This document shows, one piece after another, positions 1-64,000 of a stretch of DNA of 64,000 bases; positions within the stretch are counted from its first letter, which is position 1; the number at the start of each line of letters is the position of its first letter. Source of the stretch: an uncultured Acidobacteriota bacterium (GTDB lineage Bacteria; Acidobacteriota; Vicinamibacteria; Vicinamibacterales; CAVVIG01); NCBI GenBank assembly GCA_963780685.1, contig CAWACZ010000017.1, positions 320,563-384,562 of the forward strand, in the 5' to 3' direction. The notes beneath the pieces are model-generated. The model was not told where the DNA came from. It did no database searches and saw nothing but the letters and a program-made list of their open reading frames with translations. Position numbers and translations under genes: made by a program.

Positions 1-681
1 ACGCGGCCGTTCTACCGATACGATCTGTGGGAGCAGCTCGAGGCGATCGGGTGGGCATCGCTGACCGTGGTGTCATTGACGGGCTTCTTCACGGGTGCCG
101 TCTTGGCGCTGCAAAGCGGCCTGACTCTCGACCAGTTCGGGGCCCGGCCGGTCGTCGGGCGGCTGGTCAGCGCGTCCATGATCAAGGAACTAGGTCCGGT
201 GCTGACGGGCCTGATGCTCAGCGGCCGGGTGGGGTCGGGAATTGCGGCCGAGCTCGGCTCGATGGTCGTCACCGACCAGATCAATGCTCTGCGAGCGCTC
301 GGCACGGACCCGATTCGAAAGCTGGTGGTGCCGCGGATGCTCGCCGGGTTTTTCATGGCACCGGCCCTGACGATTGTGTCCGACTTCCTTGGAATCGTTG
401 GTGGCTGGATTGTCGCGCGCTACCGATTGCAGGTGGCGACCGGCCTCTACTGGTCGTCGATCCAGCAGGCGCTCTATATGCAGGACGTCTGGATGGGCCT
501 CATCAAGCCGTTCGTGCTGGGTTTCGTGATCGTGACCATTGCCTGTCACGTCGGTCTGAGGACGAGTGGCGGCACGCGTGGTGTAGGAGAGGCGACCACT
601 CAGGCAGTGGTCATCGGGTCGGTCGCGGTCATCGCCGTCGACTATTTCGTGACCCAGTTGCTGGTCTCGCTCATCTATTGA
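1..681 (+). CDS. mlaE: MlaE-family ABC transporter permease, 5' end outside window
   Basis: Frame 1 is open from base 1 (listed ORF 67..681 is the in-window part). Polytopic membrane sequence with MlaE-like stretches (GPVLTGLMLSGRVGSGIAAELGSM, QINALRALGTDP). Followed directly by the ATPase and MCE genes. Confidence 0.8.
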   Translation, partial: TRPFYRYDLWEQLEAIGWASLTVVSLTGFFTGAVLALQSGLTLDQFGARPVVGRLVSASMIKELGPVLTGLMLSGRVGSGIAAELGSMVVTDQINALRALGTDPIRKLVVPRMLAGFFMAPALTIVSDFLGIVGGWIVARYRLQVATGLYWSSIQQALYMQDVWMGLIKPFVLGFVIVTIACHVGLRTSGGTRGVGEATTQAVVIGSVAVIAVDYFVTQLLVSLIY

Positions 682-693
682 CATCAGGACACC

Positions 694-1545
694 ATGGTCG
701 AAGGGGCAGTCGATACATTCAGGACCAAGAAGGCTGAAGCGCCTTCCGCTGAGCCGGTCGTCGCGTTCGAGCACGTTTCGCTTGCGTTCGACGACAAGGT
801 CATCCTCAAGGACGTCAGTTTCGCGCTGACTCAAGGAAACACGAAGATCATTCTCGGGGCGAGTGGCGCAGGAAAATCGATCACGTTGAAGATCATCATG
901 GGGCTGCTCAAGTCCGATGCCGGGGCCGTGTGGGTCAACGGGAACCGCGTCGACCAGCTCACTGAAGAAGCCATGATGCCCATTCGTGCCGATCTCGGCA
1001 TGGTGTTCCAGGAGGGGGCGCTGTTCGACTCGCTCACCGTTCGCGAGAACGTCGGCTACCGGTTGTACGAAGAAACGAACATGCCGCTCGAAGACGTCGA
1101 CCGGCGTGTCGAAGAAGTTCTCGGATTCGTCGGCCTGTCGGAGTTCATCGACCGCATGCCGTCTGCGCTTTCCGGCGGGCAACGGCGCCGAGTGGCTATC
1201 GCACGTGCGATGACGTCGAAGCCGAAAATCATCCTGTACGACGAGGCCACGACCGGCCTGGATCCGATCACGGCAACGACAGTGGACGACGAGATCATCA
1301 AGTTGAGGGACCTGGAGGAAGTGAGTTCAATCGTTGTCACCCATCAACTGCGCGACGCATTCTATATCGCGACTCACATGGCCGAGCGCGCCAAGGACGG
1401 CCGGATTCGCATCGTGCCGGCCGATCGCGAGAAGACGCGCGAAACGGAGTTTCTGATGCTGCGCGACGGCCTCATCGTGTTCGAAGGCGATGCGGACGCT
1501 CTCCGTGGCTCGAAGGATGAGTATCTCAAGACGTTTCTGTCCTGA
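694..1545 (+). CDS. mlaF: MlaF-like ABC transporter ATP-binding protein
   Basis: Walker A GASGAGKS, ABC signature LSGGQRRRVAIARA, Walker B ILYDEATTGLD. Starts 12 nt after the permease stop. Confidence 0.85.
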   Translation: MVEGAVDTFRTKKAEAPSAEPVVAFEHVSLAFDDKVILKDVSFALTQGNTKIILGASGAGKSITLKIIMGLLKSDAGAVWVNGNRVDQLTEEAMMPIRADLGMVFQEGALFDSLTVRENVGYRLYEETNMPLEDVDRRVEEVLGFVGLSEFIDRMPSALSGGQRRRVAIARAMTSKPKIILYDEATTGLDPITATTVDDEIIKLRDLEEVSSIVVTHQLRDAFYIATHMAERAKDGRIRIVPADREKTRETEFLMLRDGLIVFEGDADALRGSKDEYLKTFLS

Positions 1546-1601
1546 GCGCCGGCGATGAAGGGCCAGGAACGGCGGACCAAAGAAGGAATCAAGGACCAAA
1601 T

Positions 1602-2642
1602 ATGCCGCGCACACGTTCGCTCGCCTGGTCGGAGCTCAAAGTCGGCATTCTCACCGTCGTCGCCCTGGTGATTGCGGCGGCGACGATTTTCTCTCTGACC
1701 GGAAACCGTGGGTTTTTCTGGCAGCGATACAACCTGAAGACGCGGTTCGACAACATCGCGGGCCTCAAGGAGGGGTCTCCGGTGCGGATCGCTGGCGTCG
1801 AGGTCGGTCTGGTGACGGGCATCGAATTTGTCGGCGAAAAGGTCGATGTCACGTTCGAGTTGAACGACAGCCACCGCCAACGAATCACGAGCGCGTCCAC
1901 GGCCAAACTGGGGTCGGTGTCGTTGCTTGGCGAAAGCTCGGTGGATCTCACAGCCGCGACGAGCGGTGCGCCGATTCCGGACTGGGGGTACGTGCCGCAG
2001 GGCCGTCCGGTGGCTGCGTTGAGCGATGTCACCGACCAGGCCAGCCAGGGCGTCGAAGAGCTCACGAAGTTGCTGAAAGACGTTCGAGCGGGGAGGGGCA
2101 CGGTCGGCAAGCTGGTGACCGACGAGCAGTTATACGCGGACTTGACGAGGTTTGTTGCGACGGCCGGCGACGTCACTCGCGGAATCCAGCAGGGCCAGGG
2201 CACCCTTGGCAGGCTGGCCAAGGACCCGAAAGCGGCTGAAGCGCTGGAAGCGTCGCTCAGGAATCTCGAGACCATGACGCGGCAGATCAACGAGGGCGAA
2301 GGAAGCATCGGAAGACTGTTGAAGGACGAGACATTTTCGCGGACCCTGACCGATACCACGGCCAATCTGAGCGAGCTGACCGGGAAGCTGAACCGGGGCG
2401 AAGGAACCGCGGGGAAACTGCTCGCGGACGCGTCACTCTACAATCGTTTGAATGCGCTGGGCGATCAATTCGACCAGTTGATGAGCCGCTTGAACGAAGG
2501 TGAAGGCACGATGGGCCAGTTGCTGAAAGATCGACAGTTATATGAGAACATGAATGGCGCCGTAACCGATCTTCGAACGCTCGTTGCCGATATTCGGAGG
2601 GAGCCGAAGAAGTACCTCAACGTAAGGGTCAGCGTCTTCTAG
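1602..2642 (+). CDS. mlaD: MlaD/MCE-family substrate-binding protein with C-terminal repeats
   Basis: N-terminal TM anchor and MCE core (GLKEGSPVRIAGVEVG). Then five G-x-G-T/S-x-G-K/R-L-x-x-D repeats. Confidence 0.75.
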   Translation: MPRTRSLAWSELKVGILTVVALVIAAATIFSLTGNRGFFWQRYNLKTRFDNIAGLKEGSPVRIAGVEVGLVTGIEFVGEKVDVTFELNDSHRQRITSASTAKLGSVSLLGESSVDLTAATSGAPIPDWGYVPQGRPVAALSDVTDQASQGVEELTKLLKDVRAGRGTVGKLVTDEQLYADLTRFVATAGDVTRGIQQGQGTLGRLAKDPKAAEALEASLRNLETMTRQINEGEGSIGRLLKDETFSRTLTDTTANLSELTGKLNRGEGTAGKLLADASLYNRLNALGDQFDQLMSRLNEGEGTMGQLLKDRQLYENMNGAVTDLRTLVADIRREPKKYLNVRVSVF

Positions 2643-2720
2643 AGGCTAGAGGCTAGAGGCTAGAGGCTAGAGGCTAGAGGAGAAGAGGCTAGAGGCTAGA
2701 GGCTGGGGGCTAGAGGTCGG
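2643..2720. repeat. heptanucleotide tandem array (AGGCTAG)n, about 10 units with one 8-nt irregular unit
   Basis: Read directly: AGGCTAG x5 (2643-2677), AGGAGAAG, AGGCTAG x2, AGGCTGG, GGGCTAG, AGGTCGG. Starts immediately after the mlaD TAG stop. A period of 7 puts TAG in all three forward frames. Confidence 0.9.
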
Positions 2721-2749
2721 GGCTGCGACAACAACACAGGAGAAGAGCG

Positions 2750-3025
2750 ATGGCCAGAGATGAGGGAGCTGGGCCGGGAAGTATCCTGTTGGCGTTTCTG
2801 CTGGGTGCGGTGAGCGGGGCAGCGGTCGCGTTGCTGTACGCTCCCGCCACCGGTCGCGAGACGCGTGAGTATCTGAGCGAGCGCGCCCGCGAAGGCCGCG
2901 AGCGGGCAAACGTCATGGCCGAGAAGGGACGTCAAATCATCAACGAAGGCCGCGACACCCTCGCGTCGGCGATCGAGAAGGGACGCGAAGCGTACCATCA
3001 AGCACGGTCGCAGGAGAACGCGTGA
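2750..3025 (+). CDS. YtxH-domain protein
   Basis: 91 aa with an N-terminal hydrophobic helix (ILLAFLLGAVSGAAVALLYAP), then ATGRETREYL and a charged helical tail typical of the YtxH family. Confidence 0.7.
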   Translation: MARDEGAGPGSILLAFLLGAVSGAAVALLYAPATGRETREYLSERAREGRERANVMAEKGRQIINEGRDTLASAIEKGREAYHQARSQENA

Positions 3026-3444
3026 CTACGTGGTCTCAGGTTTTTCTGGGCGTCATTGCCTTCGCCACGCTGGTGACCGCGCTCATCCAGGTGGGCGTGA
3101 TCATCGCCGCTGGACGACTGGCCCGTCGTGTCAATCGGCTCGTCGATCAGTTCGAACGTGAGCTCAAGCCGACCTTCGGTCACGTCAATGATATCGGCCG
3201 GGACGCGGCACGGGCTGTGGCGGTGGCGACAGCCCAAGTGGAGCGCGCCAATCGACTCCTGGGGCAGTTTGCGCATCAAGCCGAGGCGACCGTGTCCACG
3301 CTCCAGACGAGCCTCGGCGCTCCTGCACGAGAAGGCAAAGCGCTGATGAGTGCGTTCCGCGCCGCCTTGGACGCCGTTCGGGAAGCCAGGCGCAATCCGC
3401 GCTCGCGCCGCCGCGTGGAAGACGAAGACGCGCTGTTCATCTAA
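3022..3444 (+). CDS. DUF948-like single-pass membrane protein
   Basis: GTG start overlaps the ytxH stop (GTGA), with an AGGAGA SD upstream. N-terminal TM helix followed by a helical region. YtxH/DUF948 pairing is common. Confidence 0.55.
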   Translation: MTTWSQVFLGVIAFATLVTALIQVGVIIAAGRLARRVNRLVDQFERELKPTFGHVNDIGRDAARAVAVATAQVERANRLLGQFAHQAEATVSTLQTSLGAPAREGKALMSAFRAALDAVREARRNPRSRRRVEDEDALFI

Positions 3445-3727
3445 CCTGCCTTGCGCCCGGTCAGTTGCCGGCACCGTACCGCCGCCGCCGATTTCTCTGG
3501 CGACCGAAAAACGACGCTTGCCGTTATGGAGCGTAAGGGAACTGGTTCCCGCGTTTCCGAAGCTCAACATCAGAGCCGGCGAGTGGCAAATCGCCGGGGT
3601 TGGTTTCGAGAAGCGTGAGCGAATCCGGTCGCAGTCTTGCCGGATCCGCATAGTGGCCGGCATGGGGCCCTTTCTATGCTCCTGATGGATCCCCGATCTG
3701 CCACCTCACGACCAAGGCGACACTCGC

Positions 3728-5059
3728 ATGAAATACTTTTCCTCGTTTCGATTCGAAGAGAACGACGGCACGTTGTTTCGAGGAGCCCAGAAGATCCCGT
3801 TGACACGCAAGGCCGGCGACCTGCTGCGATGCCTGCTCGACCATTCCGGCACTGTGACCGCGCACAAAACGATTCTCGCTACTGTCTGGCGCGACACCCA
3901 CGTGCAGCCCGGCAACATCAAAGTCCTGATTCGCGAGCTCCGGCGAGCACTCGGCGACGACCCGCGACGACCGCGTTTCATTCGAAGCGAACCAGCACGC
4001 GGCTATGCGTTCGTTGCGACAGCGTCTGAAGCGCCGCCACCGGGCAGCGACGTGGTGCGACGCGACAGGGCGCCGATTTTCATCAATCGTCGGTCCGAGC
4101 TCGAGAAGTTGCAGCACTGTTTGGCTGCGGCTGGCGAGTCCGACTGCCGCGTCATGCTGATCGAAGGCGAGCGCGGAATCGGAAAGACGACGCTGTGTGA
4201 TGCATTTCTTCACGTCGTGAGACAGATGCCGGCAACCCGGCTGTCTTACGGTCAATGTGTCGAGCAGACCAGGATCTGCGAGCCGTACTTTGCGATGCTG
4301 AATGCGCTGGACCACCTGGCGCGACAGTTCCCTGCGGAAGTGCCCCGGCTGCTCATGCGACACGCGCCAGGGTGGCTGCGCCAGTTGCCGCAATGGTCCC
4401 GGATGGCGGCTCGGACCGCGGCTATCGCACCCTGCGACCACCGCTCCTCGCGCATGATTCGCGAGATGATGGCGGCGCTGGAAGAGATCTCACGAGAAGC
4501 CACTCTGGTTTTGGTGCTCGAGGACTTGCACTGGGGAGACGTCGAAACGGTCGACTTGCTCCGCGCACTGGCCCGGCACCACACGCCGGCGAAGTTCTTC
4601 ATTGTCGCGACCTACGTGGCGAGCGAGGATTCACCAGCGGGGAGCGCCCTGGCGCGTCTTGCCGGCAATCTGCAATCGTTGCAGCCGTCTGCGTGGATGC
4701 CGATCGGCCCGCTCACCGAAGCTCATATCAGAGGCTATCTCGAAACGCGCTTCGGCACGCCCGCCCTCGACGGCCTCGCGCGGCCGCTCTGCAAGATGAC
4801 CGGAGGAAGTCCGCTGCGGCTTGTCAGCGCCATCGACACCCTTGTCGCGACAGGTCAGATCGGCAGTCACGCCGACGGATGGCGCCTGGAATTTGCGCTG
4901 TCGAACCCGAAGCCGCCACTGCCCGATGGATTGAGCGCCCCTGTGCTGTGGCCCGGCGCCCAATCGCCGTCGGAGGATGAAGTGGCTCTGCAGGAGGCCG
5001 CATTCGTCGCCTCGGAGCTGCTCGCAGGGACTACTGGGCGGTTCGGGCGAACGTCGTAG
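3728..5059 (+). CDS. winged-helix (OmpR/PhoB-type DNA-binding) plus P-loop ATPase regulator, possibly C-terminally truncated
   Basis: N-terminal trans_reg_C-like region (LTRKAGDLLRCLLDHSGTVTAHKTILATVWRDTHV...RGYAF). Walker A GERGIGKTTL and Walker B-like LVLEDLHWGD. Ends soon after the ATPase domain, with no TPR-like tail. Confidence 0.65.
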   Translation: MKYFSSFRFEENDGTLFRGAQKIPLTRKAGDLLRCLLDHSGTVTAHKTILATVWRDTHVQPGNIKVLIRELRRALGDDPRRPRFIRSEPARGYAFVATASEAPPPGSDVVRRDRAPIFINRRSELEKLQHCLAAAGESDCRVMLIEGERGIGKTTLCDAFLHVVRQMPATRLSYGQCVEQTRICEPYFAMLNALDHLARQFPAEVPRLLMRHAPGWLRQLPQWSRMAARTAAIAPCDHRSSRMIREMMAALEEISREATLVLVLEDLHWGDVETVDLLRALARHHTPAKFFIVATYVASEDSPAGSALARLAGNLQSLQPSAWMPIGPLTEAHIRGYLETRFGTPALDGLARPLCKMTGGSPLRLVSAIDTLVATGQIGSHADGWRLEFALSNPKPPLPDGLSAPVLWPGAQSPSEDEVALQEAAFVASELLAGTTGRFGRTS

Positions 5060-5735
5060 GGCAGGGCCGACCGCGATCCGATCCACAACGTGTCGTGACG
5101 ACCACGACCAATCGCGGTGTGTTTCGATCCGGCCGACGCACCAGCCGGCCGCGTATTCCTGTATTCCGCAGTCGTTGTTGTCGAAACTGAAAGGCCCGCC
5201 GGAGAGTTCGCCACGCGCGGGAGGCCGTGAGAGCCGTGAGGACCGGCCGCCTGCCGCCGAACTTCGCACGCCGTGCTTCGACGTTGCTCAGCACGCCCTG
5301 AGCGGAGTCGAAAGGGCGGGAAGCCGCGCGCGGCTTGCCCACTCTCTCGCCCCGGCGTCGACTATCAGCTGGCTTCGGCGACGGTCACGTGCGTGGCATG
5401 CACCGCCACAGTGACGTGCGGTTCCGGCGCGGCCGCCCGGGTGGTCCCGGCCGATGTCCGACGCACGCGAAAACTGGGCTGGGACCGCTACATCAAAATC
5501 GAAAATGCTCTAGCGGTCCGCTGTCGGGAGCCATTGGCGCAACAAATGGATTCGATGGGGCAGGCACCCAAGTGGTGGAAACCGCCAACCGTCAGGCGAG
5601 CGATCCCGGTGGAGGCGGTTGGCGAGGACTGAGTGTTTTGACAGGGATGGGCGATTAACCAGCAAGCAAATCCTACCGGACTCCTACCAAAATCTAACCG
5701 CCCGCGCCCGGTGAAAGCGTCAAGAATCGAACGCT

Positions 5736-6774
5736 ATGAGCTTCGCACCAGCACGTGGATCCGACTTTCCAGCCAAGCAATCCCTTCTCCCACCACCGGC
5801 CGCGGCTTTACTGCGATCGACGCCTGACGAGCGCGACGCCATCGTTGGCGAGAGCGACACGCTGAAGTACGCCATTTTTCGATCCGAGCAGGTGGCGGCG
5901 ACAGACGCCTCCGTCTTGCTCTGTGGGGAGACGGGGACCGGCAAGGAACTCCTGGCTCGGCGCATCCATCAGCACAGCCCTCGTCGCGATCGCCCGTTTG
6001 TCGTCGTCAACTGCGCGGCATTACCGGCGACGCTGATCGAGAGCGAGCTGTTCGGGCGGGAGCGCGGTGCGTTCACCGGCGCCTATGCGACCCAGATCGG
6101 CCGGTTCGAGCTGGCGAACCGGGGGACGGTGTTCTTGGACGAAGTGGGCGAATTGCCGCTCGAGCTGCAGCCGCGGCTCTTGCGGGTCGTCCAGGAGGGG
6201 CAGGTCGAACGTCTGGGCAGTCCGCGCACGGTGGATGTCGACGTCCGGATCATCGCCGCCACCAATCGTGATCTCGCCGACGAAGTCCGCCAGGGCCGAT
6301 TCCGCCGTGACCTCTTCTACCGCTTGAACGTGTTTCCAATCACGCTTCCATCGCTGCGCGATCGTCGCAGCGACATCCCGCTCCTCGTCCGGTATCTCGT
6401 GTCTCGGCTGGCCCCTGCCCTCCGAAAGCGGATAGAGGCGATTCCGCCGGAGGTCATGCGCATGCTCGAAACATACGACTGGCCCGGCAACGTACGCGAG
6501 CTCGAGAACGTTCTCCAGCGGGCAATTATTCTGTCCCACGGGTCGACGCTGTCGCTGAGCGAGGCATGGTTGCCTGCCCGAGAGCCGATGCCGATCGGCG
6601 AGGGCGTCACGTTGCTGGAGGTCGAACGACGCCACATCGTCCACGTGCTCGCGGCAAGCTGCTGGCGAATCGAAGGAGCTGGTGGTGCGGCGGCAGGTCC
6701 TGGGAATGAAGCCCAGCACGCTGCGCAGCCGCATGGCGAAGCTCGGAGTCGCCAGGCCTCGCAAGGAGAGCTGA
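5736..6774 (+). pseudogene. sigma-54-dependent activator remnant: AAA+ core only, no sensor domain, frameshift before the Fis-type HTH
   Basis: [30 protein letters not shown] and [11 protein letters not shown] motifs. Listed ORF 5736..6821 loses the HTH, which reappears in the +1 frame from ~6697 ([25 protein letters not shown], stop 6772-6774). Only ~45 aa precede the AAA+ domain. Confidence 0.65.
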
Positions 6775-6795
6775 TCGCCTGCTTCGAGCGTGCCG

Positions 6796-7137
6796 CTACC
6801 GCCCGGGAATCGACAGCGTGAAACGGGATTGAATCTCGTCGAACACGACTACGGGCCCTTCCCGGAGCAGAATCCGAATCCCTTTGAAGATCCGAAACTC
6901 GCGGGAGTTGAAGTAGGCGTCTGCTTCGCCCGTGGTTTGCCACTCGGACATCACCGTGAACGCATTGGGATCTTCGGTGTCGACGAGCAGCCGGCAGCGC
7001 TCGCATCCTGCCGTGTGACGCATCCGTTCCACCGCATCATCGACAGCGCTGAGGATCTCCGAGCGCTTGTGCGGCTGCGCGCGAAAGCTGATGGAGGCAA
7101 GAAGCATTGAGGACTGGAAAGAGGATGCAACTCCCAT
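6796..7137 (-). CDS. small ABM-like (dimeric alpha-beta barrel) protein
   Basis: ~100 aa with ...[43 protein letters not shown]...YFNSREF, resembling antibiotic-biosynthesis-monooxygenase domain proteins. A similar small gene lies at 48607..48924. The start may be the Met at 7107. Confidence 0.5.
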
Positions 7138-7290
7138 TCCGAACGGGAGAGCGCGCTGTCATGCATTCGCGTGACATACACGCCCGCGACCGGCCGCGCG
7201 ATCCACGATGGGTGGTGGCGGGCAGCTGTTGGCGACCGCGATCGGTCGAGCCGGGCTTCGAGCGGGAGCGCGCGAGGAGGACGCCTCACG

Positions 7291-9705
7291 TCAGCGCCTT
7301 CTTCCTCCGCCCGCTCGCGCTCCGCCGCCACCGCCGCGATAGCTGCCGGTGCTGCGCGGCGTGGCGCTGCCGCTCCCGCTCCGGTAGTTCCCGTAGTCAG
7401 TGGTCCGCTGCGTGCCCTCGCGTCGGGCGGCTGAATCGCGGTTCAACTGATCGACCGTGCTGCGATCCGTGGCGCCAGGCCGCTCGCCTGTGGCCGAGCC
7501 GGTCGTCGGTTGTGGTCTTTCGCCGCTCGGCTGCCGGTCGGTATTCGACCAGCCACCGTTGTCGTACTTCTGCCATGTGCCGTCTTGCTGCCGATACGCG
7601 TTGCCGTCTTTCCCCGCGTAGACGTTGCCACCGTCGCCAACCGCGACAGCACCACCATTGGAGCCACGTCGAGTTACCGCACTCCCCTCGTCAGTCCTAA
7701 CAGTGCGTGTGGTCGTGCCAGTTTGTCTGTTCGTGTAACGATTGGTCTTTGCCCAATCATCGCCGCGCTGTACCGACGTCGAACCCCAGCTTCCGTACAC
7801 GTTCGATCCCTGACGCGTCTGTGCGTAGGTTCCCGTGCGCGGGTTGTACGCCTGTGCGGCGCCGCGAGCGCCGTAGGGACCATATGCCGCTGCGCCCCGG
7901 GCATAGGTGCCCGTGCGGGGGTTGTAGCGAGCGCCCACGCCGGCGCCGCCGTAGGGACCGTAGACAGCCGCGCTGCGCCCGTAGGCGCCCGTCCGCGGAT
8001 TGTACCAGGCAGAGTATCCGTAGGTTGGGAAGTGCGGATAGTAGTATGGATAGAATCCGCCATAGCCATAGTAAGGTGGATAGTACCAACCCGATCCCCA
8101 CACCGTGCAGCCCCAGGCGACCATCATCCCCGTATACCCGGCAGCCGCGGCAAACACGACCCAATCGTCATCGTCATCTTCTTCGATGGTCACGTACGTC
8201 ACGTGGTGCGCTGGTGAGCTGACGGGGATTTTATAGATCTCCTGCGGGACCGAGCTTGCGACTTCCCAGGGACCGGTTGCGCTCTTGCCGACGAACCACA
8301 CACCCTGATAACACATGTAGTACTGGTCGCCGAACTTGAAGACGTCCTTGTCGGTGTTTACGGCGCGTTGCACGGTCGTCGGCTCGATTGGCGTGAACTG
8401 GGGGTCGCCCTGGAACGCCACTTCGGGCGCCTTGGTCTCCTTTTTGTTGACCCGCGCAGTTTGAGGAATCTCCGCCAAGAGCACGGCGTCGATTGCCTCA
8501 TCCGTGCCTGGAACCGACGCCAACACACGCGACCGGTCGTGCTCGAGCGGAATCTTCTTGAAGTCCGCAGGGAGCGACGTCGTGGCAAACGTCCAGGGCC
8601 CGGTGAAATCTGGCGCCGAAAACCAACGCCCCGCCACCAGGTAGTAGACCGGTCCTGCCTTGCCCATCCGAAACACGTCACTGTCGGTGTTGTTCACCCA
8701 GAGGAGCCCGGTGCCTTGCACCAGAATGTAGCTCGGTTCGCCACGGAGCAGAATCAGCTCGGCTGGCGCGAAGCTGACGAAAACCTTTGGCACCGCCGAG
8801 GCCTTAACCGACTTACCCGGCAGATTCGCTTTGACGTCAGTCCAGTTCTCTTCTGCGGGCAGCTTCTTGAAGCTGTCCGGTAGCTTCCCGGCAGGGGACC
8901 AAGGGCCTTGGATGTCGGAGGCCTTGAGCCACGAGTCGTTGTTCCGAAGATAGTAGGTATTGGACGGACCGTGCTGAAACAAGTCCCAGTTGGTGTTGAC
9001 GGCAAACTTCAGATCGTTGTCCGGGATCGGACTCCAGATTGGTTCCCCATCCAGATTCACAATCACGGCTGGCGTCTTGCTGAAGAAAATGGTGGGGGGA
9101 TCGGCTTTTACGCCCTCCACGTTCTTCGGCACGATCTGGCTCTTGTCCAGATTGGCCAGGACTCGATCCAGGGCGATTACCCGGTCGTCGTCGAGCATCA
9201 CCTTGTCGATCTCCGAAGTGATCTCGCCCACCTGATCTTTCGGCAGGGTCTGGAAGTTGGCCTCGACGATCTTCATCTTCTGGAAGCTGACCAGCCTCTC
9301 GGTGACGGCAACTTTCGTGTCCGCCTCGAGCTTGATCGTGCCAATCGCTGCCTTGCTGCCAGCCTTGTCGCGATAAGACACGGCGCTGAAGGCCACGAGA
9401 TGTGCCTGCTTGTCCCAACTCGCGACCTGCGGCTGATAAAGAAGGATGCTCCCGCCGCTCGGCAGATCGTAGGTGCGCGGCCATCCGCCATCTATTGGGG
9501 CGGCAGCGGGCGCCGCGGCCGGGGCCGAGGGCGTTGACGCCGGCGGGGGCGTTGTCTTCTGAGGAGCCTGCGTCGAAGGCGCAGCCGGATTGGTTGCAGC
9601 CTGGCCGAGGCCCGCGGCCGCAACGAGGGGCGCCGCTGGCTGCACCAGGAGGCTCAGCGCCGCAATGGCCGTTACGACCCGTCCGGGGCGTTTCGCGTGT
9701 TTCAT
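7291..9705 (-). CDS. secreted protein of unknown function with three internal repeats and a Gly/Tyr/Arg-rich C-terminal tail
   Basis: Start moved to the internal ATG at 9705 (AAGGGAG SD, signal-peptide-like MKHAKRPGRVVTAIAALSLLV). Three repeats of the form YY..(W/F)....GPW......P..FKK(I/L)P. Tail has YNPRTG(T/A)Y repeats and ends GGGRRR. Confidence 0.6.
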   Translation of the reverse strand: MKHAKRPGRVVTAIAALSLLVQPAAPLVAAAGLGQAATNPAAPSTQAPQKTTPPPASTPSAPAAAPAAAPIDGGWPRTYDLPSGGSILLYQPQVASWDKQAHLVAFSAVSYRDKAGSKAAIGTIKLEADTKVAVTERLVSFQKMKIVEANFQTLPKDQVGEITSEIDKVMLDDDRVIALDRVLANLDKSQIVPKNVEGVKADPPTIFFSKTPAVIVNLDGEPIWSPIPDNDLKFAVNTNWDLFQHGPSNTYYLRNNDSWLKASDIQGPWSPAGKLPDSFKKLPAEENWTDVKANLPGKSVKASAVPKVFVSFAPAELILLRGEPSYILVQGTGLLWVNNTDSDVFRMGKAGPVYYLVAGRWFSAPDFTGPWTFATTSLPADFKKIPLEHDRSRVLASVPGTDEAIDAVLLAEIPQTARVNKKETKAPEVAFQGDPQFTPIEPTTVQRAVNTDKDVFKFGDQYYMCYQGVWFVGKSATGPWEVASSVPQEIYKIPVSSPAHHVTYVTIEEDDDDDWVVFAAAAGYTGMMVAWGCTVWGSGWYYPPYYGYGGFYPYYYPHFPTYGYSAWYNPRTGAYGRSAAVYGPYGGAGVGARYNPRTGTYARGAAAYGPYGARGAAQAYNPRTGTYAQTRQGSNVYGSWGSTSVQRGDDWAKTNRYTNRQTGTTTRTVRTDEGSAVTRRGSNGGAVAVGDGGNVYAGKDGNAYRQQDGTWQKYDNGGWSNTDRQPSGERPQPTTGSATGERPGATDRSTVDQLNRDSAARREGTQRTTDYGNYRSGSGSATPRSTGSYRGGGGGARAGGGRRR

Positions 9706-9719
9706 CACTTCGGCTCCCT

Positions 9720-10100
9720 TTATGCGGTCCGCCCTTTCGATCGGGCCGATAGCCAGGCGCGGGCGTCCGCCGCGTTGCCCTCCGAAAAAAACTCCACAGG
9801 GGCTTTCCGCAGGTCCGCGGCCGCAAACATCAGCGACTCGCTCCGCCATCTTTCGTCCCCGACGATGGCGATTCGCTCGATCATTCCACCGTGCTTCACG
9901 TAAAACGTCAGGTCGCGCCAGTCATCGTGCGGCTTCCACCCCTCAAATTCCTCGAGAAGGAACAGGAGTCTTACGGGGCCGACGCGGCGCATCTCCTCGA
10001 TCAGGACGTCCTGACATCGCTCGAAATCGTCCTTGCTCAGCGTCCCGCGAATTTCGACACGGAAAAGATTATCATGCTCGTGGTGCACCGTCATCGACAT
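9720..10100 (-). CDS. STAS/SEC14-like (DUF3478-type) protein
   Basis: Trimmed from listed ORF 9720..10376 to the Met at 10100. LFLLEEFEGWKPHDDWRDLTFYVKHGGMIERIAIVGDERW matches the DUF3478/STAS pattern. Lies 14 nt upstream of the 7291..9705 gene. Confidence 0.6.
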   Translation of the reverse strand: MSMTVHHEHDNLFRVEIRGTLSKDDFERCQDVLIEEMRRVGPVRLLFLLEEFEGWKPHDDWRDLTFYVKHGGMIERIAIVGDERWRSESLMFAAADLRKAPVEFFSEGNAADARAWLSARSKGRTA

Positions 10101-10229
10101 TGGAATCGGTACGGGGAGAGCAGGGAGCGTGCCGGCGGTCCCAATGCATCGCCCCAACCGCATCGCGTCCTTTACGGCGGGTTGACTGACGGCCGATCGG
10201 CTGTGCCAGGTCGCCGGTTCCTGATGTGC

Positions 10230-10264
10230 CTCCGCGAGACCGGAGTCCCTCCGAAATGCCGTGC
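10230..10264. promoter_or_regulatory. tandem palindrome element, copy 1 (candidate bEBP enhancer site)
   Basis: CTCCGCGAGACCGGAG tcc CTCCGAAATGCCGTGC. Lies in the divergent intergenic region between the STAS-like and DUF4136 genes. Confidence 0.4.
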
Positions 10265-10327
10265 GGCACCCCGGACCTCTCTCGAGATTGCGCCGCCATC
10301 GGCGGGAGCGATCCGCAGGCCCTCGTG

Positions 10328-10343
10328 CGGCGTGACAATTGCA
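10328..10343 (+). promoter_or_regulatory. candidate sigma-54 -24/-12 promoter
   Basis: CGGCGTGACAATTGCA. GG (10329-30) and GC (10341-42) have GG-N10-GC spacing and the -12 TTGCA is perfect. 65 bp downstream of copy 1 and 52 nt upstream of the ATG at 10395. Confidence 0.35.
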
Positions 10344-10394
10344 CCACCGCTCTTGATCCGAGGTCAAGGCCGTCACCCGAAAGGAAAGGTAGAT

Positions 10395-10940
10395 ATGCAG
10401 AAGAAACTCCTGATTGTTATTGCACTTGTGCTAGCGCCGGCTCTGCTCGTTGCGCAGAAGGTTTCCTACGACTTCGAGAAAGCTGCAAACTTTGCGGCTT
10501 TCAAGACTTATGCGCACAAGGACGGGACCAAAGTCGGGCAATCCCTGATCGACGATCGTATCGTCGCCGCCATCGAGACGGAGCTTAGCGCCAAGGGCTT
10601 CACGAAGTCGGAATCGAGTCCCGACGTGTTCGTCGTCTACCACGTGGCCTTCGACAAAGAGAAGGACATCTCGTCGTACAGCTCCGGCTATGCCGGCGGA
10701 TACGGTGCGTATGGCTGGGGTTGGGGCGGGGGTATGGGTACGACGACGACACAGGTGCGGGACATTCTGATCGGCACACTCGTGATCGACATGGCCGACG
10801 CGAAGAAGGGGCAGCTGGCCTGGCGCGGGATGGGAGTCAAGGAAGTCGACACGCAGGCCAAACCCGAAAAACGCGATAAGAGCATCAACAACGCGGTGAA
10901 GAAGATTTTCAAGAATTACCCGCCGAAGGTGAAGACGTAG
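10395..10940 (+). CDS. DUF4136-like secreted protein or lipoprotein
   Basis: Trimmed from ORF 9891..10940 to the ATG at 10395 (GGAAAGG upstream). Signal peptide MQKKLLIVIALVLAPALLVAQ. VSYDFEKAANFAAFKTYAH and PDVFVVYHV are typical of DUF4136. Confidence 0.65.
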   Translation: MQKKLLIVIALVLAPALLVAQKVSYDFEKAANFAAFKTYAHKDGTKVGQSLIDDRIVAAIETELSAKGFTKSESSPDVFVVYHVAFDKEKDISSYSSGYAGGYGAYGWGWGGGMGTTTTQVRDILIGTLVIDMADAKKGQLAWRGMGVKEVDTQAKPEKRDKSINNAVKKIFKNYPPKVKT

Positions 10941-11003
10941 GTCGAACGCCAGCCTGAGGGCTTGGAAGGGAAAGCCGAGGCCGCACGCCCGGAGACCGAA
11001 GCC

Positions 11004-12659
11004 TTATGGGAGCTTCGGCCGCGACAGCCCCAGTTTGGCCATACGCGTCTCGAGGGTGGTGGGCCTGAGCCCGAGTCGGTCTGCCGCCCCACCCGATCCG
11101 CGAATGCGCCAGCAAGTGCTCTCCAGGACGCTGCGGATATGCTCTTTCTCGACGTCCGTCAGCTTGACGCTGCGTTTTCCAGCAACAGGCGAGGGCGTCG
11201 GTACGGCAATGGTCAGCCGAGTGCCGGTCGTGACGATCATGGCGCGCTCCACGACATTGCGCAGCTCGCGAATGTTGCCTGGCCATGAATACGCTTGCAG
11301 CGCGGCCATACTCTCCCTGGGGATGGCCTCGATCCGTTTGCCGAACGCATTCGAGAATGCTTCGACGAAGCGCCACACGAGAATGGGGATGTCTTCGACG
11401 CGATCCCGTAGCGGAGGCACCATGATGGGGAAGACATTGAGCCGGTAGAACAAGTCCTCGCGAAACGCTCCGTCGGCGATCCGTTGCTCCAGATTCCGGT
11501 GCGTGGCCGCAATGATTCGCGTGTCCACGCGAATACTTTTTGGGCTGCCGAGCCTCTCGATTTGGCGCTCCTCGAGCACGCGTAGTAACTTGACCTGGGT
11601 TTCGACTGGCAGATCGCCGACCTCGTCGAGGAAGATGCTCGAGTGGTCCGCCAGCTCGAATCGTCCCACCTGACGGGCGAGGGCGCCTGTAAACGCGCCC
11701 TTCTCCCGGCCGAACAACTCGCTCTCCATGAGCGTGGAAGGAATCGCGGAGCAGTTCACGCGCACCATCGTGCGCCCGCGCCTCGCGCTCAGCTCATGGA
11801 TCTGCGCGGCAAAGAGCTCCTTGCCGGTTCCGGTCTCACCAAGCAGCAGCACCGTCGAGTCGGTGGCCGCCACCTGCTGCACCTGTTCCAGGACTCGGCG
11901 GACGGCTGCGGTCTCTCCGACGATGTTGCCGGTGCCAAGACGATCCTGGGCTTCGCGCCGGAGGTACAGGTTCTCGGCCCGCAACTGGTCGCGCAACCGT
12001 TCCACTTCCGCGAGCGTGTTTTGGAGCGCTTCGTCGCCTTGCCGGCGTGCCAGAACGTTCCCGAAGGCCGTGGCGAACACCCGAAGGCGATGCACCTCCT
12101 CCGGACGCCACGTGCGTTCCCGGCGCACCATGTTGAAGCCGACCGCGCCCACCACCCGGCCGTCAACGGACAGAGGCACCGTCACGGAGGACCTTGTGCC
12201 GAACGACTCGCACGCGGCGCGGTCGATTGGGTTCGGAATGTCATCGACCCTCGAGAAGCTCACCACGCCACCGGCGAGCAGGGTCTCGAGCGCCCACGGA
12301 AAGCGCTCCCTGGCCGAAGTCGGCGCCGCGACCGGCGCGATGCCAGGACTCTCCCAGCTCACCGGGGCCACCAGCATGCCGTCCGGCTGAATCCTGAAAA
12401 AAATACAGCCGTCGAGACCCAGGGCTTCGCCAATCTGTCGAAGGGCCGCTCGAATCGCTCCGTCGACCTGGTCGACGGGCAGGTTGATGAACTGCACCGA
12501 CAACTCGGCGACGACCCGCTCGAGCTCCAGTTGCCCCTGCAATCTGAGGTGGTTTGTCTCTTCGAGGTTGGGGAAGGACTCGGCAAGACGATGCAAGTGC
12601 TGGCGATCGAGCGCGATCTGACCAAATCGAGTCGCGGGCGATTCGGCTAACTCAGGCAT
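11004..12659 (-). CDS. sigma-54-dependent Fis-family transcriptional activator with GAF-like sensor domain
   Basis: N-terminal ~230 aa GAF-like region, [30 protein letters not shown] and WPGNIRELRNV. C-terminal HTH GGAADRLGLRPTTLETRMAKLGL. Confidence 0.9.
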   Translation of the reverse strand: MPELAESPATRFGQIALDRQHLHRLAESFPNLEETNHLRLQGQLELERVVAELSVQFINLPVDQVDGAIRAALRQIGEALGLDGCIFFRIQPDGMLVAPVSWESPGIAPVAAPTSARERFPWALETLLAGGVVSFSRVDDIPNPIDRAACESFGTRSSVTVPLSVDGRVVGAVGFNMVRRERTWRPEEVHRLRVFATAFGNVLARRQGDEALQNTLAEVERLRDQLRAENLYLRREAQDRLGTGNIVGETAAVRRVLEQVQQVAATDSTVLLLGETGTGKELFAAQIHELSARRGRTMVRVNCSAIPSTLMESELFGREKGAFTGALARQVGRFELADHSSIFLDEVGDLPVETQVKLLRVLEERQIERLGSPKSIRVDTRIIAATHRNLEQRIADGAFREDLFYRLNVFPIMVPPLRDRVEDIPILVWRFVEAFSNAFGKRIEAIPRESMAALQAYSWPGNIRELRNVVERAMIVTTGTRLTIAVPTPSPVAGKRSVKLTDVEKEHIRSVLESTCWRIRGSGGAADRLGLRPTTLETRMAKLGLSRPKLP

Positions 12660-12782
12660 ATTTCAAGAAGTTGTACATCATGGTCTTGCCCGTCGTGATC
12701 AACCCCTGAGACTAGAGACTTATCCGCCGAATCAGCTATGCAGATTCGGCAGAACAAGGTTGGAGTGGCGTGGTTCGAACTG

Positions 12783-12817
12783 CTCCGGCATCCCGGAGTA
12801 GGTCCGCCATATCGGAG
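12783..12817. promoter_or_regulatory. tandem palindrome element, copy 2 (candidate bEBP enhancer site)
   Basis: CTCCGGCATCCCGGAG tag GTCCGCCATATCGGAG. The first 16-mer has perfect palindromic arms. Lies between the GAF-bEBP gene and the DUF3302 operon. Confidence 0.45.
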
Positions 12818-12907
12818 GCTAGGGCCGAAAGTCGAATAGCAACCCGTCGTCGGGTGTAGCCTCGGCACGTCATTGATTTAGAGTCGCGACAACGCTCGAC
12901 ACCGCCA

Positions 12908-12923
12908 TGGCATGGCGAGTGCT
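12908..12923 (+). promoter_or_regulatory. candidate sigma-54 -24/-12 promoter of the DUF3302-HlyD-OMF operon
   Basis: TGGCATGGCGAGTGCT. GG 12909-10 and GC 12921-22 (GG-N10-GC). Compare consensus TGGCACG-N4-TTGCW. 92 bp downstream of copy 2 and ~78 nt upstream of the start at 13001. Confidence 0.5.
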
Positions 12924-13000
12924 GTAGATCGAACTCCAATCATCGGGCGAAAGTGCTTCGGTCTGCGACCACCGTTCCTTGTTTCAGACACGATTAGGAT

Positions 13001-13570
13001 ATGGCTATGGCTCCAGAGCACTCGATCAGTAGAGAACGGTGGACGAGGCGCAAGACCCTTCGTCTGATTGCAGGCACGTTGACGTTCGGCGTGTTTCTGT
13101 CGTTACCACCGCAGGCGCATGCTTCGTTGCTCTCGCACGAGGCTGAGGACAAGCTGGCCAGTATTCTCGCCCTCGTCGTGATCTTCCTAGTCCCGATCGT
13201 GCTCATCGTCTTGTTCTGGATGGTGCATATCCTCCCCGAGAAGATCGCCCACAAGCGGCACCATCCGCAGTTCGAGGCCATACGGACGTTGTGCCTGCTG
13301 TCCCTGGTGTTTGGGGGCCTTCTCTGGCCGTTGGCCTGGCTGTGGGCGTATTCGAAGCCGGTCATGTACAAGATGGCGTACGGGACGGACAAGCATCCGG
13401 ATGCGCTTGCAGATGAAGAACATGCGCTCGACCAGAACGTGGGGACAGCCGATCTCGTCGACCGATTGGCGCGGCTCGAGAAGCGGGGTGTTCCGACGTC
13501 TGAATTGACAACCCTTCGCGCCGATCTCGAGGCGCTCGAGGCAAGGTTCGCAGACGAAGAGGCACGTTAG
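13001..13570 (+). CDS. DUF3302-family inner-membrane protein (YiaW-like)
   Basis: LALVVIFLVPIVLIVLFWMVHILPEKIAHKRHHPQFEAIRTLCLLSLVFGGLLWPLAWLWAY matches the DUF3302 pattern. Sits immediately upstream of a HlyD gene, as in yiaW-yiaV. Confidence 0.7.
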   Translation: MAMAPEHSISRERWTRRKTLRLIAGTLTFGVFLSLPPQAHASLLSHEAEDKLASILALVVIFLVPIVLIVLFWMVHILPEKIAHKRHHPQFEAIRTLCLLSLVFGGLLWPLAWLWAYSKPVMYKMAYGTDKHPDALADEEHALDQNVGTADLVDRLARLEKRGVPTSELTTLRADLEALEARFADEEAR

Positions 13571-14845
13571 ATGGAGATTATCCTCCTCGGAATTTATTCG
13601 TTTTTCGTGTGGTTGATCTTCATCAAGCTGAAGTTATTGCCCTGGACGACGCCCTGGAAGGTGGCCGTCGCGATCTTCCCGGTGGTGGCGATTGTAGTGA
13701 TGCTCCTGCTTTTGAACATCTTCGCGCCCACGACGAGCGACGTCAGGGTCGTCAATTATGTCGTGCCCGTCGTGTCGCAAGTCAGGGGGCGCGTGATCGA
13801 AGTCCCGGTGGAAAACAACCGCCCGGTGAAGAAAGGCGATGTGCTGTTCCGAATCGATCCGACGCCCTACGCCAACGAGGTCAATTCGCTCGCAGCGAAG
13901 CTGGTGTCGGACGAAGCGAAAGTCGGGGCCGATCGCCAGCGACTCAATGAAGTACAGGCGCGATTGGCGGACGCACAATCGAGTGAGCGGCAGCTCCATG
14001 AACAGTTGAACCAAGCCACCGGCCAGGTGGAGTCCCTGTCGGCATCGCTCGACTTGGCCCGGAAACGGGTCGAGCAGAACACCGAGCTCGTCGCCGCGGG
14101 GGCCGGCAATCGCTTCGATCTGGATCAAGCACAGACGAAGGTCAACGAGTTGACAGCGCAAATGGCTGCAGCCCGCGCGGCCGAGCAACAGGTCAGAGAA
14201 AAGCTGTCAGGCCGTGTCAACGGCGACCTCGCGACCGTAGCGGAGGTGAAGGCGCAAATTGCCACGGCCCGGGCGCAGGTGCAGGTCTCCGAGGCCCAGG
14301 TCGACACGACCCGCGCCCAACTCGAGAACGCCCGATGGGACCTGTCGCAGACGACACTCGTCGCCCCGGGCAACGGCACGATGGTGAACGTGATGCTCCG
14401 CCCCGGCTTCTTCGTGGCCGGCGTGCCGTTCAACGAGGTCATGACGTTCGTCGACGAGGAGTATCAGATCTTCGCGTTGTTCGGGCAGAACGAGCTGCAC
14501 CAGGTCGTGCCGGGGAACGAGGCCGAGATCACGCTCGAGACCTACCCGGGACGCGTCATCAAGGCCCATGTGGATTCAATCATCTGGGCTCAGGGACAGG
14601 GGCAGGTCGAGGCCTCGGGCGACCTGCCGCGGACGACCTTTGTCCCGCCGCCCGGCCGGTTTCCAGTCAAGCTCGTGGTCGGCGAGCACGATCGCAAGCT
14701 GTTTCTGGCTGCAGGCGCCCGCGGATCTGCCGCCATCTATACGGATTACCTCTCCCTGATTCACATTATTCGAAAAGTACTCCTGCGGGTGGCGTCGTAT
14801 CTGGACTACGTCATCATCAAGCACAGCATCAGCTTGGGCCACTGA
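13571..14845 (+). CDS. HlyD-family membrane fusion protein
   Basis: N-terminal TM, lipoyl-like motif (VKKGDVLFRIDP), a long coiled-coil and a beta-barrel C-terminus. ATG follows the upstream TAG directly. Confidence 0.85.
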   Translation: MEIILLGIYSFFVWLIFIKLKLLPWTTPWKVAVAIFPVVAIVVMLLLLNIFAPTTSDVRVVNYVVPVVSQVRGRVIEVPVENNRPVKKGDVLFRIDPTPYANEVNSLAAKLVSDEAKVGADRQRLNEVQARLADAQSSERQLHEQLNQATGQVESLSASLDLARKRVEQNTELVAAGAGNRFDLDQAQTKVNELTAQMAAARAAEQQVREKLSGRVNGDLATVAEVKAQIATARAQVQVSEAQVDTTRAQLENARWDLSQTTLVAPGNGTMVNVMLRPGFFVAGVPFNEVMTFVDEEYQIFALFGQNELHQVVPGNEAEITLETYPGRVIKAHVDSIIWAQGQGQVEASGDLPRTTFVPPPGRFPVKLVVGEHDRKLFLAAGARGSAAIYTDYLSLIHIIRKVLLRVASYLDYVIIKHSISLGH

Positions 14846-16353
14846 TGGATCGCGTGATGCCCGATCAGTCGGTTCACCGCCATCGTTCGCAGACGGCTCG
14901 GGGGCTTGGGGGCTTCGTCGCTCCGCTCGTGGCCGCCTTCGTACTCGTGATGACGGCGTCGTGCATCCTGAAGAAGCCACCGAACGCGACTGCCATCAAA
15001 GAACAGGCGTTGCCAACCGTGGAGCTGCCTGCGCAGTGGACGGCGGCTGGCGCGGGTGCAGGCCCTGTGACCAACAACTGGATCGTCACGTTCCGCGACG
15101 ACCAGCTGCTTGCCGCCGTCGTCGAGGCCATCGCCTACAACGCCGACCTGCGTGTAGCCGCTGCGCGTGTCGAGCAGGCGCAGCTCTATGCCAAACTCGC
15201 CGGAGCGAAGCTCTACCCGTCGGTCGATTTCCTGGCCCGTGGAGGCGGCGAGATGTCGGGCGACAACTCCGGCCTGCAGGGGGCGGCGCTCACGGTGACA
15301 TGGGAGGTCGATCTTTGGGGTCGGGTGAGATACGGCCGCGCGGCTGCTGCTGCCGATGCAGCCTCAGCCGGGGCCGACTTCGAGTACGCGCGTCAGTCGA
15401 TTGCCGCGCTCGTGGCCAAGAGCTGGTTCCTGACTACCGAAGCGGCGTTGCAGGCCAACGTGGCGCGCGAGACCATTCGAGACGGCGACGAGCTGGTTCG
15501 CCTCGCTCAAACACGATCGCAAGTGGGCGTCGGCAGCGATGAGGACGTTTTCGTGGCCCGTGGCACGGTCGGGAGTTACCGCGACAGCTTGCGCCAGGTC
15601 GAACAGGCACGTGAACAGGCGATTCGGGCACTGGAGCTCCTGCTTGGCCGATATCCGGCGGCCGCAGCGAGCGTCAGGGCGGAGCTGCCGGGCCAGCCTG
15701 AGGCGGTGCCAGCGGGCCTCCCGTCCGAGCTCCTCGAGCGCCGACCGGATGTGGTCGCTGCCGAACGGCGCATCGCGGCAGCGTTCAACCGCGTCGGCGA
15801 GGCGAAGGCCGCCCGTCTCCCAGCGATCGCGCTGACGACCGGCGTCAACAGCATCTCGAGCGAACTCTTCGTGCTCCAGGATCGCGAAAACCCCGCCTGG
15901 AACTTTGGCGCGAATCTGCTCGCGCCTGTCTTCAGAGGAGGGGCGCTCAGAACGCAGGTCGAGATTCGGACCGCCGAGCAGAAACAGGCTATCGCCGCGT
16001 ACGCGGTTGTCGGCCTGCGTGCGTTCGGCGAGGTCGAGAACGCCCTCGCGGCGGAGATTGCGGCGCGCGAGCGCGAGCAGATCCTCGGCCAAACGCTCTC
16101 CGACTTTCAGCGCGCGCTCGAGATCGTTCAGACCCAATATCGGGTCGGGACCACCGATCTGCGGTTCGTGACACAGCGGCAACTGGCGCTGAACGCCGCG
16201 CAGGCCGCTCTCATCCGTGTCCAGGCTGAACAGCGCGTACAGCGGGTCAACCTGCATTTGGCGCTGGGAGGCAGCTTCGAGCCGCGCCCGACCACCCAGC
16301 CCGCCCAACCAGGGTCGACTCCGGTCGACCCTACCGCGACCCCTTCCCGGTAG
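14845..16353 (+). CDS. outer-membrane efflux lipoprotein (NodT/OMF family)
   Basis: Start set at ATG 14845, overlapping the HlyD stop (ATGA). Lipobox-like LVMTASC. Two OEP repeats with a typical coiled-coil pattern. The listed ORF 14335..16353 N-terminus overlaps the HlyD gene and is not credible. Confidence 0.8.
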   Translation: MDRVMPDQSVHRHRSQTARGLGGFVAPLVAAFVLVMTASCILKKPPNATAIKEQALPTVELPAQWTAAGAGAGPVTNNWIVTFRDDQLLAAVVEAIAYNADLRVAAARVEQAQLYAKLAGAKLYPSVDFLARGGGEMSGDNSGLQGAALTVTWEVDLWGRVRYGRAAAAADAASAGADFEYARQSIAALVAKSWFLTTEAALQANVARETIRDGDELVRLAQTRSQVGVGSDEDVFVARGTVGSYRDSLRQVEQAREQAIRALELLLGRYPAAAASVRAELPGQPEAVPAGLPSELLERRPDVVAAERRIAAAFNRVGEAKAARLPAIALTTGVNSISSELFVLQDRENPAWNFGANLLAPVFRGGALRTQVEIRTAEQKQAIAAYAVVGLRAFGEVENALAAEIAAREREQILGQTLSDFQRALEIVQTQYRVGTTDLRFVTQRQLALNAAQAALIRVQAEQRVQRVNLHLALGGSFEPRPTTQPAQPGSTPVDPTATPSR

Positions 16354-16530
16354 TACTTCTGCGGGCTGCTCCGAACGTCGGTGCCACGAGGCTGACCGTT
16401 TATCGAGTCGTGAGCGCGTCGGCGGATGGCGTGGCAGGCCTGCGCGTGAGCCACTGTTTCATCGCAGGAAACAGCCGGAGAGCGACAATCTGCTGCCTTC
16501 GTTCGCGGCTTCGTCGTTAAGCGGTTGTAA

Positions 16531-16565
16531 CCCCGGAATCCCGGAGTTCATCCGACATGCCGGAC
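16531..16565. promoter_or_regulatory. tandem palindrome element, copy 3
   Basis: CCCCGGAATCCCGGAG ttc ATCCGACATGCCGGAC. Lies inside a 570-nt non-coding gap. Confidence 0.4.
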
Positions 16566-16662
16566 GACCGGCAGAGTGCGTTCTATCCCTCCGGATGAGA
16601 TTACCGCCGTCAAAAATCGAGCATAGAAGAGGTTAGCCCCCTTGCAGACTGACTCCGCCAGA

Positions 16663-16678
16663 TGGCAACCGCCGTGCA
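16663..16678 (+). promoter_or_regulatory. candidate sigma-54 -24/-12 promoter
   Basis: TGGCAACCGCCGTGCA. GG 16664-65 and GC 16676-77. 99 bp downstream of copy 3 and ~250 nt upstream of the ATG at 16926. Confidence 0.45.
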
Positions 16679-16925
16679 CTCCGCACGTCGCCGGGCGATG
16701 CTCCCTACAGGCACGTTCCACGAAGCACTGAACGTGAGTCTCGAGGTGATCCTCGGGTTTGGCCGAATCCGTGAAGAGTTGCCATGAGTCGGCGAGTGCG
16801 AAAGGTTCTGCTCTTTATAGTGAATGAAGAATAGAAGGAGAGCGCCAGTCATGAACATTGTCAAGTCGGTCACCCTCGTCGCACGCAGACCTGGAAACGT
16901 TTCGCATTCAGGCAGAGGAGGCTTC

Positions 16926-17477
16926 ATGAGCACGAAGAGATTCGCCATGTACGCAGCAGCCTTGGTTCTCCTTTCGGCGCCCGTCTCGGCGCAACAGACA
17001 GTCACCCAGCCGGGCAGAGAGATAACGGTGACTGGCACGATTCAGGAGATCGATTACACCACCCGTCTCGTCACGCTTCGCCGCGCCGACGGCACCGACG
17101 AGATCGTCTACGCGCCGACCGCGATTACGCGCTTGAACGAGCTCAAGGTCGGCGACCGCATCAACACGAGATACTACGAGTCGACGATTCTCCAGCTCAG
17201 GAAGCCCGGCGAGGCTTCCTCAGCACCGGCGGGCTCAGCCGTGACGCCAGGAACGGGCGCACTGCCAGGAGGCACGGTCGCGCGCCAGGGATCGATGACT
17301 GTTACGGTAAAAGCGGTGGATCCAGCGATTCCCTCGATTACGGTGACGACGCCCGGCGGTCGTACCATATCCAAGAAGGTGCAGCAGGCATCGAACCTCG
17401 CCAACGTCAAGGCCGGCGATCGAATCGATATCACCTACACTGAAGCGGCAGTCATCTCTGTCGAACGGGCGCAGTAA
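16926..17477 (+). CDS. secreted protein of unknown function with two related beta-rich halves
   Basis: Start set at ATG 16926 (GGAGG SD, signal peptide MSTKRFAMYAAALVLLSAPVSA). Halves end ...VGDRINTRYYES and ...AGDRIDITYTEA. An alternative upstream ATG at 16851 has an AAGGAG SD. Confidence 0.55.
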   Translation: MSTKRFAMYAAALVLLSAPVSAQQTVTQPGREITVTGTIQEIDYTTRLVTLRRADGTDEIVYAPTAITRLNELKVGDRINTRYYESTILQLRKPGEASSAPAGSAVTPGTGALPGGTVARQGSMTVTVKAVDPAIPSITVTTPGGRTISKKVQQASNLANVKAGDRIDITYTEAAVISVERAQ

Positions 17478-17493
17478 ACGTGCGGGCGTTTTT
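17476..17493 (+). terminator. weak intrinsic-terminator-like hairpin
   Basis: AAACG-tgcggg-CGTTT followed by a T run. Overlaps the TAA stop of the upstream gene. Confidence 0.25.
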
Positions 17494-17592
17494 ACCACTT
17501 CGTGCCTGGTTCTTTTTTGATGCTGAGTGCGAATCGCTTCACTAGCATCGGACGCGAACCAGGTACGAGGTACGACACAGGGGGTCCTGAAC

Positions 17593-19521
17593 ATGACGCG
17601 CTCATGCTGGTCTTCAGGCTGCGTAGCGCTGTGCGCGGTGGTCTGGGGAACGTTTCCGTTGGTTGGCCGCGCGCAGTCGCTGAGACCGACACCCGGCGCG
17701 GAGCAAGGGGCCACCTCAACAGCTGCCGCCGCCAGGGCGCAACAGCCTTCAGCTCCATTCGGGGAGGTCTATGCGAGGCTGGACCCGCGTCGGCAGCGCC
17801 TCATCGACAAATGGGTCGCGCGCTTCAACGAGGCTACCCGACGGCAGGCGGAGCCTGCGGCTTTCTACGACTCAATCGCCAGCTTTTCCGGCAAGACGAC
17901 GTTCGAGGCGGTCACGCACGCGTTGATGACCACGCAGCTGACCGATACCTCGGGCGCGCAGCTCGGCGACGCGTTGGCGCTGGTCGAACAGGTGGACGCG
18001 GTCCGAGGCAAGGTCCCCGGGGCGGCATCGGACCATCAGTTTCGGATGTATGTCCGCCTCACGGAAGGCGCGCTCGAGACGCTGGCGCGGTCGCGGGAAT
18101 TCAAGCGCCACGCCGACAACACGGTCTACCACAAAGGGTATCCCATCAACTACCGCGCCGAGGGCGGGACGCCGTCAATTCAGATCTCCGTCGCGCTGGA
18201 TCACCGGCGCGCCGACATCGACGTGGACTACCGGTCCTCGAGCTTTCCGGTCGGGCTGTTCAATGGACATCTGACAGCCGCGAACTCCGACGTGCGCGTC
18301 GGCGACAACTACGACCGCCACATCAATCGATGGGTCGGGTTCCAGAATTGGTGGCGCAGTTTTTTCGGCGTCCCCGTGGAGGGCCAAGCGGTCGACCCGG
18401 TGCCGGATAGATCGTTAGTCATTCCGAAGGAACCTCGCGCAGGGAGGAAGGACGTCGACGCGATGATGCACGACTTCCTGACCGCGTGGCTCGTGGAGGG
18501 CAACATCGTCGCCACGATGGGGTACGTATCGGAACGTGCCTTGGCCTGCCTGGCCGAGGAGCGCGACGACCCATCTAGCATCGACCGCGGGATGGCGCCC
18601 CTTCTCCTCATGAGCCGGCTCAAGGCGGCTCACGACGCGCTGGGGCCTCGCAACTCGCTGGACGGGCTGACAGTCGGCGTTCGTCTCACGAGGCCGGGCC
18701 TCAGGGTCGTCACCCAGCCCTATCATGCGCAGTTTGTGATCTATTCGGTTCCTGACGACGTGGCGGCCGCGTTCAACTGCGAGAGCCGGATGACGGTGGG
18801 GGATCCGAAGAAAATCAGGCGCGCCTACGGCAACTACTTCGGTGCCACCTTCTATATCGACGGTCGAAAGGACCGCGCGGTCGCGCTGCTGTGGGCCAAA
18901 GAGAATGGGTTCTGGAAGATCGTGTCGTGGCAGGCGGAGCCGGACGAGGAGGACACGCCGGGGCCGAGCACCACCCCCGATGTCAAGGTGGCTCGGATCC
19001 AGGCCGATGCGAGCCTTGTCGCGGATGCCCGTGCATTTCTGGAGAGTTGGTGGATTCGGAAGGACTACGACACCGCGTTCCGATATCTGTCCCCTCGAAG
19101 CTATGCGTGCTACGACCTGTTCCGAAAATCCAACGATCCAGTGGCGACATCTCTCGAGGACGCCGGCAGGCAGGTGCGGGCAGCGCTCGAGCGCGCGGGC
19201 CAGGCCGCCGGGACCCCGAGCTCGCTGGAATCGATGATCTCGGCCGTCGACCCGACGCATCCGGCGCTTCGGATCATGAGCCACCGGGATGCGCGCAGCT
19301 TCGCGCTCGCCAGCGCTCCCGACGGCCTGGCGGCCTACGACTGCGCCGCCCGCGCCCGTGGTGAGAGTTTTACGGGGGAGCTGCCGGCCGTGTACGGCAA
19401 TGTGGGGTTGATGAGCTTCCGCGTTCGGACGCAGGGTGGGGAAGGGCCGGTCTTGCGGACGTTGTGGCTCAAAGAAGGTGGCACCTGGCGAATCACCACC
19501 TACGATGTCGAATTGCCCTGA
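17593..19521 (+). CDS. large secreted protein of unknown function
   Basis: Uninterrupted 642-codon frame from ATG 17593. Signal-peptide-like MTRSCWSSGCVALCAVVWGTFPLVGRAQS. I recognise no family. Confidence 0.55.
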   Translation: MTRSCWSSGCVALCAVVWGTFPLVGRAQSLRPTPGAEQGATSTAAAARAQQPSAPFGEVYARLDPRRQRLIDKWVARFNEATRRQAEPAAFYDSIASFSGKTTFEAVTHALMTTQLTDTSGAQLGDALALVEQVDAVRGKVPGAASDHQFRMYVRLTEGALETLARSREFKRHADNTVYHKGYPINYRAEGGTPSIQISVALDHRRADIDVDYRSSSFPVGLFNGHLTAANSDVRVGDNYDRHINRWVGFQNWWRSFFGVPVEGQAVDPVPDRSLVIPKEPRAGRKDVDAMMHDFLTAWLVEGNIVATMGYVSERALACLAEERDDPSSIDRGMAPLLLMSRLKAAHDALGPRNSLDGLTVGVRLTRPGLRVVTQPYHAQFVIYSVPDDVAAAFNCESRMTVGDPKKIRRAYGNYFGATFYIDGRKDRAVALLWAKENGFWKIVSWQAEPDEEDTPGPSTTPDVKVARIQADASLVADARAFLESWWIRKDYDTAFRYLSPRSYACYDLFRKSNDPVATSLEDAGRQVRAALERAGQAAGTPSSLESMISAVDPTHPALRIMSHRDARSFALASAPDGLAAYDCAARARGESFTGELPAVYGNVGLMSFRVRTQGGEGPVLRTLWLKEGGTWRITTYDVELP

Positions 19522-19621
19522 CGCTTCATGTGAAGTTCAACCGCGTGACGCAAAATCGCCCGTCTAGCAGGCTCATTTCGACACCGCGGTCGCGGGGTGA
19601 CTCGCCCAGAGGTCGCGCGAG

Positions 19622-20605
19622 TTACGGCACCGTCGTCCAGGAGGCATCAGGATTGTAAAGGTTCATGGCCCGGGCTGCGGTATCGGTTTCGGGCCCCAGA
19701 TCTTTCTCGCGCACGATGCCGTCTTGATTGATCAGGAAGGTCATGACTCCCGTGACGTCGTACTGTGCCGGCCACGCGACGAGCGCGAACCCGCCGGACA
19801 TCTCACCCTTACTCATATAGTCCTTGGCCCCGCCAGCCGCGGCGGGTCCCTGCGCGGTCAGGATTCTGAAGTAGTAACCGTGAAAGGGCGAGGGCTGCTG
19901 GCGATCGACGCTTGGCGCCCGGCCTTCTTCCGCCGCTTGTGCCACCAGGTCACCCAACGGACTGCGTTTACGACCGTGCGCGGTCGGCCAATACAGACCG
20001 TTCTGCCGTCCCGGATCGCTACGAAAGGTCTTCGCATAGAGGCCCGCAGGCTTTCCATCGTGTCCCGTCTTCGCGTAGATCCGTTGTGCGGCCGCGAAGG
20101 TACGGCAGATTCCGATCACCGCCAGCTCGTTGCGCCCGATGCGGCGGGCGAGCACTTCTTCCTTTCCCGCCGCAGTGTCGAACCGCCAGCCATTCCCGTC
20201 TTTCACAAGAGGAACTGGAAAGGGCCAGTTCTCGTTGCCGATGACGAGCGCCTTGGCGTTGGTCCCCTGGTCCACCAGCTTCCATCCCTCGGCGACGGCG
20301 ACCGTGAAGACCTCGCGATTCCTGCGGCCGGTCGCCTGATCGGACGAGGCGACCAGATCCCGCCCGTCAGGACCGAGGATTGCCAACAGCTCGTCCATGG
20401 TTCCCGTTTTGACGACCTCCGTCAGTGCTTTCACCGCGTCTTCCGGCGTTGCGAACATGCGCTGGCGCGGTTCCGAGGGAGTTCTGGTGCATGCCGGCAT
20501 CGCCACCAGTGTCGCGCAAATGACGGCGGCCAGATTGCGAGCCACGCGGCCGCGTGTTGTGCCAGGTCGATCTGTTGCCACGGCGGTCCTTATTACGTCC
20601 TTCAC
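19622..20605 (-). CDS. DUF2950-family protein
   Basis: WPFPVPLVKDGNGWRFDT, RIGRNELAVIGICRTFAAAQRIYA, GLYWPT, FHGYYFRILTAQG and GGFALVAWPAQYDVTGVMTF are hallmark DUF2950 stretches. Confidence 0.75.
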   Translation of the reverse strand: MKDVIRTAVATDRPGTTRGRVARNLAAVICATLVAMPACTRTPSEPRQRMFATPEDAVKALTEVVKTGTMDELLAILGPDGRDLVASSDQATGRRNREVFTVAVAEGWKLVDQGTNAKALVIGNENWPFPVPLVKDGNGWRFDTAAGKEEVLARRIGRNELAVIGICRTFAAAQRIYAKTGHDGKPAGLYAKTFRSDPGRQNGLYWPTAHGRKRSPLGDLVAQAAEEGRAPSVDRQQPSPFHGYYFRILTAQGPAAAGGAKDYMSKGEMSGGFALVAWPAQYDVTGVMTFLINQDGIVREKDLGPETDTAARAMNLYNPDASWTTVP

Positions 20606-20618
20606 ACCCCATTAGGGG

Positions 20619-21821
20619 TCAGCGGCGCCGCCCGCCCGAGCTGCTCCTGCTGCTTTTCCCGCGCGAGCTGGCCGCGCGTTCCGATTTTCCGCTCGAATAG
20701 CCCGAGAATGCATCTGAGCTGGTGCCGGATCGTTCGCGAGTGGCCTGAGTCTTGTCGCCACTGTACCCGCGTGATTCAGCGCTGGAGCCGCCCGAGCTCT
20801 TCGCCTGGGTCGCCCTGGCCTGGGCCTCGGTGCTCCGCTGCTCGCGCTGCGCCTGCGACTCGGGGCGGTTTTCCTGCCGGTTCTCCTGCCGATCGGTGCG
20901 CTGCTCTTGCGCCGTGCCCGCACGGTCGCCCCGTTCCTCTGCCACATCTTCGCGGCGCTCGCCCCGCTCCTCGGTCAGATCCTCGCGGTGGTCCTGCCAG
21001 TCATCTCGGGCATCCTCGCGGGCATCGGACCAGTCGTCCCACGCGTCGTCGTACATGTAGAAGCCGCCGTGCCACCCATAGGGACCGTAGTAGTAGTTGT
21101 TGTCCATCGCCGCGCCAATCGCGATGCCCGCCGTGAATCCGATCAAACCCGCCACGGCTGCATCGGTGCTACTGCTACTTTCCTGCTGGATCACCACCGT
21201 TGTCGAAGTGGGCTGGGTGTAAACGACCTGCGGGTTGTATTGCGGTACATAGACGACCTGCGGGTTGGCCGGCTCGATCACGATCACCTGCTGGCCACTC
21301 GACGTGGTCTTGGTCTCGACGTCCTGCTGCGGGGTGCTCTTCAGGGTTCCGGCGTTCCGGGCTTGAGTCCTCAGCCGCTGAATGCTGGCGAAGACACCGC
21401 TTCGATCGGTCGTGAACGCCTGCCCGAGGCGGGTCGTCCAATCCAGCTGCTCCGCCATCATGCTCACGACCTGGGGAAACAGAACCAGGGCGACGAAACT
21501 CGGGTCGAACCCCGATTTCGTCGCGGCATCCTGAAGGTCGGTGCCTTTCAGCGTCTGATTGCTTGCCAGCCATTCGTTGAGCGCGCCCACTTTCCCGGGA
21601 TTCGACGCGCACTGCAGCATCTGTGCGAGAAGCTGGTCCGGATAGAGAGCAATGGGCGCGAGCAGGCGATCGAGCGCGTCCGGCGTCAGGGCTGGCTTGG
21701 CGGCCTTCGGGGCGGGGGTTTGCGGCGCGGACTGTGCCCGCGCCCCCAATCCGCCCAGAAGCGCCGGATCAAGCGCAGCGAGGACGAGCATCACGTTGAC
21801 GGCAAGGATCAGCTTCTTCAT
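20619..21821 (-). CDS. DUF3300-family secreted protein with disordered Arg/Ser/Glu-rich tail
   Basis: Start set at the Met at 21821 (signal peptide MKKLILAVNVMLVLAAL). LDRLLAPIALYPDQLLAQMLQCASNPGKV is the DUF3300 signature. Tail ends SSGGRRR. Confidence 0.75.
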   Translation of the reverse strand: MKKLILAVNVMLVLAALDPALLGGLGARAQSAPQTPAPKAAKPALTPDALDRLLAPIALYPDQLLAQMLQCASNPGKVGALNEWLASNQTLKGTDLQDAATKSGFDPSFVALVLFPQVVSMMAEQLDWTTRLGQAFTTDRSGVFASIQRLRTQARNAGTLKSTPQQDVETKTTSSGQQVIVIEPANPQVVYVPQYNPQVVYTQPTSTTVVIQQESSSSTDAAVAGLIGFTAGIAIGAAMDNNYYYGPYGWHGGFYMYDDAWDDWSDAREDARDDWQDHREDLTEERGERREDVAEERGDRAGTAQEQRTDRQENRQENRPESQAQREQRSTEAQARATQAKSSGGSSAESRGYSGDKTQATRERSGTSSDAFSGYSSGKSERAASSRGKSSRSSSGGRRR

Positions 21822-21888
21822 GGTAGGTCCCCACCCACTGGTTGAGCTCGCTCCGAAGGATCGGCCGGTCGTGGCAGACCTGAGGGCA

Positions 21889-21905
21889 GAGCAAGGCACG
21901 TACCC
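21889..21905 (-). promoter_or_regulatory. candidate sigma-54 -24/-12 promoter of the DUF3300-DUF2950 pair
   Basis: Minus strand reads GGGTACGTGCCTTGCTC (GG-N10-GC, perfect TTGCT). Shares an identical 16-mer with 60935..60950. About 100 bp from palindrome copy 4 and ~58 nt upstream of the start at 21821. Confidence 0.45.
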
Positions 21906-22002
21906 GAGGCGCGACTGGATAGCGCGAAGTGAGAAGCGGCGCAATTCGAACAATTTGACGAGGGTTTAACCGCCGCCGCCAGGGTCGATATCATGACGTT
22001 AG

Positions 22003-22038
22003 CTCTCCCCGGCCGGAGTTTCCTCCGAATTGCCGGAT
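22003..22038. promoter_or_regulatory. tandem palindrome element, copy 4 (most degenerate, 4-nt spacer)
   Basis: CTCTCCCCGGCCGGAG tttc CTCCGAATTGCCGGAT. Confidence 0.3.
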
Positions 22039-22078
22039 GCTTGCACGCATTCCGCTCAGCGTACTGGTGTTCTCGAGA

Positions 22079-23446
22079 TCACCGACTCGCGGTGTCTATC
22101 TGCTTGTGGCAGTACTCGCAGTCGGCGCTAATCGTGGAGCCGTCCTGCGCCATATGCGAATCGTCGTGACACCGGAAGCAACCAGTTGCCGTGGTGTGGC
22201 CTCCGTTACTGGGATAGGCGCCCCAGCTCACCTTCATCGATGGAAACACGTTATGGCGATAGAGATCCTGAAGGGCTGACACGGTCCGAGCCACAGCCTC
22301 TGCATCGACGGGGCCGCCGCGGGATTGATAGAAGCCTCGCAGATCCTGATCGATCGCCCGTAGCCCCGCATCCTGACTGTCGTACGACGCCTTCACCAGG
22401 CGAACGCCTTCGCGCCGCGCGAATGGGAGATTCCGGCTGACCAGCGCAGCCGCGATGGCGCGGTCGACGGCCGACTCGGGCGTCGGTGAGATGGGATGGC
22501 CGACCGTATTGTGGCAGTCGATGCAGTCCATGGTTCGGCGATCGGCGGCCGCAAGCGCTTGATCCGTCGTGTCGGGAGCACGGTACTCCTTCACCTGGCC
22601 TCTGGCGTCGGTCACTTTCACGTACGGGATCGTTTCGCGCGCCGCATCTGTCGCCACGTACTCGACGCGGACGGCGGGATCGGCATGCCAGTGAATCGCG
22701 CGCGGCGAAGACGACGAGGCGCTCAGGTGCATCTGAAGCACGGTGATCGTCTCGGTGTTCCCTTCGTCATCGGCATACTCGCGGATCACGCGGATTCGAT
22801 CTCCGACAACCCGCCCGGGCTGATGGCACTTGGCGCAGGTTTGGGCTTGCGCGCCCGGAGGCATCTCCGCGCCGGCCGGAATCGGCCTTGGAAAGGAGTT
22901 GGTGGCGACGTGAACGAGCTGCCGCACGCCAGAAAGCTTGGCGCGGAGAAACCCGCGAGCACCTTCTCCGATGTGGCAGTCGACGCAGGCGACGCTGGAA
23001 TGCGATGCGTTTTGCAAAGCGGTGAACTGCGGATGCATCGGCGTGTGGCACGCCTGCCCGCAGAAGCCCGGCGACTCCATCCAGTGCAGGCTGCCGTAGC
23101 CCGCCAGTAAAACGATCAGGACGTTGACGGCAGTGAGAGCCAGGACGAGCAGCGAGGTTCGCCGGACCTCCGGCCGCCGGAAGTCCAGGACAGGCCAATC
23201 GACATCCGCATTCGGATCGCTCAGGAGCTTCCGCTGCTGCAGCCGCAGGCCGAGCGGGATGAGCAGCAGCCCGATCACGAAGAGGGCGGGAATGGCCACG
23301 AAGACAACCAGGCCCGCGTACGGGTTGTTGAGCCACCCCGCGAGGATCGCGATCACCAGGGTGAGGAACACCACGGCCGACGCCGTGGCCATCAGCGCGC
23401 CGATGATCGCGAGGGGATGGCGCAGGAGGGCTGCGCGTTGCGTCAC
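22079..23446 (-). CDS. membrane-anchored multihaem c-type cytochrome (NapC/NirT/ImcH-like; candidate quinol oxidoreductase)
   Basis: Three N-terminal TM helices. Five CXXCH motifs (CVDCH, CAKCH, CIDCH, CFRCH, CEYCH) plus an FCGQACH site. Last gene of the cytochrome cluster. Confidence 0.65.
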   Translation of the reverse strand: MTQRAALLRHPLAIIGALMATASAVVFLTLVIAILAGWLNNPYAGLVVFVAIPALFVIGLLLIPLGLRLQQRKLLSDPNADVDWPVLDFRRPEVRRTSLLVLALTAVNVLIVLLAGYGSLHWMESPGFCGQACHTPMHPQFTALQNASHSSVACVDCHIGEGARGFLRAKLSGVRQLVHVATNSFPRPIPAGAEMPPGAQAQTCAKCHQPGRVVGDRIRVIREYADDEGNTETITVLQMHLSASSSSPRAIHWHADPAVRVEYVATDAARETIPYVKVTDARGQVKEYRAPDTTDQALAAADRRTMDCIDCHNTVGHPISPTPESAVDRAIAAALVSRNLPFARREGVRLVKASYDSQDAGLRAIDQDLRGFYQSRGGPVDAEAVARTVSALQDLYRHNVFPSMKVSWGAYPSNGGHTTATGCFRCHDDSHMAQDGSTISADCEYCHKQIDTASR

Positions 23447-23455
23447 GGGGTCTCC

Positions 23456-23839
23456 CTATTTGAGACTCTGCATGTACGCCACCAAAGCATCAATGTCCGC
23501 GGCCGGCAGCTTGCTGTACTTGTCCTGCATGGGCGGCTTCTTGGTTGAGTTGGCCTTCGTGGCCGCCTCCTTGGGATGGGTGATCCATTGACGGATGTCG
23601 TCAGCCGAGCGCTTCGCACCAACGCCATCCAGCGGACTCGCTTTGCCGCCCTTGCCGGCGACGGAGTGGCAGACCTGGCATTTCTGCGCTGTGTAGACTT
23701 CCTCCCCTTTCTTGACCTGTGCGGCATCCTGGGCTGCCGCAGATCGTGATATCGCGACCCCTCCGGCGAGGGTCAGCGCTGCGGTGAACAGAATGCTTCT
23801 CGTCGTGAACGTCATCAGCATTGAAGCCTCCCAAGACAC
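23456..23839 (-). CDS. monohaem class-I c-type cytochrome, secreted
   Basis: Signal-peptide-like N-terminus, a single CQVCHS motif and a distal Met (PPMQDKY). About 110-120 aa depending on the start chosen. Confidence 0.75.
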   Translation of the reverse strand: MSWEASMLMTFTTRSILFTAALTLAGGVAISRSAAAQDAAQVKKGEEVYTAQKCQVCHSVAGKGGKASPLDGVGAKRSADDIRQWITHPKEAATKANSTKKPPMQDKYSKLPAADIDALVAYMQSLK

Positions 23840-23847
23840 AAGTTCGA

Positions 23848-26055
23848 CTACCAGAAGTATTTCAAACCGAACACGAAGGAGTTAACAGTATACGGACGGT
23901 AGACGTATCCCAGAACCAGCGAGCTGGGTTGGACGATGCTGTCGACGACGGTCGGATCGAATGCGAAGTCGTACACCCGGAACGGTTCGTAGAGGTAGGA
24001 GAACGTCGCAGCCAGTCGATTCGACAGCCGGTGCCGCACGTCGATGTGCAGCTGCTGCAGCTTGTTGAAGACGTTCGGGAGCTGTGATGGCGGGGGCAGG
24101 CCGCCCGGTCCCGGTACCACCGTATACAGATAGCTCCCTTCCGCGTGGCTGAAGTCGTACGACAACCGTGCCTCTGTCTTCGGTGTGATTCTAGGAGGCG
24201 TGACATAGATCGAGAAGTAGTTCACGGTCTCCGCGGCGTCGGCAGTCCAGTCGTGCAGCTGGTCGTTTGGGTCCTGGCCCGAGCCGGTCGACCGCGACCG
24301 CTGCAGGCCCGAGTAACGCTCGAAGTTATAACTACCGCCTGCGCCGAGACCGTTGGGCTCGCGGAAGTCGGCCGCGAACGACACCGTCCGGAACGTCGTC
24401 TCCTGCAGCCCGAGGCTGCTGTCGGGGAAGTCATCCTGGCCGACGCCGCCCGAGACGCTGAAGGTCCACCGGTCGTTGGGGACGAAATCGACGATCCCGG
24501 TGAACTGGTTGCGATTCCGGTCGGCGAGGTCGTAGTGGCGCAGGGCGGGCTGCTCGCCTATCTCCACGAGCAATGCTTCGTCCAGCCCCGAGCCGTTGCG
24601 ACTCCCGTACTCGTATTTGGCGTGGAAGGTCATCCACTGCGTCCCGACGGCATCCGCTGACAGTCGTAGAACATTTTCGCCCGTGCTCTCGAAGATCCGG
24701 AAGTCGTACCCGGTGTTGTTCCGCACGTAGCCGGCAGTCAGCGCCACAGCACCGAGGCCGCTCCACGTGGCATCGGCATCGAACGTCGTGCGATTGTGCG
24801 CGTAGAGCTCGGGACCGCTCGTCAGCGAGGTCCCGACGGAGGAGTCGTAGCTGACGAATTGCGTGATGACCGTGGCAGGCATCCGGTTGTTGTAATCGTA
24901 TTCCCGGAAGTGCGCCGTGAACTGCCAGTCGGTCTGCGGACGCGACACCAGATTCAAGTTGGTCGAGAAGACGTGAGCCTCGGCCTCCGCCGTGGTCCTC
25001 GGCAACCCGATCGGCGGCAGCGCGGCGTTGATAGTAAAGGGCTGCAGCGGCTCGTCGTTGTTCCAGAACCCGTAGGAGATGAATCCGGTCACCTGCGTAC
25101 GATGCGCGAGCTTGGCGTAGCCGGCGCCGCTGATGGTCTGCGCGGAGTTGGTCGGCCACAGCGCCATCCGGCCCCGGCCGGGCGCGCTCGTCGAGTCGTC
25201 CAGCCGGAGTGGACTGTCCCACACCAGCGTGTCGTCGAGGTTGTCGAACCACGAGCCGTTGTACGCGACCCGCAGCATGTTCCGGCTGTTCGACCATTCG
25301 GTGCCGATCGCGAAGTCGTTCGTCCGCGAGTCGTACGGCAAGGCCACCTCGACGTCGTTCGAGAACCCGAACGATCCGCCCCACGGTAGTTCGCCACGGT
25401 GCCGCGTCGTCGTGAATCCCGCCGTCACGTCAAGGTTGGGCGTCGGCGTCGCCCGGAAGTTCACGTTCCCGATGTCACGTTGCTCCCGGAGATCGAACTG
25501 CGAGGCGATCGGGATGTAGGCCGAGAGAGTCGCCTGCGCATTCTGAATCGCGCGCTGCGTCGCGTCGTCGAGGAAAAGAGGGCTGGGTGCGGGTGTGTAG
25601 GGAGTCTGGGTGTCGACGCTGTAGAACTGTGGGACCTCGTCCCACAGGCCGGAGACGACGAATCGGCCGGTGCGTTCGTAGTGACCGAAGTACCGCTGAT
25701 CGCGGTATCCGACGTTATCGGCCGTTCCCCGGAAGAGCCAGTTACCCGCCGGATCGTCACGTGCGTATTTCGCGTCAGTGAAGATCACGCCGTCCCTGAG
25801 GTCCTGGTATCGCTGCCATCGGGCCGGGTCTCCGTCCACGCTGGCCAACCGCCCGCCAAACTGGAATTGATTCCAGGTGGGCTCGAACAGGCTGCGCGTC
25901 GCCTCGGCGGTCGGCGAAGCGGTTTGCGGCGCCGCCTGGGCACCAGCCGTCGATGCGGGCGTGGCAGCCCCTTGCGTCACGGTCTGCGCCCCAACGGCCA
26001 CAGGCACCGCGACTCCAATCCAGCAGATCAGATGTACCAACAGGACACGGCGCAT
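23848..26055 (-). CDS. large outer-membrane beta-barrel, MtrB/PioB/MtoB-like
   Basis: Signal peptide, 735 aa, Tyr/Asp/Gly-rich alternating beta-strand pattern and C-terminal ...FGLKYFW. Sits immediately downstream of the periplasmic multihaem cytochrome, as in mtrAB/pioAB/mtoAB. Confidence 0.6.
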   Translation of the reverse strand: MRRVLLVHLICWIGVAVPVAVGAQTVTQGAATPASTAGAQAAPQTASPTAEATRSLFEPTWNQFQFGGRLASVDGDPARWQRYQDLRDGVIFTDAKYARDDPAGNWLFRGTADNVGYRDQRYFGHYERTGRFVVSGLWDEVPQFYSVDTQTPYTPAPSPLFLDDATQRAIQNAQATLSAYIPIASQFDLREQRDIGNVNFRATPTPNLDVTAGFTTTRHRGELPWGGSFGFSNDVEVALPYDSRTNDFAIGTEWSNSRNMLRVAYNGSWFDNLDDTLVWDSPLRLDDSTSAPGRGRMALWPTNSAQTISGAGYAKLAHRTQVTGFISYGFWNNDEPLQPFTINAALPPIGLPRTTAEAEAHVFSTNLNLVSRPQTDWQFTAHFREYDYNNRMPATVITQFVSYDSSVGTSLTSGPELYAHNRTTFDADATWSGLGAVALTAGYVRNNTGYDFRIFESTGENVLRLSADAVGTQWMTFHAKYEYGSRNGSGLDEALLVEIGEQPALRHYDLADRNRNQFTGIVDFVPNDRWTFSVSGGVGQDDFPDSSLGLQETTFRTVSFAADFREPNGLGAGGSYNFERYSGLQRSRSTGSGQDPNDQLHDWTADAAETVNYFSIYVTPPRITPKTEARLSYDFSHAEGSYLYTVVPGPGGLPPPSQLPNVFNKLQQLHIDVRHRLSNRLAATFSYLYEPFRVYDFAFDPTVVDSIVQPSSLVLGYVYRPYTVNSFVFGLKYFW

Positions 26056-26155
26056 CTGTACCTCCGAGTGCTAGCGCATGTAGAACTGTCCGGACGGATG
26101 GTTCGATCCGTGGATGTTCTGGTGGCAGTTCATGCACGATCGTCCGAACATCCGG

Positions 26156-27130
26156 TTACTTTTGTTCAGTGACGGCGTTGTTATCGTAGATGGTCGAGGG
26201 ATGCCTCGTCGCGATGTGGCATCGCTGGCAGAGCATCGGCATGCGGACGACGAGCATCCGGTCGTTCGAGGAGCCGTGCGGATCGTGGCACGTCGTGCAG
26301 TTCTCGCGGACCGGGGCGTGCTCCCACAGCGTCGGGCCGCGCATCTCGGCGTGGCAGCTGTAGCAGGTTTCGTTCACCGAGCTGCCGACTTTGAGCGCCT
26401 TCACATTGCTGATCGAGCCGTGGGGGTTGTGACACGACGAACACGACATCTTGCCCTCGCGGACGGGCATGTGCGCGACCGCGCGCTCCGTCTTGGCGGT
26501 CTGCAGGCGGTGACACGTCGCGCACAACTCGGTCTGAGTGCTCTTGACGAGCTGGCGTTCGAACGACTTCGGGCTGTGGACGCTGTGGCAGCTCGTGCAG
26601 GACAGGTCGCGGCGCTCGTGCGCGCTGCCTTCCCAGCCCGCGTGATCGCCGCGGTTGTGGCACGCCAGGCACGTCTGGTTCGACTCGGCCTGAGTGATCT
26701 GTCCGAACTTGCGAATGTTCCCTTTGTTGTCGTCGTCGACGTGCGCTTGCCCTGGCCCGTGGCAGCTCTCGCAGCCCTGCTTTGCCTCCGGAGAGCGTGG
26801 ATTCTTCGCCTGTGCGTGTGGCGTTCCCTTGAGCGAGTCGCCCTGGGTGTGACAGACGGTACACGTGTCACTACCGACGTAGCCCGCTTGCGGCGCGGCG
26901 GGTGCGGCCTGGGCGCTCGATGCCAGGGAGCTGGCGGCCGGTATCCGCCAATTCAGCCGATCAACTGCCGAGAGCGCGGAGTGCGCCGAAGTTCTTTCGC
27001 CAAAAATAGACTCTGCGCTGTCTGCGGTCTCAGCGTTGTACGTTGATTCACGAGAAATTCCACCGGTGGCGCGAACCGTAAACACCGCGACAAAAAGACA
27101 GGTCGCAGCTAGGCAGAGGCGGTTGTACAC
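26156..27130 (-). CDS. periplasmic multihaem c-type cytochrome, MtrA/MtoA/PioA/DmsE-like
   Basis: GTG start with an AGGAGGG SD and a signal peptide. Nine CXXCH motifs (CTVCH, CESCH, CLACH, CTSCH, CATCH, CSSCH, CYSCH, CTTCH, CQRCH) in ~230 aa. Confidence 0.75.
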   Translation of the reverse strand: MYNRLCLAATCLFVAVFTVRATGGISRESTYNAETADSAESIFGERTSAHSALSAVDRLNWRIPAASSLASSAQAAPAAPQAGYVGSDTCTVCHTQGDSLKGTPHAQAKNPRSPEAKQGCESCHGPGQAHVDDDNKGNIRKFGQITQAESNQTCLACHNRGDHAGWEGSAHERRDLSCTSCHSVHSPKSFERQLVKSTQTELCATCHRLQTAKTERAVAHMPVREGKMSCSSCHNPHGSISNVKALKVGSSVNETCYSCHAEMRGPTLWEHAPVRENCTTCHDPHGSSNDRMLVVRMPMLCQRCHIATRHPSTIYDNNAVTEQK

Positions 27131-27225
27131 GGTGACCCTCCTGAGCGCGAAGGACCGCGCGCTGCGCGTGAGCAGTGATGATACATCCAGTGAGCAGAAG
27201 TCTGGCTGAGCTCAGCACGGAGAAA

Positions 27226-27964
27226 TCAGCCGCGCTTCGACTCGTCCGAACCCTGGAACGTGCGACGGTTCGCCCCAAGAACGACTGCAAGAGCTCGTGC
27301 AAGCACACGAGTCTTCGCGTAGTGCACCGAGCCCGGAACGTAGGGGCTACGCCGCGCGACGTTCGTACCGGTGATCAGACCGCCGACCTTGGGGAATCGC
27401 GACGACGGGTCCGTCTTCGGGATGGGCGCCCGCACGTCGCGCGGTCCAACCCGCGGTGGGATGGGCAGTGACGGCGACGTGCCCCACGCGTCGGCGCTGG
27501 TGCGCCAGGATCACGAAGACGAAGAGGAGGCGGTACGCCGCCGTCGGTGAGGACGAGAAATCGGCGGCCATGATCTGGCCGACGTGATTCGCCAGGAATG
27601 TCCGCTACGTCTGGGACGGTCGCCGTCGAGGCCGGCTCATGTACTTGGCCACGGTGGCCTGACTGATGTCGATCCCGAGCTTCAGGAGTTCGCCGTGAAT
27701 GCGTGGTGCGCTCCACGGCGGATTCGAAGCGGACATCGTCCGAATCAAGGCGCGGACATCGCGGCGGGACGGTTGGGCGACCGGGGCGGTGTCGACCCTT
27801 CCAGGCCCTGTACCTGCGGAACCCCTGACGTGCCATGTCATCACGGTGTCGGGCTTGACCAGAACCAGGGCGGACCGCCAGTCGCGCCACATGCGCGAGA
27901 GCCAGACCCACACGAGGCGGTCATTGGCGGTCAGCGGCAGCCGCCGAGGCCGTGCCCGTTCCAA
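27226..27964 (-). mobile_element. decayed DDE/rve-type transposase gene (IS remnant): frameshifts, an in-frame stop, 3' truncation
   Basis: N-terminal part LTANDRLVWVWLSRMWRDWRSALVLVKPDTVMTWH...NPPWSAPRIHGELLKLGIDISQATVAKYM..PSQT, then TAG where homologues have Trp (SQTW-RTFL). Continuation RTFLANH...LLFVFVILAHQRRRVGHVAVTAHPTAGWTA. An internal segment (QGFRRYRAWKGRHRPGRPTVP) is in another frame. The catalytic C-terminus is mostly missing. Confidence 0.7.
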
Positions 27965-28222
27965 CCGTGGAGCTGGTGCCGCAACGCAAGCACCTCAAGC
28001 TGTAAGGCCGCGCGGGATCGGATCGAGCTGCGAATAGCAAACGGCAAGGGAATCAGCACCGACGTCATGGGCGAGAAGCGTATGCAGATGCGGAGATAAC
28101 ATCAATTGTCACAATTCGACGCGGATTTTCAGCAGGTACAAGTGCATGATCGGCTTGAGCTTCGCGCCAACTCATAGACCAAGGCCCGCCAACAGGCCGA
28201 GCGCTGGCATCGTGCCAGCACG

Positions 28223-29695
28223 GTGGAAACGCCCATGACACTGCCTGACCACAAAACCAAGATCGTCGCCACGATCGGACCGGCCTCGGAATCGCCGGCA
28301 ATGCTCGAACGCCTCATTCGCGCGGGGCTGAACATCGCGCGGCTCAACTTCTCGCACGGGGACTTTGCGGGCCACGCCGAGCACATCGTGCGCATCCGCG
28401 CGGCGGCGAAGGCCACCGGCCGGCGCGTCGCCATCATGGCCGACCTGCCGGGTCCCAAGATGCGGGTCGGCAAGATCGAGCCGGAGCCGATCCAGTTGCT
28501 TCCCGGCGAGAACTTCACGTTGACCACAGAAGACGTCGTCGGCAACCTGCGGCGGGTCTCGATGAGTTTCGATCGGCTGCCCCTTGTCGTGAAGCCGGGC
28601 GACAGGCTCTTTCTCAACGACGGCCTGGTGCAGCTGGTCGTGGAGGGCGTGGCGGGTAACGATGTCCAGTGCAAAGTCGCGGTCGGCGGCGAATTGCGCT
28701 CCAAGAAGGGTCTCAATCTGTCGGGCATCGATCTCGGCATCAGCGCGTTTACCGACCACGACCGTGCCTGCCTGGAATTTGCACTGAAGAATGGCGTGGA
28801 CGCCGTGAGCCAGTCGTTCGTGGAGACAGCCGCGGACATCGAAGCTGTGCGAGCAGCGGCAAAAGCCCTCGGCAGCCAGCCATTCATCATCGCCAAGATC
28901 GAGCGTGCCGATGCGCTCGAACACTTCGACGAAATTCTGAAAGCGAGCGACGGCATCATGGTGGCGCGCGGCGATCTCGGGGTGGAATTGCCGGTTGAGC
29001 AAATTGCCGTGATCCAAAAGCAGCTCATCTCGGGGGCCAGCCGTGTCGGCAAGCCGGTGATCACCGCCACTCAGATGCTCGAATCCATGATCACCAGCCG
29101 TCTGCCCACACGGGCCGAGTCCACCGATGTGGCCAACGCCATCCTGGACGGCACCGACTGCATCATGCTCTCGGGCGAGTCGGCAATGGGCAAGCATCCG
29201 GAGGAGGCGGTGATGATGCTTGCGAAAATCGCGGCTTATACCGAGGCGCACCGGCCGCCCACGTCGCTGAATCGTCTGAACGCGATGTCCAGCCAGCACC
29301 AGCCGGACACGGGGGCCGAAGCGATTGCGTCGGTGGTAAAGCACGCGCTGGCGACAACGCCGTTTGCCGCGGTATTCGTGCCCACAAGAACCGGCACCAC
29401 CGCGCGGATGATCTCGCGTTTCAATCCGGCGGTCTGGATTGTCGCCTTAAGCCGTGAGGCGTCGGTGTGCCAGGGGCTGGCTTTCTCCTACGGCGTGCAT
29501 CCGGTCCAAATCGCCCAGGAGCCGGAGAACTGGAGTGACTTTGCCCGACAGTGGCTCCGCGAATATCAGATCCCGGGCGTCCTGGCCATGCTGGTCGCCG
29601 GTCCGTCCACACGCAACCCGGACGCCAACCACCGGCTCGAATTCCTGCGTGTCGATGAACGACGCAGTGTGGCAACGACTGCACGAGCTGACTGA
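28223..29695 (+). CDS. pyk: pyruvate kinase
   Basis: KTKIVATIGPAS, NIARLNFSHG, MVARGDLGVE and a C-terminal regulatory domain. The true start may be ATG 28235 (MTLPDHKTKIV). Confidence 0.9.
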   Translation: METPMTLPDHKTKIVATIGPASESPAMLERLIRAGLNIARLNFSHGDFAGHAEHIVRIRAAAKATGRRVAIMADLPGPKMRVGKIEPEPIQLLPGENFTLTTEDVVGNLRRVSMSFDRLPLVVKPGDRLFLNDGLVQLVVEGVAGNDVQCKVAVGGELRSKKGLNLSGIDLGISAFTDHDRACLEFALKNGVDAVSQSFVETAADIEAVRAAAKALGSQPFIIAKIERADALEHFDEILKASDGIMVARGDLGVELPVEQIAVIQKQLISGASRVGKPVITATQMLESMITSRLPTRAESTDVANAILDGTDCIMLSGESAMGKHPEEAVMMLAKIAAYTEAHRPPTSLNRLNAMSSQHQPDTGAEAIASVVKHALATTPFAAVFVPTRTGTTARMISRFNPAVWIVALSREASVCQGLAFSYGVHPVQIAQEPENWSDFARQWLREYQIPGVLAMLVAGPSTRNPDANHRLEFLRVDERRSVATTARAD

Positions 29696-29726
29696 GAGCG
29701 CATTGCAAAATTGCCGGCGGGCTCTC

Positions 29727-29786
29727 GTAGCGCAGGCCTTCAGGCCTGCCAAAGTGCCGCCGGGCAGCCCTGAAGGGCTGCGCTAC
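29727..29786. repeat. REP-like structured palindromic element, copy 1
   Basis: GTAGCGC-[GCAGGCC ttca GGCCTGC]-linker-[GCAGCCC tgaa GGGCTGC]-GCGCTAC. Outer 7-bp stem enclosing two hairpins. Confidence 0.85.
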
Positions 29787-29851
29787 TGCACGAGCTGACT
29801 AAGTACGGAGTTTCATAATCGGCGGAAACGGCGGAAGCTGGGGAGTACACC

Positions 29852-30565
29852 ATGTCGAGCGACCCGCTTGGATCGCAGCGGAACCGTCACGTCAGCCTTT
29901 CAGACGAGGAAGCGGTCAAGGAGATCGTCGGAGCGGCCGTTCTCGACCTCTGGAAGGCCGTGAATAGTCTCACGCGGCTCCGGCCGTCGAAGCGGGACCG
30001 CTATCGTGTGGCAATTTTCGGATCGGCGCGCGCCCAGCCCGGTTCTTTCGTGTATGAGGAAGTGAAACGGGCGGCAACGGCGTTCTCGGTCATGGGATGC
30101 GACATCGTGACCGGCGGCGGACCCGGATTGATGCGGGCGGCCAACGAAGGCGCGAGCCTCGCGGGAACGACTGCGTCCATGGGCATTCGCGTGGATCTGC
30201 CGTTCGAGCAGGACGTGAATCCCTTTGTCGAGCGGGCCTTCGAGCACGAGACGTTCTTCACACGCCTGCATCATTTCGTGATCGCCTCGGATGCGTTCAT
30301 CGTCGTGCCGGGCGGCATCGGCACCGTACTCGAGACGCTCATGATCTGGCAGCTCCTCCAGGTGCGCCACGTGGACAACGTCCCGCTCATCCTGGTCGGC
30401 AAGATGTGGAAGGGCCTCGTCGAGTGGGCGAGGGCCAGCATGCTCGACCCGGGGCTGGCGCTCGCCAACGCCGAAGATCTTCAGATTCCCCGATGCCTGG
30501 AGACGGCCGATGAAGCGATCGCGTTGGTTCGCGATCTGCACGCGAGGTGGAAGGCGACGCAATAA
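29852..30565 (+). CDS. LOG/TIGR00730-family Rossmann-fold nucleotide-binding protein
   Basis: VAIFGSAR, TGGGPGLMRAANEGA and PGGIGTVLETLMIWQLLQ motifs. Confidence 0.8.
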   Translation: MSSDPLGSQRNRHVSLSDEEAVKEIVGAAVLDLWKAVNSLTRLRPSKRDRYRVAIFGSARAQPGSFVYEEVKRAATAFSVMGCDIVTGGGPGLMRAANEGASLAGTTASMGIRVDLPFEQDVNPFVERAFEHETFFTRLHHFVIASDAFIVVPGGIGTVLETLMIWQLLQVRHVDNVPLILVGKMWKGLVEWARASMLDPGLALANAEDLQIPRCLETADEAIALVRDLHARWKATQ

Positions 30566-30768
30566 GTGACGACGGCTTACCTGCCTGAGGCGAGTCTGAA
30601 CGCGCGCGGGTGCGACTCGCCCGGGAGCGCCACGGACCGCACAACTGGGGGCAAAAGTGTCACCCATGTGCCGGGGGCCGGAATACGGTGTTACCTGTGT
30701 CTCAGGGAGGACATGCGACCCGCATCATGGGGACCGGTGTGACTGGCTCGAGGCCACGGGGCCCTCGC

Positions 30769-31714
30769 ATGAAGATCGCCATCGTCGGTTGCGGCATGGT
30801 CGGTTCGGCCTCCGCGTACGCCCTCGTCATGCGCGGCGTGGGCCGGGAGATCCTGCTCGTGGATCTGAACCGCTCGCGCGCCGAGGCCGAGGCCAATGAC
30901 ATCCATCACGCGGTCCCGTTCTCACATCCCCTTACGGTCCGCGCGGGGGATTATGCGGACGTTGCCGGCGCGAGCGTAGTGGTCATCGCCGGGGGCGTGG
31001 CGCAGCAGCCGGGCGAGACGCGGCTGCAGCTTCTTCAGCGCAACGCAGACGTCTTCCGCGAGATTGTCCCCTCCGTGCTTCGCGTTGCGCCCGAGGCGGT
31101 GCTGCTCGTCGTCACCAACCCGGTGGACATCATGACGCATCTGGCGGCGAGCCTTGCTGTCAGATGTGGCGTGTCACACGCACGCGTGTTCGGTTCTGGC
31201 ACAACACTCGACACCGCGCGATTTCGTGCGCTGCTCGGTCGGCACTTTGGCGTGGACCCCCGTCACGTCCACGCGTACGTCATCGGTGAACATGGCGACT
31301 CGGAGGTGCTGGTCTGGTCGCAGGCCACCATCGCGGGCCTGCACCTGGACGAGTTCGCGAGGATCCAGGGCCAAACGCTCAGCGAGGCGGAGCGCAGCCA
31401 GATCGACGAGAATGTCCGTCGCGCGGCGTATCACATCATTGCGGGCAAGGGCGCGACGTACTACGGCATCGGGAGCGCTGTGGCGCACATCGTGGACGTG
31501 TTGCTGCACGACCAGCGGGCCATCCTCACGATTTGTTCACGCATCACGGCTGTGCCGGACTGCGACGGCCTGACGCTGGCCCTGCCGCACCTGGTTGGCG
31601 GCGATGGAGGTACTGGCGACCATTCCGCTGACGCTGGCCCCTGCCGAGCGCGAGGGGCTCCGTCGCAGCGCGGGCACGCTGCGCGAAGCCGTTGCATCGC
31701 TGAACTTGGCATGA
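30769..31714 (+). CDS. ldh: L-lactate dehydrogenase, frameshifted as assembled
   Basis: [21 protein letters not shown] and GEHGDSEV. After ...LPHLVGGDG the conserved C-terminus ([34 protein letters not shown], stop 31712-31714) continues in the +1 frame. One extra base lies near 31606-31610. Confidence 0.85.
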
Positions 31715-31896
31715 GCTGGTTGTTCCAATTGCAGGCGACCAACCGAACATAGCCGGCTCCGATGCTCCGGCCGTCGCTTATGCCACGGTGTATCCGATGC
31801 AGATGCTCCTGCGTGTTCTCTGCGCAGGTGCTGGCGCTGACCCTGATTCGATGAAGGGAATTTCGGCTAGAGCAAATCCCAGTTGGATGTAGCGGT

Positions 31897-32090
31897 CAGT
31901 CCTTTGTCCTTCGTCCTTGGTTTCTTGGTCCGTTCGTAGTTCATTGTCGTCCTCGGTCCTTGGCTGCGGGCGAAACTCGCATGGAGGGGCGACCGCACTT
32001 CGAGCACGACCAAGGACTTAGGACCAAGCGCGGCCCAAGATTGGGGACGGACCGAAGGACCAAGAACCCCGGACCAAGGACTGACACAAA
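31897..32090. repeat. long imperfect inverted repeat built from ~7-nt units (TCCTTNG / complement CNAAGGA)
   Basis: Left arm cagTCCTTTGTCCTTCGTCCTTGG...GTCCTCGGTCCTTGG. Right arm CCAAGGACTTAGGAC...GGACCGAAGGACCAAGAACCCCGGACCAAGGACTG. The terminal 8 bp (CAGTCCTT/AAGGACTG) are perfectly complementary. Lies between convergent ldh and the GH144-like gene. Confidence 0.7.
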
Positions 32091-32125
32091 GTCGATCGCG
32101 GACTACACCGAAAAGAAAAGCGCTC

Positions 32126-33445
32126 CTAGAGCCAACCGCCACTGAATCCCGCCCGGCGCAGTCCGGCAATGACTGCCGGGCACCGGCGCATGATGTTCCA
32201 GAGCAAGCCGGTCCGGTAGTTCTCGATCATCAGCACGACCGGCCCTTGATCGATGCCGAAGTGATACGGAGTGACCCACCAACCGGTCGGGCTATCCTGC
32301 ACCTCAAACGATTGGTTGAACGACGGCTTGAATCCATACTTTCTCGTCATTCCCAGGTCCATTCGCGCAAAGTACTGCACGGTCGGGATGACGATTTCAG
32401 GAGCAAACGGCAGCGAGGCGACGACGACCCACGGGGCGACAGTGCCGTCGTCGGGACCGTATGGGGCCCCTCGAGCGAAATAGTCGAAAAATTGGAGTTC
32501 GACGCCGTTGACCCAACGCTTCACCCACCCAGGCCCGTCGCATGCCGTGAATCCCCAACAGTGTTCGCCGTAGCCGACGAAATTCCCGGGATTGCGGATC
32601 GCGTATTCCTGCTGCAGGAACGTCGCCTGCCGGCTGTTCTCGAAGTAGTCGCTGCCGTGCGCACGCATGAATTCGTCGCGAATGCCGCGAAAGTCGATCC
32701 ACATATGCGAGAGTTGATGCGTGAAGAGCGGCCCCGAATAGAGCAATTCACGATCGTAGATTTTCTTCCACTCATAGGTCGAGCAATACGCGCGATAGCT
32801 CTCGGGCGGCAACGGATGCGTGGGCGAACCGAGTCCGAGGATGTACAGCAGCAACCCTTCGTCGTAACCTTGCCAGCGGTGTTGGATGAACCCGGTCTCC
32901 GGCCGCCAGCCATGCGTGAGAGTCGGCCCGCCGTCACAGGCCCAGTTCCAATCGGCCCGACGGTAAAGCGTATCGGCCAGGTCTCTGATCTCGACCTCGA
33001 CGCGCGTGTCACGGTCGAAATACGTGCCCGCCGTCAGGGCGCCCGCGAACAGAAACGCCGAGTCGATGGTGGAAAGCTCGCACTCCCACACGCGGCGACC
33101 GGTTTCGATGTCCAGGAAATGGTAGAAAAAGCCTTTGTAACCGGTAGCGTCCGGCTCGGGACCTTGCGGGCATGCGAGCAAGTACTGCAGGCGCCTCCGT
33201 GTGATCTTGGCGGCGAAGTCTCGGAAGAGGACGCCGCGCTCGACGACGACCGGAATCGTCGCCAGCGCCATACCCACGGCGGCGATACTGACCGGAGCGT
33301 TCGGGTCGGTCTTGTCCCGGACCAGCCCATTGTCAGGGTTGGTTTCGCGCAGGTAGTAAAGAATCGTGGACAACTGAAGCAGGCCCCGATCTCTGTCGGT
33401 AGGCGGTCGATCGAGATGGTCGTCAGCGCCGGGAATGTCGGCCAC
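32126..33445 (-). CDS. glucoamylase-like (PF10091/GH144-type) putative beta-1,2-glucanase, cytoplasmic
   Basis: VSIAAVGMALATIPV, GYKGFFYHFLDIETGRRVWECELSTIDSAFLFAGALTAGTYF and similar stretches recalled from the PF10091 family. No signal peptide. 16 nt downstream of the GH94 gene. Confidence 0.55.
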   Translation of the reverse strand: MADIPGADDHLDRPPTDRDRGLLQLSTILYYLRETNPDNGLVRDKTDPNAPVSIAAVGMALATIPVVVERGVLFRDFAAKITRRRLQYLLACPQGPEPDATGYKGFFYHFLDIETGRRVWECELSTIDSAFLFAGALTAGTYFDRDTRVEVEIRDLADTLYRRADWNWACDGGPTLTHGWRPETGFIQHRWQGYDEGLLLYILGLGSPTHPLPPESYRAYCSTYEWKKIYDRELLYSGPLFTHQLSHMWIDFRGIRDEFMRAHGSDYFENSRQATFLQQEYAIRNPGNFVGYGEHCWGFTACDGPGWVKRWVNGVELQFFDYFARGAPYGPDDGTVAPWVVVASLPFAPEIVIPTVQYFARMDLGMTRKYGFKPSFNQSFEVQDSPTGWWVTPYHFGIDQGPVVLMIENYRTGLLWNIMRRCPAVIAGLRRAGFSGGWL

Positions 33446-33461
33446 GAGTAGTTACTCTCGG

Positions 33462-36400
33462 TCAGCCCAACTGCACGCGGACCTTGTGGGTGTTCCCGTC
33501 GTCGCTGAGCGGCACTATGTGGTTCGGCACCAGCTGCCCGTCCAGCTCGATTGATCGCACGCCGCGACCCGTGCCAGCCGAGTTGTCTACCAGAATTTGG
33601 TATGTCGCCGACTGATAGCGATAGCTCAATTCGAATCGCGGCCAGTTCGGTGGGATGCATGGCTCGATCCGAAGAGTGCGGCCCCGCAATTGGAAGCCCA
33701 GAATCGTTTCAATCGCCACGCGGTAAAGCCAACTCGCCGAGCCGGTGTACCACGTCCAGCCGCCACGCCCCGTGTGCGGCGGGGCGCCATACACGTCGGC
33801 GCACACCACATACGGTTCAACTTTGTAGTGCTGCACCTCCTCAGCGGTCGTGGCATGGTAGACCGGGTTGATGAGGTTCCAAAGTTCCATGGCGCGGTCG
33901 CCGTGACCCTGCAACGCCATCGCCAGGGCAACCCAGGTGGCGGCGTGGGTGTATTGGCCGCCGTTCTCGCGGATGCCCGGCACGTACCCTTTGATGTAGC
34001 CCGGCTGAAGGGCGCCTTTGTCGAACGGCGGGTCGAACAGTTGGATCAATTTGTCGCCGGTACGCACCAGACGCTGTTGAACCGCGTCCATCGCCGACTG
34101 AGTCCGCGCCACGTTTCCTGCACCGGAAATGACCGCCCACGCTTGTGGGAGGGCGTCGATTTGGCACTCATCGTTTTGGGCCGATCCCAAGGGAGTGCCG
34201 TCGTCAAAATATGCCCGGCGGTACCACGCGCCATCCCAGGCGTTCGCCTCCAGAGCAACCCGCAACTGCTCGGCTCGCTCCCGGCACCACTTGGCATCGT
34301 CGGCTTGGCTGCACCGCTCAGCCAATTCTGCAAACGCATTCAACACGCTGATGAAGAACCACCCGTTCCAAACGCTCTCGCCCCTTCCGTGCGCGCCCAC
34401 CTTATTCATGCCGTCGTTCCAATCGCCCGTGCCCATGAGGGGCAATCCGTGAGAACCCAGCCGATAGCCGTGCTTCAGCGCGCGAACGCAGTGGGCATAG
34501 ACGGTGGCGGTCTGCTCACTTAGTGCGGGCAAGTTGAAGTCTTCCTCCTGATCATCGCGGAGTACCGGCGACGTGATGAACGGCACGACCTCATCCAACA
34601 GTTCGGTGTCGCCTGTTGTCACAACATAGTGGTGAACCACGAACGGCAGGAAATAGAGGTCGTCGGTGATCCGCGTCCGAACGCCGATCCCGGATGGCGG
34701 ATGCCACCAGTGCTGGACATCGCCCTCTTCGAATTGCCGTGCCGCCGCGCGCAAGATCTGCGCTCGCGCCTCTGCCGGAGCGCTGTAGACCAGGGCCATC
34801 ACATCCTGCAATTGGTCTCGAAAGCCGTACGCTCCGCCGGATTGGTAAAACGCAGAGCGGGCCCAAATGCGGCAAGCCAGGACCTGATAAACAAGCCAAC
34901 GGTTGAGCATCAGGTCGATGCCCGGGTCTGGCGTAGTCACGTGCAACGCGTTCAGGGAGCGGTCCCACTGCTGCTGCACCTGGGTCAGGGCCGCCTCCGC
35001 TCGATGGGACTGTGTGTAATCGCGAATGAGTCGATGAACCTCCGCCAGGCTATCCGCCTGGCCCAACGCGAAAACCACTTCTTTCGTCTCGCCAGGAGCC
35101 AGCGTCAGTTCCGTCGTCACCGCTGCGCAGGGATCGAGGGCTGGGCCCGCGGAGCCGGACAACCCTACGCGCTTCAGGGCGGCGGGCATTGAAATCGAGC
35201 CGTGCTCCCCGAGAAATTCCGTACGATCGGCGGTGACCGACTGCGCCGGCGAACCGGAGGCCACGAACGCGATCTTCCCGGCGAAGTCGCCGGCCCAGGC
35301 ATTCCGCGCCAATATCGCGGAGCTCTCCGGATCGCGCTCGCACACGACTTGCAGCGGAGCGTTTTCACGCACGGTTCCAAGAACCCATTCGGCGTAATAC
35401 GTCGCCGACAGCCGACGGGGCCGATCGCCGTCATTTCGCACCGTCAAGCACACCAACTTGATCGGATCGTCGGTCGGAACGAAAACCAAAAGCTCCTGAC
35501 TGAGATTCCGACTGGCCTGAGTGTAGCGAGTGTAACCTTGGCCGTGGCGGACCGTCACCGTTGCCCGAGGTCCCAGCGGTAAGGGCGTGGGAGTCCAGAA
35601 ATCACCAGTGTCCTCGTCGCGTAAGTAGATCACTTCGCCGGGTGGGTCCGACGTCGGATCATTCGACCAGGGACTGAGGCGATTCATTTGACTGTTGCCT
35701 GCCCAGCTGTAGCCAAGGCCGGCCTCCGTCACCAAACATCCGAACCGCGGATTGGCCAGCACATTCGTCCAGGGGGCCGGCGGCAACCTTGGCCCGGTCT
35801 GCAAAGTGCCGTCGATCACAATCACGTATTCGCGGCCATCACGGGTGAAACCTCCGAAGCCGTTCCAGAAGCTCAGTCCTTCAGGCGGCGGGACGGGCTG
35901 CGCGACAGCCTTTGTCGCGACTGCGCTCGGCGTGAGTGGTGGGGGAGTGGGCCGTGGGGCACCGCGATGATCGATTCGCTCTGCCAGCGACCCGCCACCA
36001 CCAGCGAAAACAGCCCGTGCGGCAGCGGCGAGGAGAACCGCATCATCGGTGGGCACCTTGTCCGCAGTCAAGAAGAACACACCTCCCGATTTGCCGAGCA
36101 ATTCGCCAGCAACTCCTGTCTCTAATTCCCCTCGTAACCGATCGGCAGGTTCGCCGGCGCGCTCGTCCAGAATCACGAGATCCAATTTCAATCCCCGGCC
36201 ACGGGTATAGGTGCACCAGCGAAGAAGTTGGCGGACGACGGCCTCATCGTCGGCCTGAGCCACTCGGACCAGCACAATTGGCAGGTCACCGGAAATAGCG
36301 TGCGGCCACAGGTTCGGCTGCCCCAGCCGGTTGGAGGCCACCGCATCAAGGTCGCGAAAACCGGAGTTCGTAAAAACGACGGACGCCGCCAATCGATTGA

Positions 36401-37322
36401 ACAGGGCGACGTCGTCCGCTGTAAGCTCGAGTTCCCTCAGTTCGCTCTGGGACCGGCTTTTGGCGCCGGCAAATGCCTGGTCGATCGCCTCGAAATCGCG
36501 GAATCGTTCGGCAATTCCGACGGCGGCTTCATGCGTGTCAGCCGCGCCGGTCACAAATGCGATCCGAGCCGTCTCTCCCGCTTCGAGGCCGACGCGCCGG
36601 CGCAAGCTGAAGATCGGATCGAGCACCGGGCCGGTAGTCCGCGACAGGCGAGCCCCCGAGTCCAGGGCGGCGGGATTGGCCGCCGTCCGGCCGCGTCCGA
36701 GAAATCTCATTCGGTCCGTCTCGTACTCAATCTCTTCAGTGGCCGACACACTCGCTGCTGACGTGTGAATCGCAAAGACTGGTTGCTCGTCCGCGCCGCG
36801 CGGTCGGCGTCGGGCCAAGAGGGCGCCATGTCGCGGTTCGAACTTTGTCTCCAGAAACAGCTTGGCGAAGGCGGGGTGGGCCTGATCCGCCCGCCGGCCA
36901 TTCAGACACACCTCCGCATAGCTCGTCAGCTCGAGTTCACGGTGACGACGGCCGTGATTGAGGAGCGTCACCGCGCGTACTTCAGCGTCGGCATCGGGCA
37001 CGACACAAACGTCACAGCGGGTCTCGACGTCGCCATCCCGTCGACGAAACTCGGCACGGTCGGCGTGAAAGTGGAATTCGGATTCATCAGCTGCCTTGGG
37101 CAGCGGCTGAAGGCCAATCGACCACATGCTGTTATCAGAGATGTCACGGACGTAACAGAACTGGCCCCAGCAGTCGCGCGTTGCGTCTTCGCGCCAGCGG
37201 GTGACATCCAGGTCGCGCCAAGTGCTGTAGCCAGCGCCGGCGCTCGTGAGCATCACGCCGTACGAGCCGTTGGACAGCAGCGCTATCGCAGGTCGCGATG
37301 TCATTGTTCCGTCCTTCGACAT
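33462..37322 (-). CDS. GH94-family glycan phosphorylase (cellobiose/beta-1,2-oligoglucan phosphorylase-like), 1286 aa
   Basis: NPRFGCLVTEAGLGYSWAGNSQMNRLSPWSNDPTSDPPGEVIYLRDEDTG, YQSGGAYGFRDQLQD and GTGDWNDGMN are GH94/NdvB-C-terminal-type motifs. Uninterrupted frame. Confidence 0.7.
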   Translation of the reverse strand: MSKDGTMTSRPAIALLSNGSYGVMLTSAGAGYSTWRDLDVTRWREDATRDCWGQFCYVRDISDNSMWSIGLQPLPKAADESEFHFHADRAEFRRRDGDVETRCDVCVVPDADAEVRAVTLLNHGRRHRELELTSYAEVCLNGRRADQAHPAFAKLFLETKFEPRHGALLARRRPRGADEQPVFAIHTSAASVSATEEIEYETDRMRFLGRGRTAANPAALDSGARLSRTTGPVLDPIFSLRRRVGLEAGETARIAFVTGAADTHEAAVGIAERFRDFEAIDQAFAGAKSRSQSELRELELTADDVALFNRLAASVVFTNSGFRDLDAVASNRLGQPNLWPHAISGDLPIVLVRVAQADDEAVVRQLLRWCTYTRGRGLKLDLVILDERAGEPADRLRGELETGVAGELLGKSGGVFFLTADKVPTDDAVLLAAAARAVFAGGGGSLAERIDHRGAPRPTPPPLTPSAVATKAVAQPVPPPEGLSFWNGFGGFTRDGREYVIVIDGTLQTGPRLPPAPWTNVLANPRFGCLVTEAGLGYSWAGNSQMNRLSPWSNDPTSDPPGEVIYLRDEDTGDFWTPTPLPLGPRATVTVRHGQGYTRYTQASRNLSQELLVFVPTDDPIKLVCLTVRNDGDRPRRLSATYYAEWVLGTVRENAPLQVVCERDPESSAILARNAWAGDFAGKIAFVASGSPAQSVTADRTEFLGEHGSISMPAALKRVGLSGSAGPALDPCAAVTTELTLAPGETKEVVFALGQADSLAEVHRLIRDYTQSHRAEAALTQVQQQWDRSLNALHVTTPDPGIDLMLNRWLVYQVLACRIWARSAFYQSGGAYGFRDQLQDVMALVYSAPAEARAQILRAAARQFEEGDVQHWWHPPSGIGVRTRITDDLYFLPFVVHHYVVTTGDTELLDEVVPFITSPVLRDDQEEDFNLPALSEQTATVYAHCVRALKHGYRLGSHGLPLMGTGDWNDGMNKVGAHGRGESVWNGWFFISVLNAFAELAERCSQADDAKWCRERAEQLRVALEANAWDGAWYRRAYFDDGTPLGSAQNDECQIDALPQAWAVISGAGNVARTQSAMDAVQQRLVRTGDKLIQLFDPPFDKGALQPGYIKGYVPGIRENGGQYTHAATWVALAMALQGHGDRAMELWNLINPVYHATTAEEVQHYKVEPYVVCADVYGAPPHTGRGGWTWYTGSASWLYRVAIETILGFQLRGRTLRIEPCIPPNWPRFELSYRYQSATYQILVDNSAGTGRGVRSIELDGQLVPNHIVPLSDDGNTHKVRVQLG

Positions 37323-37386
37323 TGGAATCAGGTTGAAGCTCGGTCCATGTCCGAGCGCATATCGTCAGCAGCCGCCCGTCATCGAC

Positions 37387-40300
37387 TCATGAGCTCAGCG
37401 CCGCCCCGACGGCCGCCCGCAGTCTATCCAGCCCAGCCGCAACGTCTGGCCCAAGATGCACCCGTAAGGCTCGGCGGTCGCGCTCGTACAGGACCTGAAG
37501 ATCACCTCGCGCCTGGGCCGCCTTGACGACGCCGAAGGTGTACTTCTGACCCGGCACGGGTAAATCGACCGTGTCACCGCAAGTGATCTGCAGGAACACG
37601 CCCGTGTTTGGCCCACCCTTGTAGGCCTGTCCTGTCGAGTGCAAGAAGCGCGGCCCGAATTCCAGGCACGTCGCGATGCGCTTGGCGTCGCGAACGCCAT
37701 GGCGTATTGCCTGCAACGCCTGTTCGTGCGCCTCGCTCATCTCGATGTACGCCAGCAGCGCGAAGTAGTCGCCTTCCCGGAGCCGATCCAGATGCGCCTT
37801 GAGATACCCGTCAAGCGTGCGGGTCCCGTTCGCCATCTTCGCCAAGACCGCGGAGTTCTTCTCATCGGTGAAGAGCTGTATCCCATCCTCCGTGACGATC
37901 GGCGTCTCTTCCGGTAACGCCCCGCGTTCCTCGGTACTCCGCGGTCAACTTTCGCGTCGCGATCTTGCTGGCTTCCACGTCCGGCTGATCGAACGGGTGA
38001 ATGCCGAGTATGGAGCCCGCCACTGCGGTGGCGAACTCCCAGCGGAAGAATTCCTCGCCCAGGTCGTACGGATCGTCCACTGTTATGCGCACCACCGGGT
38101 GACCAGCGCGTTCCAGCTCGTTCACGGATGCGTCCTGCGCCGCGTCCGGTGCCGACAGCAATCTCAGATAGACAAACAAGCGGTCGCGACCGTAGACACC
38201 AGGCCGGCCGAGCGCCTCGCGATCGATCGGAATCACGCCCTTGCCTTCCTTCCCGGTGGATTCTGCAACCAGCTGCTCCAACCAGGCGCCAAGATCGTAA
38301 ATCGCCGGCGAAGCCACGATCGTCATCTTGTCGCGCCCAAACTGGCTCGCGGCAACGCCGAGAATGGTGCCGAGCACGACGCCGGGGTTTTCTTCGACGG
38401 GAACGGATGGCATGCAGGCACACACCATCTCCTCGGTCCGATCCAGGAACTTCGCCACATCCACTCCCATGATGGCCGCCGGGACCAGGCCGAAATCGGA
38501 GAGCACCGAGTAGCGCCCTCCGATGTTCGGCCAGCCGAGGAAGACGTGTCGAAAGCCATCGCCTTCGGCAACCTGCTGCATCTTGGAGCCCGGATCGGTG
38601 ATGGCAAGGAACCGACGGCCGGTTTCCTTCTTGCCAACGAGCCGTTCGATGCGGTCGAAGAAATACTGCTTGAACACGTTGGGCTCGAGCGTCGAGCCCG
38701 ACTTGCTCGAGACGATGACGAGCGTGTTTTTCAGATCGACTTTGTCCTCGAAGGCCTTCACCTGGGCTGGATCGGTCGAATCGAGCACGTGAAGTTCCGG
38801 GAATCCGCCGATCGTGCCGAAGGTCGTCTTGATCACCTCAGGACCCAGGCTCGATCCCCCCATGCCCAGCAGGAGGACATGGGAGAAGCCGGCATTCCGA
38901 GCCGCTTCTGTGATACCGGTCAGGCGCTGAATGTGCGCCAGCTGGTCATTGGTAATACCGAGCCAGCCGAGCCACTCCGCCTCATCCTTACCGCTCCAGA
39001 GCGATGCATCCCGGCCCCAGAGCTTTCTGACCTTGCCCTGCGCGCGCCACTCGGCCAATGACGCTTTCACCGCAGCGGTCAATTCCTCGGGCAGCTTATA
39101 GGTCAGGCGATTGAGTCTTCCCGCCCCCGCCTGCTGGCTCTGCTTTTCAACGGCCTTCAACAGCTTCGCGAAAGCATCAGCAAAGAGCTGCACGCCTTCG
39201 GTGAGCAGCTTGCCGGTCACCTCCTTCATCGAGATTCCGACTTCCGCGAGCGTCGCCATCGTGTCGCAGGCCGACTCCACATCCTCTCCGAGGCTCGCGC
39301 GCACCCGGCCGTGAGCGCGGAACGCGTCGAATGTTGCGGGCGGTATCGTGTTGACGGTATCTGGGCCGACGAGCTCTTCGATGTAGACAACGTCGCGATA
39401 GTTGGGATTCTTGCTGCCAGTGCTGGCCCACAGAAGCCGCTGCGTCTGCGCGCCTTGGCCGGCCAACGACTGCCAGCGCGAGCCGGCGAAGAGCTCCTGG
39501 TAGCGCTGATAGGTCAGCTTGGCGTTGGCGATCGCGACTCGGCCGGTCAACGATCGCAGAAGGCTTTGCTCTTTTGCGGTCGTCGTGGCCTGCAGCCGTG
39601 CTGTCATGAGCGCGTCGATCGCGGTGTCAATGCGACTGATAAAGAAGCTCGCCACGCTGGCCACGCGGCTCGGGTCTCCGCCGCCTGCGACAAAACGCTC
39701 CAGTCCTGAGATGTACGCTTCGGCCACTTGCTCGTATGCGTCGTGCGAAAACAGCAGCGTGACATTGACATTGAGGCCTTCGCTGATGAGCTGCTGAATA
39801 GCGGGAATGCCCTTGCGATGTCGCGGGGACCTTGATCATCAGATTCTCGCGTCTCCACGGCCCGCCACAGGCGCCTCGCTTCGTCCAGCGTGCCTGGCGT
39901 GTCGAACGCAAGGAATGGCGAAACCTCCAGGCTGACGTATCCATCACGCTTCGACGTCTGCTCGTACACGGGGCGTAGCGTATCAGCGGCGTCTTGAATA
40001 TCACGGACGGCGAGTCTCTCGTACAGGGTCTTGGCGTCCAACGTCCGGGACTCAGGCGCCTCGAGAACATCCTTGTAGTCGGAGCTGCCGGCGACAGCCT
40101 TTTCGAAGATCGCCGGATTGGAGGTCACGCCGCGCAAGCCGTCTTCATCGATCAGGCGGCGCAGCTCACCGCTTGTAATCAGGCTGCGGCGTATGTAGTC
40201 GAACCAGACCGACTGGCCGAAGACCTGCAGCGCGCGAAGTGGATTCTCCAGTGCCGTCACCTTGGCGAGCCGGCGCAGATGGCGTGCCTCACCGGTGAAA

Positions 40301-40680
40301 CGGGCGTTGAGGAACGCGCGAATCAGCTCGTGCGCAAGTTCAATGCCGACGACGCGGCCCCCCAGCACGAGCACGTTCATGTCGTCATGCTCCACGCCCT
40401 GGTGCGCCGAGTAGGTGTCGTGGCACAAGCCCGCGCGAATTCCGGGGATTCTATTGGCAGCCATCGACGCGCCGACGCCGCTGCCGCAGAGAATGATGCC
40501 GCGCTCGGCTCGGTGTCCCCGCAGGGCCGCGCCGACGGCCTCGGCGTAGTCCGAATAGTCCACGGGATCCTTGCTGGAGGTGCCCACATCGACCACCTCG
40601 CGGTTCTCCGCAACCAGGAACGCTTTCACCGCTTCTTTCAGTTCGAACCCGGCATGATCCGAGCCGATCGCGACGCGCAT
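37387..40680 (-). CDS. RpiB - transaldolase - glucose-6-phosphate isomerase fusion, interrupted by three single-base insertions as assembled
   Basis: RpiB ([15 protein letters not shown]...[13 protein letters not shown]) runs with no stop into transaldolase ([20 protein letters not shown]...[10 protein letters not shown]). Frame changes near 39852 and 39809 ([13 protein letters not shown] / [21 protein letters not shown]). PGI domain ([23 protein letters not shown]). Frame change near 37933, after which the frame returns to the starting one. Confidence 0.75.
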
Positions 40681-40683
40681 GGT

Positions 40684-42795
40684 TCACCTCGTTTGAGCGA
40701 CCTGCTGCTTGGCGGCGGCGACGACGTTCTCGAGAGTGAAGCCGAACTTCTTCCGCAATTCCTGCAACGGTGCCGAGGCCCCGAAGGTCTCCATCCCGAT
40801 ACTGTGGCCACCACTGCCGGTGTACCGCGCCCAGCCGAGCGTGGACGCTTTTTCCACAGAGACGCGCGGCCGGACCGATTCCGGCAGCACCTGCTCGCGA
40901 TAGTCAGGAAACGAGCGACAGTGCTGCTCGAAAAGCTCCCACGACGGCATGCTCACCACGCGCGCCTTGATCCCGTCGGTCTTGAGCCGCTCGTGCGCCG
41001 CCAGACAGAGCGAGACTTCACTACCGGTCGCAAGCAGAATCACATCGGGCGGGCCAGGATCGACATCCGCGAGCACGTACGCGCCGCGTTGGAGGCCCTC
41101 CGCGGCGGCGTATTTCGTGCGGTCGATCGTCGGCACCGCTTGCCGCGTCAGGATCAGCGCCACCGGCTCATGACGAAGTCGCATGATCACGCGCCAGGCT
41201 TCAGCCACCTCATTGGCATCGGCGGGGCGAAGCGTGATTAACCCCGGGATCGCGCGCAGGGACGCCAGATGCTCGACCGGTTGGTGCGTCGGTCCGTCTT
41301 CCCCGACTCCAATCGAATCGTGGGTGAAGATATGGATGACCGGGATCTCCATCAGTGCGCTCAGCCGGATCGCGGCACGGCCGTAGTCGCTGAAGATCAG
41401 GAACCCCGATCCATATGGTCGGAGCTTCGACAGCGACAAGCCATTGAGAATCGCGGCCATGGCGTGCTCACGGATGCCGAAATGGAGATTCCGCCCGCCA
41501 GGATTCTCGGCGCTGAAATCGCCGGCGCTGCGGGTCAGCCGCGTCTTGCACGACGGACCGAGATCTGCCGAACCCCCAATCAGCCACGGCACGTTGCCGC
41601 CGACCACATTGAGCGCCTGGCCCGACGCGTCCCGCGTGGCAACCCCTTTGGCATCACCGGGAAACACCGGCCATCCTTTGTCCCAGTCGTCCGGCAGTTC
41701 GCGGCGCAGCATGCGGTACCCCTGGTCGGCGAGCTCCGGATACGTGCGCCGGTACTCTTCAAACCTGGCCCACCAGGCGCGATGCAACGCCATGCCGCGC
41801 GCGCCGATACCCGCCCGGAAATGCTCGCGCACGCCGTCGGGGACGAGAAACTGCGCGTCTTCCGGCCAGCCGTAATGACGCTTGGTTAACCTGATTTCCT
41901 CCCTGCCGAGCGGTTCTCCGTGCGCCGCGCTCGTATCCTGTTTGGTCGGCGCGCCGTAAGCAATGTGGCTGTCGACGATCATCAAGGTCGGTCGATCGGT
42001 CGTGCGCTTGAACGTCTCGAAGCCACGCTCGAGCATCTCCAAATCGTTGGCATCTCCCACACGTGTCACGTTCCAACCGTATCCGATGAATCGGGTGGCG
42101 ACGTCGTCGCTGTACGCGAGCGCCGTGTTTCCTTCGATGGTGATGTGGTTGTTGTCGTAGATCCAGCACAGGTTGGCAAGCTTGAGATGGCCGGCCAACG
42201 AGGCGGCCTCGCCGGAGATCCCTTCCATCATGCAGCCGTCGCCGCACAAGGCATAGACGTCGTACTCGAACAGGTCGAACCCCGGGCGATTGAAGTAGCT
42301 CGCCAGCCAGCGCTCGGCGATCGCCATCCCGACGCTCGTCGCCAAGCCCTGTCCCAAGGGGCCGGTCGTCGTTTCGACGCCCGATGTCCAACGGTATTCG
42401 GGATGGCCAGCGCATTTGCTGCCCAGCTGCCGAAACCGCTGGATGTCCTCCAGCGTCACCGATAGTTGTCCAAGTGTTTCGTACTTGGGGTTGACCGCTT
42501 TGACCCCCGTCAAATGCAGCACGGAGTAGAGGAGCATCGAGGCATGGCCGGCCGACAACACGAAGCGGTCGCGGTTGGGCCAGATCGGATGGTCGGGGTC
42601 GAAGCGCAGGACGCGCTGCCAGAGACAATAGACCACCGGTGCCAGGGCCATCGGCGTTCCCGGGTGGCCTGAGTTCGCCTCCTGCACGGCATCCATCGCC
42701 AGCGTGCGGATGGTATTGACCGACAGCTGGTCCATGGTTTTCATCGCGTCGATGTCCGGCCTCGCTGAAGACATCGTGGTATCAGTCGTGCTCAT
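40684..42795 (-). CDS. tkt: transketolase
   Basis: Start set at the Met at 42795 (GGAG SD). ANSGHPGTPMALAPV, GDGCMMEGIS and FTHDSIGVGEDGPTHQP motifs. 3 nt upstream of the rpiB fusion gene. Confidence 0.9.
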   Translation of the reverse strand: MSTTDTTMSSARPDIDAMKTMDQLSVNTIRTLAMDAVQEANSGHPGTPMALAPVVYCLWQRVLRFDPDHPIWPNRDRFVLSAGHASMLLYSVLHLTGVKAVNPKYETLGQLSVTLEDIQRFRQLGSKCAGHPEYRWTSGVETTTGPLGQGLATSVGMAIAERWLASYFNRPGFDLFEYDVYALCGDGCMMEGISGEAASLAGHLKLANLCWIYDNNHITIEGNTALAYSDDVATRFIGYGWNVTRVGDANDLEMLERGFETFKRTTDRPTLMIVDSHIAYGAPTKQDTSAAHGEPLGREEIRLTKRHYGWPEDAQFLVPDGVREHFRAGIGARGMALHRAWWARFEEYRRTYPELADQGYRMLRRELPDDWDKGWPVFPGDAKGVATRDASGQALNVVGGNVPWLIGGSADLGPSCKTRLTRSAGDFSAENPGGRNLHFGIREHAMAAILNGLSLSKLRPYGSGFLIFSDYGRAAIRLSALMEIPVIHIFTHDSIGVGEDGPTHQPVEHLASLRAIPGLITLRPADANEVAEAWRVIMRLRHEPVALILTRQAVPTIDRTKYAAAEGLQRGAYVLADVDPGPPDVILLATGSEVSLCLAAHERLKTDGIKARVVSMPSWELFEQHCRSFPDYREQVLPESVRPRVSVEKASTLGWARYTGSGGHSIGMETFGASAPLQELRKKFGFTLENVVAAAKQQVAQTR

Positions 42796-42838
42796 TGGTC
42801 TTGCTCCGATGTATTCCAGAGATCCCGAGAAACGCACA

Positions 42839-45217
42839 TCAGTACGGCCAGGTCCAGTTGGCAATCTCCGCCCGGTCGGCGCCGTGCTCGTGTGCATAAC
42901 GGATGTTGTCGACGATGGCGTTCTGCATTTCCTCCTTCAAATGCCCGGCTTTGACGCGGAGCTTCGGCACGCGATCGATCACGTCGAGGACCAGATGGAA
43001 ACGCGACGTTTCGTTCAGCATCGCCAGCTCGAGCGGCGTGTTGATGTTGCCCTTCTCCTTGTAACCGTGCACGTGCATGTGGTCGTGGCCCTTGAACCGA
43101 TAGGCAAGCTTGTGGATCAGCCAGGGATAGCCGTGGAAGTTGAAGATAATCGGCTTGTCTGTCGTGAACAATCCGTCGAATTCACGCTCGGTGCAGCCGT
43201 GCGGATGCTCGGACGCCGGCTGCAGCTTGAACAGATCCACCACGTTGACGAAGCGCAGCTTCAGATCCGGCACACGCTCGCGCAGGATGGCGGCCGCGGC
43301 CAACGCTTCCATGGTGACGACATCGCCGCAGGACGCCAGCACCACGTCCGGCTCGTCGCCTGCGTCGGTGCTCGCTCTGGACCAGATACCAACGCCCTTG
43401 GTGCAGTGAACAATCGCCTCGTCGATGGTGGTGAACTGGAGATGTTTCTGTTTGTCAGCCACGATCACGTTGATGTAGTCGGTGCTCCGCAGACAGTGAT
43501 CCATGACGGACAGGAGCGTGTTGGCGTCGGGCGGAAGATACACACGTGTCACCGACGAGCTCTTGTTGGTCACGAGATCGATGAAGCCGGGATCCTGATG
43601 AGAGAACCCGTTGTGGTCCTGGCGCCAGACCGTCGACGACAGCAGGATGTTCTCGGAAGCGACCGGCACGCGCCACTTCACGTGGTTCTTCGAGATGTCC
43701 AACCACTTGGCGTGCTGGTTGAACATGGAATCGATGACGTGGGCAAAGGCTTCATACGTGTGAAAGAACCCGTGGCGGCCCGTGAGCAGATACCCCTCCA
43801 GCCAACCGACCAGCGTGTGCTCGGAAAGCATCTCCATGACGCGCCCATCAGGGGATAGCTCGCCGCCGTCGCCATCCTCCGGCAGCATGTCGGCCATCCA
43901 GGTCTTCTTGCTGACTTCGTAGACAGCCTGCAGCCGGTTGGAGGCGGTCTCGTCTGGCCCGAAGACGCGGAAGTTGGTCGGGTTGTTCTTCATCACATCG
44001 CGCAGGAACTCGCCGAGCGGCTTGGTGTTCTCGTGCAACGTCGTGCCACGGGAAACAACTTCCACTGCGTATTTGCGAAAGTCGGGAAGCTTGAGTTCCT
44101 TGCGAAGCAGACCGCCGTTGGCATGCGGGTTCGCGCTCATCCGAAGGCGCCCCTTTGGCGCAAGGGCCTTGAGCTCTGGCAGGAGCGTGCCGCCTGCATC
44201 GAACAATTCTTCAGGCTTGTAGCTGCGCATCCAGTCTTCCAGAAGTTTCAAGTTCGCCGGATTGTCGCGCACATCGGCGAAGGGAACCTGATGCGATCGC
44301 CAGGAGCCTTCGAGCTTGCGTCCTTTCATCTCCTTCGGCCCGGTCCACCCCTTGGGCGAACGCAGCACGATGACCGGCCACCGCGGCCGGACGGGAGTGT
44401 TGGACTCCCGCGCTCTTTTCTGCACAGCACGAATCTCGCCGATGGCCTGTTCCAACGTGGCGGCCATTTTCTGGTGCATCGGGGCCGGGTCGCTGCCTTC
44501 CACGAAATAGGGCTTGTAGCCGTAGCCGACAAACAGCGCTTCCAGTTCTTCGTGGCTGATGCGTGCAAGGATGGTCGGGTTGGCGATCTTGTAGCCGTTG
44601 AGATTCAGGATCGGCAGCACCGCGCCGTCCCGTACGGGGTTGATGAACTTGTTGGAATGCCACGCGGTCGCGAGCGGCCCGGTCTCCGCCTCGCCGTCAC
44701 CCACCACGCAGGCGACGATGAGATCCGGATTGTCGAGCACCATGCCGTACGCGTGCGAGAGACTGTAGCCAAGCTCGCCGCCCTCGTGGATGGAGCCTGG
44801 CGTTTCAGGCGTGACGTGGCTGCCGATATGACCCGGGAAGGAGAACTGCTTGAAGAACTTCTGCATCCCTTCGGCATCCTCGCTCTTGTCCGGATAGATC
44901 TCAGAGTAGGTGCCTTCGAGGTACGCCGGCCCCAGCACTCCGGGCGCGCCGTGGCCGGGCCCGGCCACGAAAATCATGTCGAGGCCGTCCTTGACGATCA
45001 TCCGGTTCAGATGCACCCACACAAAGGACAGGGCCGGGCTCGCGCCCCAATGACCAAGCAGCCGGCGCTTCACATGGTCCGTTTTCAAGGGCTCCTTGAG
45101 CAGCGGGTTGTCCTTCAGATAAATCATCCCCACCGCGAGGTAGTTGCATGCCCGCCAGTACGCGTTCAACAACTCCAGATCTTTCGAGGAGAGCGGTGTT
45201 GCCTCGGTGTGCGTCAT
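42839..45217 (-). CDS. xfp: xylulose-5-phosphate/fructose-6-phosphate phosphoketolase
   Basis: Start set at the Met at 45217. [39 protein letters not shown] and [18 protein letters not shown] are phosphoketolase hallmarks. About 792 aa. Confidence 0.9.
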
Positions 45218-45369
45218 TTCCGGCTCTTTGGTCGCTACTGGCTTTGCCACGGCATTTCTCCAGTCAAAACCTGGTTGTTCTTCTGCGGCCTCGCGGCGCC
45301 GCATACCCTCGTGGTGACTTCAACGCTCCTGTTCGGCTTGCCGTCAATGACAGTGGGGCAGTCAGTCCC

Positions 45370-45957
45370 TCATTCCGGCACCTTGACCACGGCGTTCCAG
45401 CGTTTCACGGCCGGGATATCGCCGTAGTAGCCGAGAACGCTCACGGTTGCGGTATCGAGAAGGAAGTGACACCCGGCCGAAACCGGAAGGCCAATCCACC
45501 GAGCCACAAAGACCCTGAAGATGTGGCCGTGCGCGAAAAGAGCGACGGGCCCTTCCACCGAGCGAACTCTTGCAATGGCCCGATCGACGCGGACGCCAAT
45601 CTGCTCTGGACTTTCCCCTCCGGGACAACCGTCGTTGAACAGCATCCATCCTGGCGCATTCGCCTGGATCTGTCTCGAGGTCAAGCCTTCGTATTCGCCA
45701 TAGTTCCATTCCATCAGGTCACAATCGTTTTCAGCACGCCCGCCGAGCCCAGCCAGCTCGCAGGTCTGCCGGGCCCTGGAGAGCGGACTCGTCAGCACCC
45801 CCGCGAAGGTCAGCTTGCCCATGATCGGTGCCAGGCGCTTGGCGACGCGCCGGCCGTTTTCCGTCAGCGGGATGTCGGTGACGCCGGTGTGCTGCCCGCT
45901 CAGGCTCCATTCCGTTTCGCCATGCCGGATGAGAAAGACTCGTTGGTTTCGCGTCAT
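45370..45957 (-). CDS. histidine-phosphatase-superfamily protein (phosphoglycerate-mutase-like sugar phosphatase)
   Basis: [29 protein letters not shown] catalytic motif. ATG overlaps the pgm stop (ATGA at 45954-45957). Confidence 0.75.
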
Positions 45958-47606
45958 CCCATGACCCCTGCCAACACGCTGCTGACGAGCGCTTGCGCTT
46001 CCTCCTGGATGCGCCGCAGGTGATCACTACCGCGAAAGCTCTCCGCGTAAAGCTTGTAGACGTCCTCGGTGCCGGACGGACGTGCCGCGAACCACCCCTG
46101 CGCGGTCACGACCTTCAGGCCGCCAATGCTCGCGCCGTTGCCTGGGGCCGTCGTGACGAGCGTTTCAATCCGATCTCCGGCGAGCGTCGACGCCTTGACA
46201 TCTCCCGGCGAGAGGTTTTGAAGAACCGCCTTCTCTTCCGCTGTGGCTGGCGCATCAATGCGTTGATACACCGGAGCCCCAAGCTGACGGCTCAGGTCGC
46301 CGTACAGCTCGGAAGGAGCGCGACCTGTCCGTGCGGCGATCTCCGCTGCCAGAAGGTCCATGACGATCCCGTCCTTGTCGGTCGTCCATACCGCGCCGTC
46401 CTGCCGGAGGAACGACGCCCCCGCGCTCTCTTCGCCACCAAAGCCCAGCGATCCCTCGAGCAGGCCGGGCACGAACCACTTGAATCCGACCGGCACTTCG
46501 ACGAGCGCTCGGCCCAGCTTCGCTGCGACGCGGTCGATGATGCTGCTGCTCACGACGGTCTTGCCGATCGCTGTGTCGGCGCGCCAGTCACGACGATCGG
46601 TGAAGAGATAGAAAATCGCGGCGGTGAGGTAATGATTAGGATTCATCAGGCCGGCGTCGGGCGTGACGATGCCGTGCCGATCGCTGTCGGGGTCGTTGCC
46701 GAAGGCGATGTCGAACTGATCCTTGAGCCCGATCAGCGTCGCCATGGCGAAGGGAGATGAACAGTCCATGCGGATCTTGCCGTCCCAGTCCAAGGACATG
46801 AAGCGGAACGTCTGGTCCACCCGATTGTTCACTACCTCCATGTCAATACCGTAACGTTCGACGATCCTCGGCCAGTACGCCACGCTCGCCCCACCAAGCG
46901 GATCGACTCCGATCTTGAGGCCGGCGCTTCTGATGACTTCCATGTCCACCACCGAACCGAGATCGTTCACGTACGTGCCGACAAAGTCATACGGATGGGT
47001 GGTGGCGGCACGACGGGCCCTCTCGTAAGCGAGTCGGCCCACGTTCCGGAGATCGGTCGACAGCAGCTGGTTCGCTCTCGCCTCGATCCAACGAGTCACC
47101 TCCGTATCGGCGGGGCCGCCGCTCGGCGGGTTGTATTTGAAGCCGCCATCGTCAGGCGGATTGTGTGACGGTGTGATGACGATACCGTCTGCAAGACCGG
47201 AAGCCCGTCCGCGGTTATGTGTCAGGATCGCGTGGGAGATGGCAGGCGTGGGTGTATAGCCTTCGTCTCCGTCGATCATGACCTCCACACCGTTTGCCGC
47301 GAGCACCTCCAGGGCCGACATGAGGGCCGGCCCCGAGAGCGCGTGCGTGTCCTTGCCGATGTAGAGAGGCCCGCTGATGCCCTGGCCGCTTCGGTAGTCG
47401 CAAATCGCCTGGGTGATCGCCAGGACATGCGCTTCGTTGAAGGTGCCGCGCAGCGACGAGCCACGGTGACCGCTGGTGCCGAAGCTGACCCGTTCTGCGA
47501 GATTCGTGATCTCGGGCTTGCGCGCGTAGTACTCGTCTCGGAGCTCGTCGACATCGACGAGAGCGTCCTTCGAAGCGGGTTGACCGGCCAGGGGATGGAT
47601 CGCCAT
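45954..47606 (-). CDS. pgm: phosphoglucomutase (alpha-D-glucose-phosphate specific)
   Basis: [10 protein letters not shown] active-site loop, [29 protein letters not shown] and [10 protein letters not shown]. Confidence 0.9.
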
Positions 47607-47768
47607 GAGATTAGTTCGTGTGCGACACGCCTTCAGCGGCTGCCTGAAGCGGGAGCACGAAAACGACGACCGACGTTCAGGAGCCCGTTTGCCGTCCTGG
47701 CTGCTTGTGGCACGACAAGCCTCATTTAAGGACGCGCTCGGTGGGTATGACTCAGATCGAGGGCTGCG

Positions 47769-48542
47769 TCAGTAGCGCTCGCGCACGAATCGCCGGCGCG
47801 CGATTGATGCGTCATCGTTGTACGCGCCTTTGGACGACCGCTTGGGAAGCTTGACCTTCTTATGGGTCAGCTTCTTGTACGGGATCTGCTCGAGCAAATG
47901 GGCGATCGTGTTCAGTCGTGCGGCCCGCTTGTCGTCCGAACGGACGATGTACCAGGGGGCGATGCGCGTATCGGTCCTCTTGAGCATGATGTCGCGCGCA
48001 TGGGAATAGTCGTACCAGCGTGTTCGCGAGGGCAAGTCCATCGGGCTCAATTTCCACTGGCGCAGCGGGTCTTGGATGCGTGCCTCGAAACGGCGCTTCT
48101 GCTCGTCATTGCTCACTTCCATCCAGAGTTTGACCAGGATGGTGCCGCCCTCGACCAGGTACTTCTCGATCTGAGGGCACAGCTCCAGGAATCGCTGATG
48201 CTGTTTCGGCGTGCAGAACCCCATCACATACTCGACGCCGGCGCGGTTGTACCAGCTCCGATCGAAGATCACCACTTCGCCCGCGGCCGGGAAATGCCCC
48301 ATGTAGCGTTGAAAGTACACCTGACTCTTCTCGCGGTCCGAAGGCGCCGGCAAAGCCACGACCCTGAACACGCGCGGGCTCAGACGCTCCGTGATCGCCC
48401 GAATCGTGCCCCCCTTGCCCGCCCCGTCACGACCCTCGAGCACGACCACGACGCGGAGCCCCTTCTCCTTGACCCATGTCTGAAGATGGCACAGCTGCAC
48501 CTGGAGGTTTCTCAGCGTCTTTTCGTACTTCGCTCGTTTCAT
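47769..48542 (-). CDS. ppk2: polyphosphate kinase 2 family protein
   Basis: VVVLEGRDGAGKGGTIRAITERLSPRVFRVVALPAPSDREK and FDRSWYNRAGVE motifs. Confidence 0.85.
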   Translation of the reverse strand: MKRAKYEKTLRNLQVQLCHLQTWVKEKGLRVVVVLEGRDGAGKGGTIRAITERLSPRVFRVVALPAPSDREKSQVYFQRYMGHFPAAGEVVIFDRSWYNRAGVEYVMGFCTPKQHQRFLELCPQIEKYLVEGGTILVKLWMEVSNDEQKRRFEARIQDPLRQWKLSPMDLPSRTRWYDYSHARDIMLKRTDTRIAPWYIVRSDDKRAARLNTIAHLLEQIPYKKLTHKKVKLPKRSSKGAYNDDASIARRRFVRERY

Positions 48543-48606
48543 CGGTTGCCCGTCCTTCGGATAGCGGGTTGAGCATCGCCCGCCGTTGAACTTTGGCTCG
48601 GTTCGC

Positions 48607-48924
48607 CTATTCAGCGCGGACTTCGGCTACGTAGTCGAGCCCGCGCGACGTCGCAACGAAGTCGAACTTCACCTGGGGTTCCTGGGCGCACTCGACAACC
48701 GCCAGGAGCGAGGTGAAGCGATCTGAACGGACGCGCCGGCGCACGTCCACTTCGGTCGCCCATTCTTCCTCGTAACGCACGGTCGAATCGGGATCCACCC
48801 ACGCGGTACACCCCCGACACCCCGGTTCGAGCCGTACGCTCAGTGCCAGGAAGCGAAGCGCCTCGAGAAGCTCTTGAGCACCGCGCGTGGAGGCAGATGT
48901 GAGCGCGAGGGTGAGCCGCACCAT
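48607..48924 (-). CDS. small ABM-like (dimeric alpha-beta barrel) protein
   Basis: Trimmed to the Met at 48924 (MVRLTLALTS...). QELLEALRFLALSVRLEPGCRGCTAWVDPDS...YEEEWAT...VRSDRFTSLL parallels the 6796..7137 protein. Co-directional and 43 nt downstream of the PAS-GAF bEBP. Confidence 0.5.
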   Translation of the reverse strand: MVRLTLALTSASTRGAQELLEALRFLALSVRLEPGCRGCTAWVDPDSTVRYEEEWATEVDVRRRVRSDRFTSLLAVVECAQEPQVKFDFVATSRGLDYVAEVRAE

Positions 48925-49101
48925 GGGCTCGGCAAGTGCACCAGTCGTTCCAATCGTTCCGGGGGTTCGTGAGCGGCTCTTAGTGCCATCAAATGAACAC
49001 CTTGACCCCAATAACCTGATCGCCTGAAGGCCAGCGCAGCGGGATTCGACCCCCGGCATCGCAGAGGCTGCACGGCATGCCGGAGGCGGGAAGAGCGCGG
49101 T

Positions 49102-51054
49102 CTAGGCGTGGCCCGGACGCCTGAGCCCGAGCTTCGCCAGGCGCGTCTCGAGTGTGGTGGGCTTCAGCCCGAGGCGTTCGGCCGCCCCTCCGCGTCCCCG
49201 GATTCGCCAGCCTGTGCTTTCCAGAACGTCGCGAATGTGTTCCGTCTCCACATCGACCAGTTTCGAGCTGCGCCTGGCCGCGGCCGCTGATGGCAGCGGC
49301 ACCGCGATTGTCAGTCGCTTGTGCGTCGACCCGATCATCGCGCGTTCCACGACATTGCGGAGCTCGCGGATGTTGCCAGGCCAGGGATACCGCTGCAAGG
49401 CTGCGAGGCTGTCCTTGTCGATCGATTCGATCCGCTTGCCGAATGCTTTGGAGAACTCGTCCACGAAGTGCCAGACCAGCAGCGGGATGTCCTCTACGCG
49501 TTCCCGCAACGGTGGTATGTGAATCGGGAACACGCTCAGTCGGTAATAGAGATCCTCTCGGAACAGCCCCTCCGAAATCCGCTGTTCCAGATTGCGATGC
49601 GTCGCTGCGACGATTCGCGTGTCCACCGTAATCGGCCGCGGGCTTCCCAGCCGCTCGATCTGTCGCTCCTCGAGCACGCGCAGCAGCTTCACCTGGACGT
49701 CGGGTGGCAGATCGCCCACTTCATCGAGAAAGATCGTCGAATGATTGGCCAGCTCGAATCGGCCCACCTGTTGCGATAACGCTCCAGTGAATGCGCCTTT
49801 CTCTCGTCCGAACAGCTCGCTTTCGATGAGCGTCGCGGGGATCGCCGCACAGTTCACTCGCACCATCGCCCGGCCGTGCCGCGCTCCAAGCTCGTGGATC
49901 TGCGTCGCGAACAACTCCTTGCCCGTGCCGGTCTCCCCAAGCAGCAGGACCGTCGAGTCGGTCGCAGCCACTTGCTCTATCTGCTCGAGCACCCGGTGGA
50001 CGGCTTCGCTCCTCCCCACGACGCGCGTCAAGCCCAACCGCTCGCGCGCTTCCCGCCGCAGGGACACGTTTTCCACCTGCAGTTCGTCCTTGAGGCGCCG
50101 CGCTTCCACCGTTGCTGCCCGAATGACCTGGTCCCGCAGCTGCCGCGCCAGGACCTGGCCGAACACACTCGCGATCACTCTGAGCCGGTGTACCGCTTCT
50201 GGCAGCCACGGCCGCTCCGTGTGGATGGCGTCGAAGCTCAGGACGCCTGCCACGCGACCGTCAACCAACAGAGGGATGGCCACTGCCGCCTTGATCTGGA
50301 GCGCCCGGCAGGCGTCGCGGTCGATCTCATTCGGAATCTCGGCGAGGGTCGAAAACAACGCCATCTCGCCCGTGACGATGCGGTCGATCGCCCACGGGAA
50401 GCGCGTCTTCAACGGCACAGGGGCGTCCAGCGGTTGAATTTCAGGCGCCGTCCAACTCACGGGATCGACCAGCACGCCATCCGGCCCGAGCCGGTAGAAC
50501 GTGCTCCGATCGAGACCGAGCTTTTCGCAGGTCCGGCGCAGCCCGCTGCGAATCGCCTCGTTGACCTGGCCGGCTGGAAGGTTGATGAACTGGCTCGATA
50601 ACTCGGCAACGACGCGCTCGAAGTCGAGCTGCTCCGCGAGCGTTGCGCGCTGCGCCTCTTCCGACCTGCGGCGCTCGGCAATGTTCACGATGGACGCGAG
50701 CACGAAGAGGCCATCCCTCGTGGGAATCGGATTCAGCCCGATCTCGACCGGAATCTGGGAGCCGTCTTTACGGCGTCCGAAAAGCTCACGACCGGCGCCC
50801 ATTTGCCGCGACTCTGGCATGCGCGCAAAGGCTTGCCGATGCACTGCGTGAGCGTGGCGCTGTGCCTCGGGTACCAAGACATCCACTGTCTGGCCGACGA
50901 GCTCCTCGCGCGCATAGCCGAACTGTCGTTCCAGCTCGCGATTGACGAGCACAATCGTCCCGTGCGGGTCCACCACCAGGATGCTGTTCGGCGACGCCTC
51001 GATTGCGAGCTCAAACGTTTCCGCCAAATCGAGGCCGGAATCGGCCACTTTCAT
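49102..51054 (-). CDS. sigma-54-dependent Fis-family activator with PAS and GAF-like sensor domains
   Basis: PAS (SPNSILVVDPHGTIVLVNRELERQFGY), GAF-like region, [21 protein letters not shown] and WPGNIRELRNV. HTH GGAAERLGLKPTTLETRLAKLGL. Clear paralogue of 11004..12659. Confidence 0.9.
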   Translation of the reverse strand: MKVADSGLDLAETFELAIEASPNSILVVDPHGTIVLVNRELERQFGYAREELVGQTVDVLVPEAQRHAHAVHRQAFARMPESRQMGAGRELFGRRKDGSQIPVEIGLNPIPTRDGLFVLASIVNIAERRRSEEAQRATLAEQLDFERVVAELSSQFINLPAGQVNEAIRSGLRRTCEKLGLDRSTFYRLGPDGVLVDPVSWTAPEIQPLDAPVPLKTRFPWAIDRIVTGEMALFSTLAEIPNEIDRDACRALQIKAAVAIPLLVDGRVAGVLSFDAIHTERPWLPEAVHRLRVIASVFGQVLARQLRDQVIRAATVEARRLKDELQVENVSLRREARERLGLTRVVGRSEAVHRVLEQIEQVAATDSTVLLLGETGTGKELFATQIHELGARHGRAMVRVNCAAIPATLIESELFGREKGAFTGALSQQVGRFELANHSTIFLDEVGDLPPDVQVKLLRVLEERQIERLGSPRPITVDTRIVAATHRNLEQRISEGLFREDLYYRLSVFPIHIPPLRERVEDIPLLVWHFVDEFSKAFGKRIESIDKDSLAALQRYPWPGNIRELRNVVERAMIGSTHKRLTIAVPLPSAAAARRSSKLVDVETEHIRDVLESTGWRIRGRGGAAERLGLKPTTLETRLAKLGLRRPGHA

Positions 51055-51068
51055 CTCCCGTCCCGCCT

Positions 51069-51644
51069 CTACTTCACTTTGGTGACGCCGGTCAGCCGGA
51101 CGGCCTCCGATGCGTAGTCTTCCACGACGAACGCATCCTGCCTCAACGTGACCTTGGCAGCGGGCGCAAGCGTGCCCGAGCCCCTGCCGTTGGCATCGAC
51201 TTCGATGTCGATGACGGCGAAGTCGTACCCCTCTTTCGACTGAGCGCCAGGGACGCCGGCGCCGAGAAACACGAGCGGCTGGTCGGTCACCATCGTCAAG
51301 AGCCGGCCTTTGTCGGTGGGTCGTTCGAGAGCAATCCGCGTCGGCGTCGCCGCTCGGCCCTCGAATCGGACCGAGCCTGTCGGAGGGACGCCCGCGAGCG
51401 CCTTTCGTAGCTCAGCTGCGCCGCCAGTCCTGAATGCGGCCTTCAGGCGGTCGGCTTCGCTTTGAGACATCTTTCGGTCAACGCTAATCGTCAGTGGCGC
51501 GGTCGTCGTCGCGCCGCCGGCCGTTCTTACGGTCGCAGTTGCGCTGAAGGTTTCGGCGCCAGCCTGGGCGCCCACAATTGACGCGGCGGCGAGGAGGACA
51601 GTCAAGGCAAGAAGGCCTCTCATCGTCTTCTGTCGAAGGTTCAT
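51069..51644 (-). CDS. secreted protein of unknown function, first gene of the PAS-GAF bEBP operon
   Basis: Only the C-terminal ~190 codons of listed ORF 51069..52364 are credible (Met at 51644 or 51623; signal peptide MRGLLALTVLLAAASIVGAQA). The rest of that ORF is antisense to atpB. Stop lies 14 nt before the bEBP start. Confidence 0.55.
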   Translation of the reverse strand: MNLRQKTMRGLLALTVLLAAASIVGAQAGAETFSATATVRTAGGATTTAPLTISVDRKMSQSEADRLKAAFRTGGAAELRKALAGVPPTGSVRFEGRAATPTRIALERPTDKGRLLTMVTDQPLVFLGAGVPGAQSKEGYDFAVIDIEVDANGRGSGTLAPAAKVTLRQDAFVVEDYASEAVRLTGVTKVK

Positions 51645-51691
51645 TGGTTCCCAAGCCTTTCCGCTCGCCATCGCGAGCCCATAAAACATGA

Positions 51692-51708
51692 GTGCAGCAG
51701 ATGTACCG
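51692..51708 (-). promoter_or_regulatory. candidate sigma-54 -24/-12 promoter
   Basis: Minus strand reads CGGTACATCTGCTGCAC (GG-N10-GC). 87 bp from palindrome copy 5 and ~38 nt upstream of the Met at 51644. Confidence 0.35.
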
Positions 51709-51793
51709 TCCATTTCGAGCAGCGAAGATAGCTCTGAGTTGACGCGATGTAAAGAAATGACGCCAATTTGGGCCAACGATGCGACTGACCATT

Positions 51794-51828
51794 CTCCGGC
51801 ATCGCGGAGACCCTCCGGAATGCCGGAG
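51794..51828. promoter_or_regulatory. tandem palindrome element, copy 5 (best-conserved copy)
   Basis: CTCCGGCATCGCGGAG acc CTCCGGAATGCCGGAG. Lies in the divergent region between the bEBP operon and the atp operon. Confidence 0.45.
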
Positions 51829-51924
51829 GGTGCAGCGAGGACTGATCGACGTCCACGCGGCGAAAGCCACGACAAGCGAGTTGGATTCAGGGCTTCACGG
51901 AGGTTCGTGAGCCGGTCCGGGCCG

Positions 51925-51940
51925 TGGCATGCGCCGTGCT
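51925..51940 (+). promoter_or_regulatory. candidate sigma-54-like -24/-12 element in front of atpB
   Basis: TGGCATGCGCCGTGCT (GG 51926-27, GC 51938-39). Closely resembles the elements at 12908 and 16663. 98 bp from copy 5. Overlaps the alternative GTG start (51924) of the listed atpB ORF. Confidence 0.3.
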
Positions 51941-51962
51941 GCAGAGCGGGCGCGGCATCGAC

Positions 51963-52820
51963 ATGAACGGCTTCGCCATCATCTGTCTTGGCTTCTTCGA
52001 ACAAGCGGAACAACACGGCTTGTCGCAGAAGGCGGTCGAAATCGCCAAGCCCTGGGGCTTTCCGATCACGAACTCCATGGTCGTCACCTGGATCGTGGCC
52101 TTGGGCCTGATCGTCTTCGCCCAAGCCGCGACACGCCGCATGGCACAAGTGCCCAGTGGGGCGCAGAACCTTTTGGAATGGCTCGTCGAGGGACTGTACG
52201 GCCTTCTCGAGAGCATCATTGGCCCACATCTGGTCAAGCGGACGTTCTGGTTCTTTGCGACGATCTTCATCTTTATTCTCGCCGCCAATTGGGTCGGCCT
52301 TGTCCCGGGCGTCGGCACGATCGGATGGGGCCACCAGACGCCAGAGGGTTTCAGGATCGACCAACCGTTGTTCCGCGGCGCGAACGCCGATCTCAACCTG
52401 ACGCTGGCCATGGCCCTGGTGTTCTTTGCGTGCTGGATCGTCTGGGCGCTTCAGGAAGCGGGTCCGCGCGGCGTGCTGAAGGAGCTATTCGCACCGAAGG
52501 GAGACACGACGGGTTTCTTGCGAGTGCTCATGATTGTCGTGTTCTTCGCCGCCGGTTGTCTGGAGATCGTCTCGATTCTGTTCCGCCCGGTGTCGTTGAG
52601 CTTTCGGCTTTACGGCAACATCTTCGCGGGCGAGAACATGCTGGAGGCCATGGCGACGATCGTTCCTGGCCTCGGCTGGATGTTGCCGATACCGTTCTAT
52701 TTCATGGAGCTGTTGGTCGGCCTGGTCCAGGCGATGGTGTTCATGCTGTTGACCGCCGTCTTCACGCTCCTCATCTGTCAGCACCACGAGGAAGCTGGGT
52801 CTGCGGCCGTGCACGGCTGA
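51963..52820 (+). CDS. atpB: F0F1 ATP synthase subunit a
   Basis: ITNSMVVTW, LSFRLYGNIFAGE (conserved Arg) and multiple TM helices. Start is ATG 51963 or GTG 51924. Confidence 0.85.
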   Translation: MNGFAIICLGFFEQAEQHGLSQKAVEIAKPWGFPITNSMVVTWIVALGLIVFAQAATRRMAQVPSGAQNLLEWLVEGLYGLLESIIGPHLVKRTFWFFATIFIFILAANWVGLVPGVGTIGWGHQTPEGFRIDQPLFRGANADLNLTLAMALVFFACWIVWALQEAGPRGVLKELFAPKGDTTGFLRVLMIVVFFAAGCLEIVSILFRPVSLSFRLYGNIFAGENMLEAMATIVPGLGWMLPIPFYFMELLVGLVQAMVFMLLTAVFTLLICQHHEEAGSAAVHG

Positions 52821-52861
52821 AGTCGGGGAAGAGTGGGAGGGAGCGGCGTGGGGCGTGGGGT

Positions 52862-52943
52862 CCCCGCAAGCGACCGAGCCGGCCGCCTTCGCGCCGTAGG
52901 CGCTTCGGCGAGCCTCGCCGTAGCTCGAAGAGCAGAGGCGGGG
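52862..52943. repeat. second type of structured palindromic element (outer stem CCCCGC/GCGGGG with inner hairpins)
   Basis: CGCC-ttc-GCGCC-gta-GGCGC-ttc-GGCG and GCTC-gaa-GAGC hairpins, enclosed by CCCCGC (52862-67) and GCGGGG (52938-43). Lies in the atpB-atpE spacer. Confidence 0.55.
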
Positions 52944-52980
52944 GGTTTGGGGCAGAGGCCATTTAGAAAGGACTACTCCG

Positions 52981-53166
52981 ATGATTGGAAGTTTGCACGT
53001 CGGCCTGGCAGCTCTGGGCGCCGCCATCGGCGTTGGATTGATCGGGATGGGAGCGTCGACGGCGGTCGGACGAAATCCCGGCGCGTCCACGAAGATCATG
53101 GTCCAGTCGATTCTGGCCATTGCCTTCGCTGAAGCGATCGTGTTTTACGCGCTGTTTCTCTTGTAA
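52981..53166 (+). CDS. atpE: F0F1 ATP synthase subunit c
   Basis: 61-aa two-helix proteolipid with a GRNPG loop and conserved carboxylate (AFAEAIVFY). Confidence 0.9.
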   Translation: MIGSLHVGLAALGAAIGVGLIGMGASTAVGRNPGASTKIMVQSILAIAFAEAIVFYALFLL

Positions 53167-53232
53167 TAGACGGAGCGTTCCTGGGCACCGCCACGCGATG
53201 GCGCCGCCCGGGGACGAAGCGAGTTCGCAATC

Positions 53233-53775
53233 ATGCATCCTCTAGCGCTGCAGGTCGTGGCGGAGGGCGGCGGACGACTCGAACAGGTCGCCCGCACGTT
53301 CGGGGTCGACTGGCCTCATCTGGCGGCCCAGATGGTCAGCTTCGGGATCGTTTGCGTCGTGCTGTATGCGCTCGCGTACAAACCGATCCTCCGGATCCTC
53401 GAGGCCCGTCGCCAGCAGATCGCCAGCGGTCTGGCCAACGCGCAGAAGATCGAGGCGCAGTTGGCCCGAATCGAAGTCGACCGTCGGGATGTGCTGACGA
53501 AGGCCGGCGCAGAGGGGAAGCAATTGATTGAGGAAGCCCGTGCGGCGGCCGCGCGCGTCCAGGCGGAAGAAACCCGGAAGGCCATGGCTGCCGCCGAACA
53601 GATTCTCGTCCGAGCCCGCGAGGCCGCCGAACGGGACCGCGCGCACATGTTGGCCGAACTCAGGCGCGAGGTTGGCCGGCTCGTTGTCCAGACGACGGCA
53701 TCGGTGACGGGCAAGGTCTTGACGACCGAGGATCACCGTCGCCTGGCCGAGGAGACCGCCAGGCAGCTGGGATGA
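53233..53775 (+). CDS. atpF: F0F1 ATP synthase subunit b
   Basis: One N-terminal TM helix, then a long Ala/Arg/Glu-rich helix. Position between atpE and atpH. Confidence 0.8.
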   Translation: MHPLALQVVAEGGGRLEQVARTFGVDWPHLAAQMVSFGIVCVVLYALAYKPILRILEARRQQIASGLANAQKIEAQLARIEVDRRDVLTKAGAEGKQLIEEARAAAARVQAEETRKAMAAAEQILVRAREAAERDRAHMLAELRREVGRLVVQTTASVTGKVLTTEDHRRLAEETARQLG

Positions 53776-53778
53776 GCC

Positions 53779-54171
53779 ATGAAAACGACCAGAAGAACCA
53801 GGCAGGCCGCGCGACAACTGTTCCGATTGTGTCTGGTCGATCAAAGGCTGAATGGCGACCGCGTCAGACTGGTTGCGGGGCGGCTCGCCGAATCCAAACG
53901 CCGTGGTTCGCTGGCCGTGCTCTCGGATTTTCGGCGGATGGTCAGATTGGAACGGGATCGGCACAAAGCGGTCGTTGAAACCGCCACGACTCTGGCGGAC
54001 GACCTGCGAAGCGGGGTCCAGGCGGACTTGGCGCGCGTCTACGGCCCTGGGCTCGAAACCTCGTTCGAGCAGAACCCGGGACTGATCGGGGGGATGCGTA
54101 TCAAGGTCGGCAGCGACGTTTATGACGGCAGCGTGCGGGCCAGGCTGGCGGCGATCGAGTCGCGCTTGTGA
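53779..54171 (+). CDS. atpH: F0F1 ATP synthase subunit delta (short, 130 aa)
   Basis: C-terminal OSCP-like motif NPGLIGGMRIKVGSDVYDGSVRARL. About 50 aa shorter at the N-terminus than typical delta subunits. Confidence 0.7.
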   Translation: MKTTRRTRQAARQLFRLCLVDQRLNGDRVRLVAGRLAESKRRGSLAVLSDFRRMVRLERDRHKAVVETATTLADDLRSGVQADLARVYGPGLETSFEQNPGLIGGMRIKVGSDVYDGSVRARLAAIESRL

Positions 54172-54257
54172 TTGCAGCGGGTGCACGCGTCCGGCATCGA
54201 AACGCGCGACGCGACCATCGAGTGAGCGCGCGGTGGGTGAGTTGCGCGTTCGTTGGC

Positions 54258-54321
54258 GTAGCGCAGGCCTTTCAGGGCTGCTTGTCCGTCGGGCGCCGGC
54301 AGGCCTAAAGGCCTGCGCTAC
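54258..54321. repeat. REP-like structured palindromic element, copy 2
   Basis: GTAGCGC-[GCAGGCC tttca GGGCTGC]-linker-[GCAGGCC taaa GGCCTGC]-GCGCTAC. Lies in the atpH-atpA spacer. Confidence 0.85.
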
Positions 54322-54386
54322 GTTAAGCGGGCGGCTACATAAGCGGGCGGCGTCAACGAAGGCCTCCCGGGATTAGGTAGGAACAC

Positions 54387-55922
54387 ATGGCCGACCTGGT
54401 GCAGGAAATAGAAGCCCAAATCGCCGGAGCGAAGGCCGCGACCGCCAAGCAGTCCGTGGGCCTCATTCGCGAGATTGGCGATGGCGTCGCCCGAGTCGAG
54501 GGCCTTGGTGACGTGATGCTCAACGAGATGCTCGACTTCGGGCACGGCATCACAGGCCTGGCCCTGAATCTCGACGAGACCGAGGTCGGCGTGATCATTC
54601 TGGGCGACTACACACAGCTCGAGGAGGGCGGGGAAGTCCGAGGGACCGGAAAACTCCTCCAGGTGCCCGTCGGCAAGGGCCTGCTGGGTCGTGTCGTCAA
54701 TACGCTCGGTGAGCCTCTCGATGGCAAAGGTCCCATCGCCAGCAGCGTCGCCTATCCGGTCGAAAAGCTCGCCCCCGGGATCATCCGGCGGCGCCCGATC
54801 GGGCAGCCGGTTCAGACGGGCATCATGCCGATCGACGCCATGATCCCGATCGGCCGCGGGCAGCGGGAGCTCATCATCGGCGACCGTTCCACGGGCAAGA
54901 CGACGATCTGCATCGACACGATCCTCAGTCAGGCTCGTCTAAATCAGGCGGCCGAAGCGGCCGGCGACACGAGCTATCGACCGCTCTATTCCATCTACGT
55001 GGCGATCGGCCAGAAGCAGTCCACGATCGCTCAGATCATCACGATTTTGGAAGAAGCGGGGGCGATGCCCTACAGCATCATCGTCGCATCGCCTGCGGCG
55101 GATTCCGCGACCAGTCAGTACCTGGCGCCGTTTGCCGGTGCGGCGATGGGCGAGTGGTTCATGGACAACGGCATGGACGCGCTGATCGTGTACGACGACT
55201 TGTCCAAGCACGCCGTCGCCTACCGTCAGGTGTCTCTCGTCTTGAAACGGCCGTCGGGTCGGGAAGCCTACCCAGGAGACGTGTTCTACCTGCACAGCCG
55301 GCTGCTCGAGCGAGCCGCGCGCGTCGGCGAACAATACGGCAATGGTTCCCTCACGGCGCTGCCGATCATTGAGACACAGTCCGGAGACGTATCCGCGTAC
55401 ATCCCCACCAATGTCATTTCGATCACGGACGGACAGATCTTCCTGGAAACCGACCTGTTCTACCAGGGGATCCGCCCCGCCATCTCGGTTGGCATCTCGG
55501 TGTCTCGTGTGGGATCGGCAGCACAGCTCAAGGCCATGAAGCAGGTCGCCGGACAGCTCAAAGGTGATCTCGCGCAGTTTCGGGAGCTGGCGGCGTTTGC
55601 ACAGTTTGGATCCGAGCTGGATGCCGCAACACAGGCGAAGATCGACCGTGGCAAGCGCATTGTCGAACTCTTCAAGCAGTCCCAGTACAGTCCGGTTCCG
55701 GTCGAGGTCCAGGTCGGGGTGATCTGGGCGGTTCAAAACGGGTACGTGGATGATGTGCCGGTCGAACGCATCAAGGAATTCCAAGCCAGCTGGACCGACT
55801 TCCTGATTACGCGTAAGGCCAGCGTGCTGGAGAAAATCGTAGCGGAGAAAGCGCTGAGTGAGCCATTGACGGCGGAGTTGAAGAGCGCTGCCGATCAATT
55901 CAAACAGACGTGGAAGAAATAG
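54387..55922 (+). CDS. atpA: F0F1 ATP synthase subunit alpha
   Basis: [10 protein letters not shown]-loop and a typical alpha-subunit sequence throughout. 511 aa. Confidence 0.95.
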
Positions 55923-56053
55923 TTCTCAGCTGTCAGCTCTCAGCTGCCAGTGGAAGCAACAAGACGGTCGAAGGCCAAGAACTGAAAAGCTGACCGTTTG
56001 ATAGCTGAGAGCTGAAAACTGAGGGAGCCGACAGCTGACAGCTGAAAACTGAT
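55923..56053. repeat. heptamer-based spacer: (YTNYCAG)x4, then (CTGRRRR) units running up to the atpG ATG
   Basis: TTCTCAG CTGTCAG CTCTCAG CTGCCAG at 55923-55950. CTGAGAG CTGAAAA CTGAGGG ... CTGACAG CTGAAAA CTGAT-ATG at 56005-56056. The two blocks are partly complementary (for example AGCTCTCAGCT / AGCTGAGAGCT). Confidence 0.85.
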
Positions 56054-56921
56054 ATGAACTCCCCCCGCGATCTTCGCAGACGCATCAAGTCCATCAGCGG
56101 CACGGCGCAAATCACCAAAGCCATGCAGATGGTGGCGGCGTCGAAGATGCGCAAGGCTCAGCAGGCCGCTATCGCCACCGCGCCATTTGCGCGGCTGTTG
56201 TACCGCATCCAGCGCCGCGCGACCACACGGGTACGCGACTTCTCGCATCCGCTGATGCAGGTGCGCGACGTCCGCACGCGCGCGGTGATCCTGATCGCGG
56301 CCGACAAGGGTCTCTGCGGGGCGCTCAACACCAACGTCTTCCGCATCGCCGCACAGTTCGATCCCGAATCGACGATCTTCATCACCGCCGGGCGCAAGGC
56401 CGCGCAGTTCGTCGCCCGCACGCGGCGGCGGCTGGCCGCCGAATTCGCCTACGGCGATTCGCCGACGTTTCCCGAGGCCAGAGCGATTGCCGGCTTCGCG
56501 GGCGACCTCTTCCTGAAGGGAGAGGTGGACCAGGTGCAGATCGTCACCACGCGTTTCGTGAACACCCTCACACAAGAGCCCGTCTCGATGGAGTTTCTGC
56601 CAGTGGGGACGATCGCTGGGATGAAGGTCGTCTGGAGCGGAATCCGAGGAGACCTTGGCTGCTGACACGGCGGAGACGGTGTTCGAACCCAGCGCTGAGG
56701 CGGTTCTGGGGTATATGGTCGGGCGCTATCTGAACATTTACATCTACTACATCTTGCTGAGTGCCAAGGCCAGCGAGCAGAGCGCTCGCATGGTGTCGAT
56801 GAAGAACGCGACCGACAGCGCCGAAAGCCTGATCAAGGACTTGACGCTCGAGTACAACAAGCTGCGTCAGGGCAACATCACGAGGGAATTGCTGGAGATT
56901 GCAGGCGGCCAGGCGGACTGA
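56054..56921 (+). CDS. atpG: F0F1 ATP synthase subunit gamma, frameshifted as assembled
   Basis: N-terminus RRRIKSISGTAQITKAMQMVAASKMRKAQ and C-terminus ARMVSMKNATDSAESLIKDLTLEYNKLRQGNITRELLEI lie in different frames (listed ORFs 56054..56665 and 56655..56921). The shift is near 56628-56634. Confidence 0.9.
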
Positions 56922-56945
56922 GAGCTGAGGGCTGAGGGCTGAGGA
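56918..56945. repeat. heptamer array (CTGAGRG)x4 incorporating the atpG TGA stop
   Basis: CTGAGAG CTGAGGG CTGAGGG CTGAGGA, read directly. Confidence 0.9.
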
Positions 56946-56959
56946 TGGTATGAGTGTGT

Positions 56960-57044
56960 GAAGAAATCGCTGTAGCGCAGGCCTTTCAGGCCTGCTTTGT
57001 CGGGCAGCCCTAAAGGGGCTGCGCTACATCAGTGCGATTTCTTC
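56960..57044. repeat. REP-like element copy 3, flanked by 11-bp inverted repeats (MITE-like unit)
   Basis: GAAGAAATCGC (56960-70) ... GTAGCGC-[GCAGGCC tttca GGCCTGC]-linker-[GCAGCCC taaag GGGCTGC]-GCGCTAC (56972-57027) ... GCGATTTCTTC (57034-44). Confidence 0.85.
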
Positions 57045-57064
57045 TGAGAGCTGAGAGCTGAGGA
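57044..57064. repeat. heptamer array (CTGAGAG/CTGAGGA)x3 just upstream of the atpD ATG
   Basis: CTGAGAG CTGAGAG CTGAGGA, then cgtt-ATG. The last unit provides a GAGGA SD. Confidence 0.9.
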
Positions 57065-57068
57065 CGTT

Positions 57069-58470
<1,402 letters not shown>

Positions 58471-58544
58471 CTGATACTGAAAACTGATAGCTGAAAACTG
58501 ATAGCTGGTAGCTGGAAGCTGGAAGCTGGAAGCTGGTAGCTGAT
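58471..58544. repeat. heptamer array (CTGRWAG)n, ~10 units filling the whole atpD-atpC spacer
   Basis: CTGATAC TGAAAA CTGATAG CTGAAAA CTGATAG CTGGTAG CTGGAAG x3 CTGGTAG CTGAT-ATG. Confidence 0.9.
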
Positions 58545-58955
58545 ATGGCCGAGACCCTCAAGCTGGAAATCGTGACGCCGGAGGCAACGGTCTTCTCCGA
58601 AGACGTGAACCTGGTCACCTTGCCGGGCGTCGAGGGGCAGTTCGGCGTGTATCCTCGGCACGTCCGACTGATTACTCAAGTGGTGCCCGGTGAGATCATC
58701 GTGCTCAAAGACGGCCAGGAGAGATTGCTCGCCGTCGGTGAAGGGCTCGTGGAGATTGACAGCGATCATGTGGCGATCGTGACCGATATGGCCGTTCCCG
58801 CGGAGAAGGTCGACGAGGCCAAGGCCGAAGAGGCGCGCGCACGCGCTGAGGCGCGGCTTGGCGAGAAGATCTCCGACGAGGAAGTGGCGTCCGTCAACGC
58901 GTCGCTCGCCCGATCCCTGGCGCTGCTGCAGGTGAAGCGGCGTCGACGGATGTGA
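58545..58955 (+). CDS. atpC: F0F1 ATP synthase subunit epsilon
   Basis: 136 aa. LKLEIVTPEATVFSEDVNLVTLPGVEGQFGVYPRH is a typical epsilon N-terminal beta-sandwich, followed by a helical C-terminus. Confidence 0.9.
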   Translation: MAETLKLEIVTPEATVFSEDVNLVTLPGVEGQFGVYPRHVRLITQVVPGEIIVLKDGQERLLAVGEGLVEIDSDHVAIVTDMAVPAEKVDEAKAEEARARAEARLGEKISDEEVASVNASLARSLALLQVKRRRRM

Positions 58956-59060
58956 AACGACAGAGCTCACGAGCCGGCAGGCGTCTCGACAGGTGCATAG
59001 GAATCCACTCCAGCTCTTGCTTCGCTGCCGCTGGCGACGCGCAGCGGGATTCCGCCAACA

Positions 59061-60743
59061 ATGGAAAGAGACCGCACTCCTCTCGCAACGAGGGCAGACG
59101 ACCACCCAGGCTCGCCGGCAGTGCGGCTCGACGTGATCTCAGGCCTCGTGGCGGCGGCGGTTGTGCTGCCCAAGGCCATGGCGTATGCGAGTGTGGCCGG
59201 TCTGCCCGTGGCGGTGGGACTCTACACCGCCTTCGTCCCGATGGTGATCTACGCGCTGCTCGGCTCGTCGCGCGTGCTCAGCGTCAGCTCCACCACCACC
59301 CTGGCGATCCTGACGGGCACGCAACTCGGTCTGGTAGTCCCCGACGGCGATCCGGCGAAGCTCGTCACGGCGACCGCTACGCTCACCGCACTGGTCGGCG
59401 CGCTGCTGATGCTGGCGCGGCTCCTGCGTCTGGGATTCGTCGCCAGCTTCATCTCCACGCCGGTGCTGACGGGTTTCAAGGCGGGCATCGGCCTCGTGAT
59501 CGTTCTCGACCAGGTGCCGAAGCTCCTTGGAATCCACATCACCAAGGAGGGCTTCTTCCGCGACCTGTTCGATGTCGTGCAACACATTCCCGACACGTCG
59601 CTGGTCACGCTGGGCGTAGCCGCGGCGACCTTCGCGATCTTGATCGGCCTGGAGCGACTGCGGCCGCATTCGCCGGCGCCGCTGGTCGCCGTGGGGGGCG
59701 CCATTGCCGCGTCGTGGTACTTCGGCCTGCAGGCACTCGGCGTCTCGACGGTCGGCGTGATACCGCGAGGTTTGCCGGCATTCACGATACCTGACCTCTC
59801 CCTGATCGAACGATTGCTGCCGGGCGCTCTCGGGATCGCGCTCATGAGCTTTACCGAAAGCATTGCGGCCGGCCGCGCCTTCGCGCGCCCGGCCGACCCG
59901 CCGATCCGTGCGAACCGCGAGCTGGTCGCCACCGGCGCGGCCAATCTGGGTGGCGCACTGCTCGGTGCGATGCCGGCCGGCGGCGGCACCTCGCAGACCG
60001 CCGTCGTGCGCTCCTCGGGTGGGCAGTCGCAAAGGGCCTCGCTGGTGACCGCGGCCATCGCGGTCGCCACGATGCTGCTCCTCGCACCGATGCTCGGCCT
60101 CATGCCGAACGCGACGCTCGCGGCGGTGGTGATCGTCTACTCGGTCGGGCTGATCCAGCCGGCAGAGTTCCACGCCATCCGCAAGGTGCGCTCGATGGAG
60201 TTTCGCTGGGCGCTTTTCGCCTGTGCCGGCGTGCTGCTGTTCGGCACGCTCAAGGGGATCGTCATCGCGATCGTCGCGTCGATGATCGGCCTGGCCGGCC
60301 AGACTGCGCACCCGCGAGTGTCGGTCATCGGGCGTAAGCGCGGGGCCAACGTGCTGCGACCGCTGTCGCCCGACCATCCCGACGACGAGACCTTCGAAGG
60401 CCTGCTGATCGTGCGGCCGGAAGGGCGCCTGTACTTCGTGAACGTTCAGGACGTCGGCGATCAGATCGGCGCACTGGTCGCCAAATACCAGCCACGCGTG
60501 CTGGCGCTGGACATGAGCCGTGTACCCGATCTCGAATACTCGGCCTTGCAGATGCTGATCGAGCGTGAGCAACGCGCGACCGACAGGGGCGCCGTGCTCT
60601 GGCTGGTGGGGCTGAACCCGGCCGTCCTCGATACGGTGCGGCATTCCGAGCTGGAGGGGCGGCTCGGCCGCGAGCGCATGCTTTTCAACGCACGTGAGGC
60701 GATTCAGCGTTACGAGGCCATGCAGGCAGCCTCCGTGTCCTGA
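59061..60743 (+). CDS. SulP-family anion transporter with C-terminal STAS domain
   Basis: Sulfate_transp core (GLVAAAVVLPKAMAYASVAGLPVAVGLYTAFVPMVIYALLGSSR). C-terminal STAS (LLIVRPEGRLYFVNV...LDMSRVPDLEYSALQML). Confidence 0.85.
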   Translation: MERDRTPLATRADDHPGSPAVRLDVISGLVAAAVVLPKAMAYASVAGLPVAVGLYTAFVPMVIYALLGSSRVLSVSSTTTLAILTGTQLGLVVPDGDPAKLVTATATLTALVGALLMLARLLRLGFVASFISTPVLTGFKAGIGLVIVLDQVPKLLGIHITKEGFFRDLFDVVQHIPDTSLVTLGVAAATFAILIGLERLRPHSPAPLVAVGGAIAASWYFGLQALGVSTVGVIPRGLPAFTIPDLSLIERLLPGALGIALMSFTESIAAGRAFARPADPPIRANRELVATGAANLGGALLGAMPAGGGTSQTAVVRSSGGQSQRASLVTAAIAVATMLLLAPMLGLMPNATLAAVVIVYSVGLIQPAEFHAIRKVRSMEFRWALFACAGVLLFGTLKGIVIAIVASMIGLAGQTAHPRVSVIGRKRGANVLRPLSPDHPDDETFEGLLIVRPEGRLYFVNVQDVGDQIGALVAKYQPRVLALDMSRVPDLEYSALQMLIEREQRATDRGAVLWLVGLNPAVLDTVRHSELEGRLGRERMLFNAREAIQRYEAMQAASVS

Positions 60744-60797
60744 ACTGGCTGTTTCGGTGGCACGAGCCTCGGTGGCTCAGGCGGGCCGTTCGCAGGC

Positions 60798-60832
60798 CTC
60801 CGGGATTCGGGAGCCCCTCCGGTCCCGCGGAG
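60798..60832. promoter_or_regulatory. tandem palindrome element, copy 6
   Basis: CTCCGGGATTCGGGAG ccc CTCCGGTCCCGCGGAG. Lies in the 340-nt gap upstream of pta. Confidence 0.4.
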
Positions 60833-60934
60833 TGCCTTCTAGGGCGCGGCCACACCTGACACGGGCGTGCATATCGGTCAAACCCTTAGAATTCTGATAG
60901 TTCGGTGGTGTCCGTCCGTGTGCGGCGCGGTCAG

Positions 60935-60950
60935 AGGTACGTGCCTTGCT
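60935..60950 (+). promoter_or_regulatory. candidate sigma-54 -24/-12 promoter of pta-ackA-pflB
   Basis: AGGTACGTGCCTTGCT (GG 60936-37, GC 60948-49). The 16-mer GGTACGTGCCTTGCTC is identical to the minus-strand element at 21889..21905. 104 bp downstream of copy 6. An IHF-like TCAA-N4-TTA lies at ~60876-60888. Confidence 0.45.
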
Positions 60951-61086
60951 CGGAACCGAAGCAATCCGGCAGTCACGGTGGTGCTCTGCTAGGCGACAGC
61001 GTCGCATGTCTCGTTTTCACTCTTCTCTTGAAAGAGACGGGACCGGCGGTACGGCCGGCGGCCCCGGCAGTAGTGGGTGACACGCC

Positions 61087-62028
61087 ATGACTCGACAATC
61101 CGGAACGGGAAAGTACGAGCAGCTCCTGGAGAGGTGTCGAAGCCTGGAACCGATACCGACCGCCGTGGCGCATCCGTGCGAAGAGACGGCGTTGGCCGGC
61201 GCCCTCGAGGCGGCCGAGCAGGGATTGATTGCGCCGATTCTCGTGGGCCCGGCAGCCAGGATCGACGAAGTCGCGAAGAAAAGCGGGATCGACCTGGGGC
61301 GAACCCGGATCGTCGATGCTCCCCACAGCAATGCCGCAGCGGCCAGGGCGGTGGAGCTGGTTCGTCAGGGGGAGGCCGATCTTCTGATGAAGGGGAGCCT
61401 GCACACCGACGAGCTCTTGAGCGCAGTCGTTTCGAGGGAAAAAGGCCTGCGCACGGGACGCCGCCTCAGTCACGTGTTCATCATGGACGTTCCGACCTAT
61501 CACAAGGTCCTGATCGTCACCGACGGTGCGATCAACATCGCGCCGACTCTCGAAGACAAGGTCGACATCTGCCAGAACGCCATCGACCTGGCGGTTGCTC
61601 TCGGCGTCGAGCGACCAAAAGTTGCGATTCTCGCCGCTGTCGAGACAGTGACTTCCAAGATGCCGGCCACTATCGACGCCGCCGCCTTGTGCAAGATGGC
61701 CGAGCGAAAACAGATCACCGGCGCAGTCTTGGACGGCCCCCTGGCGTTCGACAACGCGATCAGCAAGGAGGCGGCGAAAACGAAGGGCATCGCGTCGGAG
61801 GTTGCCGGCGATCCCGACATTCTTCTCGCGCCGGACCTCGAGGCGGCCAACATACTGGCCAAGCAGCTCACCTTCCTCGCCAACGCTGACAGTGCTGGTC
61901 TCGTCCTCGGCGCACGCGTGCCGATCATCCTGACGAGCCGCGCCGACAGCGTTCGCTCGAGGATCGCCAGCTGCGCAGTGGCGATGCTTGCGGCCCATAC
62001 GCGGCAACGATCGCTTCAACGAGCGTAG
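61087..62028 (+). CDS. pta: phosphate acetyltransferase/butyryltransferase (short PTA_PTB type)
   Basis: 313 aa. LLMKGSLHTDELL, VLIVTDGAINIAPTLEDK, GPLAFDNAIS and PDLEAANILAKQL motifs. Immediately upstream of ackA. Confidence 0.8.
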   Translation: MTRQSGTGKYEQLLERCRSLEPIPTAVAHPCEETALAGALEAAEQGLIAPILVGPAARIDEVAKKSGIDLGRTRIVDAPHSNAAAARAVELVRQGEADLLMKGSLHTDELLSAVVSREKGLRTGRRLSHVFIMDVPTYHKVLIVTDGAINIAPTLEDKVDICQNAIDLAVALGVERPKVAILAAVETVTSKMPATIDAAALCKMAERKQITGAVLDGPLAFDNAISKEAAKTKGIASEVAGDPDILLAPDLEAANILAKQLTFLANADSAGLVLGARVPIILTSRADSVRSRIASCAVAMLAAHTRQRSLQRA

Positions 62029-62052
62029 GGAAAGATTTCGGAGTTCATCGGA

Positions 62053-63249
62053 ATGAACGATTACGCCGTCGGTACTCAATGCTGGTTCGTCGAGCCTCAA
62101 GTTCTGCGTCTATGGACGGTCGGAGATCGGGCCTTGGCGACTGGAAGCGCGGGGCCAGATCGAGGGCATCGGGACCGCACCGCGGCTCTCGGCCAGGGAC
62201 GGCGAGGGTGAGCGCCTTCACGATCAATCGCTGGACGGCACAGTGCACGATGGCCGCACGGCGTTGGATTCTCTGGCCGCGTGGCTCCGGTCCAGGTACG
62301 GCGGTGCGCGTGTGCTCGGTGTGGGCCACCGCGTCGTCCATGGCGGTGCGCGATTCACAGGTCCCACGATTATCACGCCGGAAGTGTTGGGGGAGCTGCG
62401 AAAGCTGGTGCCCCTGGCTCCGCTTCACCAGCCGCACAACCTGGCGGCGATTGACGCGGTCGCCGAGCGGCTTCCCGCCGTTCCCCAGGTCGCCTGCTTC
62501 GACACGAGCTTTCATCGCGGTCAGCCGGCTGTCGCCGAAGTGGTTCCACTGCCCCGCGAGATTCGCGATTCCGGGTACAGCGGTACGGCTTCCACGGCCT
62601 GTCGTACGAATACATTGCCTCAGTGCTGCCGCAAGTTGCGCCGGAGATTGCCGGCGGCCGCGTGATCGTCGCTCACCTGGGAAGCGGCGCCAGTCTCTGT
62701 GCCCTGAAGGACCGGAAGAGCGTTGACAGCACACTTGGATTCACTGCCCTCGATGGCCTCTGCATGGGGACGCGGCCCGGCGCGCTCGATCCCGGGGTTG
62801 TCCTGTATCTTTTTCAGGGCCTTGGCCTCTCTGCCAAGGACGTGGAGACGATTCTCTATAAGAAATCGGGCCTGCTCGCCATATCCGGCATCAGCAATGA
62901 CATGCGCGACCTGATCACCAGCCCCGATCCAGCCGCCCGGCTGGCCGTCGACTACTTTGTCTATCGCGCGGCCAAAGAGATCGGCGCCCTTGCCGCCGTA
63001 TTGGGTGGGATCGACGGACTGGTCTTCACCGCCGGGATCGGCGAGAACTCCGCCGAGATCCGAAGCCGGATCTGTGAAGCCTCCGGATGGCTCGGCATCC
63101 AACTGGACACGGAGGCGAACCGAGCGAAGGGGCCGCGGATCTCTCGAGCAGACAGTCGGGTGTCGGCCTGGGTGATCCCAACGAACGAAGAGCTCGTGAT
63201 CGCCCGCCATACAGGCGCGTTGCTCGGGTTGGTGGAAGCGCACGCTTAG
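62053..63249 (+). CDS. ackA: acetate kinase, two frameshifts as assembled
   Basis: ATG 62053 (MNDYAV). After ~62070 the conserved [11 protein letters not shown]...GHRVVHGG...FDTSFH continues in the next frame. After the GGG run at 62573-75, [22 protein letters not shown]...[10 protein letters not shown] returns to the first frame (listed ORFs 62243..62665 and 62623..63249). Confidence 0.9.
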
Positions 63250-63273
63250 CGGCAGGTAATGAAGGAGTATTGA

Positions 63274-64000
63274 ATGGCTGTAACCGTAACGCAGGAAAAA
63301 GGCGCAGCAGGGGCGACTTCGCCGTGGCAGGGGTTCCAGACCGGCCTCTGGCAGACGGAGATCAACGTCCGGGACTTCATCCAGCAGAACTACACGGAGT
63401 ACGACGGAGACGAGTCGTTTCTCGCGCCCGCCACCGAACGCACCAAGAAAGTCTGGGGCAAGCTCACAGAGCTGTTCGTCGAGGAACGGCGCAAGGGAGT
63501 CCTCGATGTGTCTCAGATCCCCAGCTCCATCACGGCGCATGCGCCAGGCTACATCGACCGCGAGAACGAGGTCATCGTCGGCCTGCAGACGGACGCCCCG
63601 CTCAAGCGCGCGATCATGCCGAACGGCGGATTCCGAATGGTCGCCACTGCACTGAAAACGTATGGCTACGAGCCCGATCCTCATGTGGTGGAGGCGTTCA
63701 CGAAGTATCGCAAGACGCACAACGAGGGTGTGTTCGATGCGTACACAGCCGACGTGAGGCGCTGCCGCAGTTCGCACATTCTCACCGGGTTGCCCGATGC
63801 TTACGGCCGTGGCCGGATCATCGGCGACTATCGCCGCGTTGCCCTCTATGGGGTGTCACGACTCATCGAGCACAAAGAACAGGAAAAGTCCGCGCTCGAT
63901 TCGGCCCAATCGACCGACGACATCATCCGCGATCGGGAAGAGCTGGGCGAACAGATCCGCGCGCTCAAAGAACTGCAGAAGATGGCGTCGAATTACGGCT
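63274..64000 (+). CDS. pflB: formate C-acetyltransferase (pyruvate formate-lyase), N-terminal 242 codons; runs off window
   Basis: My translation from ATG 63274 (GAAGGAG SD at 63261-67): WQGFQTGLWQTEINVRDFIQQNYTEYDGDESFLAP...GLQTDAPLKRAIMPNGG...YRKTHNEGVFDAYT...LTGLPDAYGRGRIIGDYRRVALYG. This closely parallels the E. coli PflB N-terminus. Not in the ORF track because there is no stop in the window. Confidence 0.9.
   Translation, partial: MAVTVTQEKGAAGATSPWQGFQTGLWQTEINVRDFIQQNYTEYDGDESFLAPATERTKKVWGKLTELFVEERRKGVLDVSQIPSSITAHAPGYIDRENEVIVGLQTDAPLKRAIMPNGGFRMVATALKTYGYEPDPHVVEAFTKYRKTHNEGVFDAYTADVRRCRSSHILTGLPDAYGRGRIIGDYRRVALYGVSRLIEHKEQEKSALDSAQSTDDIIRDREELGEQIRALKELQKMASNYG

Follow-up and report, generated by a model that had tools for sequence, protein, structure and literature searches.

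A tandem palindrome as the probable enhancer of a sigma-54 regulon in an uncultured Acidobacteriota bacterium

We found seven intergenic copies of a tandem palindrome in the window (the whole 64,000-nucleotide stretch of soil-bacterium DNA that was analyzed). From its sequence, arrangement, and conservation, we consider it highly likely that this element serves a sigma-54 regulon as its upstream activating sequence (enhancer). A family of PAS/GAF sensor-activators very probably docks on it, and the genes switched on through it very probably include those for fermentation, ATP synthase, and the cell envelope. A preliminary description of the window had proposed an enhancer and regulon of this kind, and every computational test that we ran (distance, conservation, absence of selection for a hairpin, and co-occurrence) agrees with it. 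The type of gene switch, a conventional upstream activating sequence (UAS) for sigma-54 activators (bEBPs) with its regulon, is well supported; this particular element is undescribed, and we found no match to CTCCGGnATnCCGGAG in the searchable literature.

The six tandem sequences of 35 or 36 nt listed in the preliminary description read exactly as quoted, at the correct coordinates, but a seventh copy (E7) had been overlooked. The unit had been given as CTCCGG-N4-CCGGAG. Its arms hold, but the N4 is constrained: in most copies its middle two bases are AT, which makes every unit palindromic over all 16 bp, CTCCGGnATnCCGGAG, and turns the consensus into CTCCGGnATnCCGGAG-N3-CTCCGGnATnCCGGAG, with palindrome centers 19 bp apart. 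The arms and the central AT, shared by every copy, hold the information content of the motif; variation is seen at positions 7 and 10 and in the spacer. No third unit was found at ±19 bp from the tandem. We counted total mismatches over two 16-mers matching CTCCGGN4CCGGAG with a spacer of 2–5 nt. The window holds six tandems with ≤5 mismatches, compared with a mean of 0.13 (maximum 2) in 200 dinucleotide shuffles, and four with ≤4 mismatches (0.005 in shuffles). Single 16-mers with ≤1 mismatch number eight, against 0.68 in shuffles.

Table 1. Tandem palindromes (E1–E7), sigma-54 boxes with their predicted target genes, and bEBP genes in the window
Feature	Position	Strand	Details	Predicted targets
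E1	10230..10264	.	5 mismatches, spacer 3; between STAS operon and DUF4136	
E2	12783..12817	.	3 mismatches	
E3	16531..16565	.	4 mismatches	
E4	22003..22038	.	Weakest copy, spacer 4	
E5	51794..51828	.	Best copy, 1 mismatch; bidirectional	
E6	60798..60832	.	2 mismatches	
E7	49051..49085	.	CCCCGGCATCGCAGAG gct GCACGGCATGCCGGAG; 6 mismatches, spacer 3	
Box CGGCACGCTCCCTGCT	10119..10134	-	12.1 bits, 114 bp from E1 center	SpoIIAA-like gene (Pfam) 9720-10100(-), 852-aa ORF 7291-9849(-)
Box CGGCGTGACAATTGCA	10328..10343	+	9.7 bits, 82 bp from E1 center	DUF4136 (Pfam) 10395-10940(+)
Box TGGCATGGCGAGTGCT	12908..12923	+	14.0 bits, 109 bp from E2 center	DUF3302 13001-13570, HlyD 13571-14845, OEP (to 16353), Pfam
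Box TGGCAACCGCCGTGCA	16663..16678	+	12.4 bits, 116 bp from E3 center	Secreted protein 16926-17477, 664-aa protein 17527-19521
Box GGGTACGTGCCTTGCT	21890..21905	-	12.0 bits, 116 bp from E4 center	DUF3300 20619-21821(-), DUF2950 19622-20605(-), Pfam
Box TGGAACGACTGGTGCA	48937..48952	-	12.6 bits, 117 bp from E7 center	ABM-like 48607-48924(-), PPK2 47769-48542(-)
Box TGGCATGCGCCGTGCT	51925..51940	+	14.0 bits, 115 bp from E5 center	F1Fo ATP synthase operon (Pfam) 51963-58955
Box CGGTACATCTGCTGCA	51693..51708	-	8.5 bits, 104 bp from E5 center	Secreted protein 51069-51644(-), then bEBP2
Box AGGTACGTGCCTTGCT	60935..60950	+	12.8 bits, 121 bp from E6 center	pta 61087-62028, ackA (to 63249), pflB (63274 onwards)
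bEBP1	11004..12659	-	GAF-AAA+(GAFTGA)-HTH_8 (Pfam); HTH GGAADRLGLRPTTLETRMAKLGL	
bEBP2	49102..51054	-	FixL-like PAS, GAF, AAA+(GAFTGA), HTH_8 (Pfam)	
Third bEBP paralog, frameshifted	5736..6821	+	AAA+ core by Pfam; tblastn	

Sigma-54 promoters carry a GG-N10-GC box and are activated by bEBPs bound to dyad-symmetric sites roughly 80–150 bp upstream. Boxes were scored in bits with a position weight matrix (PWM) that approximates the published consensus; the same matrix gives 15.4 and 17.2 bits for the Escherichia coli hyc and hyp promoters, used as a positive control. Measured from the element center to the GG of the box, seven of the eight matches of ≥12 bits in the window lie 109–121 bp away and point outward. 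The fixed-distance co-occurrence with GG-N10-GC boxes that had been suggested is found in the window, and it is found in other genomes as well. All six boxes named earlier are present with the sequences and coordinates quoted. A single target direction had been assigned to each locus, which stands except at loci 1 and 5, where a stronger box points the opposite way: CGGCACGCTCCCTGCT outscores CGGCGTGACAATTGCA (12.1 and 9.7 bits), and TGGCATGCGCCGTGCT far outscores CGGTACATCTGCTGCA (14.0 and 8.5 bits). Since the weaker boxes recur at orthologous loci, both loci look bidirectional; the genes named there can be kept, but the main targets, the STAS and F1Fo operons, had been missed.

The ATG of the SpoIIAA-like gene lies 9 nt past the predicted +1. 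Pfam identifies subunits a, b, delta, alpha, gamma, beta, and epsilon in the F1Fo operon, with a c-subunit gene presumed between a and b, and PTA_PTB, Acetate_kinase, and PFL-like domains at the E6 targets. Co-directional carbohydrate genes beyond PPK2 are possibly also driven by the E7 box. Phosphoketolase and glycogen-related genes are seen downstream of the ABM-PPK2 pair.

Conservation in related genomes points the same way, element and box being kept upstream of orthologous genes. The conserved pairs precede DUF4136 (15 genomes), ABM (11), SpoIIAA-like (nine), DUF3302 (eight), DUF3300 (five), the bEBP gene itself (three), atpB (two), and pta (two); the orthologous units include DUF3302-HlyD-OEP and DUF3300-DUF2950. 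In syntenic Vicinamibacterales-like contigs, whose bEBPs are 73–76% identical, the neighborhood, the element, and the box are retained in orthologous intergenic regions. In L001, L002, and L003, E1 has orthologs between DUF4136 and the SpoIIAA-like gene; a CGGCACGCTCCCTGCT-type box toward the SpoIIAA-like gene is kept in L001–L003, L027, L044, and others, and 15 other genomes have box CGGCTCGACAATTGCA at ∼82 bp, ahead of DUF4136. E2 has orthologs between the bEBP gene and DUF3302 in L001–L005, its box arrangement being conserved in eight genomes, and in L007 an element and box precede a homolog of the 664-aa protein of the E3 locus. At the DUF3300 loci orthologous to that of E4 (L021, L034, L095, and L108), the element has spacer 3 and, as in E4, no central AT in its promoter-proximal unit. 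Orthologs of E7 precede ABM genes in L001 (1461) and L002 (629, 21193); the ABM cluster has 11 members at ∼116 bp, Bradyrhizobium among them. The ATP synthase arrangement of E5 recurs in L050, together with a homologous secreted protein that has box TGGTACACGGGCTGCA at 104 bp, the distance also seen for the minus-strand box of E5, and L064 has pta downstream of an element and box.

We scanned 185,579 species genomes for the exact pattern and for boxes of ≥10 bits, 50–135 bp away and pointing outward. Such a box accompanies 46 of 58 matches in Acidobacteriota and 14 of 20 in Alphaproteobacteria, but none of 19 in Actinobacteria and three of 22 in other taxa; the box density of the window predicts ∼0.02 per element. 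Around the Acidobacteriota elements we counted 60 outward boxes of ≥10 bits at 50–119 bp and six in the rest of the 0–400-bp range, and only four inward boxes over 0–400 bp. Bidirectional use is seen in 15 of the 58. The 12 Acidobacteriota matches without a box of ≥10 bits count against an enhancer. Other genomes contributed 121 distinct elements, whose distances take set values, clustering at 59–60, 68–71, 78–83, 92–93, 100–106, 109–121, and 131–132 bp. The phasing (Rayleigh R = 0.545 at a period of 11.5 bp) is inflated because orthologous sites, which are not independent, were counted. Only two of 74 spacers contain a strict IHF consensus that could account for the short loop, which also counts against an enhancer.

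Two intact bEBPs had been reported in the window, with HTH strings that proved correct on re-reading; a third, frameshifted paralog had been missed, its HTH lying in another frame (three-frame translation). Both intact proteins have the GAFTGA motif. bEBP1 is an in-frame PAS-deleted version (aa 32–135 relative to P0001) of a 95%-identical 656-aa ortholog. No rpoN gene was found in the window or in the other loci examined. Each 16-bp palindrome CTCCGGnATnCCGGAG would be the site for one dimer of a PAS/GAF-AAA+-HTH_8 protein, of which the window encodes three paralogs. Two dimers side by side, on centers 19 bp apart, would nucleate the active AAA+ ring, which would touch sigma-54 RNA polymerase in the closed complex at the −24/−12 promoter by looping of the intervening 60–100 bp of DNA, at distances permitted in steps of ∼11.5 bp. 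Since the site is symmetric, one element could serve divergent promoters.

We infer that these bEBPs bind the element, and that all paralogs share it because the recognition helix PTTLETRMAKLG is invariant in the activators that co-occur with the element while their PAS sensors differ. The same DNA-binding-domain signature adjoins elements in Ignavibacteriales and Bradyrhizobium/Xanthobacteraceae loci. It is unlikely, though not negligibly so, that each paralog instead has its own elements, told apart by n7, n10, the 3-nt spacer, and the flanks, giving several separate small regulons. Positions 7 and 10 and the spacer do differ among copies, every bEBP gene adjoins its own element, and the helix of bEBP3 is somewhat different. 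However, 115 of 122 family members, bEBP1 and bEBP2 included, have the same predicted recognition-helix residues (PTTLETR[ML]AKLG), and the motif information lies in parts that all copies have in common.

We think it improbable that another protein (a global repressor, a co-activator, or a nucleoid-associated protein) occupies the element and acts on these sigma-54 promoters, with the bEBPs bound elsewhere. The Acidobacteriota elements without a recognizable box (12/58) would suit such a protein, but a center ∼83–145 bp upstream of the predicted start and dyad symmetry are features of a bEBP UAS, and no second recurrent motif was noticed on inspection of these upstream regions. Moreover, the element co-occurs with the HTH_8 domain in four phyla, often abutting a bEBP gene, and the invariance of the recognition helix matches that of the CTCCG arms. 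Very improbable is a structural repeat kept for a DNA or RNA hairpin (a REP-like element, a transcript-stabilizing stem-loop, or a 3′-end terminator of upstream genes) and only incidentally near GG-N10-GC boxes: each unit can fold into a stem of 6 bp capped by a 4-nt loop, stop codons of co-directional or convergent genes immediately precede E3, E4, and E6, and the Actinobacteria matches are long perfect hairpins, so the pattern can arise in this way, but deviations from the palindrome are one-sided in 96 cases and compensatory in five, which indicates that base identity and not pairing is conserved; complementary bases stand at positions 7 and 10 in just 15 of 64 units; none of the copies is followed by a T-run, and a terminator scan was negative at the elements; the CTCCG arm is kept from Acidobacteriota to Alphaproteobacteria; and the fixed, oriented, and phased box distance is missing in the Actinobacteria hairpins (0/19). 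A generic REP hairpin is largely refuted by the one-sided deviations, the lack of terminator features, and the fixed box distance.

For a bEBP-bound enhancer, the input signal may be O2 or redox state, since the PAS domain of bEBP2 resembles the heme PAS of FixL and in view of the kind of targets. It matches the FixL heme domain with E = 9e-17 (PDB sequence), the proximal His and the Arg220 equivalent aligning, and it also matches the DosP heme PAS domain (PDB sequence). A program for anoxia or energy stress fits pta-ackA-pflB, F1Fo, and ABM-PPK2 with the phosphoketolase/glycogen genes, and the same program would fit remodeling of the envelope through DUF4136, DUF3300/DUF2950, and DUF3302-HlyD-OEP. 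However, only ∼45% of PAS-bearing paralogs have the FixL-type proximal His and bEBP1 has no PAS, so O2 alone cannot be the signal. The regulon consists predominantly of uncharacterized envelope proteins, which give no specific pointer to anoxia; this counts against the interpretation.

The general bEBP-UAS-sigma-54 architecture is that of NtrC at glnAp2, DctD, ZraR, PspF, and XylR (Bush & Dixon 2012, cited in PMC13207237). As at glnAp2, there are two adjacent dyad-symmetric sites for an HTH_8/Fis-type domain roughly 80–150 bp ahead of a GG-N10-GC promoter, an activator of the AAA+ class that carries GAFTGA, and dependence on the face of the helix. Unlike NtrC, which is a response regulator, the regulator is a one-component PAS/GAF sensor; the sites are packed very closely (centers 19 bp apart), several paralogs with one recognition helix are encoded in one locus, and the element is often bidirectional (15/58).

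Automated annotation names these bEBPs FhlA. They resemble E. coli FhlA: both are GAF-containing one-component bEBPs, the AAA+-HTH regions are 46%–50% identical, the HTH context is similar (GAAQRLGLKRTTLLSRMKRLGI compared with GAADRLGLRPTTLETRMAKLGL), and there is a formate/fermentation link, here through pflB. However, the N-terminal sensor region is non-homologous (BLAST aligns the AAA+-HTH part only), the recognition-helix residues differ, and hydrogenase and fdhF targets are missing here. The E. coli hycA-hypA UAS region has GTCGAC/TGTCG-type repeats and lacks the element (best tandem match, 11/24 mismatches). With sensor region, recognition helix, UAS, and targets all different, we reject FhlA orthology.

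Nla28 of Myxococcus xanthus binds CT[C/G]CG[C/G]AG half-sites, which are direct repeats of 8 bp spaced variably, at 25 bp on average (PMC9765219). Those sites are likewise G+C-rich, start with CTCCG, end with GAG, and act in tandem ahead of sigma-54 promoters, with autoregulation of EBP genes. The units described here are palindromes of 16 bp whose spacer is fixed at 3 nt, and Nla28 itself is a response regulator of the NtrC type. Judged on the sites, the resemblance is superficial.

HrpR and HrpS are paralogous bEBPs that act at common promoters. RedR1/RedR2 (PMC10084136) and the interplay of VnfA and AnfA (PMC9542535) are further cases. In all three, as here, closely related bEBPs are encoded together and could share enhancers, possibly in the form of mixed oligomers. 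Compared with those systems, ours differs in having at least three paralogs per locus, divergent PAS sensors, and a broad predicted regulon spanning metabolism and envelope.

Finally, unlike in the oxygen-responsive FixL/FixJ and DosS/DosT-DosR systems, the putative heme sensor would be joined straight to a sigma-54 activator without an intervening kinase or response regulator, and about half of the paralogs lack the proximal His. With FixL/FixJ and DosS/DosT-DosR it shares a FixL-like PAS in which the proximal His and distal Arg align, and, as in those regulons, its predicted targets (fermentation, ATP synthase, and polyphosphate kinase 2) suit life without O2.

Tandem copies of a palindromic element are strongly enriched in the window (63% G+C) over shuffled sequence. 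Scoring 16-mers against CTCCGGN4CCGGAG and requiring two of them 2-5 nt apart, we found six tandems with five or fewer total mismatches and four with four or fewer, against means of 0.13 and 0.005, respectively, in 200 dinucleotide-preserving shuffles of the window. The six 35/36-nt tandems of the preliminary description, and the six GG-N10-GC boxes paired with them, are all present as quoted when the sequence is re-read, but the same scan adds a seventh copy that had been missed (E7, CCCCGGCATCGCAGAG gct GCACGGCATGCCGGAG). All seven copies are intergenic.

A frequency matrix built from 42 element instances, chosen independently of the exact pattern used in the genome scan, gives the consensus CTCCGGnATnCCGGAG, two variable bases, a weak C, then CTCCGgnATnyCGGAG. 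Conservation of the central AT makes every unit a full 16-bp palindrome, with half-site centers ~10 bp apart within the unit and the two unit centers 19 bp apart. No further palindrome of the kind seen with the three NorR sites lies at +/-19 bp, where mismatches are on average at background level. Deviations from the palindrome consensus are mostly one-sided (96, compared with 5 two-sided compensatory and 15 two-sided non-complementary), so selection acts on base identity and not on pairing. Together with the absence of any terminator-like site at the elements scanned (within 9800-22200) and of a T-run after any copy, this excludes a REP, hairpin, or terminator reading.

Sigma-54 promoters have an invariant GG-N10-GC spacing (consensus TGGCACG-N4-TTGCW), and the upstream activating sequences (UAS) of their activators, the bEBPs, are dyad-symmetric sites lying roughly 80-150 bp upstream and helically phased. 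To search both strands for promoters we used a -24/-12 weight matrix, our own approximation of the published consensus, which scores the experimentally known Escherichia coli hyc and hyp promoters at 15.4 and 17.2 bits. Nine boxes are tied to the seven elements, and seven of the nine score 12.0-14.0 bits. The window holds eight boxes of at least 12 bits in all: Seven lie 109-121 bp from the center of a tandem element (measured to the GG) and face outward. The two secondary boxes are 82 and 104 bp from the element center. The eighth strong box (TGGCGATGGCGTTGCA), the sole one without an element, lies within GH94, in its 3' part, with the glucoamylase gene ~480 bp further downstream, and probably arose by chance or is merely intragenic. 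We found no weaker element upstream of this or the other boxes in the window, including those before pyruvate kinase and LDH, and these genes are therefore left out of the regulon.

Coordinates of elements, boxes, and genes in the window
Feature	Position	Strand	Context
E1 (locus 1)	10230		
E2	12783		
E3	16531		
E4	22003		
E7	49051-49085		between bEBP2 stop codon and next gene
E5 (locus 5)	51794		
E6	60798		
Best locus 1 box	10134-10119	-	towards SpoIIAA-like/STAS gene, then 852-aa ORF
Weaker locus 1 box	10328	+	towards DUF4136
Best locus 5 box	51925-51940	+	towards F1Fo ATP synthase operon
Weaker locus 5 box	51708-51693	-	towards secreted protein and bEBP2
DUF3300 box	21889-21905	-	
pta box	60935-60951	+	
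Box without element	33910-33925	-	in GH94 gene
Box without element	28205	+	before pyruvate kinase
Box without element	30525	+	before LDH
bEBP1	11004-12659	-	
bEBP2	49102-51054	-	
bEBP3	5736-6821	+	frameshifted paralogue
Large regulator ORF	3728-5059	+	beside bEBP3
Cytochrome cluster	22079-27130	-	
Carbohydrate-gene run	32126-48924	-	behind E7 promoter
F1Fo ATP synthase operon	51963-58955		

At loci 1 and 5 (the E1 and E5 sites), the boxes first proposed exist and recur in other genomes but are not the strongest, so that two of the seven best boxes are new here. Because the weaker box at each of these loci is conserved elsewhere, both look like bidirectional enhancers. The operon downstream from the best locus 5 box has the canonical F1Fo gene order, with subunits a, b, delta, alpha, gamma, beta, and epsilon recognized by Pfam. 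For each of the boxes, a plausible start codon lies 3-238 nt past the predicted start site. With transcription expected to begin ~12 nt past the GC of the box, the predicted start sites are at ~10109(-), 10353(+), 12933(+), 16688(+), 21880(-), 48927(-), 51683(-), 51950(+), and 60960(+). Some of the predicted transcripts would have hardly any leader or none, with the ATG 3 nt (ABM, 48924), 9 nt (STAS, 10100), or 13 nt (atpB, 51963) past the predicted +1; the 27-nt GG-to-ATG distance of the ABM gene is kept in two comparison loci from other genomes (L001, 1594-1621; L002, 761-788). The DUF3300 and pta boxes are an identical 16-mer (GGTACGTGCCTTGCTC) with T instead of the usual C at -22 (GGTAC), a variant also seen at 51707(-) and in the comparison locus L050.

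Several genes in the window are broken across reading frames (atpG 56054-56921, atpD 57069-58470, transaldolase/PGI 37862-40680, and bEBP3 5736-7110), and ackA (62079-63249) is probably also split between frames. This suggests indel errors of a long-read assembly rather than true pseudogenes, so that errors may also lie behind single-base features, the 4-nt spacer of E4 among them.

The exact bEBP1 sequence has no recorded contig match, and related contigs were found through its homologues. There are thousands of these, mostly PAS-GAF-AAA+-HTH_8 proteins of ~650 aa, of which several paralogues may share a contig; the one with a taxon name is from Vicinamibacterales (Acidobacteriota). Five contigs (L001-L005) encoding 73-76%-identical bEBP homologues have the same gene neighborhood as the window, made up of three syntenic blocks: a bEBP divergent from DUF3302-HlyD-OEP; DUF4136 divergent from the SpoIIAA-like gene and a ~800-aa protein; and a second bEBP followed by ABM-PPK2-DUF3300-DUF2950. 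Each orthologous intergenic region again contains the tandem element with an outward sigma-54 box 103-120 bp away, the DUF4136-facing box being ~80 bp from the element.

An exact-pattern search (TCCG-N6-CGGAG-N3-CTCCG-N6-CGGA) across 185,579 species, with one genome per species, returned at least 119 loci. We counted an element as positive if an outward-pointing box of at least 10 bits lay 50-135 bp off; from the box density of the window, ~0.02 such boxes are expected per element. Among the matches listed, such a box accompanies 46 of 58 elements in Acidobacteriota (15 of them on both sides), 14 of 20 in Alphaproteobacteria (mostly Bradyrhizobium/Xanthobacteraceae), none of 19 in Actinobacteria, and 3 of 22 in other groups. 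The Actinobacteria matches listed are perfect hairpins. For the Acidobacteriota elements listed, 60 outward boxes of at least 10 bits lie at 50-119 bp versus six in the rest of the 0-400 bp range, and four inward boxes occur over the whole 0-400 bp. The distance relationship between element and box that had been proposed from the window alone is thus borne out, both by the seven of eight strong window boxes and by this outward bias elsewhere.

Element-to-box distances for the 121 distinct elements listed fall into classes (59-60, 68-71, 78-83, 92-93, 100-106, 109-121, and 131-132 bp) with a periodicity of ~11.5 bp (Rayleigh R 0.545). Given that orthologous sites do not count as independent, we take this phasing as suggestive of a face-of-helix constraint and not as a probability. 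In the spacers of the window and 70 other loci, a strict IHF consensus (WATCARN4TTR) is present in only two of 74, and AT-rich patches are centered ~29, 40, and 51 nt ahead of the box (up to 76% A+T, vs. a ~35% baseline). These patches, phased by ~11 bp, may provide intrinsic bending or a degenerate IHF/HU site.

The candidate regulators bEBP1 and bEBP2 are 67% identical, have Pfam Sigma54_activat and HTH_8 domains, and both contain GAFTGA; translation reproduces the HTH strings previously reported for them. Of 122 family members (70-95% identical overall), 115 have the motif W-R-I-R-G-x-G-G-A-A-x-R-L-G-L-x-P-T-T-L-E-T-R-[ML]-A-K-L-G, and PTTLETR and KLG are invariant among these 115. Genes for proteins with the same HTH signature lie no more than 8 kb from elements in Terriglobia, Ignavibacteriales, and Bradyrhizobium/Xanthobacteraceae, often directly adjoining; at one locus (L045) a GAF-AAA+-HTH_8 protein ends 3 bp from the element. 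The third paralogue, bEBP3, has a slightly different helix. A tblastn search with E. coli RpoN found no homologue in the window or in ~1 Mb of other loci from many genomes, a coverage too small for this result to be informative; the three bEBP genes and the conserved boxes point indirectly to an rpoN gene in this genome. The large ORF beside bEBP3 combines an N-terminal OmpR/PhoB-type winged helix (Trans_reg_C) with an AAA_16 ATPase domain and resembles large regulators of the SARP/AfsR or LuxR type.

The automated name of these proteins, formate hydrogenlyase transcriptional activator, implies orthology to FhlA, which we reject from comparison of the sensor domains and UAS. By BLASTP, only FhlA residues 296-691 (GAF end, AAA+, and HTH) align with bEBP1 and bEBP2, and the N-terminal ~300 residues of FhlA have no significant match in either. 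The E. coli FhlA UAS region (hycA-hypA) has GTCGAC/TGTCG-type repeats, unlike the element, whose best tandem match there has 11/24 mismatches.

The PAS domain of bEBP2 is closest to the heme O2-sensing PAS domains of FixL and DosP (residues 18-110 vs. RmFixL 1d06, E = 9e-17). Its RHAH aligns with RHEH(194), containing the proximal His, and its GAGR lines up with the position of BjFixL Arg220. The FixL-type proximal His is kept in 40-45 of 94 PAS-bearing paralogues (~45%). Compared with a 95%-identical orthologue of 656 aa (P0001), bEBP1 has lost precisely the PAS domain (aa 32-135), in frame; the two agree over the first 31 aa and residues 136-655. With the His in only ~45% and the PAS domain lost from bEBP1, the paralogues seem to differ in sensing while sharing one DNA specificity. 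Since bEBPs are often constitutively active once the N-terminal sensor domain is removed, bEBP1 could be a naturally deregulated variant.

The predicted targets in the window are pta-ackA-pflB, the F1Fo ATP synthase, ABM-PPK2 with the co-directional carbohydrate genes that follow, and a set with envelope or efflux character (DUF4136, DUF3300-DUF2950, DUF3302-HlyD-OEP, secreted proteins, and the STAS gene with the 852-aa protein). The run behind the E7 promoter extends over ~16.8 kb with short gaps and encodes ABM, PPK2, phosphoglucomutase, histidine phosphatase, phosphoketolase, transketolase, RpiB-transaldolase-PGI, GH94 phosphorylase, and glucoamylase. Possibly the whole run is a single long sigma-54-driven operon, although a 162-bp gap after PPK2 leaves doubt. 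In other genomes, after Arg-rich wrong-frame artifacts had been dropped from the first downstream ORFs, Pfam places element and box before genes for carbonic anhydrase, glyoxalase-fold proteins, DUF1269, DUF481, outer-membrane barrels, and bEBPs; glutaminase, glycogen phosphorylase, and PEP carboxykinase are added from our own reading of the ORF sequences rather than from Pfam matches. A 32-kb stretch of Bradyrhizobium sp. LY.8 (NZ_SSMW01000135.1, 8-40 kb; L020, L053, L067, and L096) contains at least four near-perfect CTCCGAAATTTCGGAG x2 elements, most with a TGGCCCGCTTCTTGCG-type box at 114-117 bp, next to DUF2092, an NMT1-like protein, ABM, and a PAS histidine kinase. It is a dense candidate regulon island in a genetically tractable genus. 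B. rifense CTAW71 (L036) also carries CTCCGAAATTTCGGAG x2. Elsewhere in the window is a cluster of genes for an outer-membrane porin of MtrB/PioB type, a multiheme cytochrome resembling MtrA/MtrC, a NapC/NirT-like cytochrome, and a cytochrome c, suggestive of porin-cytochrome machinery for extracellular electron transfer; neither an element nor a sigma-54 box lies upstream of it.

The target set would be compatible with an anoxia or energy-stress program. A wider reading, which we offer tentatively and regard as doubtful in its entirety, is that one-component FixL-like heme-PAS/GAF sigma-54 activators, present as several paralogues per genome with different sensors and one invariant recognition helix, converge on one shared enhancer (2 x CTCCGGnATnCCGGAG) and so combine O2, redox, and further signals. 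They would thereby control a regulon for survival under anoxia or energy stress, with conservation extending from soil Acidobacteriota (Vicinamibacteria) as far as Bradyrhizobium. Its functions would be acetate- and formate-yielding fermentation, a dedicated F1Fo ATP synthase, use of polyphosphate and glycogen, and envelope remodeling. If true, this would be a DosR-like program run by sigma-54.

To our knowledge, the Vicinamibacteria are abundant in soil but hardly touched by genetics, and next to nothing has been described of how they regulate their genes. The analysis yields a scannable DNA motif and a predicted regulon of more than 12 gene families, many of them poorly described (DUF4136, DUF3300/DUF2950, DUF3302, the SpoIIAA-like protein with its ~800-aa partner, and ABM); their tie to fermentation genes and ATP synthase gives the DUF families a first functional context. 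It also hints at how nominally aerobic soil Acidobacteriota might answer anoxic episodes. Since the element and the DNA-binding domain also occur in Bradyrhizobium, the prediction is directly testable there, and paralogues with divergent sensors, one helix, and one enhancer could serve as a model for signal integration at sigma-54 promoters.

Literature searches returned no earlier description of the motif or the regulator clade, and matches to the motif string were unrelated primers. The Myxococcus Nla28 half-site, CT[C/G]CG[C/G]AG, which occurs as direct repeats with variable spacing (PMC9765219), bears only a superficial resemblance to an arm of the element. Element, box, and regulator together follow the standard bEBP-UAS-sigma-54 design known from NtrC, ZraR, NorR, and XylR. 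Less common are the very tight packing of the two sites, their apparently frequent bidirectional use, and the putative combination of sensor-divergent paralogues with a single recognition helix.

What the first reader, a model, noticed from the sequence alone, without database searches (positions are those of the whole stretch)
22079..27130. Complete porin-cytochrome electron conduit (MtrAB/MtoAB/PioAB-like) with monohaem and membrane-anchored multihaem partners
Four tightly spaced minus-strand genes make up the cluster:
- A secreted cytochrome with nine CXXCH motifs (26156..27130).
- A 735-aa outer-membrane beta-barrel ending in YFW (23848..26055).
- A monohaem class-I cytochrome c (23456..23839).
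- A 3-TM cytochrome with five CXXCH motifs plus an FCGQACH site (22079..23446).

This component set matches the mtoA-mtoB-mtoD-cymA inventory known from neutrophilic Fe(II) oxidisers and the mtrAB/pioAB logic. It could move electrons across the outer membrane in either direction. Two points deserve attention. MtrA-type proteins usually have ten haems, whereas I count nine canonical motifs. The inner-membrane partner (455 aa, three TM helices) is much larger than CymA and looks more ImcH-like.
Basis: partly seen in the sequence, partly recalled or inferred. Interest (0 to 1): 0.7.

Follow-up and report, generated by a model that had tools for sequence, protein, structure and literature searches.

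The report
Acidobacterial outer-membrane electron conduit operon
This is a real four-gene operon from a soil Acidobacterium (order Vicinamibacterales) for passing electrons across the cell envelope; the odd "nine-haem" count comes from a two-base gap in the sequence, and the unusual part is that its inner-membrane partner is a Geobacter-type ImcH cytochrome, not CymA.

Summary

- **Nine haems is an artefact.** The window lacks 2 nt (between 26168 and 26169) that all 13 aligned orthologues have. The tenth motif ([19 protein letters not shown]) lies intact in the +1 frame, ending at TAG 26071-26073. Repaired, the 353-aa protein is 95% identical to a metagenomic decahaem and aligns end to end with MtrA (6R2Q_A). 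At least three housekeeping genes in the window (atpD, ackA, tal) also carry frame breaks, so assembly error is the likely cause.
- **The barrel is MtrB/PioB-type.** Pfam 2e-79, 26 predicted strands, best fold match MtrB.
- **The 455-aa cytochrome meets the published ImcH features.** Three TM helices, an invariant CX3CH next to TM3, five CXXCH, and E/K/Q at the spacing reported for Geobacter ImcH. It is not CymA-like.
- **The monohaem is not an MtoD orthologue.** It is a His/Met class-I cytochrome c.
- **The operon is conserved.** It occurs in about 22 of 27 Vicinamibacterales species genomes, and none has an MtrC-type surface cytochrome.

Direction of electron flow is unresolved, with a slight lean outward. 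The system is a known kind with a new module combination; interest is moderate.

The parts
26071..27130 (-). MtrA/MtoA/DmsE-family periplasmic decahaem cytochrome c gene. True extent is 353 codons once the 2-nt gap is restored; as assembled, the ORF stops at 26156 (324 aa, 9 CXXCH).
   Evidence: Repaired protein scores 262.5 bits on TIGR03508 covering profile 1-258/258. It aligns to residues 62-332 of MtrA 6R2Q_A (8.7e-69) and is 95% identical to P0149 (353 aa).
26168..26169 (-). Site of the 2-nt gap (frame break) relative to 13 orthologues: ATCACGGTGAAC in relatives, GTCAC--TGAAC in the window.
   Evidence: DNA alignment; coordinates.
26122..26136 (-). Tenth haem-binding motif CMNCH, in the +1 frame relative to the called ORF. 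It lies within ...[29 protein letters not shown].
   Evidence: this segment is identical to the C-terminus of P0149.
26061..26065 (-). GGAGG ribosome-binding site, 5 nt upstream of the barrel ATG. It lies between the natural decahaem stop (TAG 26071-26073) and ATG 26055.
   Evidence: read directly from the sequence.
23848..26055 (-). MtrB/PioB-family outer-membrane beta-barrel (735 aa; signal peptide; 26 predicted strands; C-terminal YFW).
   Evidence: PF11854 2e-79 over profile 21-635/635. 6R2Q_B sequence hit 4e-12. AF2 model pLDDT 70.7 with 26 long strands. Foldseek top hit 6R2Q_B, E 2.1e-25, TM 0.67/0.75.
23456..23839 (-). Periplasmic class-I monohaem cytochrome c (127 aa) with predicted His58/Met104 ligation.
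   Evidence: PF00034 3.8e-13. In 19 orthologues CxxCH and Met104 (KKP-M) are invariant and His88 is variable.
22079..23446 (-). ImcH-family inner-membrane multihaem cytochrome (455 aa): three N-terminal TM helices, one CX3CH, five CXXCH, and a NapC/NirT-like region around TM3.
   Evidence: Published ImcH features from PMC6295460, PMC4251993 and bioRxiv 10.1101/2023.05.03.539133.
23045..23062 (-). Atypical CX3CH haem-1 motif (C129-G-Q-A-C133-H134) directly after TM3; the predicted quinol-site haem.
   Evidence: Invariant in 26 homologues. Conserved in 31-59%-identical relatives. Aligns with NrfH haem 1.

Best explanation
A single operon encodes a complete trans-envelope electron path of the Mtr/Mto/Pio kind.

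- **Inner membrane.** An ImcH-family multihaem cytochrome (three TM helices, with the quinol-site haem bound by CX3CH) exchanges electrons with the menaquinone pool.
- **Periplasm.** A dedicated His/Met class-I monohaem cytochrome c carries the electrons.
- **Outer membrane.** An MtrA-type decahaem threaded through a 26-strand MtrB/PioB barrel takes them across. Its last haem is exposed directly to extracellular redox species, because no MtrC-type surface cytochrome is present.

The decahaem gene is intact in the organism. The nine-haem product is an indel error of an error-prone assembly.

What is shown: the identity and architecture of all four proteins, the conserved operon, and the out-of-frame tenth haem. 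What is inferred: the physical wiring and the direction. I lean (about 55:35) towards outward flow, that is menaquinol to ImcH-like to cytochrome c to MtrA to a soluble or surface-accessible high-potential acceptor such as chelated Fe(III), Mn(III/IV) or humic quinones. The alternative is Mto-like uptake from Fe(II).
For: - All four family assignments are supported.
- Tenth haem out of frame: 2-nt gap versus 13 orthologues. All members inspected from the 90% cluster are full-length decahaems. The repaired protein is 95% identical to P0149 with no gaps.
- Other frame breaks in the window fall in tal, atpD and ackA. Many long-read MAG loci show scattered frame breaks, whereas every short-read locus has a single-frame decahaem gene.
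- ImcH features: 3 TM helices; invariant CX3CH, E124, K170 and Q176 at the same spacing as Geobacter E127/H137/K173/Q179; the family-wide pattern of CX3CH plus 5-6 CXXCH.
- Operon conservation: decahaem and barrel in 27/27 loci, ImcH-like in 23, monohaem in 20, and no other linked multihaem gene.
- Independent linkage: a 41%-identical ImcH-like gene lies next to a 22%-identical MtrB_PioB barrel and a 10-haem MtrA-like gene in another arrangement.
- Outward lean: the only characterised ImcH is a quinol oxidase. The cytochrome-c plus ImcH-like pair also occurs without MtrAB, which fits a general role of feeding periplasmic cytochromes from quinol.
Against: - No experiment exists on any member of this operon, so direction cannot be read from sequence. 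MtoA/PioA do not form function-specific clades (PMC8805035).
- The lack of MtrC and the presence of a class-I monohaem cytochrome resemble the Mto/Pio oxidising systems. A His/Met cytochrome is usually high-potential, which would be an uphill step towards low-potential MtrA haems.
- I did not align the 455-aa protein directly with GSU3259, because no reference sequence was available. Source names for relatives say only 'NapC/NirT family'.
- The AF2 model of the ImcH-like protein is poor (pLDDT 58.5) and its fold search was uninformative.
- Whether the 2-nt gap is an error or a real mutation cannot be proven without reads.
- NCBIfam TIGR03509 scores the barrel slightly below its cut-off (224.8 vs 240.05).
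Confidence: 0.75

Rival explanations
1. Mto/Pio-like inward electron uptake. Extracellular Fe(II), or reduced humics or minerals, is oxidised at the exposed haem of the decahaem. Electrons pass to the His/Met monohaem cytochrome c and on to a terminal oxidase. The ImcH-like protein runs in reverse to reduce menaquinone, as proposed for CymA/MtoC in Sideroxydans.
For: - The component set parallels mtoA-mtoB-mtoD-cymA.
- No MtrC-type surface cytochrome occurs in the window or in any of the 27 loci.
- The monohaem's closest matches are high-potential respiratory cytochromes: CcoP, c551, c4 and bc1 cytochrome c subunits. Met104 is invariant.
Against: - ImcH is so far implicated only in quinol oxidation, and Geobacter ImcH is electroneutral with haems at -350 to -150 mV. 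Reverse flow from a high-potential cytochrome c to menaquinone would have no driving force.
- The monohaem is not an MtoD orthologue.
- Cultured Vicinamibacteria are known as aerobic heterotrophs (my own knowledge). The window's neighbours are heterotrophic or fermentative genes.
Confidence: 0.35
2. The frame break is real. This strain makes a C-terminally truncated nonahaem MtrA homologue (324 aa) lacking the outermost haem, meaning either a recently inactivated conduit or a functional nine-haem variant.
For: The sequence as given encodes exactly that. The gap is 2 nt and is not in a long homopolymer. Nonahaem MtrA-family proteins have been reported elsewhere (mtrA-DOMON, PMC8805035).
Against: - The 29 codons after the break are identical in protein to the 95%-identical relative P0149 and carry no stop, so there has been no decay.
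- All inspected members of the 90% cluster and all short-read orthologues are decahaems.
- Essential atpD, and also ackA and tal, have frame breaks in the same 64 kb. This pattern matches the frame-break-ridden long-read MAG loci.
Confidence: 0.08
3. DmsEF-like use. The MtrAB-type module feeds an unlinked extracellular or outer-membrane terminal reductase or oxidase and does not react with metals or humics itself.
For: The best curated family hit is the DmsE family. MtrAB-type cores are modular (PMC8805035).
Against: No DmsAB-type or other redox enzyme gene is linked in the window or in the 27 loci. Only the four genes are consistently conserved.
Confidence: 0.07

Closest known systems
MtrAB core of the Shewanella MtrCAB complex (PDB 6R2Q)
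   Same: The decahaem aligns end to end with MtrA, including haem 10 after repair (8.7e-69). The barrel has 26 predicted strands and MtrB is its top fold match (TM 0.67/0.75). The two genes are adjacent in the order cytochrome then barrel.
   Different: No MtrC/OmcA surface decahaem in the window or the related loci. The inner-membrane partner is ImcH-type, not CymA. The barrel shares only about 16% identity with MtrB. The host is an Acidobacterium.
MtoAB-MtoD-CymA/MtoC cluster of Sideroxydans/Gallionella and PioAB(C) of Rhodopseudomonas
   Same: An MtrAB-type core without MtrC, clustered with a small periplasmic carrier and an inner-membrane quinone-interacting cytochrome.
   Different: The monohaem is His/Met and unrelated in sequence to bis-His MtoD. 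The inner-membrane protein is ImcH-family (3 TM, CX3CH plus 5 CXXCH, 455 aa). It is neither tetrahaem single-TM CymA nor CbcL-like MtoC. Gene order also differs: A-B-mono-ImcH.
ImcH (GSU3259) of Geobacter sulfurreducens
   Same: Three N-terminal TM helices; the first motif is CX3CH next to TM3; NapC/NirT similarity is limited to TM3 plus the first haems; Glu/Lys/Gln are conserved at -10/+36/+42 from the haem-1 His.
   Different: Six haem motifs in total instead of seven, because the C-terminal haem is absent. Length is 455 aa versus about 507. Position +51 is Phe here, though Tyr in most relatives. Geobacter imcH is monocistronic, whereas here it is co-operonic with a class-I cytochrome c and MtrAB. 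A 2018 survey found no imcH adjacent to mtrAB/mtoAB.
Acidobacteriia (Bryobacterales) MtrCAB clusters, group 5 of Baker et al. 2022
   Same: An Mtr-type conduit in the phylum Acidobacteriota.
   Different: Those clusters include MtrC and a periplasmic tetrahaem and have no inner-membrane quinol oxidoreductase nearby. The Vicinamibacterales operon lacks MtrC and carries its own ImcH-like quinol module.

Membership tests
MtrA/DmsE-family decahaem cytochrome c (TIGR03508) | Ten CXXCH haem-binding motifs | tested here: inconclusive
   As assembled there are 9 motifs. The tenth (CMNCH, 26122..26136) is present in the +1 frame, and restoring the 2 nt that all 13 orthologues have gives 10. Whether the gap is real needs reads.
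MtrA/DmsE-family decahaem cytochrome c (TIGR03508) | Score above the curated cut-off with full-length profile coverage | tested here: met
   As assembled: 236.9 bits (cut-off 192.2), profile 1-234/258. Repaired: 262.5 bits, profile 1-258/258. Alignment to MtrA 6R2Q_A residues 62-332 at 8.7e-69.
MtrB/PioB outer-membrane barrel (PF11854 / TIGR03509) | Match to the family profile | tested here: met
   Pfam PF11854: 268.3 bits (cut-off 23), profile 21-635/635. NCBIfam TIGR03509: 224.8 bits, just under its 240.05 cut-off. JGI and NCBI name close homologues MtrB/PioB family.
MtrB/PioB outer-membrane barrel (PF11854 / TIGR03509) | 26-strand barrel wide enough to sheathe a decahaem cytochrome | tested here: met
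   The AF2 model has 26 long strands at strand pLDDT of about 85-95. Foldseek top hit is MtrB 6R2Q_B, E 2.1e-25, TM 0.67/0.75; the next hits are 22-strand TonB-dependent receptors at TM of about 0.35-0.4. The cytochrome-barrel complex itself was not modelled.
MtrB/PioB outer-membrane barrel (PF11854 / TIGR03509) | Encoded next to a decahaem MtrA-type gene | tested here: met
   Adjacent in the window and in all 26 related loci that extend upstream of the barrel; L016 starts inside the barrel gene.
ImcH family (inner-membrane cytochrome H) | Three N-terminal transmembrane helices | tested here: met
   Hydrophobic segments at about 12-37, 44-67 and 97-117. AF2 helices at 11-35, 44-76 and 92-122 with pLDDT 67-83.
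ImcH family (inner-membrane cytochrome H) | Atypical CX3CH motif directly after the TM domain, followed by 5-9 CX2CH | tested here: met
   CGQACH at 129-134 and five CXXCH. All are invariant in 26 homologues. Relatives at 31-59% identity carry CX3CH plus 5 or 6 CXXCH. Definition from PMC6295460 section 11 and PMC4251993.
ImcH family (inner-membrane cytochrome H) | NapC/NirT similarity restricted to the third TM helix and the first haem motifs | tested here: met
   PF03264 matches residues 97-185 only. NrfH 2J7A_C aligns with residues 100-213.
ImcH family (inner-membrane cytochrome H) | Conserved quinol-site residues (Geobacter E127, H137, K173, Q179, Y188) | tested here: met
   E124, H134, K170 and Q176 are invariant and at identical spacing. 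Position 185 is Phe in the window and Tyr in the family consensus.
ImcH family (inner-membrane cytochrome H) | Direct sequence or phylogenetic grouping with GSU3259 | not tested
   No reference sequence could be obtained. Names of relatives are generic ('NapC/NirT family').
CymA (NapC/NirT tetrahaem quinol dehydrogenase) | Single N-terminal TM helix and four haems in a protein of about 190 aa | tested here: not met
   The protein has 3 TM helices and 6 motifs in 455 aa. NrfH equivalog TIGR03153 scores 57.2 against a cut-off of 134.2, and TorC models score about 18.
MtoD (Sideroxydans periplasmic monohaem shuttle) | Class-I fold with bis-His haem ligation; sequence similarity to MtoD | tested here: not met
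   The class-I fold is matched. However, only one His is conserved and Met104 is invariant across 19 orthologues. MtoD is bis-His (PMC4412085). No chain named MtoD appears among the 33 PDB sequence hits at E <= 1.
MtrC/OmcA surface decahaem | An extracellular multihaem lipoprotein encoded with mtrAB | tested here: not met
   No other ORF in the 64-kb window has two or more CXXCH. No further conserved multihaem gene occurs in the 27 loci.

The most novel reading that the evidence does not exclude
The ImcH-like cytochrome and its dedicated class-I cytochrome c may form a widespread, non-bc1 quinol:cytochrome-c module. In Vicinamibacterales, an order whose close homologues of this operon are numerous in soil metagenomes, that module has been fused with an MtrC-less MtrAB core into a self-contained four-gene operon. 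This would give these supposedly aerobic heterotrophs a route to respire, or take up electrons from, extracellular Fe, Mn or humic substances. It would also make ImcH a partner of Mtr-type conduits, which a 2018 survey reported as never observed.
Probability: 0.35. Interest if true: 0.6.

Novelty: new variant of a known kind. Interest (0 to 1): 0.4.

Why it matters
Porin-cytochrome conduits are the main known route for bacteria to exchange electrons with minerals, humics and electrodes. This work shows a conserved, compact version in Vicinamibacterales, a soil Acidobacteriota order not known for metal respiration, wired through an ImcH-type quinol module and not through CymA.

If the operon is functional, it suggests that extracellular redox cycling of Fe, Mn or humics in ordinary soils may involve these organisms. 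It also gives a simple four-gene cassette to test ImcH-MtrA coupling. In practical terms, it is a warning that haem counts from long-read MAGs can be off because of indels.

Tried and rejected
- **AF2 model of the ImcH-like protein.** Confidence was low (pLDDT 58.5) and its Foldseek search gave no hit at E <= 0.001. I used it only for the TM helices and the segment layout.
- **Profile search of the ImcH-like alignment against PDB.** It reached only NrfH, weakly (0.037).
- **Anchoring the family to GSU3259 by source names.** This failed; relatives are named only 'NapC/NirT family'. The look-up of encoding contigs did not find the window's own contig.
- **Promoter and terminator scan of 21800..27700.** It gave no more sites than shuffled sequence, so it says nothing about operon boundaries.
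- **Homopolymer slip in the CAAAAG run next to the stop.** I considered and rejected this. The orthologue alignment places the gap 5 nt upstream, as a 2-nt loss.
- **Programmed frameshifting.** Rejected, because all relatives encode the protein in one frame.
- **A second multihaem or MtrC-like gene in the window or loci.** None found.
- **Literature searches.** Vicinamibacter plus MtoA returned nothing. Searches combining ImcH with MtoA/MtoB or MtrB and Acidobacteri(ota) returned only listing-type papers.
- **Phylogenetic placement against MtoA/PioA/MtrA.** Not attempted. No reference sequences were available, and Baker et al. show these do not form function-specific clades.
Full report
**Observation.**
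- 26156..27130: 324 aa, nine CXXCH.
- 23848..26055: 735 aa, ending YFW.
- 23456..23839: 127 aa, one CXXCH.
- 22079..23446: 455 aa, five CXXCH plus CGQACH.

The gaps between them are 100, 8 and 9 nt. All four hit curated families: DmsE-family decahaem TIGR03508 at 236.9 bits (cut-off 192.2); MtrB_PioB PF11854 at 2e-79 over almost the whole profile; Cytochrom_C PF00034 at 3.8e-13; and the NapC/NirT N-terminal region PF03264 at 8.5e-10, restricted to residues 97-185.

**The nine-haem anomaly.** The DmsE profile match stopped at position 234 of 258. Translating the 100-nt 'intergenic gap' showed that the +1 frame encodes ...[29 protein letters not shown]. This is the tenth haem motif plus the distal-His region typical of the MtrA C-terminus. 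It ends at TAG 26071-26073 and is followed by GGAGG and the barrel ATG at 26055.

A DNA alignment with 13 orthologous loci places the lesion precisely. The relatives read ATCACGGTGAAC (or ACCGTG) where the window reads GTCAC--TGAAC, a 2-nt gap between 26168 and 26169. Restoring two bases has these effects:
- It gives a 353-aa protein that covers the DmsE profile 1-258/258 at 262.5 bits.
- The protein aligns with MtrA of the solved Mtr complex (6R2Q_A residues 62-332, 8.7e-69), including haem 10.
- It is 95% identical, without gaps, to the metagenomic decahaem P0149.

The as-called 324-aa product sits in a 90%-identity cluster of 28 proteins. All seven members I inspected end in the full decahaem C-terminus; length differences among them lie at the N-terminus.

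**Error or mutation?** The same 64 kb has split-profile frame breaks in three other genes:
- Transaldolase: profile 1-106 in one ORF and 152-284 in the next.
- ATP synthase beta: profile 1-38 and 31-213.
- Acetate kinase: profile 4-167 and 169-392.

In the related loci, every short-read assembly has the decahaem gene in one frame, whereas many long-read MAG loci show multiple frame breaks across all four genes. I conclude, at about 90%, that the gap is an assembly indel. Only reads can prove it.

**Source and conservation.** The barrel retrieved 27 loci from species-representative genomes, all Vicinamibacterales or Acidobacteriota MAGs. The order decahaem-barrel-monohaem-inner-membrane cytochrome is kept in about 22 of them. 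Clustering all ORFs across the loci shows only these four genes consistently linked: decahaem and barrel in 27, the membrane cytochrome in 23, the monohaem in 20. No other ORF with two or more CXXCH exists in the window, and no MtrC-like gene occurs in the loci.

**The barrel.** An AF2 model (pLDDT 70.7, about 85-95 in the strands) has 26 long strands. Its best structural match by a wide margin is MtrB: 6R2Q_B, E 2.1e-25, TM 0.67/0.75. The 22-strand TonB-dependent receptors that follow have TM of about 0.35-0.4. The complex itself was not modelled.

**The inner-membrane cytochrome.** It is not CymA-like. It has three N-terminal helices and six motifs in 455 aa, and it scores far below the NrfH and TorC equivalog cut-offs. 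The literature defines ImcH homologues by three features (PMC6295460, PMC4251993):
- Three TM helices.
- An atypical CX3CH next to the TM domain, followed by 5-9 CX2CH.
- NapC/NirT similarity limited to TM3 and the first haems.

All of these are met, and all six motifs are invariant in 26 homologues. In addition, the ImcH preprint names conserved quinol-site residues E127, H137, K173, Q179 and Y188. The window protein has invariant E124, H134, K170 and Q176, and Y/F185, at identical spacing.

An exhaustive search found 3,396 representative clusters. These include full-length relatives at 31-48% identity and about 500 aa that carry CX3CH plus six CXXCH, the Geobacter pattern. I could not obtain GSU3259 itself, so a direct alignment remains undone.

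**The monohaem.** It is a class-I cytochrome c. Across 19 orthologues the CxxCH and Met104 (KKP-M) are invariant and the only other His is variable, so the ligation is His/Met. MtoD is bis-His with a potential of +155 mV, and no MtoD chain appears among the PDB sequence hits. It therefore holds the same operon position as MtoD without being an orthologue.

The same cytochrome family (...DALVAYxQ[ST]LK) immediately precedes ImcH-like genes in divergent relatives, with or without an upstream barrel gene (L028, L030, L031, L033). The cytochrome c and the ImcH-like protein thus form a two-gene module.

Independently, a 41%-identical ImcH-like gene lies convergent to an MtrB_PioB barrel (22% identical to the window's) and a ten-haem MtrA-like gene in L032. 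This supports functional coupling of ImcH-like proteins with Mtr-type cores.

**Mechanism.** The shown facts support a trans-envelope path running from the menaquinone pool through the ImcH-like protein, the monohaem c and the decahaem in the barrel to the outside. Direction is inferred.
- For outward flow: the only characterised ImcH is an electroneutral quinol oxidase with low-potential haems. The cytochrome-c plus ImcH-like pair also exists without Mtr genes, which suggests a general role of feeding periplasmic cytochromes from quinol.
- For inward flow: the absence of MtrC and a high-potential-type monohaem resemble Mto/Pio. Phylogeny cannot decide this.

I lean outward at about 55:35.

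**Comparison and novelty.** MtrA/MtrB homologues in Acidobacteria have been reported, including Luteitalea pratensis, a member of the Vicinamibacteria (PMC5900883). MtrCAB occurs in Bryobacterales without a nearby quinol oxidoreductase. Public pipelines already label these proteins 'DmsE family decaheme' and 'MtrB/PioB family'. What I did not find described is an imcH-type gene co-operonic with mtrAB/mtoAB. The 2018 survey states that none was seen, and later searches found nothing. The system is therefore a new module combination of a known kind, of moderate interest.

Noticed in passing
window 39604..39727, 57487..57623, 62455..62665 (also 53776..54171): Frame breaks split transaldolase/PGI, ATP synthase beta and acetate kinase into overlapping ORFs. 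The OSCP (ATP synthase delta) ORF covers only profile positions 75-172. This indicates an indel-prone assembly.
   Followed up: partly
window 39604..40680 (-): One ORF carries a complete RpiB domain (residues 3-141) followed by the N-terminal third of transaldolase (residues 158-276). This is either a real fusion or another indel that removed the rpiB stop codon.
   Followed up: no
window 27226..27994 (-): An integrase/transposase-like N-terminal fragment (…PWSAPRIHGELLKLGIDISQATVAKYM…) is spread over three reading frames directly upstream of the operon, with no Pfam hit. It is either a degraded IS element or a further casualty of indels.
   Followed up: partly
window 19622..21953 (-); L004, L006, L015, L017, L026, L027: A DUF3300 plus DUF2950 secreted-protein gene pair follows the operon on the same strand here and in six related loci. 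Any functional link is unknown.
   Followed up: partly
L001, L003, L011, L014, L021, L025, L027 (upstream, about 200..4000); L009, L012, L022, L024, L026: A pyruvate:ferredoxin oxidoreductase-like gene of about 1,200 aa lies upstream of the operon in seven loci. A 4Fe-4S (FdnH/NrfC-like) oxidoreductase cluster lies upstream in five others. Both are neighbours associated with anaerobic metabolism.
   Followed up: no
L001 12806..13551 and 10516..11292: The closest relative's locus has a second, partial copy of the monohaem gene (49% identity) plus the C-terminal 75 aa of the ImcH-like gene (72% identity). It also has a weak reverse-strand multihaem match.
   Followed up: no
L029 2889..6791: A seven-motif ImcH-like gene (507 aa) sits directly after a CbcL-like gene (multihaem plus Ni_hydr_CYTB, 667 aa) and small class-I cytochrome c genes. 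Two different quinol-oxidoreductase types are thus in one cluster, with an ECF sigma factor downstream.
   Followed up: no
L031 1312..3042; L033 1317..3045: The monohaem-c plus ImcH-like pair occurs with no barrel gene upstream; the neighbours are divergent DUF302 or Usp genes. The pair is therefore a module in its own right.
   Followed up: partly
window 28223..31752 and 37862..45304: The window carries pyruvate kinase, a LOG-family protein and an LDH/MDH-type dehydrogenase, and further along transketolase, phosphoketolase and RpiB/transaldolase-PGI. This is a heterotrophic, possibly fermentative, carbon-metabolism neighbourhood.
   Followed up: no
window 26880..27060 (-), residues about 24-85 of the decahaem: A variable, low-complexity linker (…SSAQAAPAAPQAG…) lies between the signal peptide and the first haem. 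Close relatives differ here by deletions of about 35 aa (P0144, P0146, P0148).
   Followed up: no

Follow-up and report, generated by a model that had tools for sequence, protein, structure and literature searches.

A free-standing Cgs-type GH94 phosphorylase and a GH144 glucanase homolog encoded in one gene string with phosphoketolase-pathway enzymes in an uncultured Acidobacteriota bacterium

Do the genes for β-glucan phosphorolysis and the phosphoketolase genes that lie side by side in this Acidobacteriota bacterium belong to one pathway? The question is raised by seven minus-strand genes in the window, by which we mean the whole 64-kb stretch of DNA analyzed here, and a first-pass annotation had read them as linking β-glucan phosphorolysis to a phosphoketolase (bifid-shunt-like) pathway. 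We find all seven where that annotation had placed them, with very strong family assignments by Pfam and NCBIfam, and list them with two flanking features.

31870..32125, minus strand: long imperfect hairpin of CTTGGTCC/GGACCAAG repeats directly 3' of the GH144 gene (MFE −108.3 kcal/mol, z −3.6)
32126..33445, minus strand: GH144 endo-β-1,2-glucanase homolog, 439 aa (PF10091, E 1.5e-82, 277 bits)
33462..37322, minus strand: free-standing Cgs-type GH94 glucan phosphorylase, 1286 aa (PF06165 in two stretches, PF17167)
37387..40680, minus strand: rpiB-tal-pgi triple-fusion gene with three +1 single-base insertions (corrected product 1096 aa)
40684..42795, minus strand: transketolase gene tkt, 703 aa (Pfam; TIGR00232, 786 bits, cut-off 682; ThDP motif GDGCMMEG)
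42839..45217, minus strand: xylulose-5-P/fructose-6-P phosphoketolase gene xfp, 792 aa (XFP_N, XFP, XFP_C; NF003617)
45370..45957, minus strand: histidine phosphatase gene (hisP), Rv3214/Shb17 subgroup, 195 aa (PF00300, His_Phos_1, E 5e-46)
45954..47606, minus strand: α-phosphoglucomutase gene pgm, 550 aa (four PGM_PMM domains; active-site motif TPSHNP)
47769..48542, minus strand: PPK2 polyphosphate kinase gene ppk2 (PF03976; TIGR03707, 352 bits)

The genes of the string are co-directional, with spacers of −4 to 152 nt (a 4-nt overlap of pgm with the phosphatase gene, then gaps of 152, 43, 3, 64 and 16 nt, exactly as first described) and a large hairpin after the last gene, and they probably form a single operon, or else a small number of transcription units, and would be cotranscribed. 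The hairpin, which holds four of the six copies of CTTGGTCC in the window and faces a convergent L-ldh gene, probably marks where the transcription unit ends on its 3' side. Scans for promoters, terminators and sigma-54 sites reveal nothing above chance. At the other end, ppk2 shares the strand of pgm, lies 162 nt upstream of it and is a probable extension of the string; it is also found near the cluster in four relatives (L001, L078, L106 and L108). The pgm product scores 930 bits against TIGR01132 (cut-off 778), and the xfp product, for which 45304 is an alternative start, scores 1498 bits against NF003617 (cut-off 1143), with all three XFP domains at full length and the ThDP-binding motifs EGGELGY and GDGEAETG.

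The GH94 and PF10091 assignments both stand up to an HMM search, with scores above the Pfam gathering thresholds. The phosphorylase consists of two supersandwich stretches (PF06165, 541 bits) and a catalytic domain (PF17167, 421 bits), with E-values of 1e-163 and 1e-126, and translation from an alternative Met at 37304 would give 1280 aa; Pfam finds nothing but GH94 domains in the 1286-aa ORF, with no GT84/GT2 domain, membrane helices or fused cyclase domain. We find that residues 13–1253 align with residues 1541–2792 of Cgs/NdvB in one unbroken alignment of 1032 bits, across the Rossmann-fold-like (RFL) insert that occupies positions 1847–2012 of Cgs, between GP1 and GP2 (PMC10901819). The homology is continuous throughout, in keeping with the Cgs-type GP1-RFL-GP2-GP3 architecture, whereas β-1,4 phosphorylases score about 313 bits, one third of the Cgs value. 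Both Asp residues changed by mutation to inactivate the GP domain of Cgs, D2393 and D2528 (PMC10901819), have equivalents here: D836, kept with the phosphate-binding R835 in GFRDQLQD, and the general acid D970 in GDWNDGMN, which also aligns with D492 of ChBP. Relatives at 48–50% identity are full-length Cgs proteins; the true Cgs relatives L163 and L158 (2891–3035 aa) have PF10091-like and GH94 domains, with a weak GT2 in L163 only. H1126, in QYTHA, aligns with the phosphate-binding His of ChBP, which we take to be His666. NCBIfam holds no model for the clade, and to our knowledge neither a member of it nor any free-standing Cgs-type GH94 enzyme has been characterized.

For the neighboring glucanase, the best solved relative is XcSGL (8XUL), a characterized β-1,2-glucanase (369 bits), and the SGL clan's defining residues, E239, F286 and Y367 in XcSGL numbering (PMC12102758), are kept as E196, F241 and Y322; the GH189 cyclase gives no hit at E<0.001. 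Both glycoside enzymes had been described as lacking signal peptides, and indeed neither has room for one, the GH144 start being preceded by only two codons within its stop-to-stop frame. All characterized GH144 members that we know of act only on β-1,2-glucans. The β-1,2 specificity, first proposed from family membership only, now also rests on the match of the glucanase to XcSGL with its clan residues, and homology to the Cgs GP domain together with a near-constant pairing with GH144 points to 1,2-β-oligoglucan phosphorylase (EC 2.4.1.333) as the predicted activity of the GH94 protein.

A comparison of 87 related GH94 loci shows a GH144 gene directly downstream of GH94 in 59, most of the others being cut by a contig end, and in 17 an xfp gene no more than 10 kb from GH94; for a single-copy gene at a random position in a few-Mb genome, we estimate ~0.4% per locus by chance. 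The association of xfp with GH94 is far beyond chance. Genes for Xfp, histidine phosphatase, Pgm, Tal, Pgi, Tkt, AckA or a class I aldolase stand beside the GH94-GH144 pair in about ten gene orders, across many lineages. The locus L083, 95.2% identical to the window over 13.1 kb, reads pgm-hisP-fbaI-xfp-tkt-fusion-GH94-GH144, where fbaI encodes a class I FBA (NF033379) and the fusion gene is intact; L003 repeats the run from xfp to GH144, with hisP and fbaI upstream on the opposite strand of a contig that begins before any pgm. Elsewhere other gene orders occur, some with unfused genes, as GH94-GH144-pgm-tal-xfp-pgi-ldh (L166 and L085, an arrangement seen in a 6.1-Mb genome), xfp-hisP-GH94-GH144 (L114, L132 and L165), xfp-ackA-hisP divergent from GH94-GH144 (L089), fbaI-hisP-GH94 (L128 and L130), or tkt-rpiB-pgi-tal divergent from GH94-GH144-pgm (L152).

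Where 10 kb is available on both sides, 8 of 11 loci carry pathway genes beside the glycoside hydrolase pair; the remaining three have no adjacent GH144 gene, and two of them encode full-length Cgs proteins. The pair and the phosphoketolase genes are separable modules, since each occurs alone: the pair has no pathway genes nearby in L084 and is joined to a complete oxidative pentose-phosphate operon, without xfp, in L167, while L001 and L004 have a pgm-xfp-tkt-fusion block without the pair. Other neighbors of the pair are an ABC_membrane_2/BacA-like transporter gene (11 loci), a GH1 β-glucosidase gene (three) and glycogen phosphorylase genes (three). The phosphoketolase link is more than adjacency, and its recurrence in about ten architectures strengthens the core claim of the first-pass annotation.

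The reading that we prefer, at a probability of about 0.7, is that the string is a catabolic cluster channeling β-1,2-glucan into a phosphoketolase pathway of the bifid-shunt type, the frameshifts of the fusion gene being assembly errors. In the cytoplasm, GH144 would cut β-1,2-glucan chains or rings to give non-reducing ends, and the GH94 phosphorylase would remove glucose units with inorganic phosphate as α-glucose-1-phosphate, no ATP being spent. Pgm and the Pgi domain would convert this product to fructose-6-P; Xfp, with phosphate, would split fructose-6-P and xylulose-5-P into acetyl-phosphate and erythrose-4-P or glyceraldehyde-3-P, with Tkt and the Tal and RpiB domains recycling the sugar phosphates. 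Acetyl-phosphate would then be used by AckA or Pta, the triose branch would be handled by Pyk with L-Ldh or PflB, and the Rv3214/Shb17-like phosphatase would most likely hydrolyze sedoheptulose-1,7-P2 or fructose-1,6-P2. All bifid-shunt enzymes but Rpe are encoded within the 64-kb window (Xfp, Tal, Tkt, Rpi, AckA and lower glycolysis/Ldh); AckA, Pta, L-Ldh (TIGR01771), Pyk and PflB, which like PPK2 had been noted nearby, are confirmed within 20 kb of the string, PflB by its N-terminus. The reported absence of rpe and fba from the window agrees with tblastn, which finds no rpe and no class I fba homolog, the aldolase search covering class I. No transporter or β-glucosidase gene is present in the window, which counts against this reading, in which the glucan has to reach a cytoplasmic glucanase.

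The phosphatase bears on a different account of the same genes. It has the catalytic core of branch 1 (RHGETEWS at residue 11, EWNYGEYEG at 83 and AHGH at 142), its top solved relatives are Rv3214 (PDB 2A6P, 143 bits) and then yeast Shb17 (109 bits), and its gene adjoins xfp or GH94 in nine other loci and a class I aldolase gene in four relatives (L083, L003, L128 and L130). The earlier guess that it supplies a bisphosphatase step gains some support from Shb17 and these aldolases, and we consider it a candidate sedoheptulose/fructose bisphosphatase that most likely hydrolyzes a sugar bisphosphate. If it acted as a sedoheptulose-1,7-/fructose-1,6-bisphosphatase and, with a class I aldolase, recycled erythrose-4-P and trioses, the cluster would be a natural non-oxidative glycolysis giving up to three acetyl-phosphates per glucosyl unit, not the acetate/lactate mix of the bifid shunt. 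We hold this to be doubtful. The phosphatase does group with Shb17, a yeast SBPase, with common motifs, but it falls under the NCBIfam cut-off (167 vs 226 bits), and Rv3214, the best solved relative, carries no annotation beyond acid phosphatase. In the 95%-identical L083 a class I FBA gene separates hisP from xfp, whereas the window has none, and hisP often adjoins GH94 rather than an aldolase, so that the phosphatase may instead act on a substrate connected with glucose-1-P or the glucan. Xfp, Tkt, Tal and RpiB are all encoded in one string, and engineered cycles combine Xfp, FBA and SBPase, Shb17 being among the enzymes tried (PMC10468489); L-Ldh, Pyk and PflB by the clusters nevertheless suggest that trioses are drained, not recycled. 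That xfp, the Shb17-like phosphatase, class I aldolase, tkt, tal-rpi and the glucan phosphorylase together make up a natural carbon-conserving non-oxidative glycolysis, a route known to us so far solely as an engineered pathway, is in our estimate unlikely. If true, each glucose unit of β-1,2-glucan would, with phosphate alone, yield up to three acetyl-phosphates, and a sedoheptulose bisphosphatase of the histidine phosphatase type would be the irreversible driver of the cycle.

The rpiB-tal-pgi gene was assigned to the correct families in the first-pass annotation, but its three frameshifts were overlooked. We find that 37387–40680 is not one ORF but is spread over two frames as three ORFs, with a further stretch of ~40 nt in the third frame, and that single-base insertions at ~39854, ~39814 and ~37934 set the gene apart from five intact relatives. 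Deleting the three bases restores a 1096-aa protein that matches intact homologs of 1095–1096 aa at up to 91% identity and scores 1466 bits against NF007080 (bifunctional transaldolase/phosphoglucose isomerase; cut-off 712) and 157.5 bits against TIGR01120 (rpiB; cut-off 138.65). A true pseudogene in this strain would mean that the pathway is broken or depends on tal, pgi and rpi genes located elsewhere, and the distribution of the lesions lends this some weight: three frame-disrupting insertions lie in one 3.3-kb gene, whereas the remaining ~12 kb of the string is free of them, and the first two, ~39854 and ~39814, isolate the active-site lysine motif of Tal, NLMIKVPAT. Apart from those three bases, however, the gene has neither stop codons nor larger lesions and matches an intact copy at 95% identity, and the same kind of +1 insertion, in a non-homopolymer context, breaks the essential atpD and atpG, with ackA and ldh likewise split in the window, all of which points to a technical error process. 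The frameshifts are thus most likely assembly errors rather than the mark of a pseudogene. Because the seven or eight frameshifts seen are mildly clustered, with three in this 3.3-kb gene, we leave the pseudogene some room, but judge it improbable.

Somewhat less probable again is that the pair manages an internal, cytoplasmic store of β-1,2-glucan, which a reversible GH94 enzyme would build at low phosphate and mobilize at high phosphate, with GH144 making ends. Such phosphorylases are reversible and make β-1,2-glucan in vitro (PMC11842490). Neither enzyme has room for a signal peptide, the string in the window holds no transporter gene, and several neighbors belong to reserve or central metabolism (ppk2 in the window and four relatives, glycogen phosphorylase at three loci, pgm, and the complete pentose-phosphate operon beside the pair in L167); the transporter gene beside the pair in 11 loci and the GH1 β-glucosidase gene in three, on the other hand, fit an imported oligosaccharide. 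We know of no report of a cytoplasmic β-1,2-glucan store, and cellular phosphate levels favor phosphorolysis, both of which count against a reserve. Very improbable, finally, is an ordinary cellodextrin-type route in which GH94 acts on cellobiose, cellodextrin or laminaribiose, or in which the adjacency of xfp is functionally meaningless: homologs are named 'cellobiose phosphorylase' in JGI and the clade is without a characterized enzyme or NCBIfam model, but the threefold higher score against the Cgs phosphorylase, the retained Cgs-type architecture, the almost constant pairing with GH144 and the recurrence of xfp in about ten arrangements all stand against it.

The preferred reading, glucan catabolism through phosphoketolase, places the locus among several known systems. 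The GH94 protein resembles Cgs over its whole length, including the RFL insert and the equivalents of both mutated Asp residues, but is stand-alone and soluble, without the GT84 glycosyltransferase, membrane helices and cyclase domain; and whereas the GP domain of Cgs trims the chain during synthesis, the context of pgm, pgi and xfp implies a catabolic role here. In this predicted activity it would resemble the SOGPs, cytoplasmic GH94 enzymes that convert β-1,2-glucooligosaccharides to glucose-1-P as an ATP-saving entry (PMC11842490), yet characterized SOGPs are undetectable by sequence search from the window protein, and they lack the RFL insert that it carries (PMC10901819). The glucanase shares the PF10091 (α/α)6 fold and the E/F/Y residues with the GH144 SGLs XcSGL (8XUL), CpSGL (5GZH) and BDI_3064 (5Z06); XcSGL has a predicted signal peptide (PMC12102758), for which the window enzyme has no room; in this it resembles PgSGL1 and PgSGL2, which belong to other SGL-clan groups and carry no signal. 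With engineered NOG and SCTPK (PMC10468489), which combine phosphoketolase, aldolase and sedoheptulose/fructose bisphosphatase, the locus has in common a Shb17-type phosphatase gene beside xfp and, in its relatives, a class I aldolase gene beside xfp, but the window itself is without the aldolase gene and has genes for lactate and formate branches.

We found no description in the literature of β-1,2-glucan phosphorolysis paired with phosphoketolase genes. The SOGP cluster of Listeria comprises an ABC transporter and a GH3 β-glucosidase and is not known to be linked to phosphoketolase. The bifid shunt of Bifidobacterium uses Xfp, Tal, Tkt, Rpi, Rpe, AckA and Ldh, and the window follows the same enzyme set and logic, with Xfp, Tal, Tkt and RpiB in the string; it differs in that these genes are physically linked to pgm and to a gene pair for glucan phosphorylase and glucanase, that RpiB, Tal and Pgi are fused in one protein, that rpe is missing from the window, and that the host is a soil bacterium, most likely one related to Vicinamibacterales. 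The GH94-GH144 and phosphoketolase string is a new combination of known parts, every enzyme family in it being known, and it would join the phosphorolysis of a rare polymer to an ATP-saving phosphoketolase fermentation route, in a pairing of genes that recurs in many relatives.

We find that the seven-gene string read by the first-pass annotation on the minus strand at 32126-47606 stands when gene calls are made from an ORF listing and translations and families are assigned with Pfam and NCBIfam, and that the spacers first reported (-4, 152, 43, 3, 64 and 16 nt) are reproduced with the starts below.

Genes of the string and its upstream neighbours
45954-47606, minus strand, pgm (TIGR01132, 930 bits)
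45370-45957, minus strand, histidine phosphatase (hisP), branch-1
42839-45217, minus strand, xfp (NF003617, 1498 bits)
40684-42795, minus strand, tkt (TIGR00232, 786 bits)
37387-40680, minus strand, rpiB-tal-pgi fusion
33462-37322, minus strand, GH94 protein of 1286 aa
32126-33445, minus strand, PF10091/GH144 protein
47769-48542, minus strand, PPK2 (TIGR03707), 162 nt upstream of pgm
49102-51054, co-directional, PAS-GAF sigma-54 activator (PAS-GAF-AAA-HTH), just upstream of ppk2

The genes for Pyk, L-Ldh, Pta and AckA and the start of PflB lie in the window as described, and rpe is absent from it, a tblastn search with an rpe query giving no match. Elsewhere in the window, an MtrB/PioB-type outer-membrane porin (23848-26070) with multihaem cytochrome genes on either side (22079-23455, 26156-27211) looks like an extracellular electron-transfer module.

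The linkage of the GH94-GH144 pair to phosphoketolase genes was examined by mapping the cluster genes onto loci surrounding the fusion protein (80, from genomes) and GH94 (80, from metagenomes), and onto several long contigs. GH144 directly follows GH94 in 59 of 87 loci, the exceptions being mostly contig ends, and xfp and GH94 lie no more than 10 kb apart in 17 of the 87, a count made on many short contigs. Pathway genes are present in 8 of the 11 loci whose flanks reach the full 10 kb; the remaining three have no adjoining GH144 gene, and two of these encode full-length cyclic glucan synthases (Cgs). The arrangements differ from locus to locus.

Gene orders around the GH pair in related loci (fbaI, class I fructose-bisphosphate aldolase)
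L083: pgm-hisP-fbaI-xfp-tkt-fusion-GH94-GH144
L003: xfp-to-GH144 run as in L083, with hisP and fbaI upstream on the opposite strand
L166 (a 6.1-Mb genome) and L085: GH94-GH144-pgm-tal-xfp-pgi-ldh, genes unfused
L114, L132 and L165: xfp-hisP-GH94-GH144
L129, L131 and L147: ABC transporter, CBS-BON, xfp, GH94, GH144
L089: xfp-ackA-hisP, divergent from GH94-GH144
L128 and L130: fbaI-hisP-GH94, with xfp divergent
L152: tkt-rpiB-pgi-tal, divergent from GH94-GH144-pgm
L134: GH94-GH144-xfp

Such repeated, rearranged co-localisation is a classical signature of functional coupling, and supports the initial reading of a route from glucan phosphorolysis to phosphoketolase. Two counter-examples, L084 with GH94-GH144 alone and L167 with the pair added on to a pgi-rpe-gnd-zwf-pgl-rpiB-tkt-pgm operon that has no xfp, mark the pair as a separate attachable module, one that joins sugar-phosphate operons generally and phosphoketolase operons most often. 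A BacA/ABCD-type ABC transporter (PF06472), a candidate glucan importer, lies beside xfp-GH94-GH144 in 11 other loci (L129, L131, L147/148/150, L160 and others) and a CBS-BON protein in 8 loci of other lineages; glycogen phosphorylase (3 loci), GH1 beta-glucosidase (3) and ackA (7) also recur, and all five are absent from the gene string of the window, the transporter from the window altogether. The closest relatives, L001 and L004, have the order pgm-xfp-(tkt)-fusion; the latter, a Vicinamibacterales MAG, is syntenic with the window at 75-82% nucleotide identity, including the adjoining sigma-54 activator and the atp operon. From this synteny and from an AtpA with 89% identity to its counterpart in an Acidobacteriota MAG, the organism probably belongs to Acidobacteriota, although the MAG labels of close loci conflict, L003 being labelled Alphaproteobacteria. 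MlaE/MlaF/MlaD genes and a DUF2950/DUF3300 pair occupy 1-2642 and 19622-21965 of the window; MlaE and DUF2950 also surround the pgm-xfp-fusion block of L001, hence a wider synteny between the two contigs.

The GH94 and PF10091 assignments hold in the Pfam profile search. The GH94 protein aligns to Cgs with 1032 bits (residues 13-1253 to 1541-2792), unbroken across the region of a Rossmann-fold-like insert, and to chitobiose and cellobiose phosphorylases with ~300 bits over its C-terminal 800 residues only. This insert was defined between GP1 and GP2 in the Cgs structure and is absent in SOGP, the characterised 1,2-beta-oligoglucan phosphorylase (PMC10901819); the GH94 protein gives no sequence match to SOGP structures even at E = 10. 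Catalytic residues are kept, namely the acid D970 in GDWND (D492 of chitobiose phosphorylase, D2528 of Cgs), the Arg/Asp pair in GFRDQLQD, whose Asp is equivalent to D2393 of Cgs, and the phosphate-binding His in QYTHA. The PF10091 protein matches the biochemically characterised GH144 beta-1,2-glucanase XcSGL (8XUL) with 369 bits; its assignment as a Cgs-like cyclase of GH189 was rejected because every solved relative at E<0.001 belongs to GH144. The predicted beta-1,2 specificity of both enzymes has good support from homology. In both alignments, 13-23 residues at most separate the first codon from the start of the catalytic region, and neither protein has a hydrophobic N-terminal segment, which agrees with the earlier call of no signal peptide, and they are therefore predicted to be cytoplasmic.

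Among solved structures the histidine phosphatase is closest to M. tuberculosis Rv3214 (143 bits), followed by yeast Shb17/YKR043C (109 bits), with shared motifs along the whole core; Rv3214 carries the deposition title of a possible phosphoglycerate mutase but is described as an acid phosphatase. Shb17 is a specific sedoheptulose-1,7-bisphosphatase (SBPase) according to PMC10468489. In the window hisP and pgm overlap by 4 nt; in nine other loci hisP adjoins xfp or GH94, and it has a class I aldolase gene (NF033379) next to it in L083, L003, L128 and L130. An aldolase and a putative SBPase or fructose-1,6-bisphosphatase (FBPase) beside Xfp, Tkt, Tal and Rpi make up the enzyme set of two engineered pathways, non-oxidative glycolysis and the SCTPK cycle (PMC10468489), so the string could encode a natural carbon-conserving cycle of this kind; we consider this unlikely, as the SBPase/FBPase role of the phosphatase is putative, a class I fba query finds no match in the window by tblastn, and the nearby Ldh, Pyk and Pfl genes match the ordinary outcome of a bifid shunt. 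The aldolase gene of L083 sits between phosphatase and xfp (L083 128-1889 versus window 45218-45957). Of the pgm-phosphatase region, where L083 contains just the last 131 nt of pgm, only the phosphatase segment was aligned, and its low DNA identity (~76%) suggests a recombination breakpoint; the xfp-tkt spacer differs by a 111-nt indel.

For the phosphorolysis and phosphoketolase route, we propose that beta-1,2-glucan or its oligosaccharides would enter the cytoplasm, that GH144 would make internal cuts and GH94 would release glucose-1-P by phosphorolysis from the non-reducing end, that Pgm and Pgi would convert glucose-1-P to fructose-6-P, and that Xfp, Tal, Tkt and RpiB, together with an Rpe encoded elsewhere, would yield acetyl-P and glyceraldehyde-3-P. 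The AckA step would then give ATP, and the triose would end as lactate or as formate and acetyl-CoA; by the textbook stoichiometry of phosphoketolase fermentation, this route would give ~3.5 ATP per glucosyl unit. That the glucan is instead an internal reserve is conceivable, with glgP, ppk2 and pgm as recurrent neighbours, but little supported.

The families first read in rpiB-tal-pgi (37387-40680) are correct, but the gene is not one ORF, its frameshifts having been overlooked: the first frame encodes RpiB and the first third of Tal, ~40 nt of the second frame encode the Tal lysine motif NLMIKVPAT, and the third frame encodes the remaining Tal and most of Pgi, whose C-terminus is back in the first. 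DNA alignment with five relatives places three single-base insertions, at ~39854, ~39814 and ~37934, in the window only, all other indels among the relatives being multiples of three. With these bases taken out, the gene encodes a protein of 1096 aa that has thousands of homologues, the best 120 of which all carry the three domains (1094-1112 aa, 78-91% identity). L083 has an intact copy of the gene; over the 13.1 kb that it shares with the window at 95.2% identity, the three insertions are the only frame-disrupting differences within genes. Relative to the L004 orthologues, atpD (~57567) and atpG (~56630) each carry one inserted base of the same kind as in the fusion gene, in non-homopolymer context, and ackA (~62600) and the L-ldh C-terminus (~31640) are each split across two frames, a sign of error-prone assembly throughout the window. 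Since genes essential for ATP synthase are affected likewise, all these frameshifts are very probably assembly or polishing errors; a real pseudogene is less likely, for although rpiB-tal-pgi holds three events out of the seven or eight detected, identical +1 insertions occur in atpD and atpG. Homologues of the fusion (P0001-P0120; L003-L082) are widespread under Acidobacteriota, Chloroflexota, Gemmatimonadota, Planctomycetota and other labels. Tkt-(rpiB)-tal-pgi pairing is likewise widespread among the collected loci. The fusion is abundant in databases, named only 'bifunctional transaldolase/phosphoglucose isomerase', and our literature search found no paper describing it; although so annotated, its three domains show a protein predicted to be trifunctional.

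Beyond the string's end, the 256-nt intergenic region 31870-32125 between convergent L-ldh and GH144 forms a long imperfect hairpin of ~200 nt (-108 kcal/mol, z -3.6) facing the L-lactate dehydrogenase gene; it is composed of CTTGGTCC/GGACCAAG repeats, with four of the six window copies, and could be a terminator or REP-like element. A scan of 31500-49200 gave 1 promoter-like and 14 terminator-like sites, mostly intragenic and not above shuffles, and a sigma-54 consensus search gave 14 matches against 27 expected. One -24/-12-like site, TGGAACGACTGGTGCA at 48952-48937 on the minus strand, ahead of a small unannotated ORF (48607-48921), is plausible but indistinguishable from chance. The activator at 49102-51054 is one of three sigma-54-dependent activators in the 64 kb (with 5715-6821 and 11004-12662), and in L004 it is again syntenic with the cluster.

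Beta-1,2-glucans are regarded as rare signalling or osmoprotective polymers of rhizobia, Agrobacterium and Brucella, and to our knowledge only a handful of systems for their degradation are known. The cluster and some ten sister architectures in soil metagenomes suggest a cytoplasmic, phosphate-driven beta-1,2-glucan route in many uncultured soil bacteria, wired straight into ATP-thrifty phosphoketolase fermentation. They also offer targets for enzymology (a free-standing Cgs-type GH94, a signal-less GH144 and an Rv3214/Shb17-like phosphatase in conserved genomic context) and, for metabolic engineering, a possible natural template for non-oxidative glycolysis. In the literature searched we found neither a pairing of free-standing Cgs-type GH94 with signal-less GH144 nor recurrent physical linkage between such a pair and phosphoketolase, pgm and a phosphatase of the Rv3214/Shb17 type, and nothing relevant on phosphoketolase together with GH94 or with Acidobacteriota; work on GH94 with GH144 consists of enzymology papers that mention no phosphoketolase link. 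All enzyme families in the cluster are already known, and its type is that of a cluster for polysaccharide phosphorolysis linked with an established central pathway. The metagenomic GH94 relatives in L163 (4742-13846) and L158 (5174-13846), which share 48-50% identity with the protein, are of the full-length Cgs type and have PF10091-like and GH94 domains, the former with an additional weak GT2 match. Their cyclase domain matches PF10091, the Pfam family of GH144, so that the free-standing pair resembles the last two modules, at the C-terminus, of Cgs: these lie in one protein there and in the window are separate genes in the opposite order.

Follow-up and report, generated by a model that had tools for sequence, protein, structure and literature searches.

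Identical 16-nucleotide boxes upstream of pta-ackA-pflB and DUF3300-DUF2950 as probable sigma-54 promoters of one enhancer-controlled regulon in a Vicinamibacterales genome

The 16-nt word GGTACGTGCCTTGCTC occurs twice in the stretch of DNA analysed here (the window, 64,000 nt of contig C17 of an uncultured Acidobacteriota bacterium), once upstream of pta-ackA-pflB and once upstream of the DUF3300-DUF2950 gene pair. We consider it highly probable (roughly 0.85) that both copies are sigma-54 (RpoN) dependent -24/-12 promoters belonging to a single enhancer-controlled regulon that is clustered on this contig. The members of this regulon would most likely include pta-ackA-pflB(-pflA), DUF3300-DUF2950, the operon of the activator itself, the F1Fo ATP synthase and several exported or membrane proteins. 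It is the position, geometry and conservation of the 16-mer pair, not the identity of the two copies, that carry its significance.

The two boxes and the genes behind them

The first-pass annotation, which reported the identical 16-mer at two loci, placed both copies correctly in its text, its header range of 60935-60950 being one base low. The boxes and the genes that they face are as follows.

60936..60951, plus strand: predicted sigma-54 -24/-12 box A, GGTACGTGCCTTGCTC, before pta-ackA-pflB; predicted transcription start site (TSS) near 60961
60990..61086, plus strand: pta leader, the remnant of an MFS transporter gene's 3' end
61087..62028, plus strand: pta, phosphate acetyltransferase, the first gene behind box A
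62045..63249, plus strand: ackA, acetate kinase, with its reading split over two or three frames
63274..64000, plus strand: pflB, pyruvate formate-lyase, cut by the end of the window; pflA is next in the genome
21889..21904, minus strand: predicted sigma-54 -24/-12 box B, identical to box A; predicted TSS near 21879
20619..21821, minus strand: DUF3300 gene, first behind box B
19622..20605, minus strand: DUF2950 gene, second behind box B

Both boxes have the form GG-TACGTGCCTT-GC, with the two dinucleotides exactly 10 nt apart, which is the GG-N10-GC spacing noted earlier for the two copies. When they are compared with the extended consensus TGGCACG-N4-TTGCW, the GG, A, C, G and TTGCT positions match, and the only deviations are a T in place of C at the third -24 base and the missing T before GG (a and g are found instead). 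Box A sits between the stop codon of a SulP/STAS transporter gene (60743) and the pta ATG at 61087, 135 nt downstream of the box, and box B sits between a gene for a NapC/NirT-type multihaem cytochrome and the DUF3300 ATG at 21821, 67 nt downstream. A check of the 16-mer positions against start codons, proposed with the first-pass annotation, thus finds both copies intergenic and directed at the next gene. Neither intergenic region contains a sense-oriented sigma-70-like promoter. We considered a structured RNA or riboswitch in the leaders and rejected it, since in both intergenic regions the Rfam matches were at noise level only, with no credible family.

In relatives, an MFS transporter gene often lies between the promoter module and pta (at locus L004, for example, the MFS gene spans 1748-3004 and pta starts at 3001). 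The comparison indicates that this transporter has been deleted in the present genome, its last codons remaining as the pta leader, and that the deletion put the promoter directly before pta. In DNA-level alignments of the intergenic regions to relatives, conservation extends no further than the pta leader. The strand that encodes DUF3300 also carries, immediately upstream of this gene, a porin-cytochrome cluster (22079-27130) that consists of an MtrB/PioB-like barrel (23848-26055), two multihaem cytochromes (26156-27130 and 22079-23446) and a monohaem cytochrome c (23456-23821).

The two copies in the window are also the only ones in the genome (7,860,917 bp, 17 contigs, 63% G+C), a metagenome-assembled one that is assigned to Vicinamibacterales by the relatives of Pta and DUF3300. 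No one-mismatch variant occurs anywhere in these 7.86 Mb, and of the four two-mismatch variants found genome-wide, three lie inside called genes. A REP- or MITE-like dispersed repeat is ruled out as the origin of the 16-mer by these counts, in agreement with the earlier view that it is not part of a larger dispersed repeat. The expectation for this word is 0.07, a value valid only for a word chosen in advance; when the window is simulated with a Markov-3 model, 7.4 16-mers of whatever sequence recur on average, and about a dozen dispersed repeats of this length are seen in the actual window. Because some seven chance repeats of this length are expected per window, the exact identity is by itself weak evidence, and we rejected it as a significant observation in its own right. 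Even between sigma-54 promoters, the identity over 16 of 16 positions is somewhat surprising and unexplained: the probability that two independent draws are identical over 16 nt is 5e-6 under the genome-wide promoter matrix and 1e-4 under the regulon matrix, and 0.004-0.06 identical pairs are expected from these matrices. The identity is rarer than the promoter matrix predicts, and therefore some factor besides the sigma-54 constraint may act on the box. We regard the match as an after-the-fact coincidence or a very short convergence, while such an extra constraint is conceivable.

Enhancers, further modules and conservation in relatives

About 100 bp upstream of each 16-mer we find an enhancer-like element of about 35 bp, in which four alternating CTCCG/CGGAG half-sites follow each other at intervals of about 10 bp. 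In other words, the element consists of two adjacent 16-bp palindromes, CTCCGG-N4-CCGGAG twice. An A/T-rich block lies between the enhancer and the box at both loci.

60798..60832, plus strand: putative enhancer (upstream activating sequence, UAS) A, CTCCGGGATTCGGGAGCCCCTCCGGTCCCGCGGAG, centre at about -146 from the predicted TSS; HMM E = 1.3e-5
60876..60902, plus strand: A/T-rich TCAA-N4-TT block (IHF-like) between enhancer A and box A, at about -72
22005..22038, minus strand: putative enhancer (UAS) B, ATCCGGCAATTCGGAGGAAACTCCGGCCGGGGAG, centre at about -142 from the predicted TSS; HMM E = 0.012
21934..21960, minus strand: A/T-rich TCAA-N4-TT block (IHF-like) between enhancer B and box B, at about -68

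The flanks of the two 16-mers had been described as unrelated. This is true of the adjacent bases and fails about 100 bp upstream, where enhancer and A/T block are common to both loci at matching distances. A role of IHF at the A/T block is possible, and the genome has three genes of the HU/IHF family.

An enhancer HMM trained exclusively on sequences from other genomes (cut-off E < 0.05) detects nine sites in the genome. Seven of these are within 60 kb of contig C17, including those upstream of both 16-mers. Among the further copies listed next, D, F and G have sigma-54-like boxes at the same distance as A and B.

51794..51828: enhancer C, CTCCGGCATTCCGGAGGGTCTCCGCGATGCCGGAG, a perfect 35-bp palindrome and the best copy, between the operons of a sigma-54 activator (bEBP) and of ATP synthase; E = 2.9e-6
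51692..51707, minus strand: predicted sigma-54 box C(-), GGTACATCTGCTGCAC, preceding genes for a 191-aa exported protein and a PAS-GAF bEBP
51926..51941, plus strand: sigma-54-like box C(+), GGCATGCGCCGTGCTG, directed at the F1Fo ATP synthase operon
10230..10263, no strand assigned: enhancer D, E = 2.9e-6, with boxes on both sides
10118..10133, minus strand: canonical sigma-54 box D(-), GGCACGCTCCCTGCTC, preceding a SpoIIAA-like gene (9720-10091) and a gene for an 804-aa protein
10329..10344, plus strand: sigma-54-like box D(+), GGCGTGACAATTGCAC, preceding a DUF4136 gene
12783..12817, plus strand: enhancer F, E = 7e-4
12909..12924, plus strand: sigma-54-like box F, GGCATGGCGAGTGCTG, preceding a DUF3302/HlyD operon
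16531..16565, plus strand: enhancer G, a weaker copy, E = 0.014
16664..16679, plus strand: sigma-54-like box G, GGCAACCGCCGTGCAC

The third GGTAC-type box mentioned in the first-pass annotation is present as box C(-), and it is accompanied by the best enhancer copy. Enhancer C is common to the bEBP operon and to the divergent ATP synthase operon, which is complete (a, c, b, delta, alpha, gamma, beta, epsilon; 51926-58955); sigma-54 control of an ATP synthase operon, if real, would be unusual. Within this operon a 19-20-nt word, GTAGCGCAGGCCTTTCAGG, is repeated at 54257-54276, 56972-56990 and 54307-54322, once in inverted orientation, and arrays of a 14-mer and of a 7-mer (GCTGGAA) lie between atpD and atpC (58477-58535). 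A further short tandem repeat, an array of the 7-mer CTAGAGG, is found at 2639-2705. Site E (C17:390337-390372), outside the window, combines a good enhancer with an irregular box region. The sole enhancer copies outside contig C17 are at C11:64394-64436 and C11:70869-70904, the latter being followed by the box GGTACGCGGTCTGCAA and then by a gene whose product is exported, Pro/Ala-rich and 280 aa long. The form GGCAy-N5-GTGCTG/C is common to four of the regulon's boxes (12909-12924, 51926-51941, C17:390.4 kb on the plus strand and C11:64.5 kb), which make up a sub-class distinct from the GGTAC-N5-yTGC boxes, and the bidirectional enhancers C and E have one class on each side.

We then consider the same arrangement in other genomes. 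Among the fetched loci of relatives, which are phylogenetically non-independent in such counts, 12 pta loci and 5-6 DUF3300 loci have an enhancer with a sigma-54-like box behind it, and all of these modules are oriented towards the gene, with none in the opposite direction. Over 203 fetched loci from other genomes, 18 boxes lie 100-139 nt downstream of 59 oriented enhancer instances, as compared with 0.23 expected per 20-nt bin. The orthologous boxes include the following.

pta, same-genus genome G002: GGCACGCACTTTGCCA, with canonical GGCAC
pta, L003: GGAACGCACCTTGCTC
pta, L012: GGCGCGGACCTTGCTC
pta, L034: GGCATGGTGTCTGCTC
DUF3300, G002: GGTACGCTCTCTGCAA
DUF3300, L096: GGCACGTCGCTTGCCT
DUF3300, L086: GGCACATCGCTTGCGT
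DUF3300, L083: GGTGCGTGGATTGCTT

GG, TGC and the spacing are constant among these boxes, the constancy of GG and GC arising partly by selection because the pattern used to pick sites partly presupposes them. C, T and A all occur at the third position, and the boxes differ exactly at those positions where sigma-54 permits it. The T before GG is present in 2 of 24 aligned modules. The variation among orthologous promoters speaks against a lineage-specific -24 code and likewise against a second factor that reads the whole 16-mer.

Sigma-54, the GGTAC form and candidate activators

The genome has one rpoN gene (C10:141397-142800), with a canonical RpoN box (ARRTIAKYRE) and a canonical helix-turn-helix (HTH). 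In the assembly its reading is split over two frames. The same is seen for ackA (62045-63249), atpG (56054-56921) and atpD (57069-58470), each of which is read in at least two frames with all parts present, and because these genes are broken likewise we take the break in rpoN to be an assembly indel. This suggests that all four frame breaks are indel errors of a long-read assembly and that the genes are not pseudogenes. At least 35 full-length bEBP genes are found in the genome, three of them inside the window. The earlier proposal of sigma-54 promoter geometry before pta-ackA-pflB and DUF3300-DUF2950 is supported by the rpoN gene, by these activator genes and by the classical spacing between enhancer and box. 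It is further supported in that orthologous loci retain the module and that neither intergenic region shows a sigma-70-like promoter.

Several counts bear on the status of GGTAC. Gene calls for these box statistics came from a crude purpose-made script, according to which 6.3% of random positions are non-coding, at most 300 nt upstream of a gene and in the sense orientation. Genome-wide, the fraction of sites in such upstream-sense non-coding DNA is 24/66 for GGCAC-N5-TTGC, 8/25 for GGTAC-N5-TTGC and 10/46 for GGAAC-N5-TTGC, and 5/55, the background level, for GGGAC-N5-TTGC. When every GG-N10-GC site upstream of a gene is entered into a two-component EM, the matrix obtained resembles that of sigma-54, comprises about 97 sites and favours TTGC[T/A]C, with a third base of C at.55, T at.27, A at.16 and G at.02. 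Among 720 validated promoters in a curated table, raw substring counts, made with no position matrix, are 283 for GGCAC, 161 for GGCAT, 23 for GGTAC, 26 for GGTAT, 40 for GGAAC and 8 for GGGAC (PMC12316311); GGGTACCAATCTTGCTT from Desulfomicrobium is an example of the GGTAC type (PMC12316311).

GGTAC is a known minority form of the -24 element, somewhat commoner in this genome, and the sequences indicate normal variability of the least constrained -24 base and no new recognition code. We rejected an altered specificity of sigma-54, as the RpoN box is canonical. The suggestion that GGTAC might be a lineage-specific -24 variant is opposed by this box, by the GGTAC and GGTAT forms among curated promoters and by the orthologous promoters of relatives, which show GGCAC, GGTAC, GGAAC, GGCGC or GGCAT at the same place. 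The alternative suggestion, a different factor recognising the 16-mer, does not fit the lack of conservation, at orthologous promoters, of the positions that sigma-54 does not need.

Two genes in the window are the main candidates for the activator.

49102..51054, minus strand: bEBP of 650 aa, PAS-GAF-AAA+(sigma-54 interaction)-HTH_8, the second gene behind box C(-)
11004..12659, minus strand: paralogous bEBP of 551 aa, GAF-AAA+-HTH_8, 67% identical to the bEBP at 49102-51054, with a nearly identical HTH

These PAS-GAF and GAF AAA+ HTH_8 paralogues are most likely the activators of the regulon, and the first is apparently autoregulated from box C(-). A third paralogue (C17:395188-396747) is 70% identical to the bEBP at 11004-12659; together with site E it lies just past the end of the window (about 69.8-76.2 kb in window coordinates), after pflB-pflA. 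Two or three paralogous activators with near-identical HTHs may share one type of enhancer. A short bEBP of 361 aa (5736-6821) has the AAA+ and lid domains only, and Pfam finds in it neither a sensor domain nor HTH_8. The orthologues of the 49102-51054 bEBP at loci L120 and L121, which are 71% identical to it, have an enhancer and a counterpart of box C(-), GGTACGTCTGCTGCAA, before the same small upstream gene. A first strict scan of the loci of activator orthologues gave few modules, and in a relaxed reading the L120 and L121 loci show the enhancer with one half-site changed.

The distribution of enhancer and activator among genomes is consistent with this assignment. Nine of 60 relatives have three or more enhancer matches, and a full-length activator orthologue is present in 7 of these 9 as against 1-3 of the 51 others (Fisher p = 7e-7 to 1e-5); because the thresholds were chosen post hoc and the genomes are related, we treat this co-occurrence as supporting evidence and not as proof. 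The activator gene lies next to the enhancer in four genomes (G002, G004, G023 and G026).

Mechanism, alternative explanations and implications

In the proposed mechanism, sigma-54 RNA polymerase would wait as a closed complex on the GG (-24) and GC (-12) elements, and a bEBP would oligomerise on the tandem-palindrome enhancer of about 35 bp, centred some 142-146 bp ahead of the predicted TSS. The A/T-rich TCAA-N4-TT block would probably be bound by IHF, with the DNA bent, and ATP hydrolysis by the activator would open the promoter. The analysis demonstrates sequence, geometry, conservation and co-occurrence, and from these we infer the transcription start, the sigma-54 dependence, the binding activator, the role of IHF and the signal. 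A response to anoxia or energy limitation, suggested by the gene content and the PAS/GAF sensors, is speculation.

The known sigma-54 -24/-12 promoters, such as glnAp2, nifH and pspA (TGGCACG-N4-TTGCW), resemble the sites described here in the GG-N10-GC spacing, the TTGCT, the A and C of the -24 element and the intergenic position, here 67-135 nt before a start codon, as well as in the enhancer about 100 bp further upstream and the presence of an rpoN gene and many activators. In contrast to consensus promoters, however, boxes A and B read GGTAC instead of GGCAC and lack a T ahead of GG, and their start sites are predicted; the Klebsiella nifH promoter has GGTAT. Enhancers of activators with a Fis-type HTH (NtrC, NifA, FhlA, NorR, ZraR) are also tandem palindromic UAS elements about 140 bp upstream with an intervening A/T block, and in such systems, as here, the activator gene lies beside its own enhancer, which apparently controls it, and some enhancers are bidirectional. 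To our knowledge, the half-site sequence CTCCGG-N4-CCGGAG matches no known enhancer. A functional parallel is the FhlA/formate regulon of E. coli, in which sigma-54 controls anaerobic formate metabolism: as here, a GAF-domain AAA+ activator is combined with sigma-54 and with genes of anaerobic mixed-acid metabolism. In E. coli, however, pflB, pta and ackA are sigma-70 genes, whereas the pta-ackA-pflB-pflA operon studied here carries a sigma-54 module, and the activator has PAS and one GAF domain. A literature search found no described sigma-54 regulon of Acidobacteriota. Thus, the regulon appears to be undescribed, in Vicinamibacterales, although the kind of system is not new.

We considered how the identity of the two boxes might be accounted for otherwise. 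The 16-mer could be a composite, in which a second sequence-specific factor, or a lineage-adapted sigma-54 with a preference for GGTAC, acts besides or instead of an ordinary sigma-54 box. Bases on which sigma-54 places no demand would then be read by the second factor or by a clade-specific feature of the holoenzyme. The rarity of the full identity under the promoter matrices would fit this, as would the frequency of GGTAC-type boxes in the regulon (A, B, C(-), E(-) and C11:70.8k), the 4-of-5 imperfect palindrome GGTACGTGCC and the rarity of T before GG in the modules; if it were true, pta-ackA-pflB and DUF3300-DUF2950 would be tied to each other more tightly than to the rest of the regulon. 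We nevertheless think it improbable, given that the positions left free by sigma-54 are unconserved at orthologous pta and DUF3300 promoters, that the pta and DUF3300 boxes of the same-genus genome differ from each other and are each 6 positions off this 16-mer, that RpoN box and HTH are canonical, and that the genome has neither further nor one-mismatch copies. It is also improbable, and slightly more so, that the identity reflects common descent or copy-correction, whether a promoter cassette was duplicated recently or the two promoters underwent short-patch gene conversion, with the function still being that of sigma-54. Modules A and B do have the same architecture at almost equal distances, and the recurrence of promoter sub-classes in the regulon (the four GGCAy-N5-GTGCTG boxes) hints at a proliferation of modules, but outside box and enhancer the similarity of A and B does not exceed that of random module pairs (z = 1.5, rank 53/190). 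Module A is closer to the pta module of L012 and module B to the DUF3300 module of L083, the bases directly flanking the 16-mer are unrelated, and both modules are older than the divergence of the compared genomes. A recent duplication or long-tract gene conversion between A and B is rejected on the unremarkable similarity of their spacers.

Finally, two unrelated 16-mers might coincide in a GC-rich window as a chance repeat with no promoter function. The number of repeats seen and expected in the window would allow this, but both copies are intergenic, face a gene, have GG-N10-GC and stand at a conserved distance from an independently detected enhancer, of which there are only 9 in the genome, and the arrangement is conserved in other genomes, so that such a coincidence is hardly credible. 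The reading that we prefer is that of two sigma-54 promoters within one enhancer-controlled regulon.

The 16-mer itself is thus ordinary, and its context is the more useful observation, as it helps to define a sigma-54 regulon of the abundant and little-studied soil Vicinamibacterales. The regulon offers at least nine promoters, an enhancer whose sequence is clear and PAS/GAF proteins as candidate activators, and it gives a regulatory context to DUF3300 and DUF2950, whose function is unknown. In this clade the -24 element may have C, T or A as its third base, which is relevant to promoter prediction in GC-rich genomes. The regulon also provides a testable idea of how nominally aerobic soil bacteria turn on fermentation.
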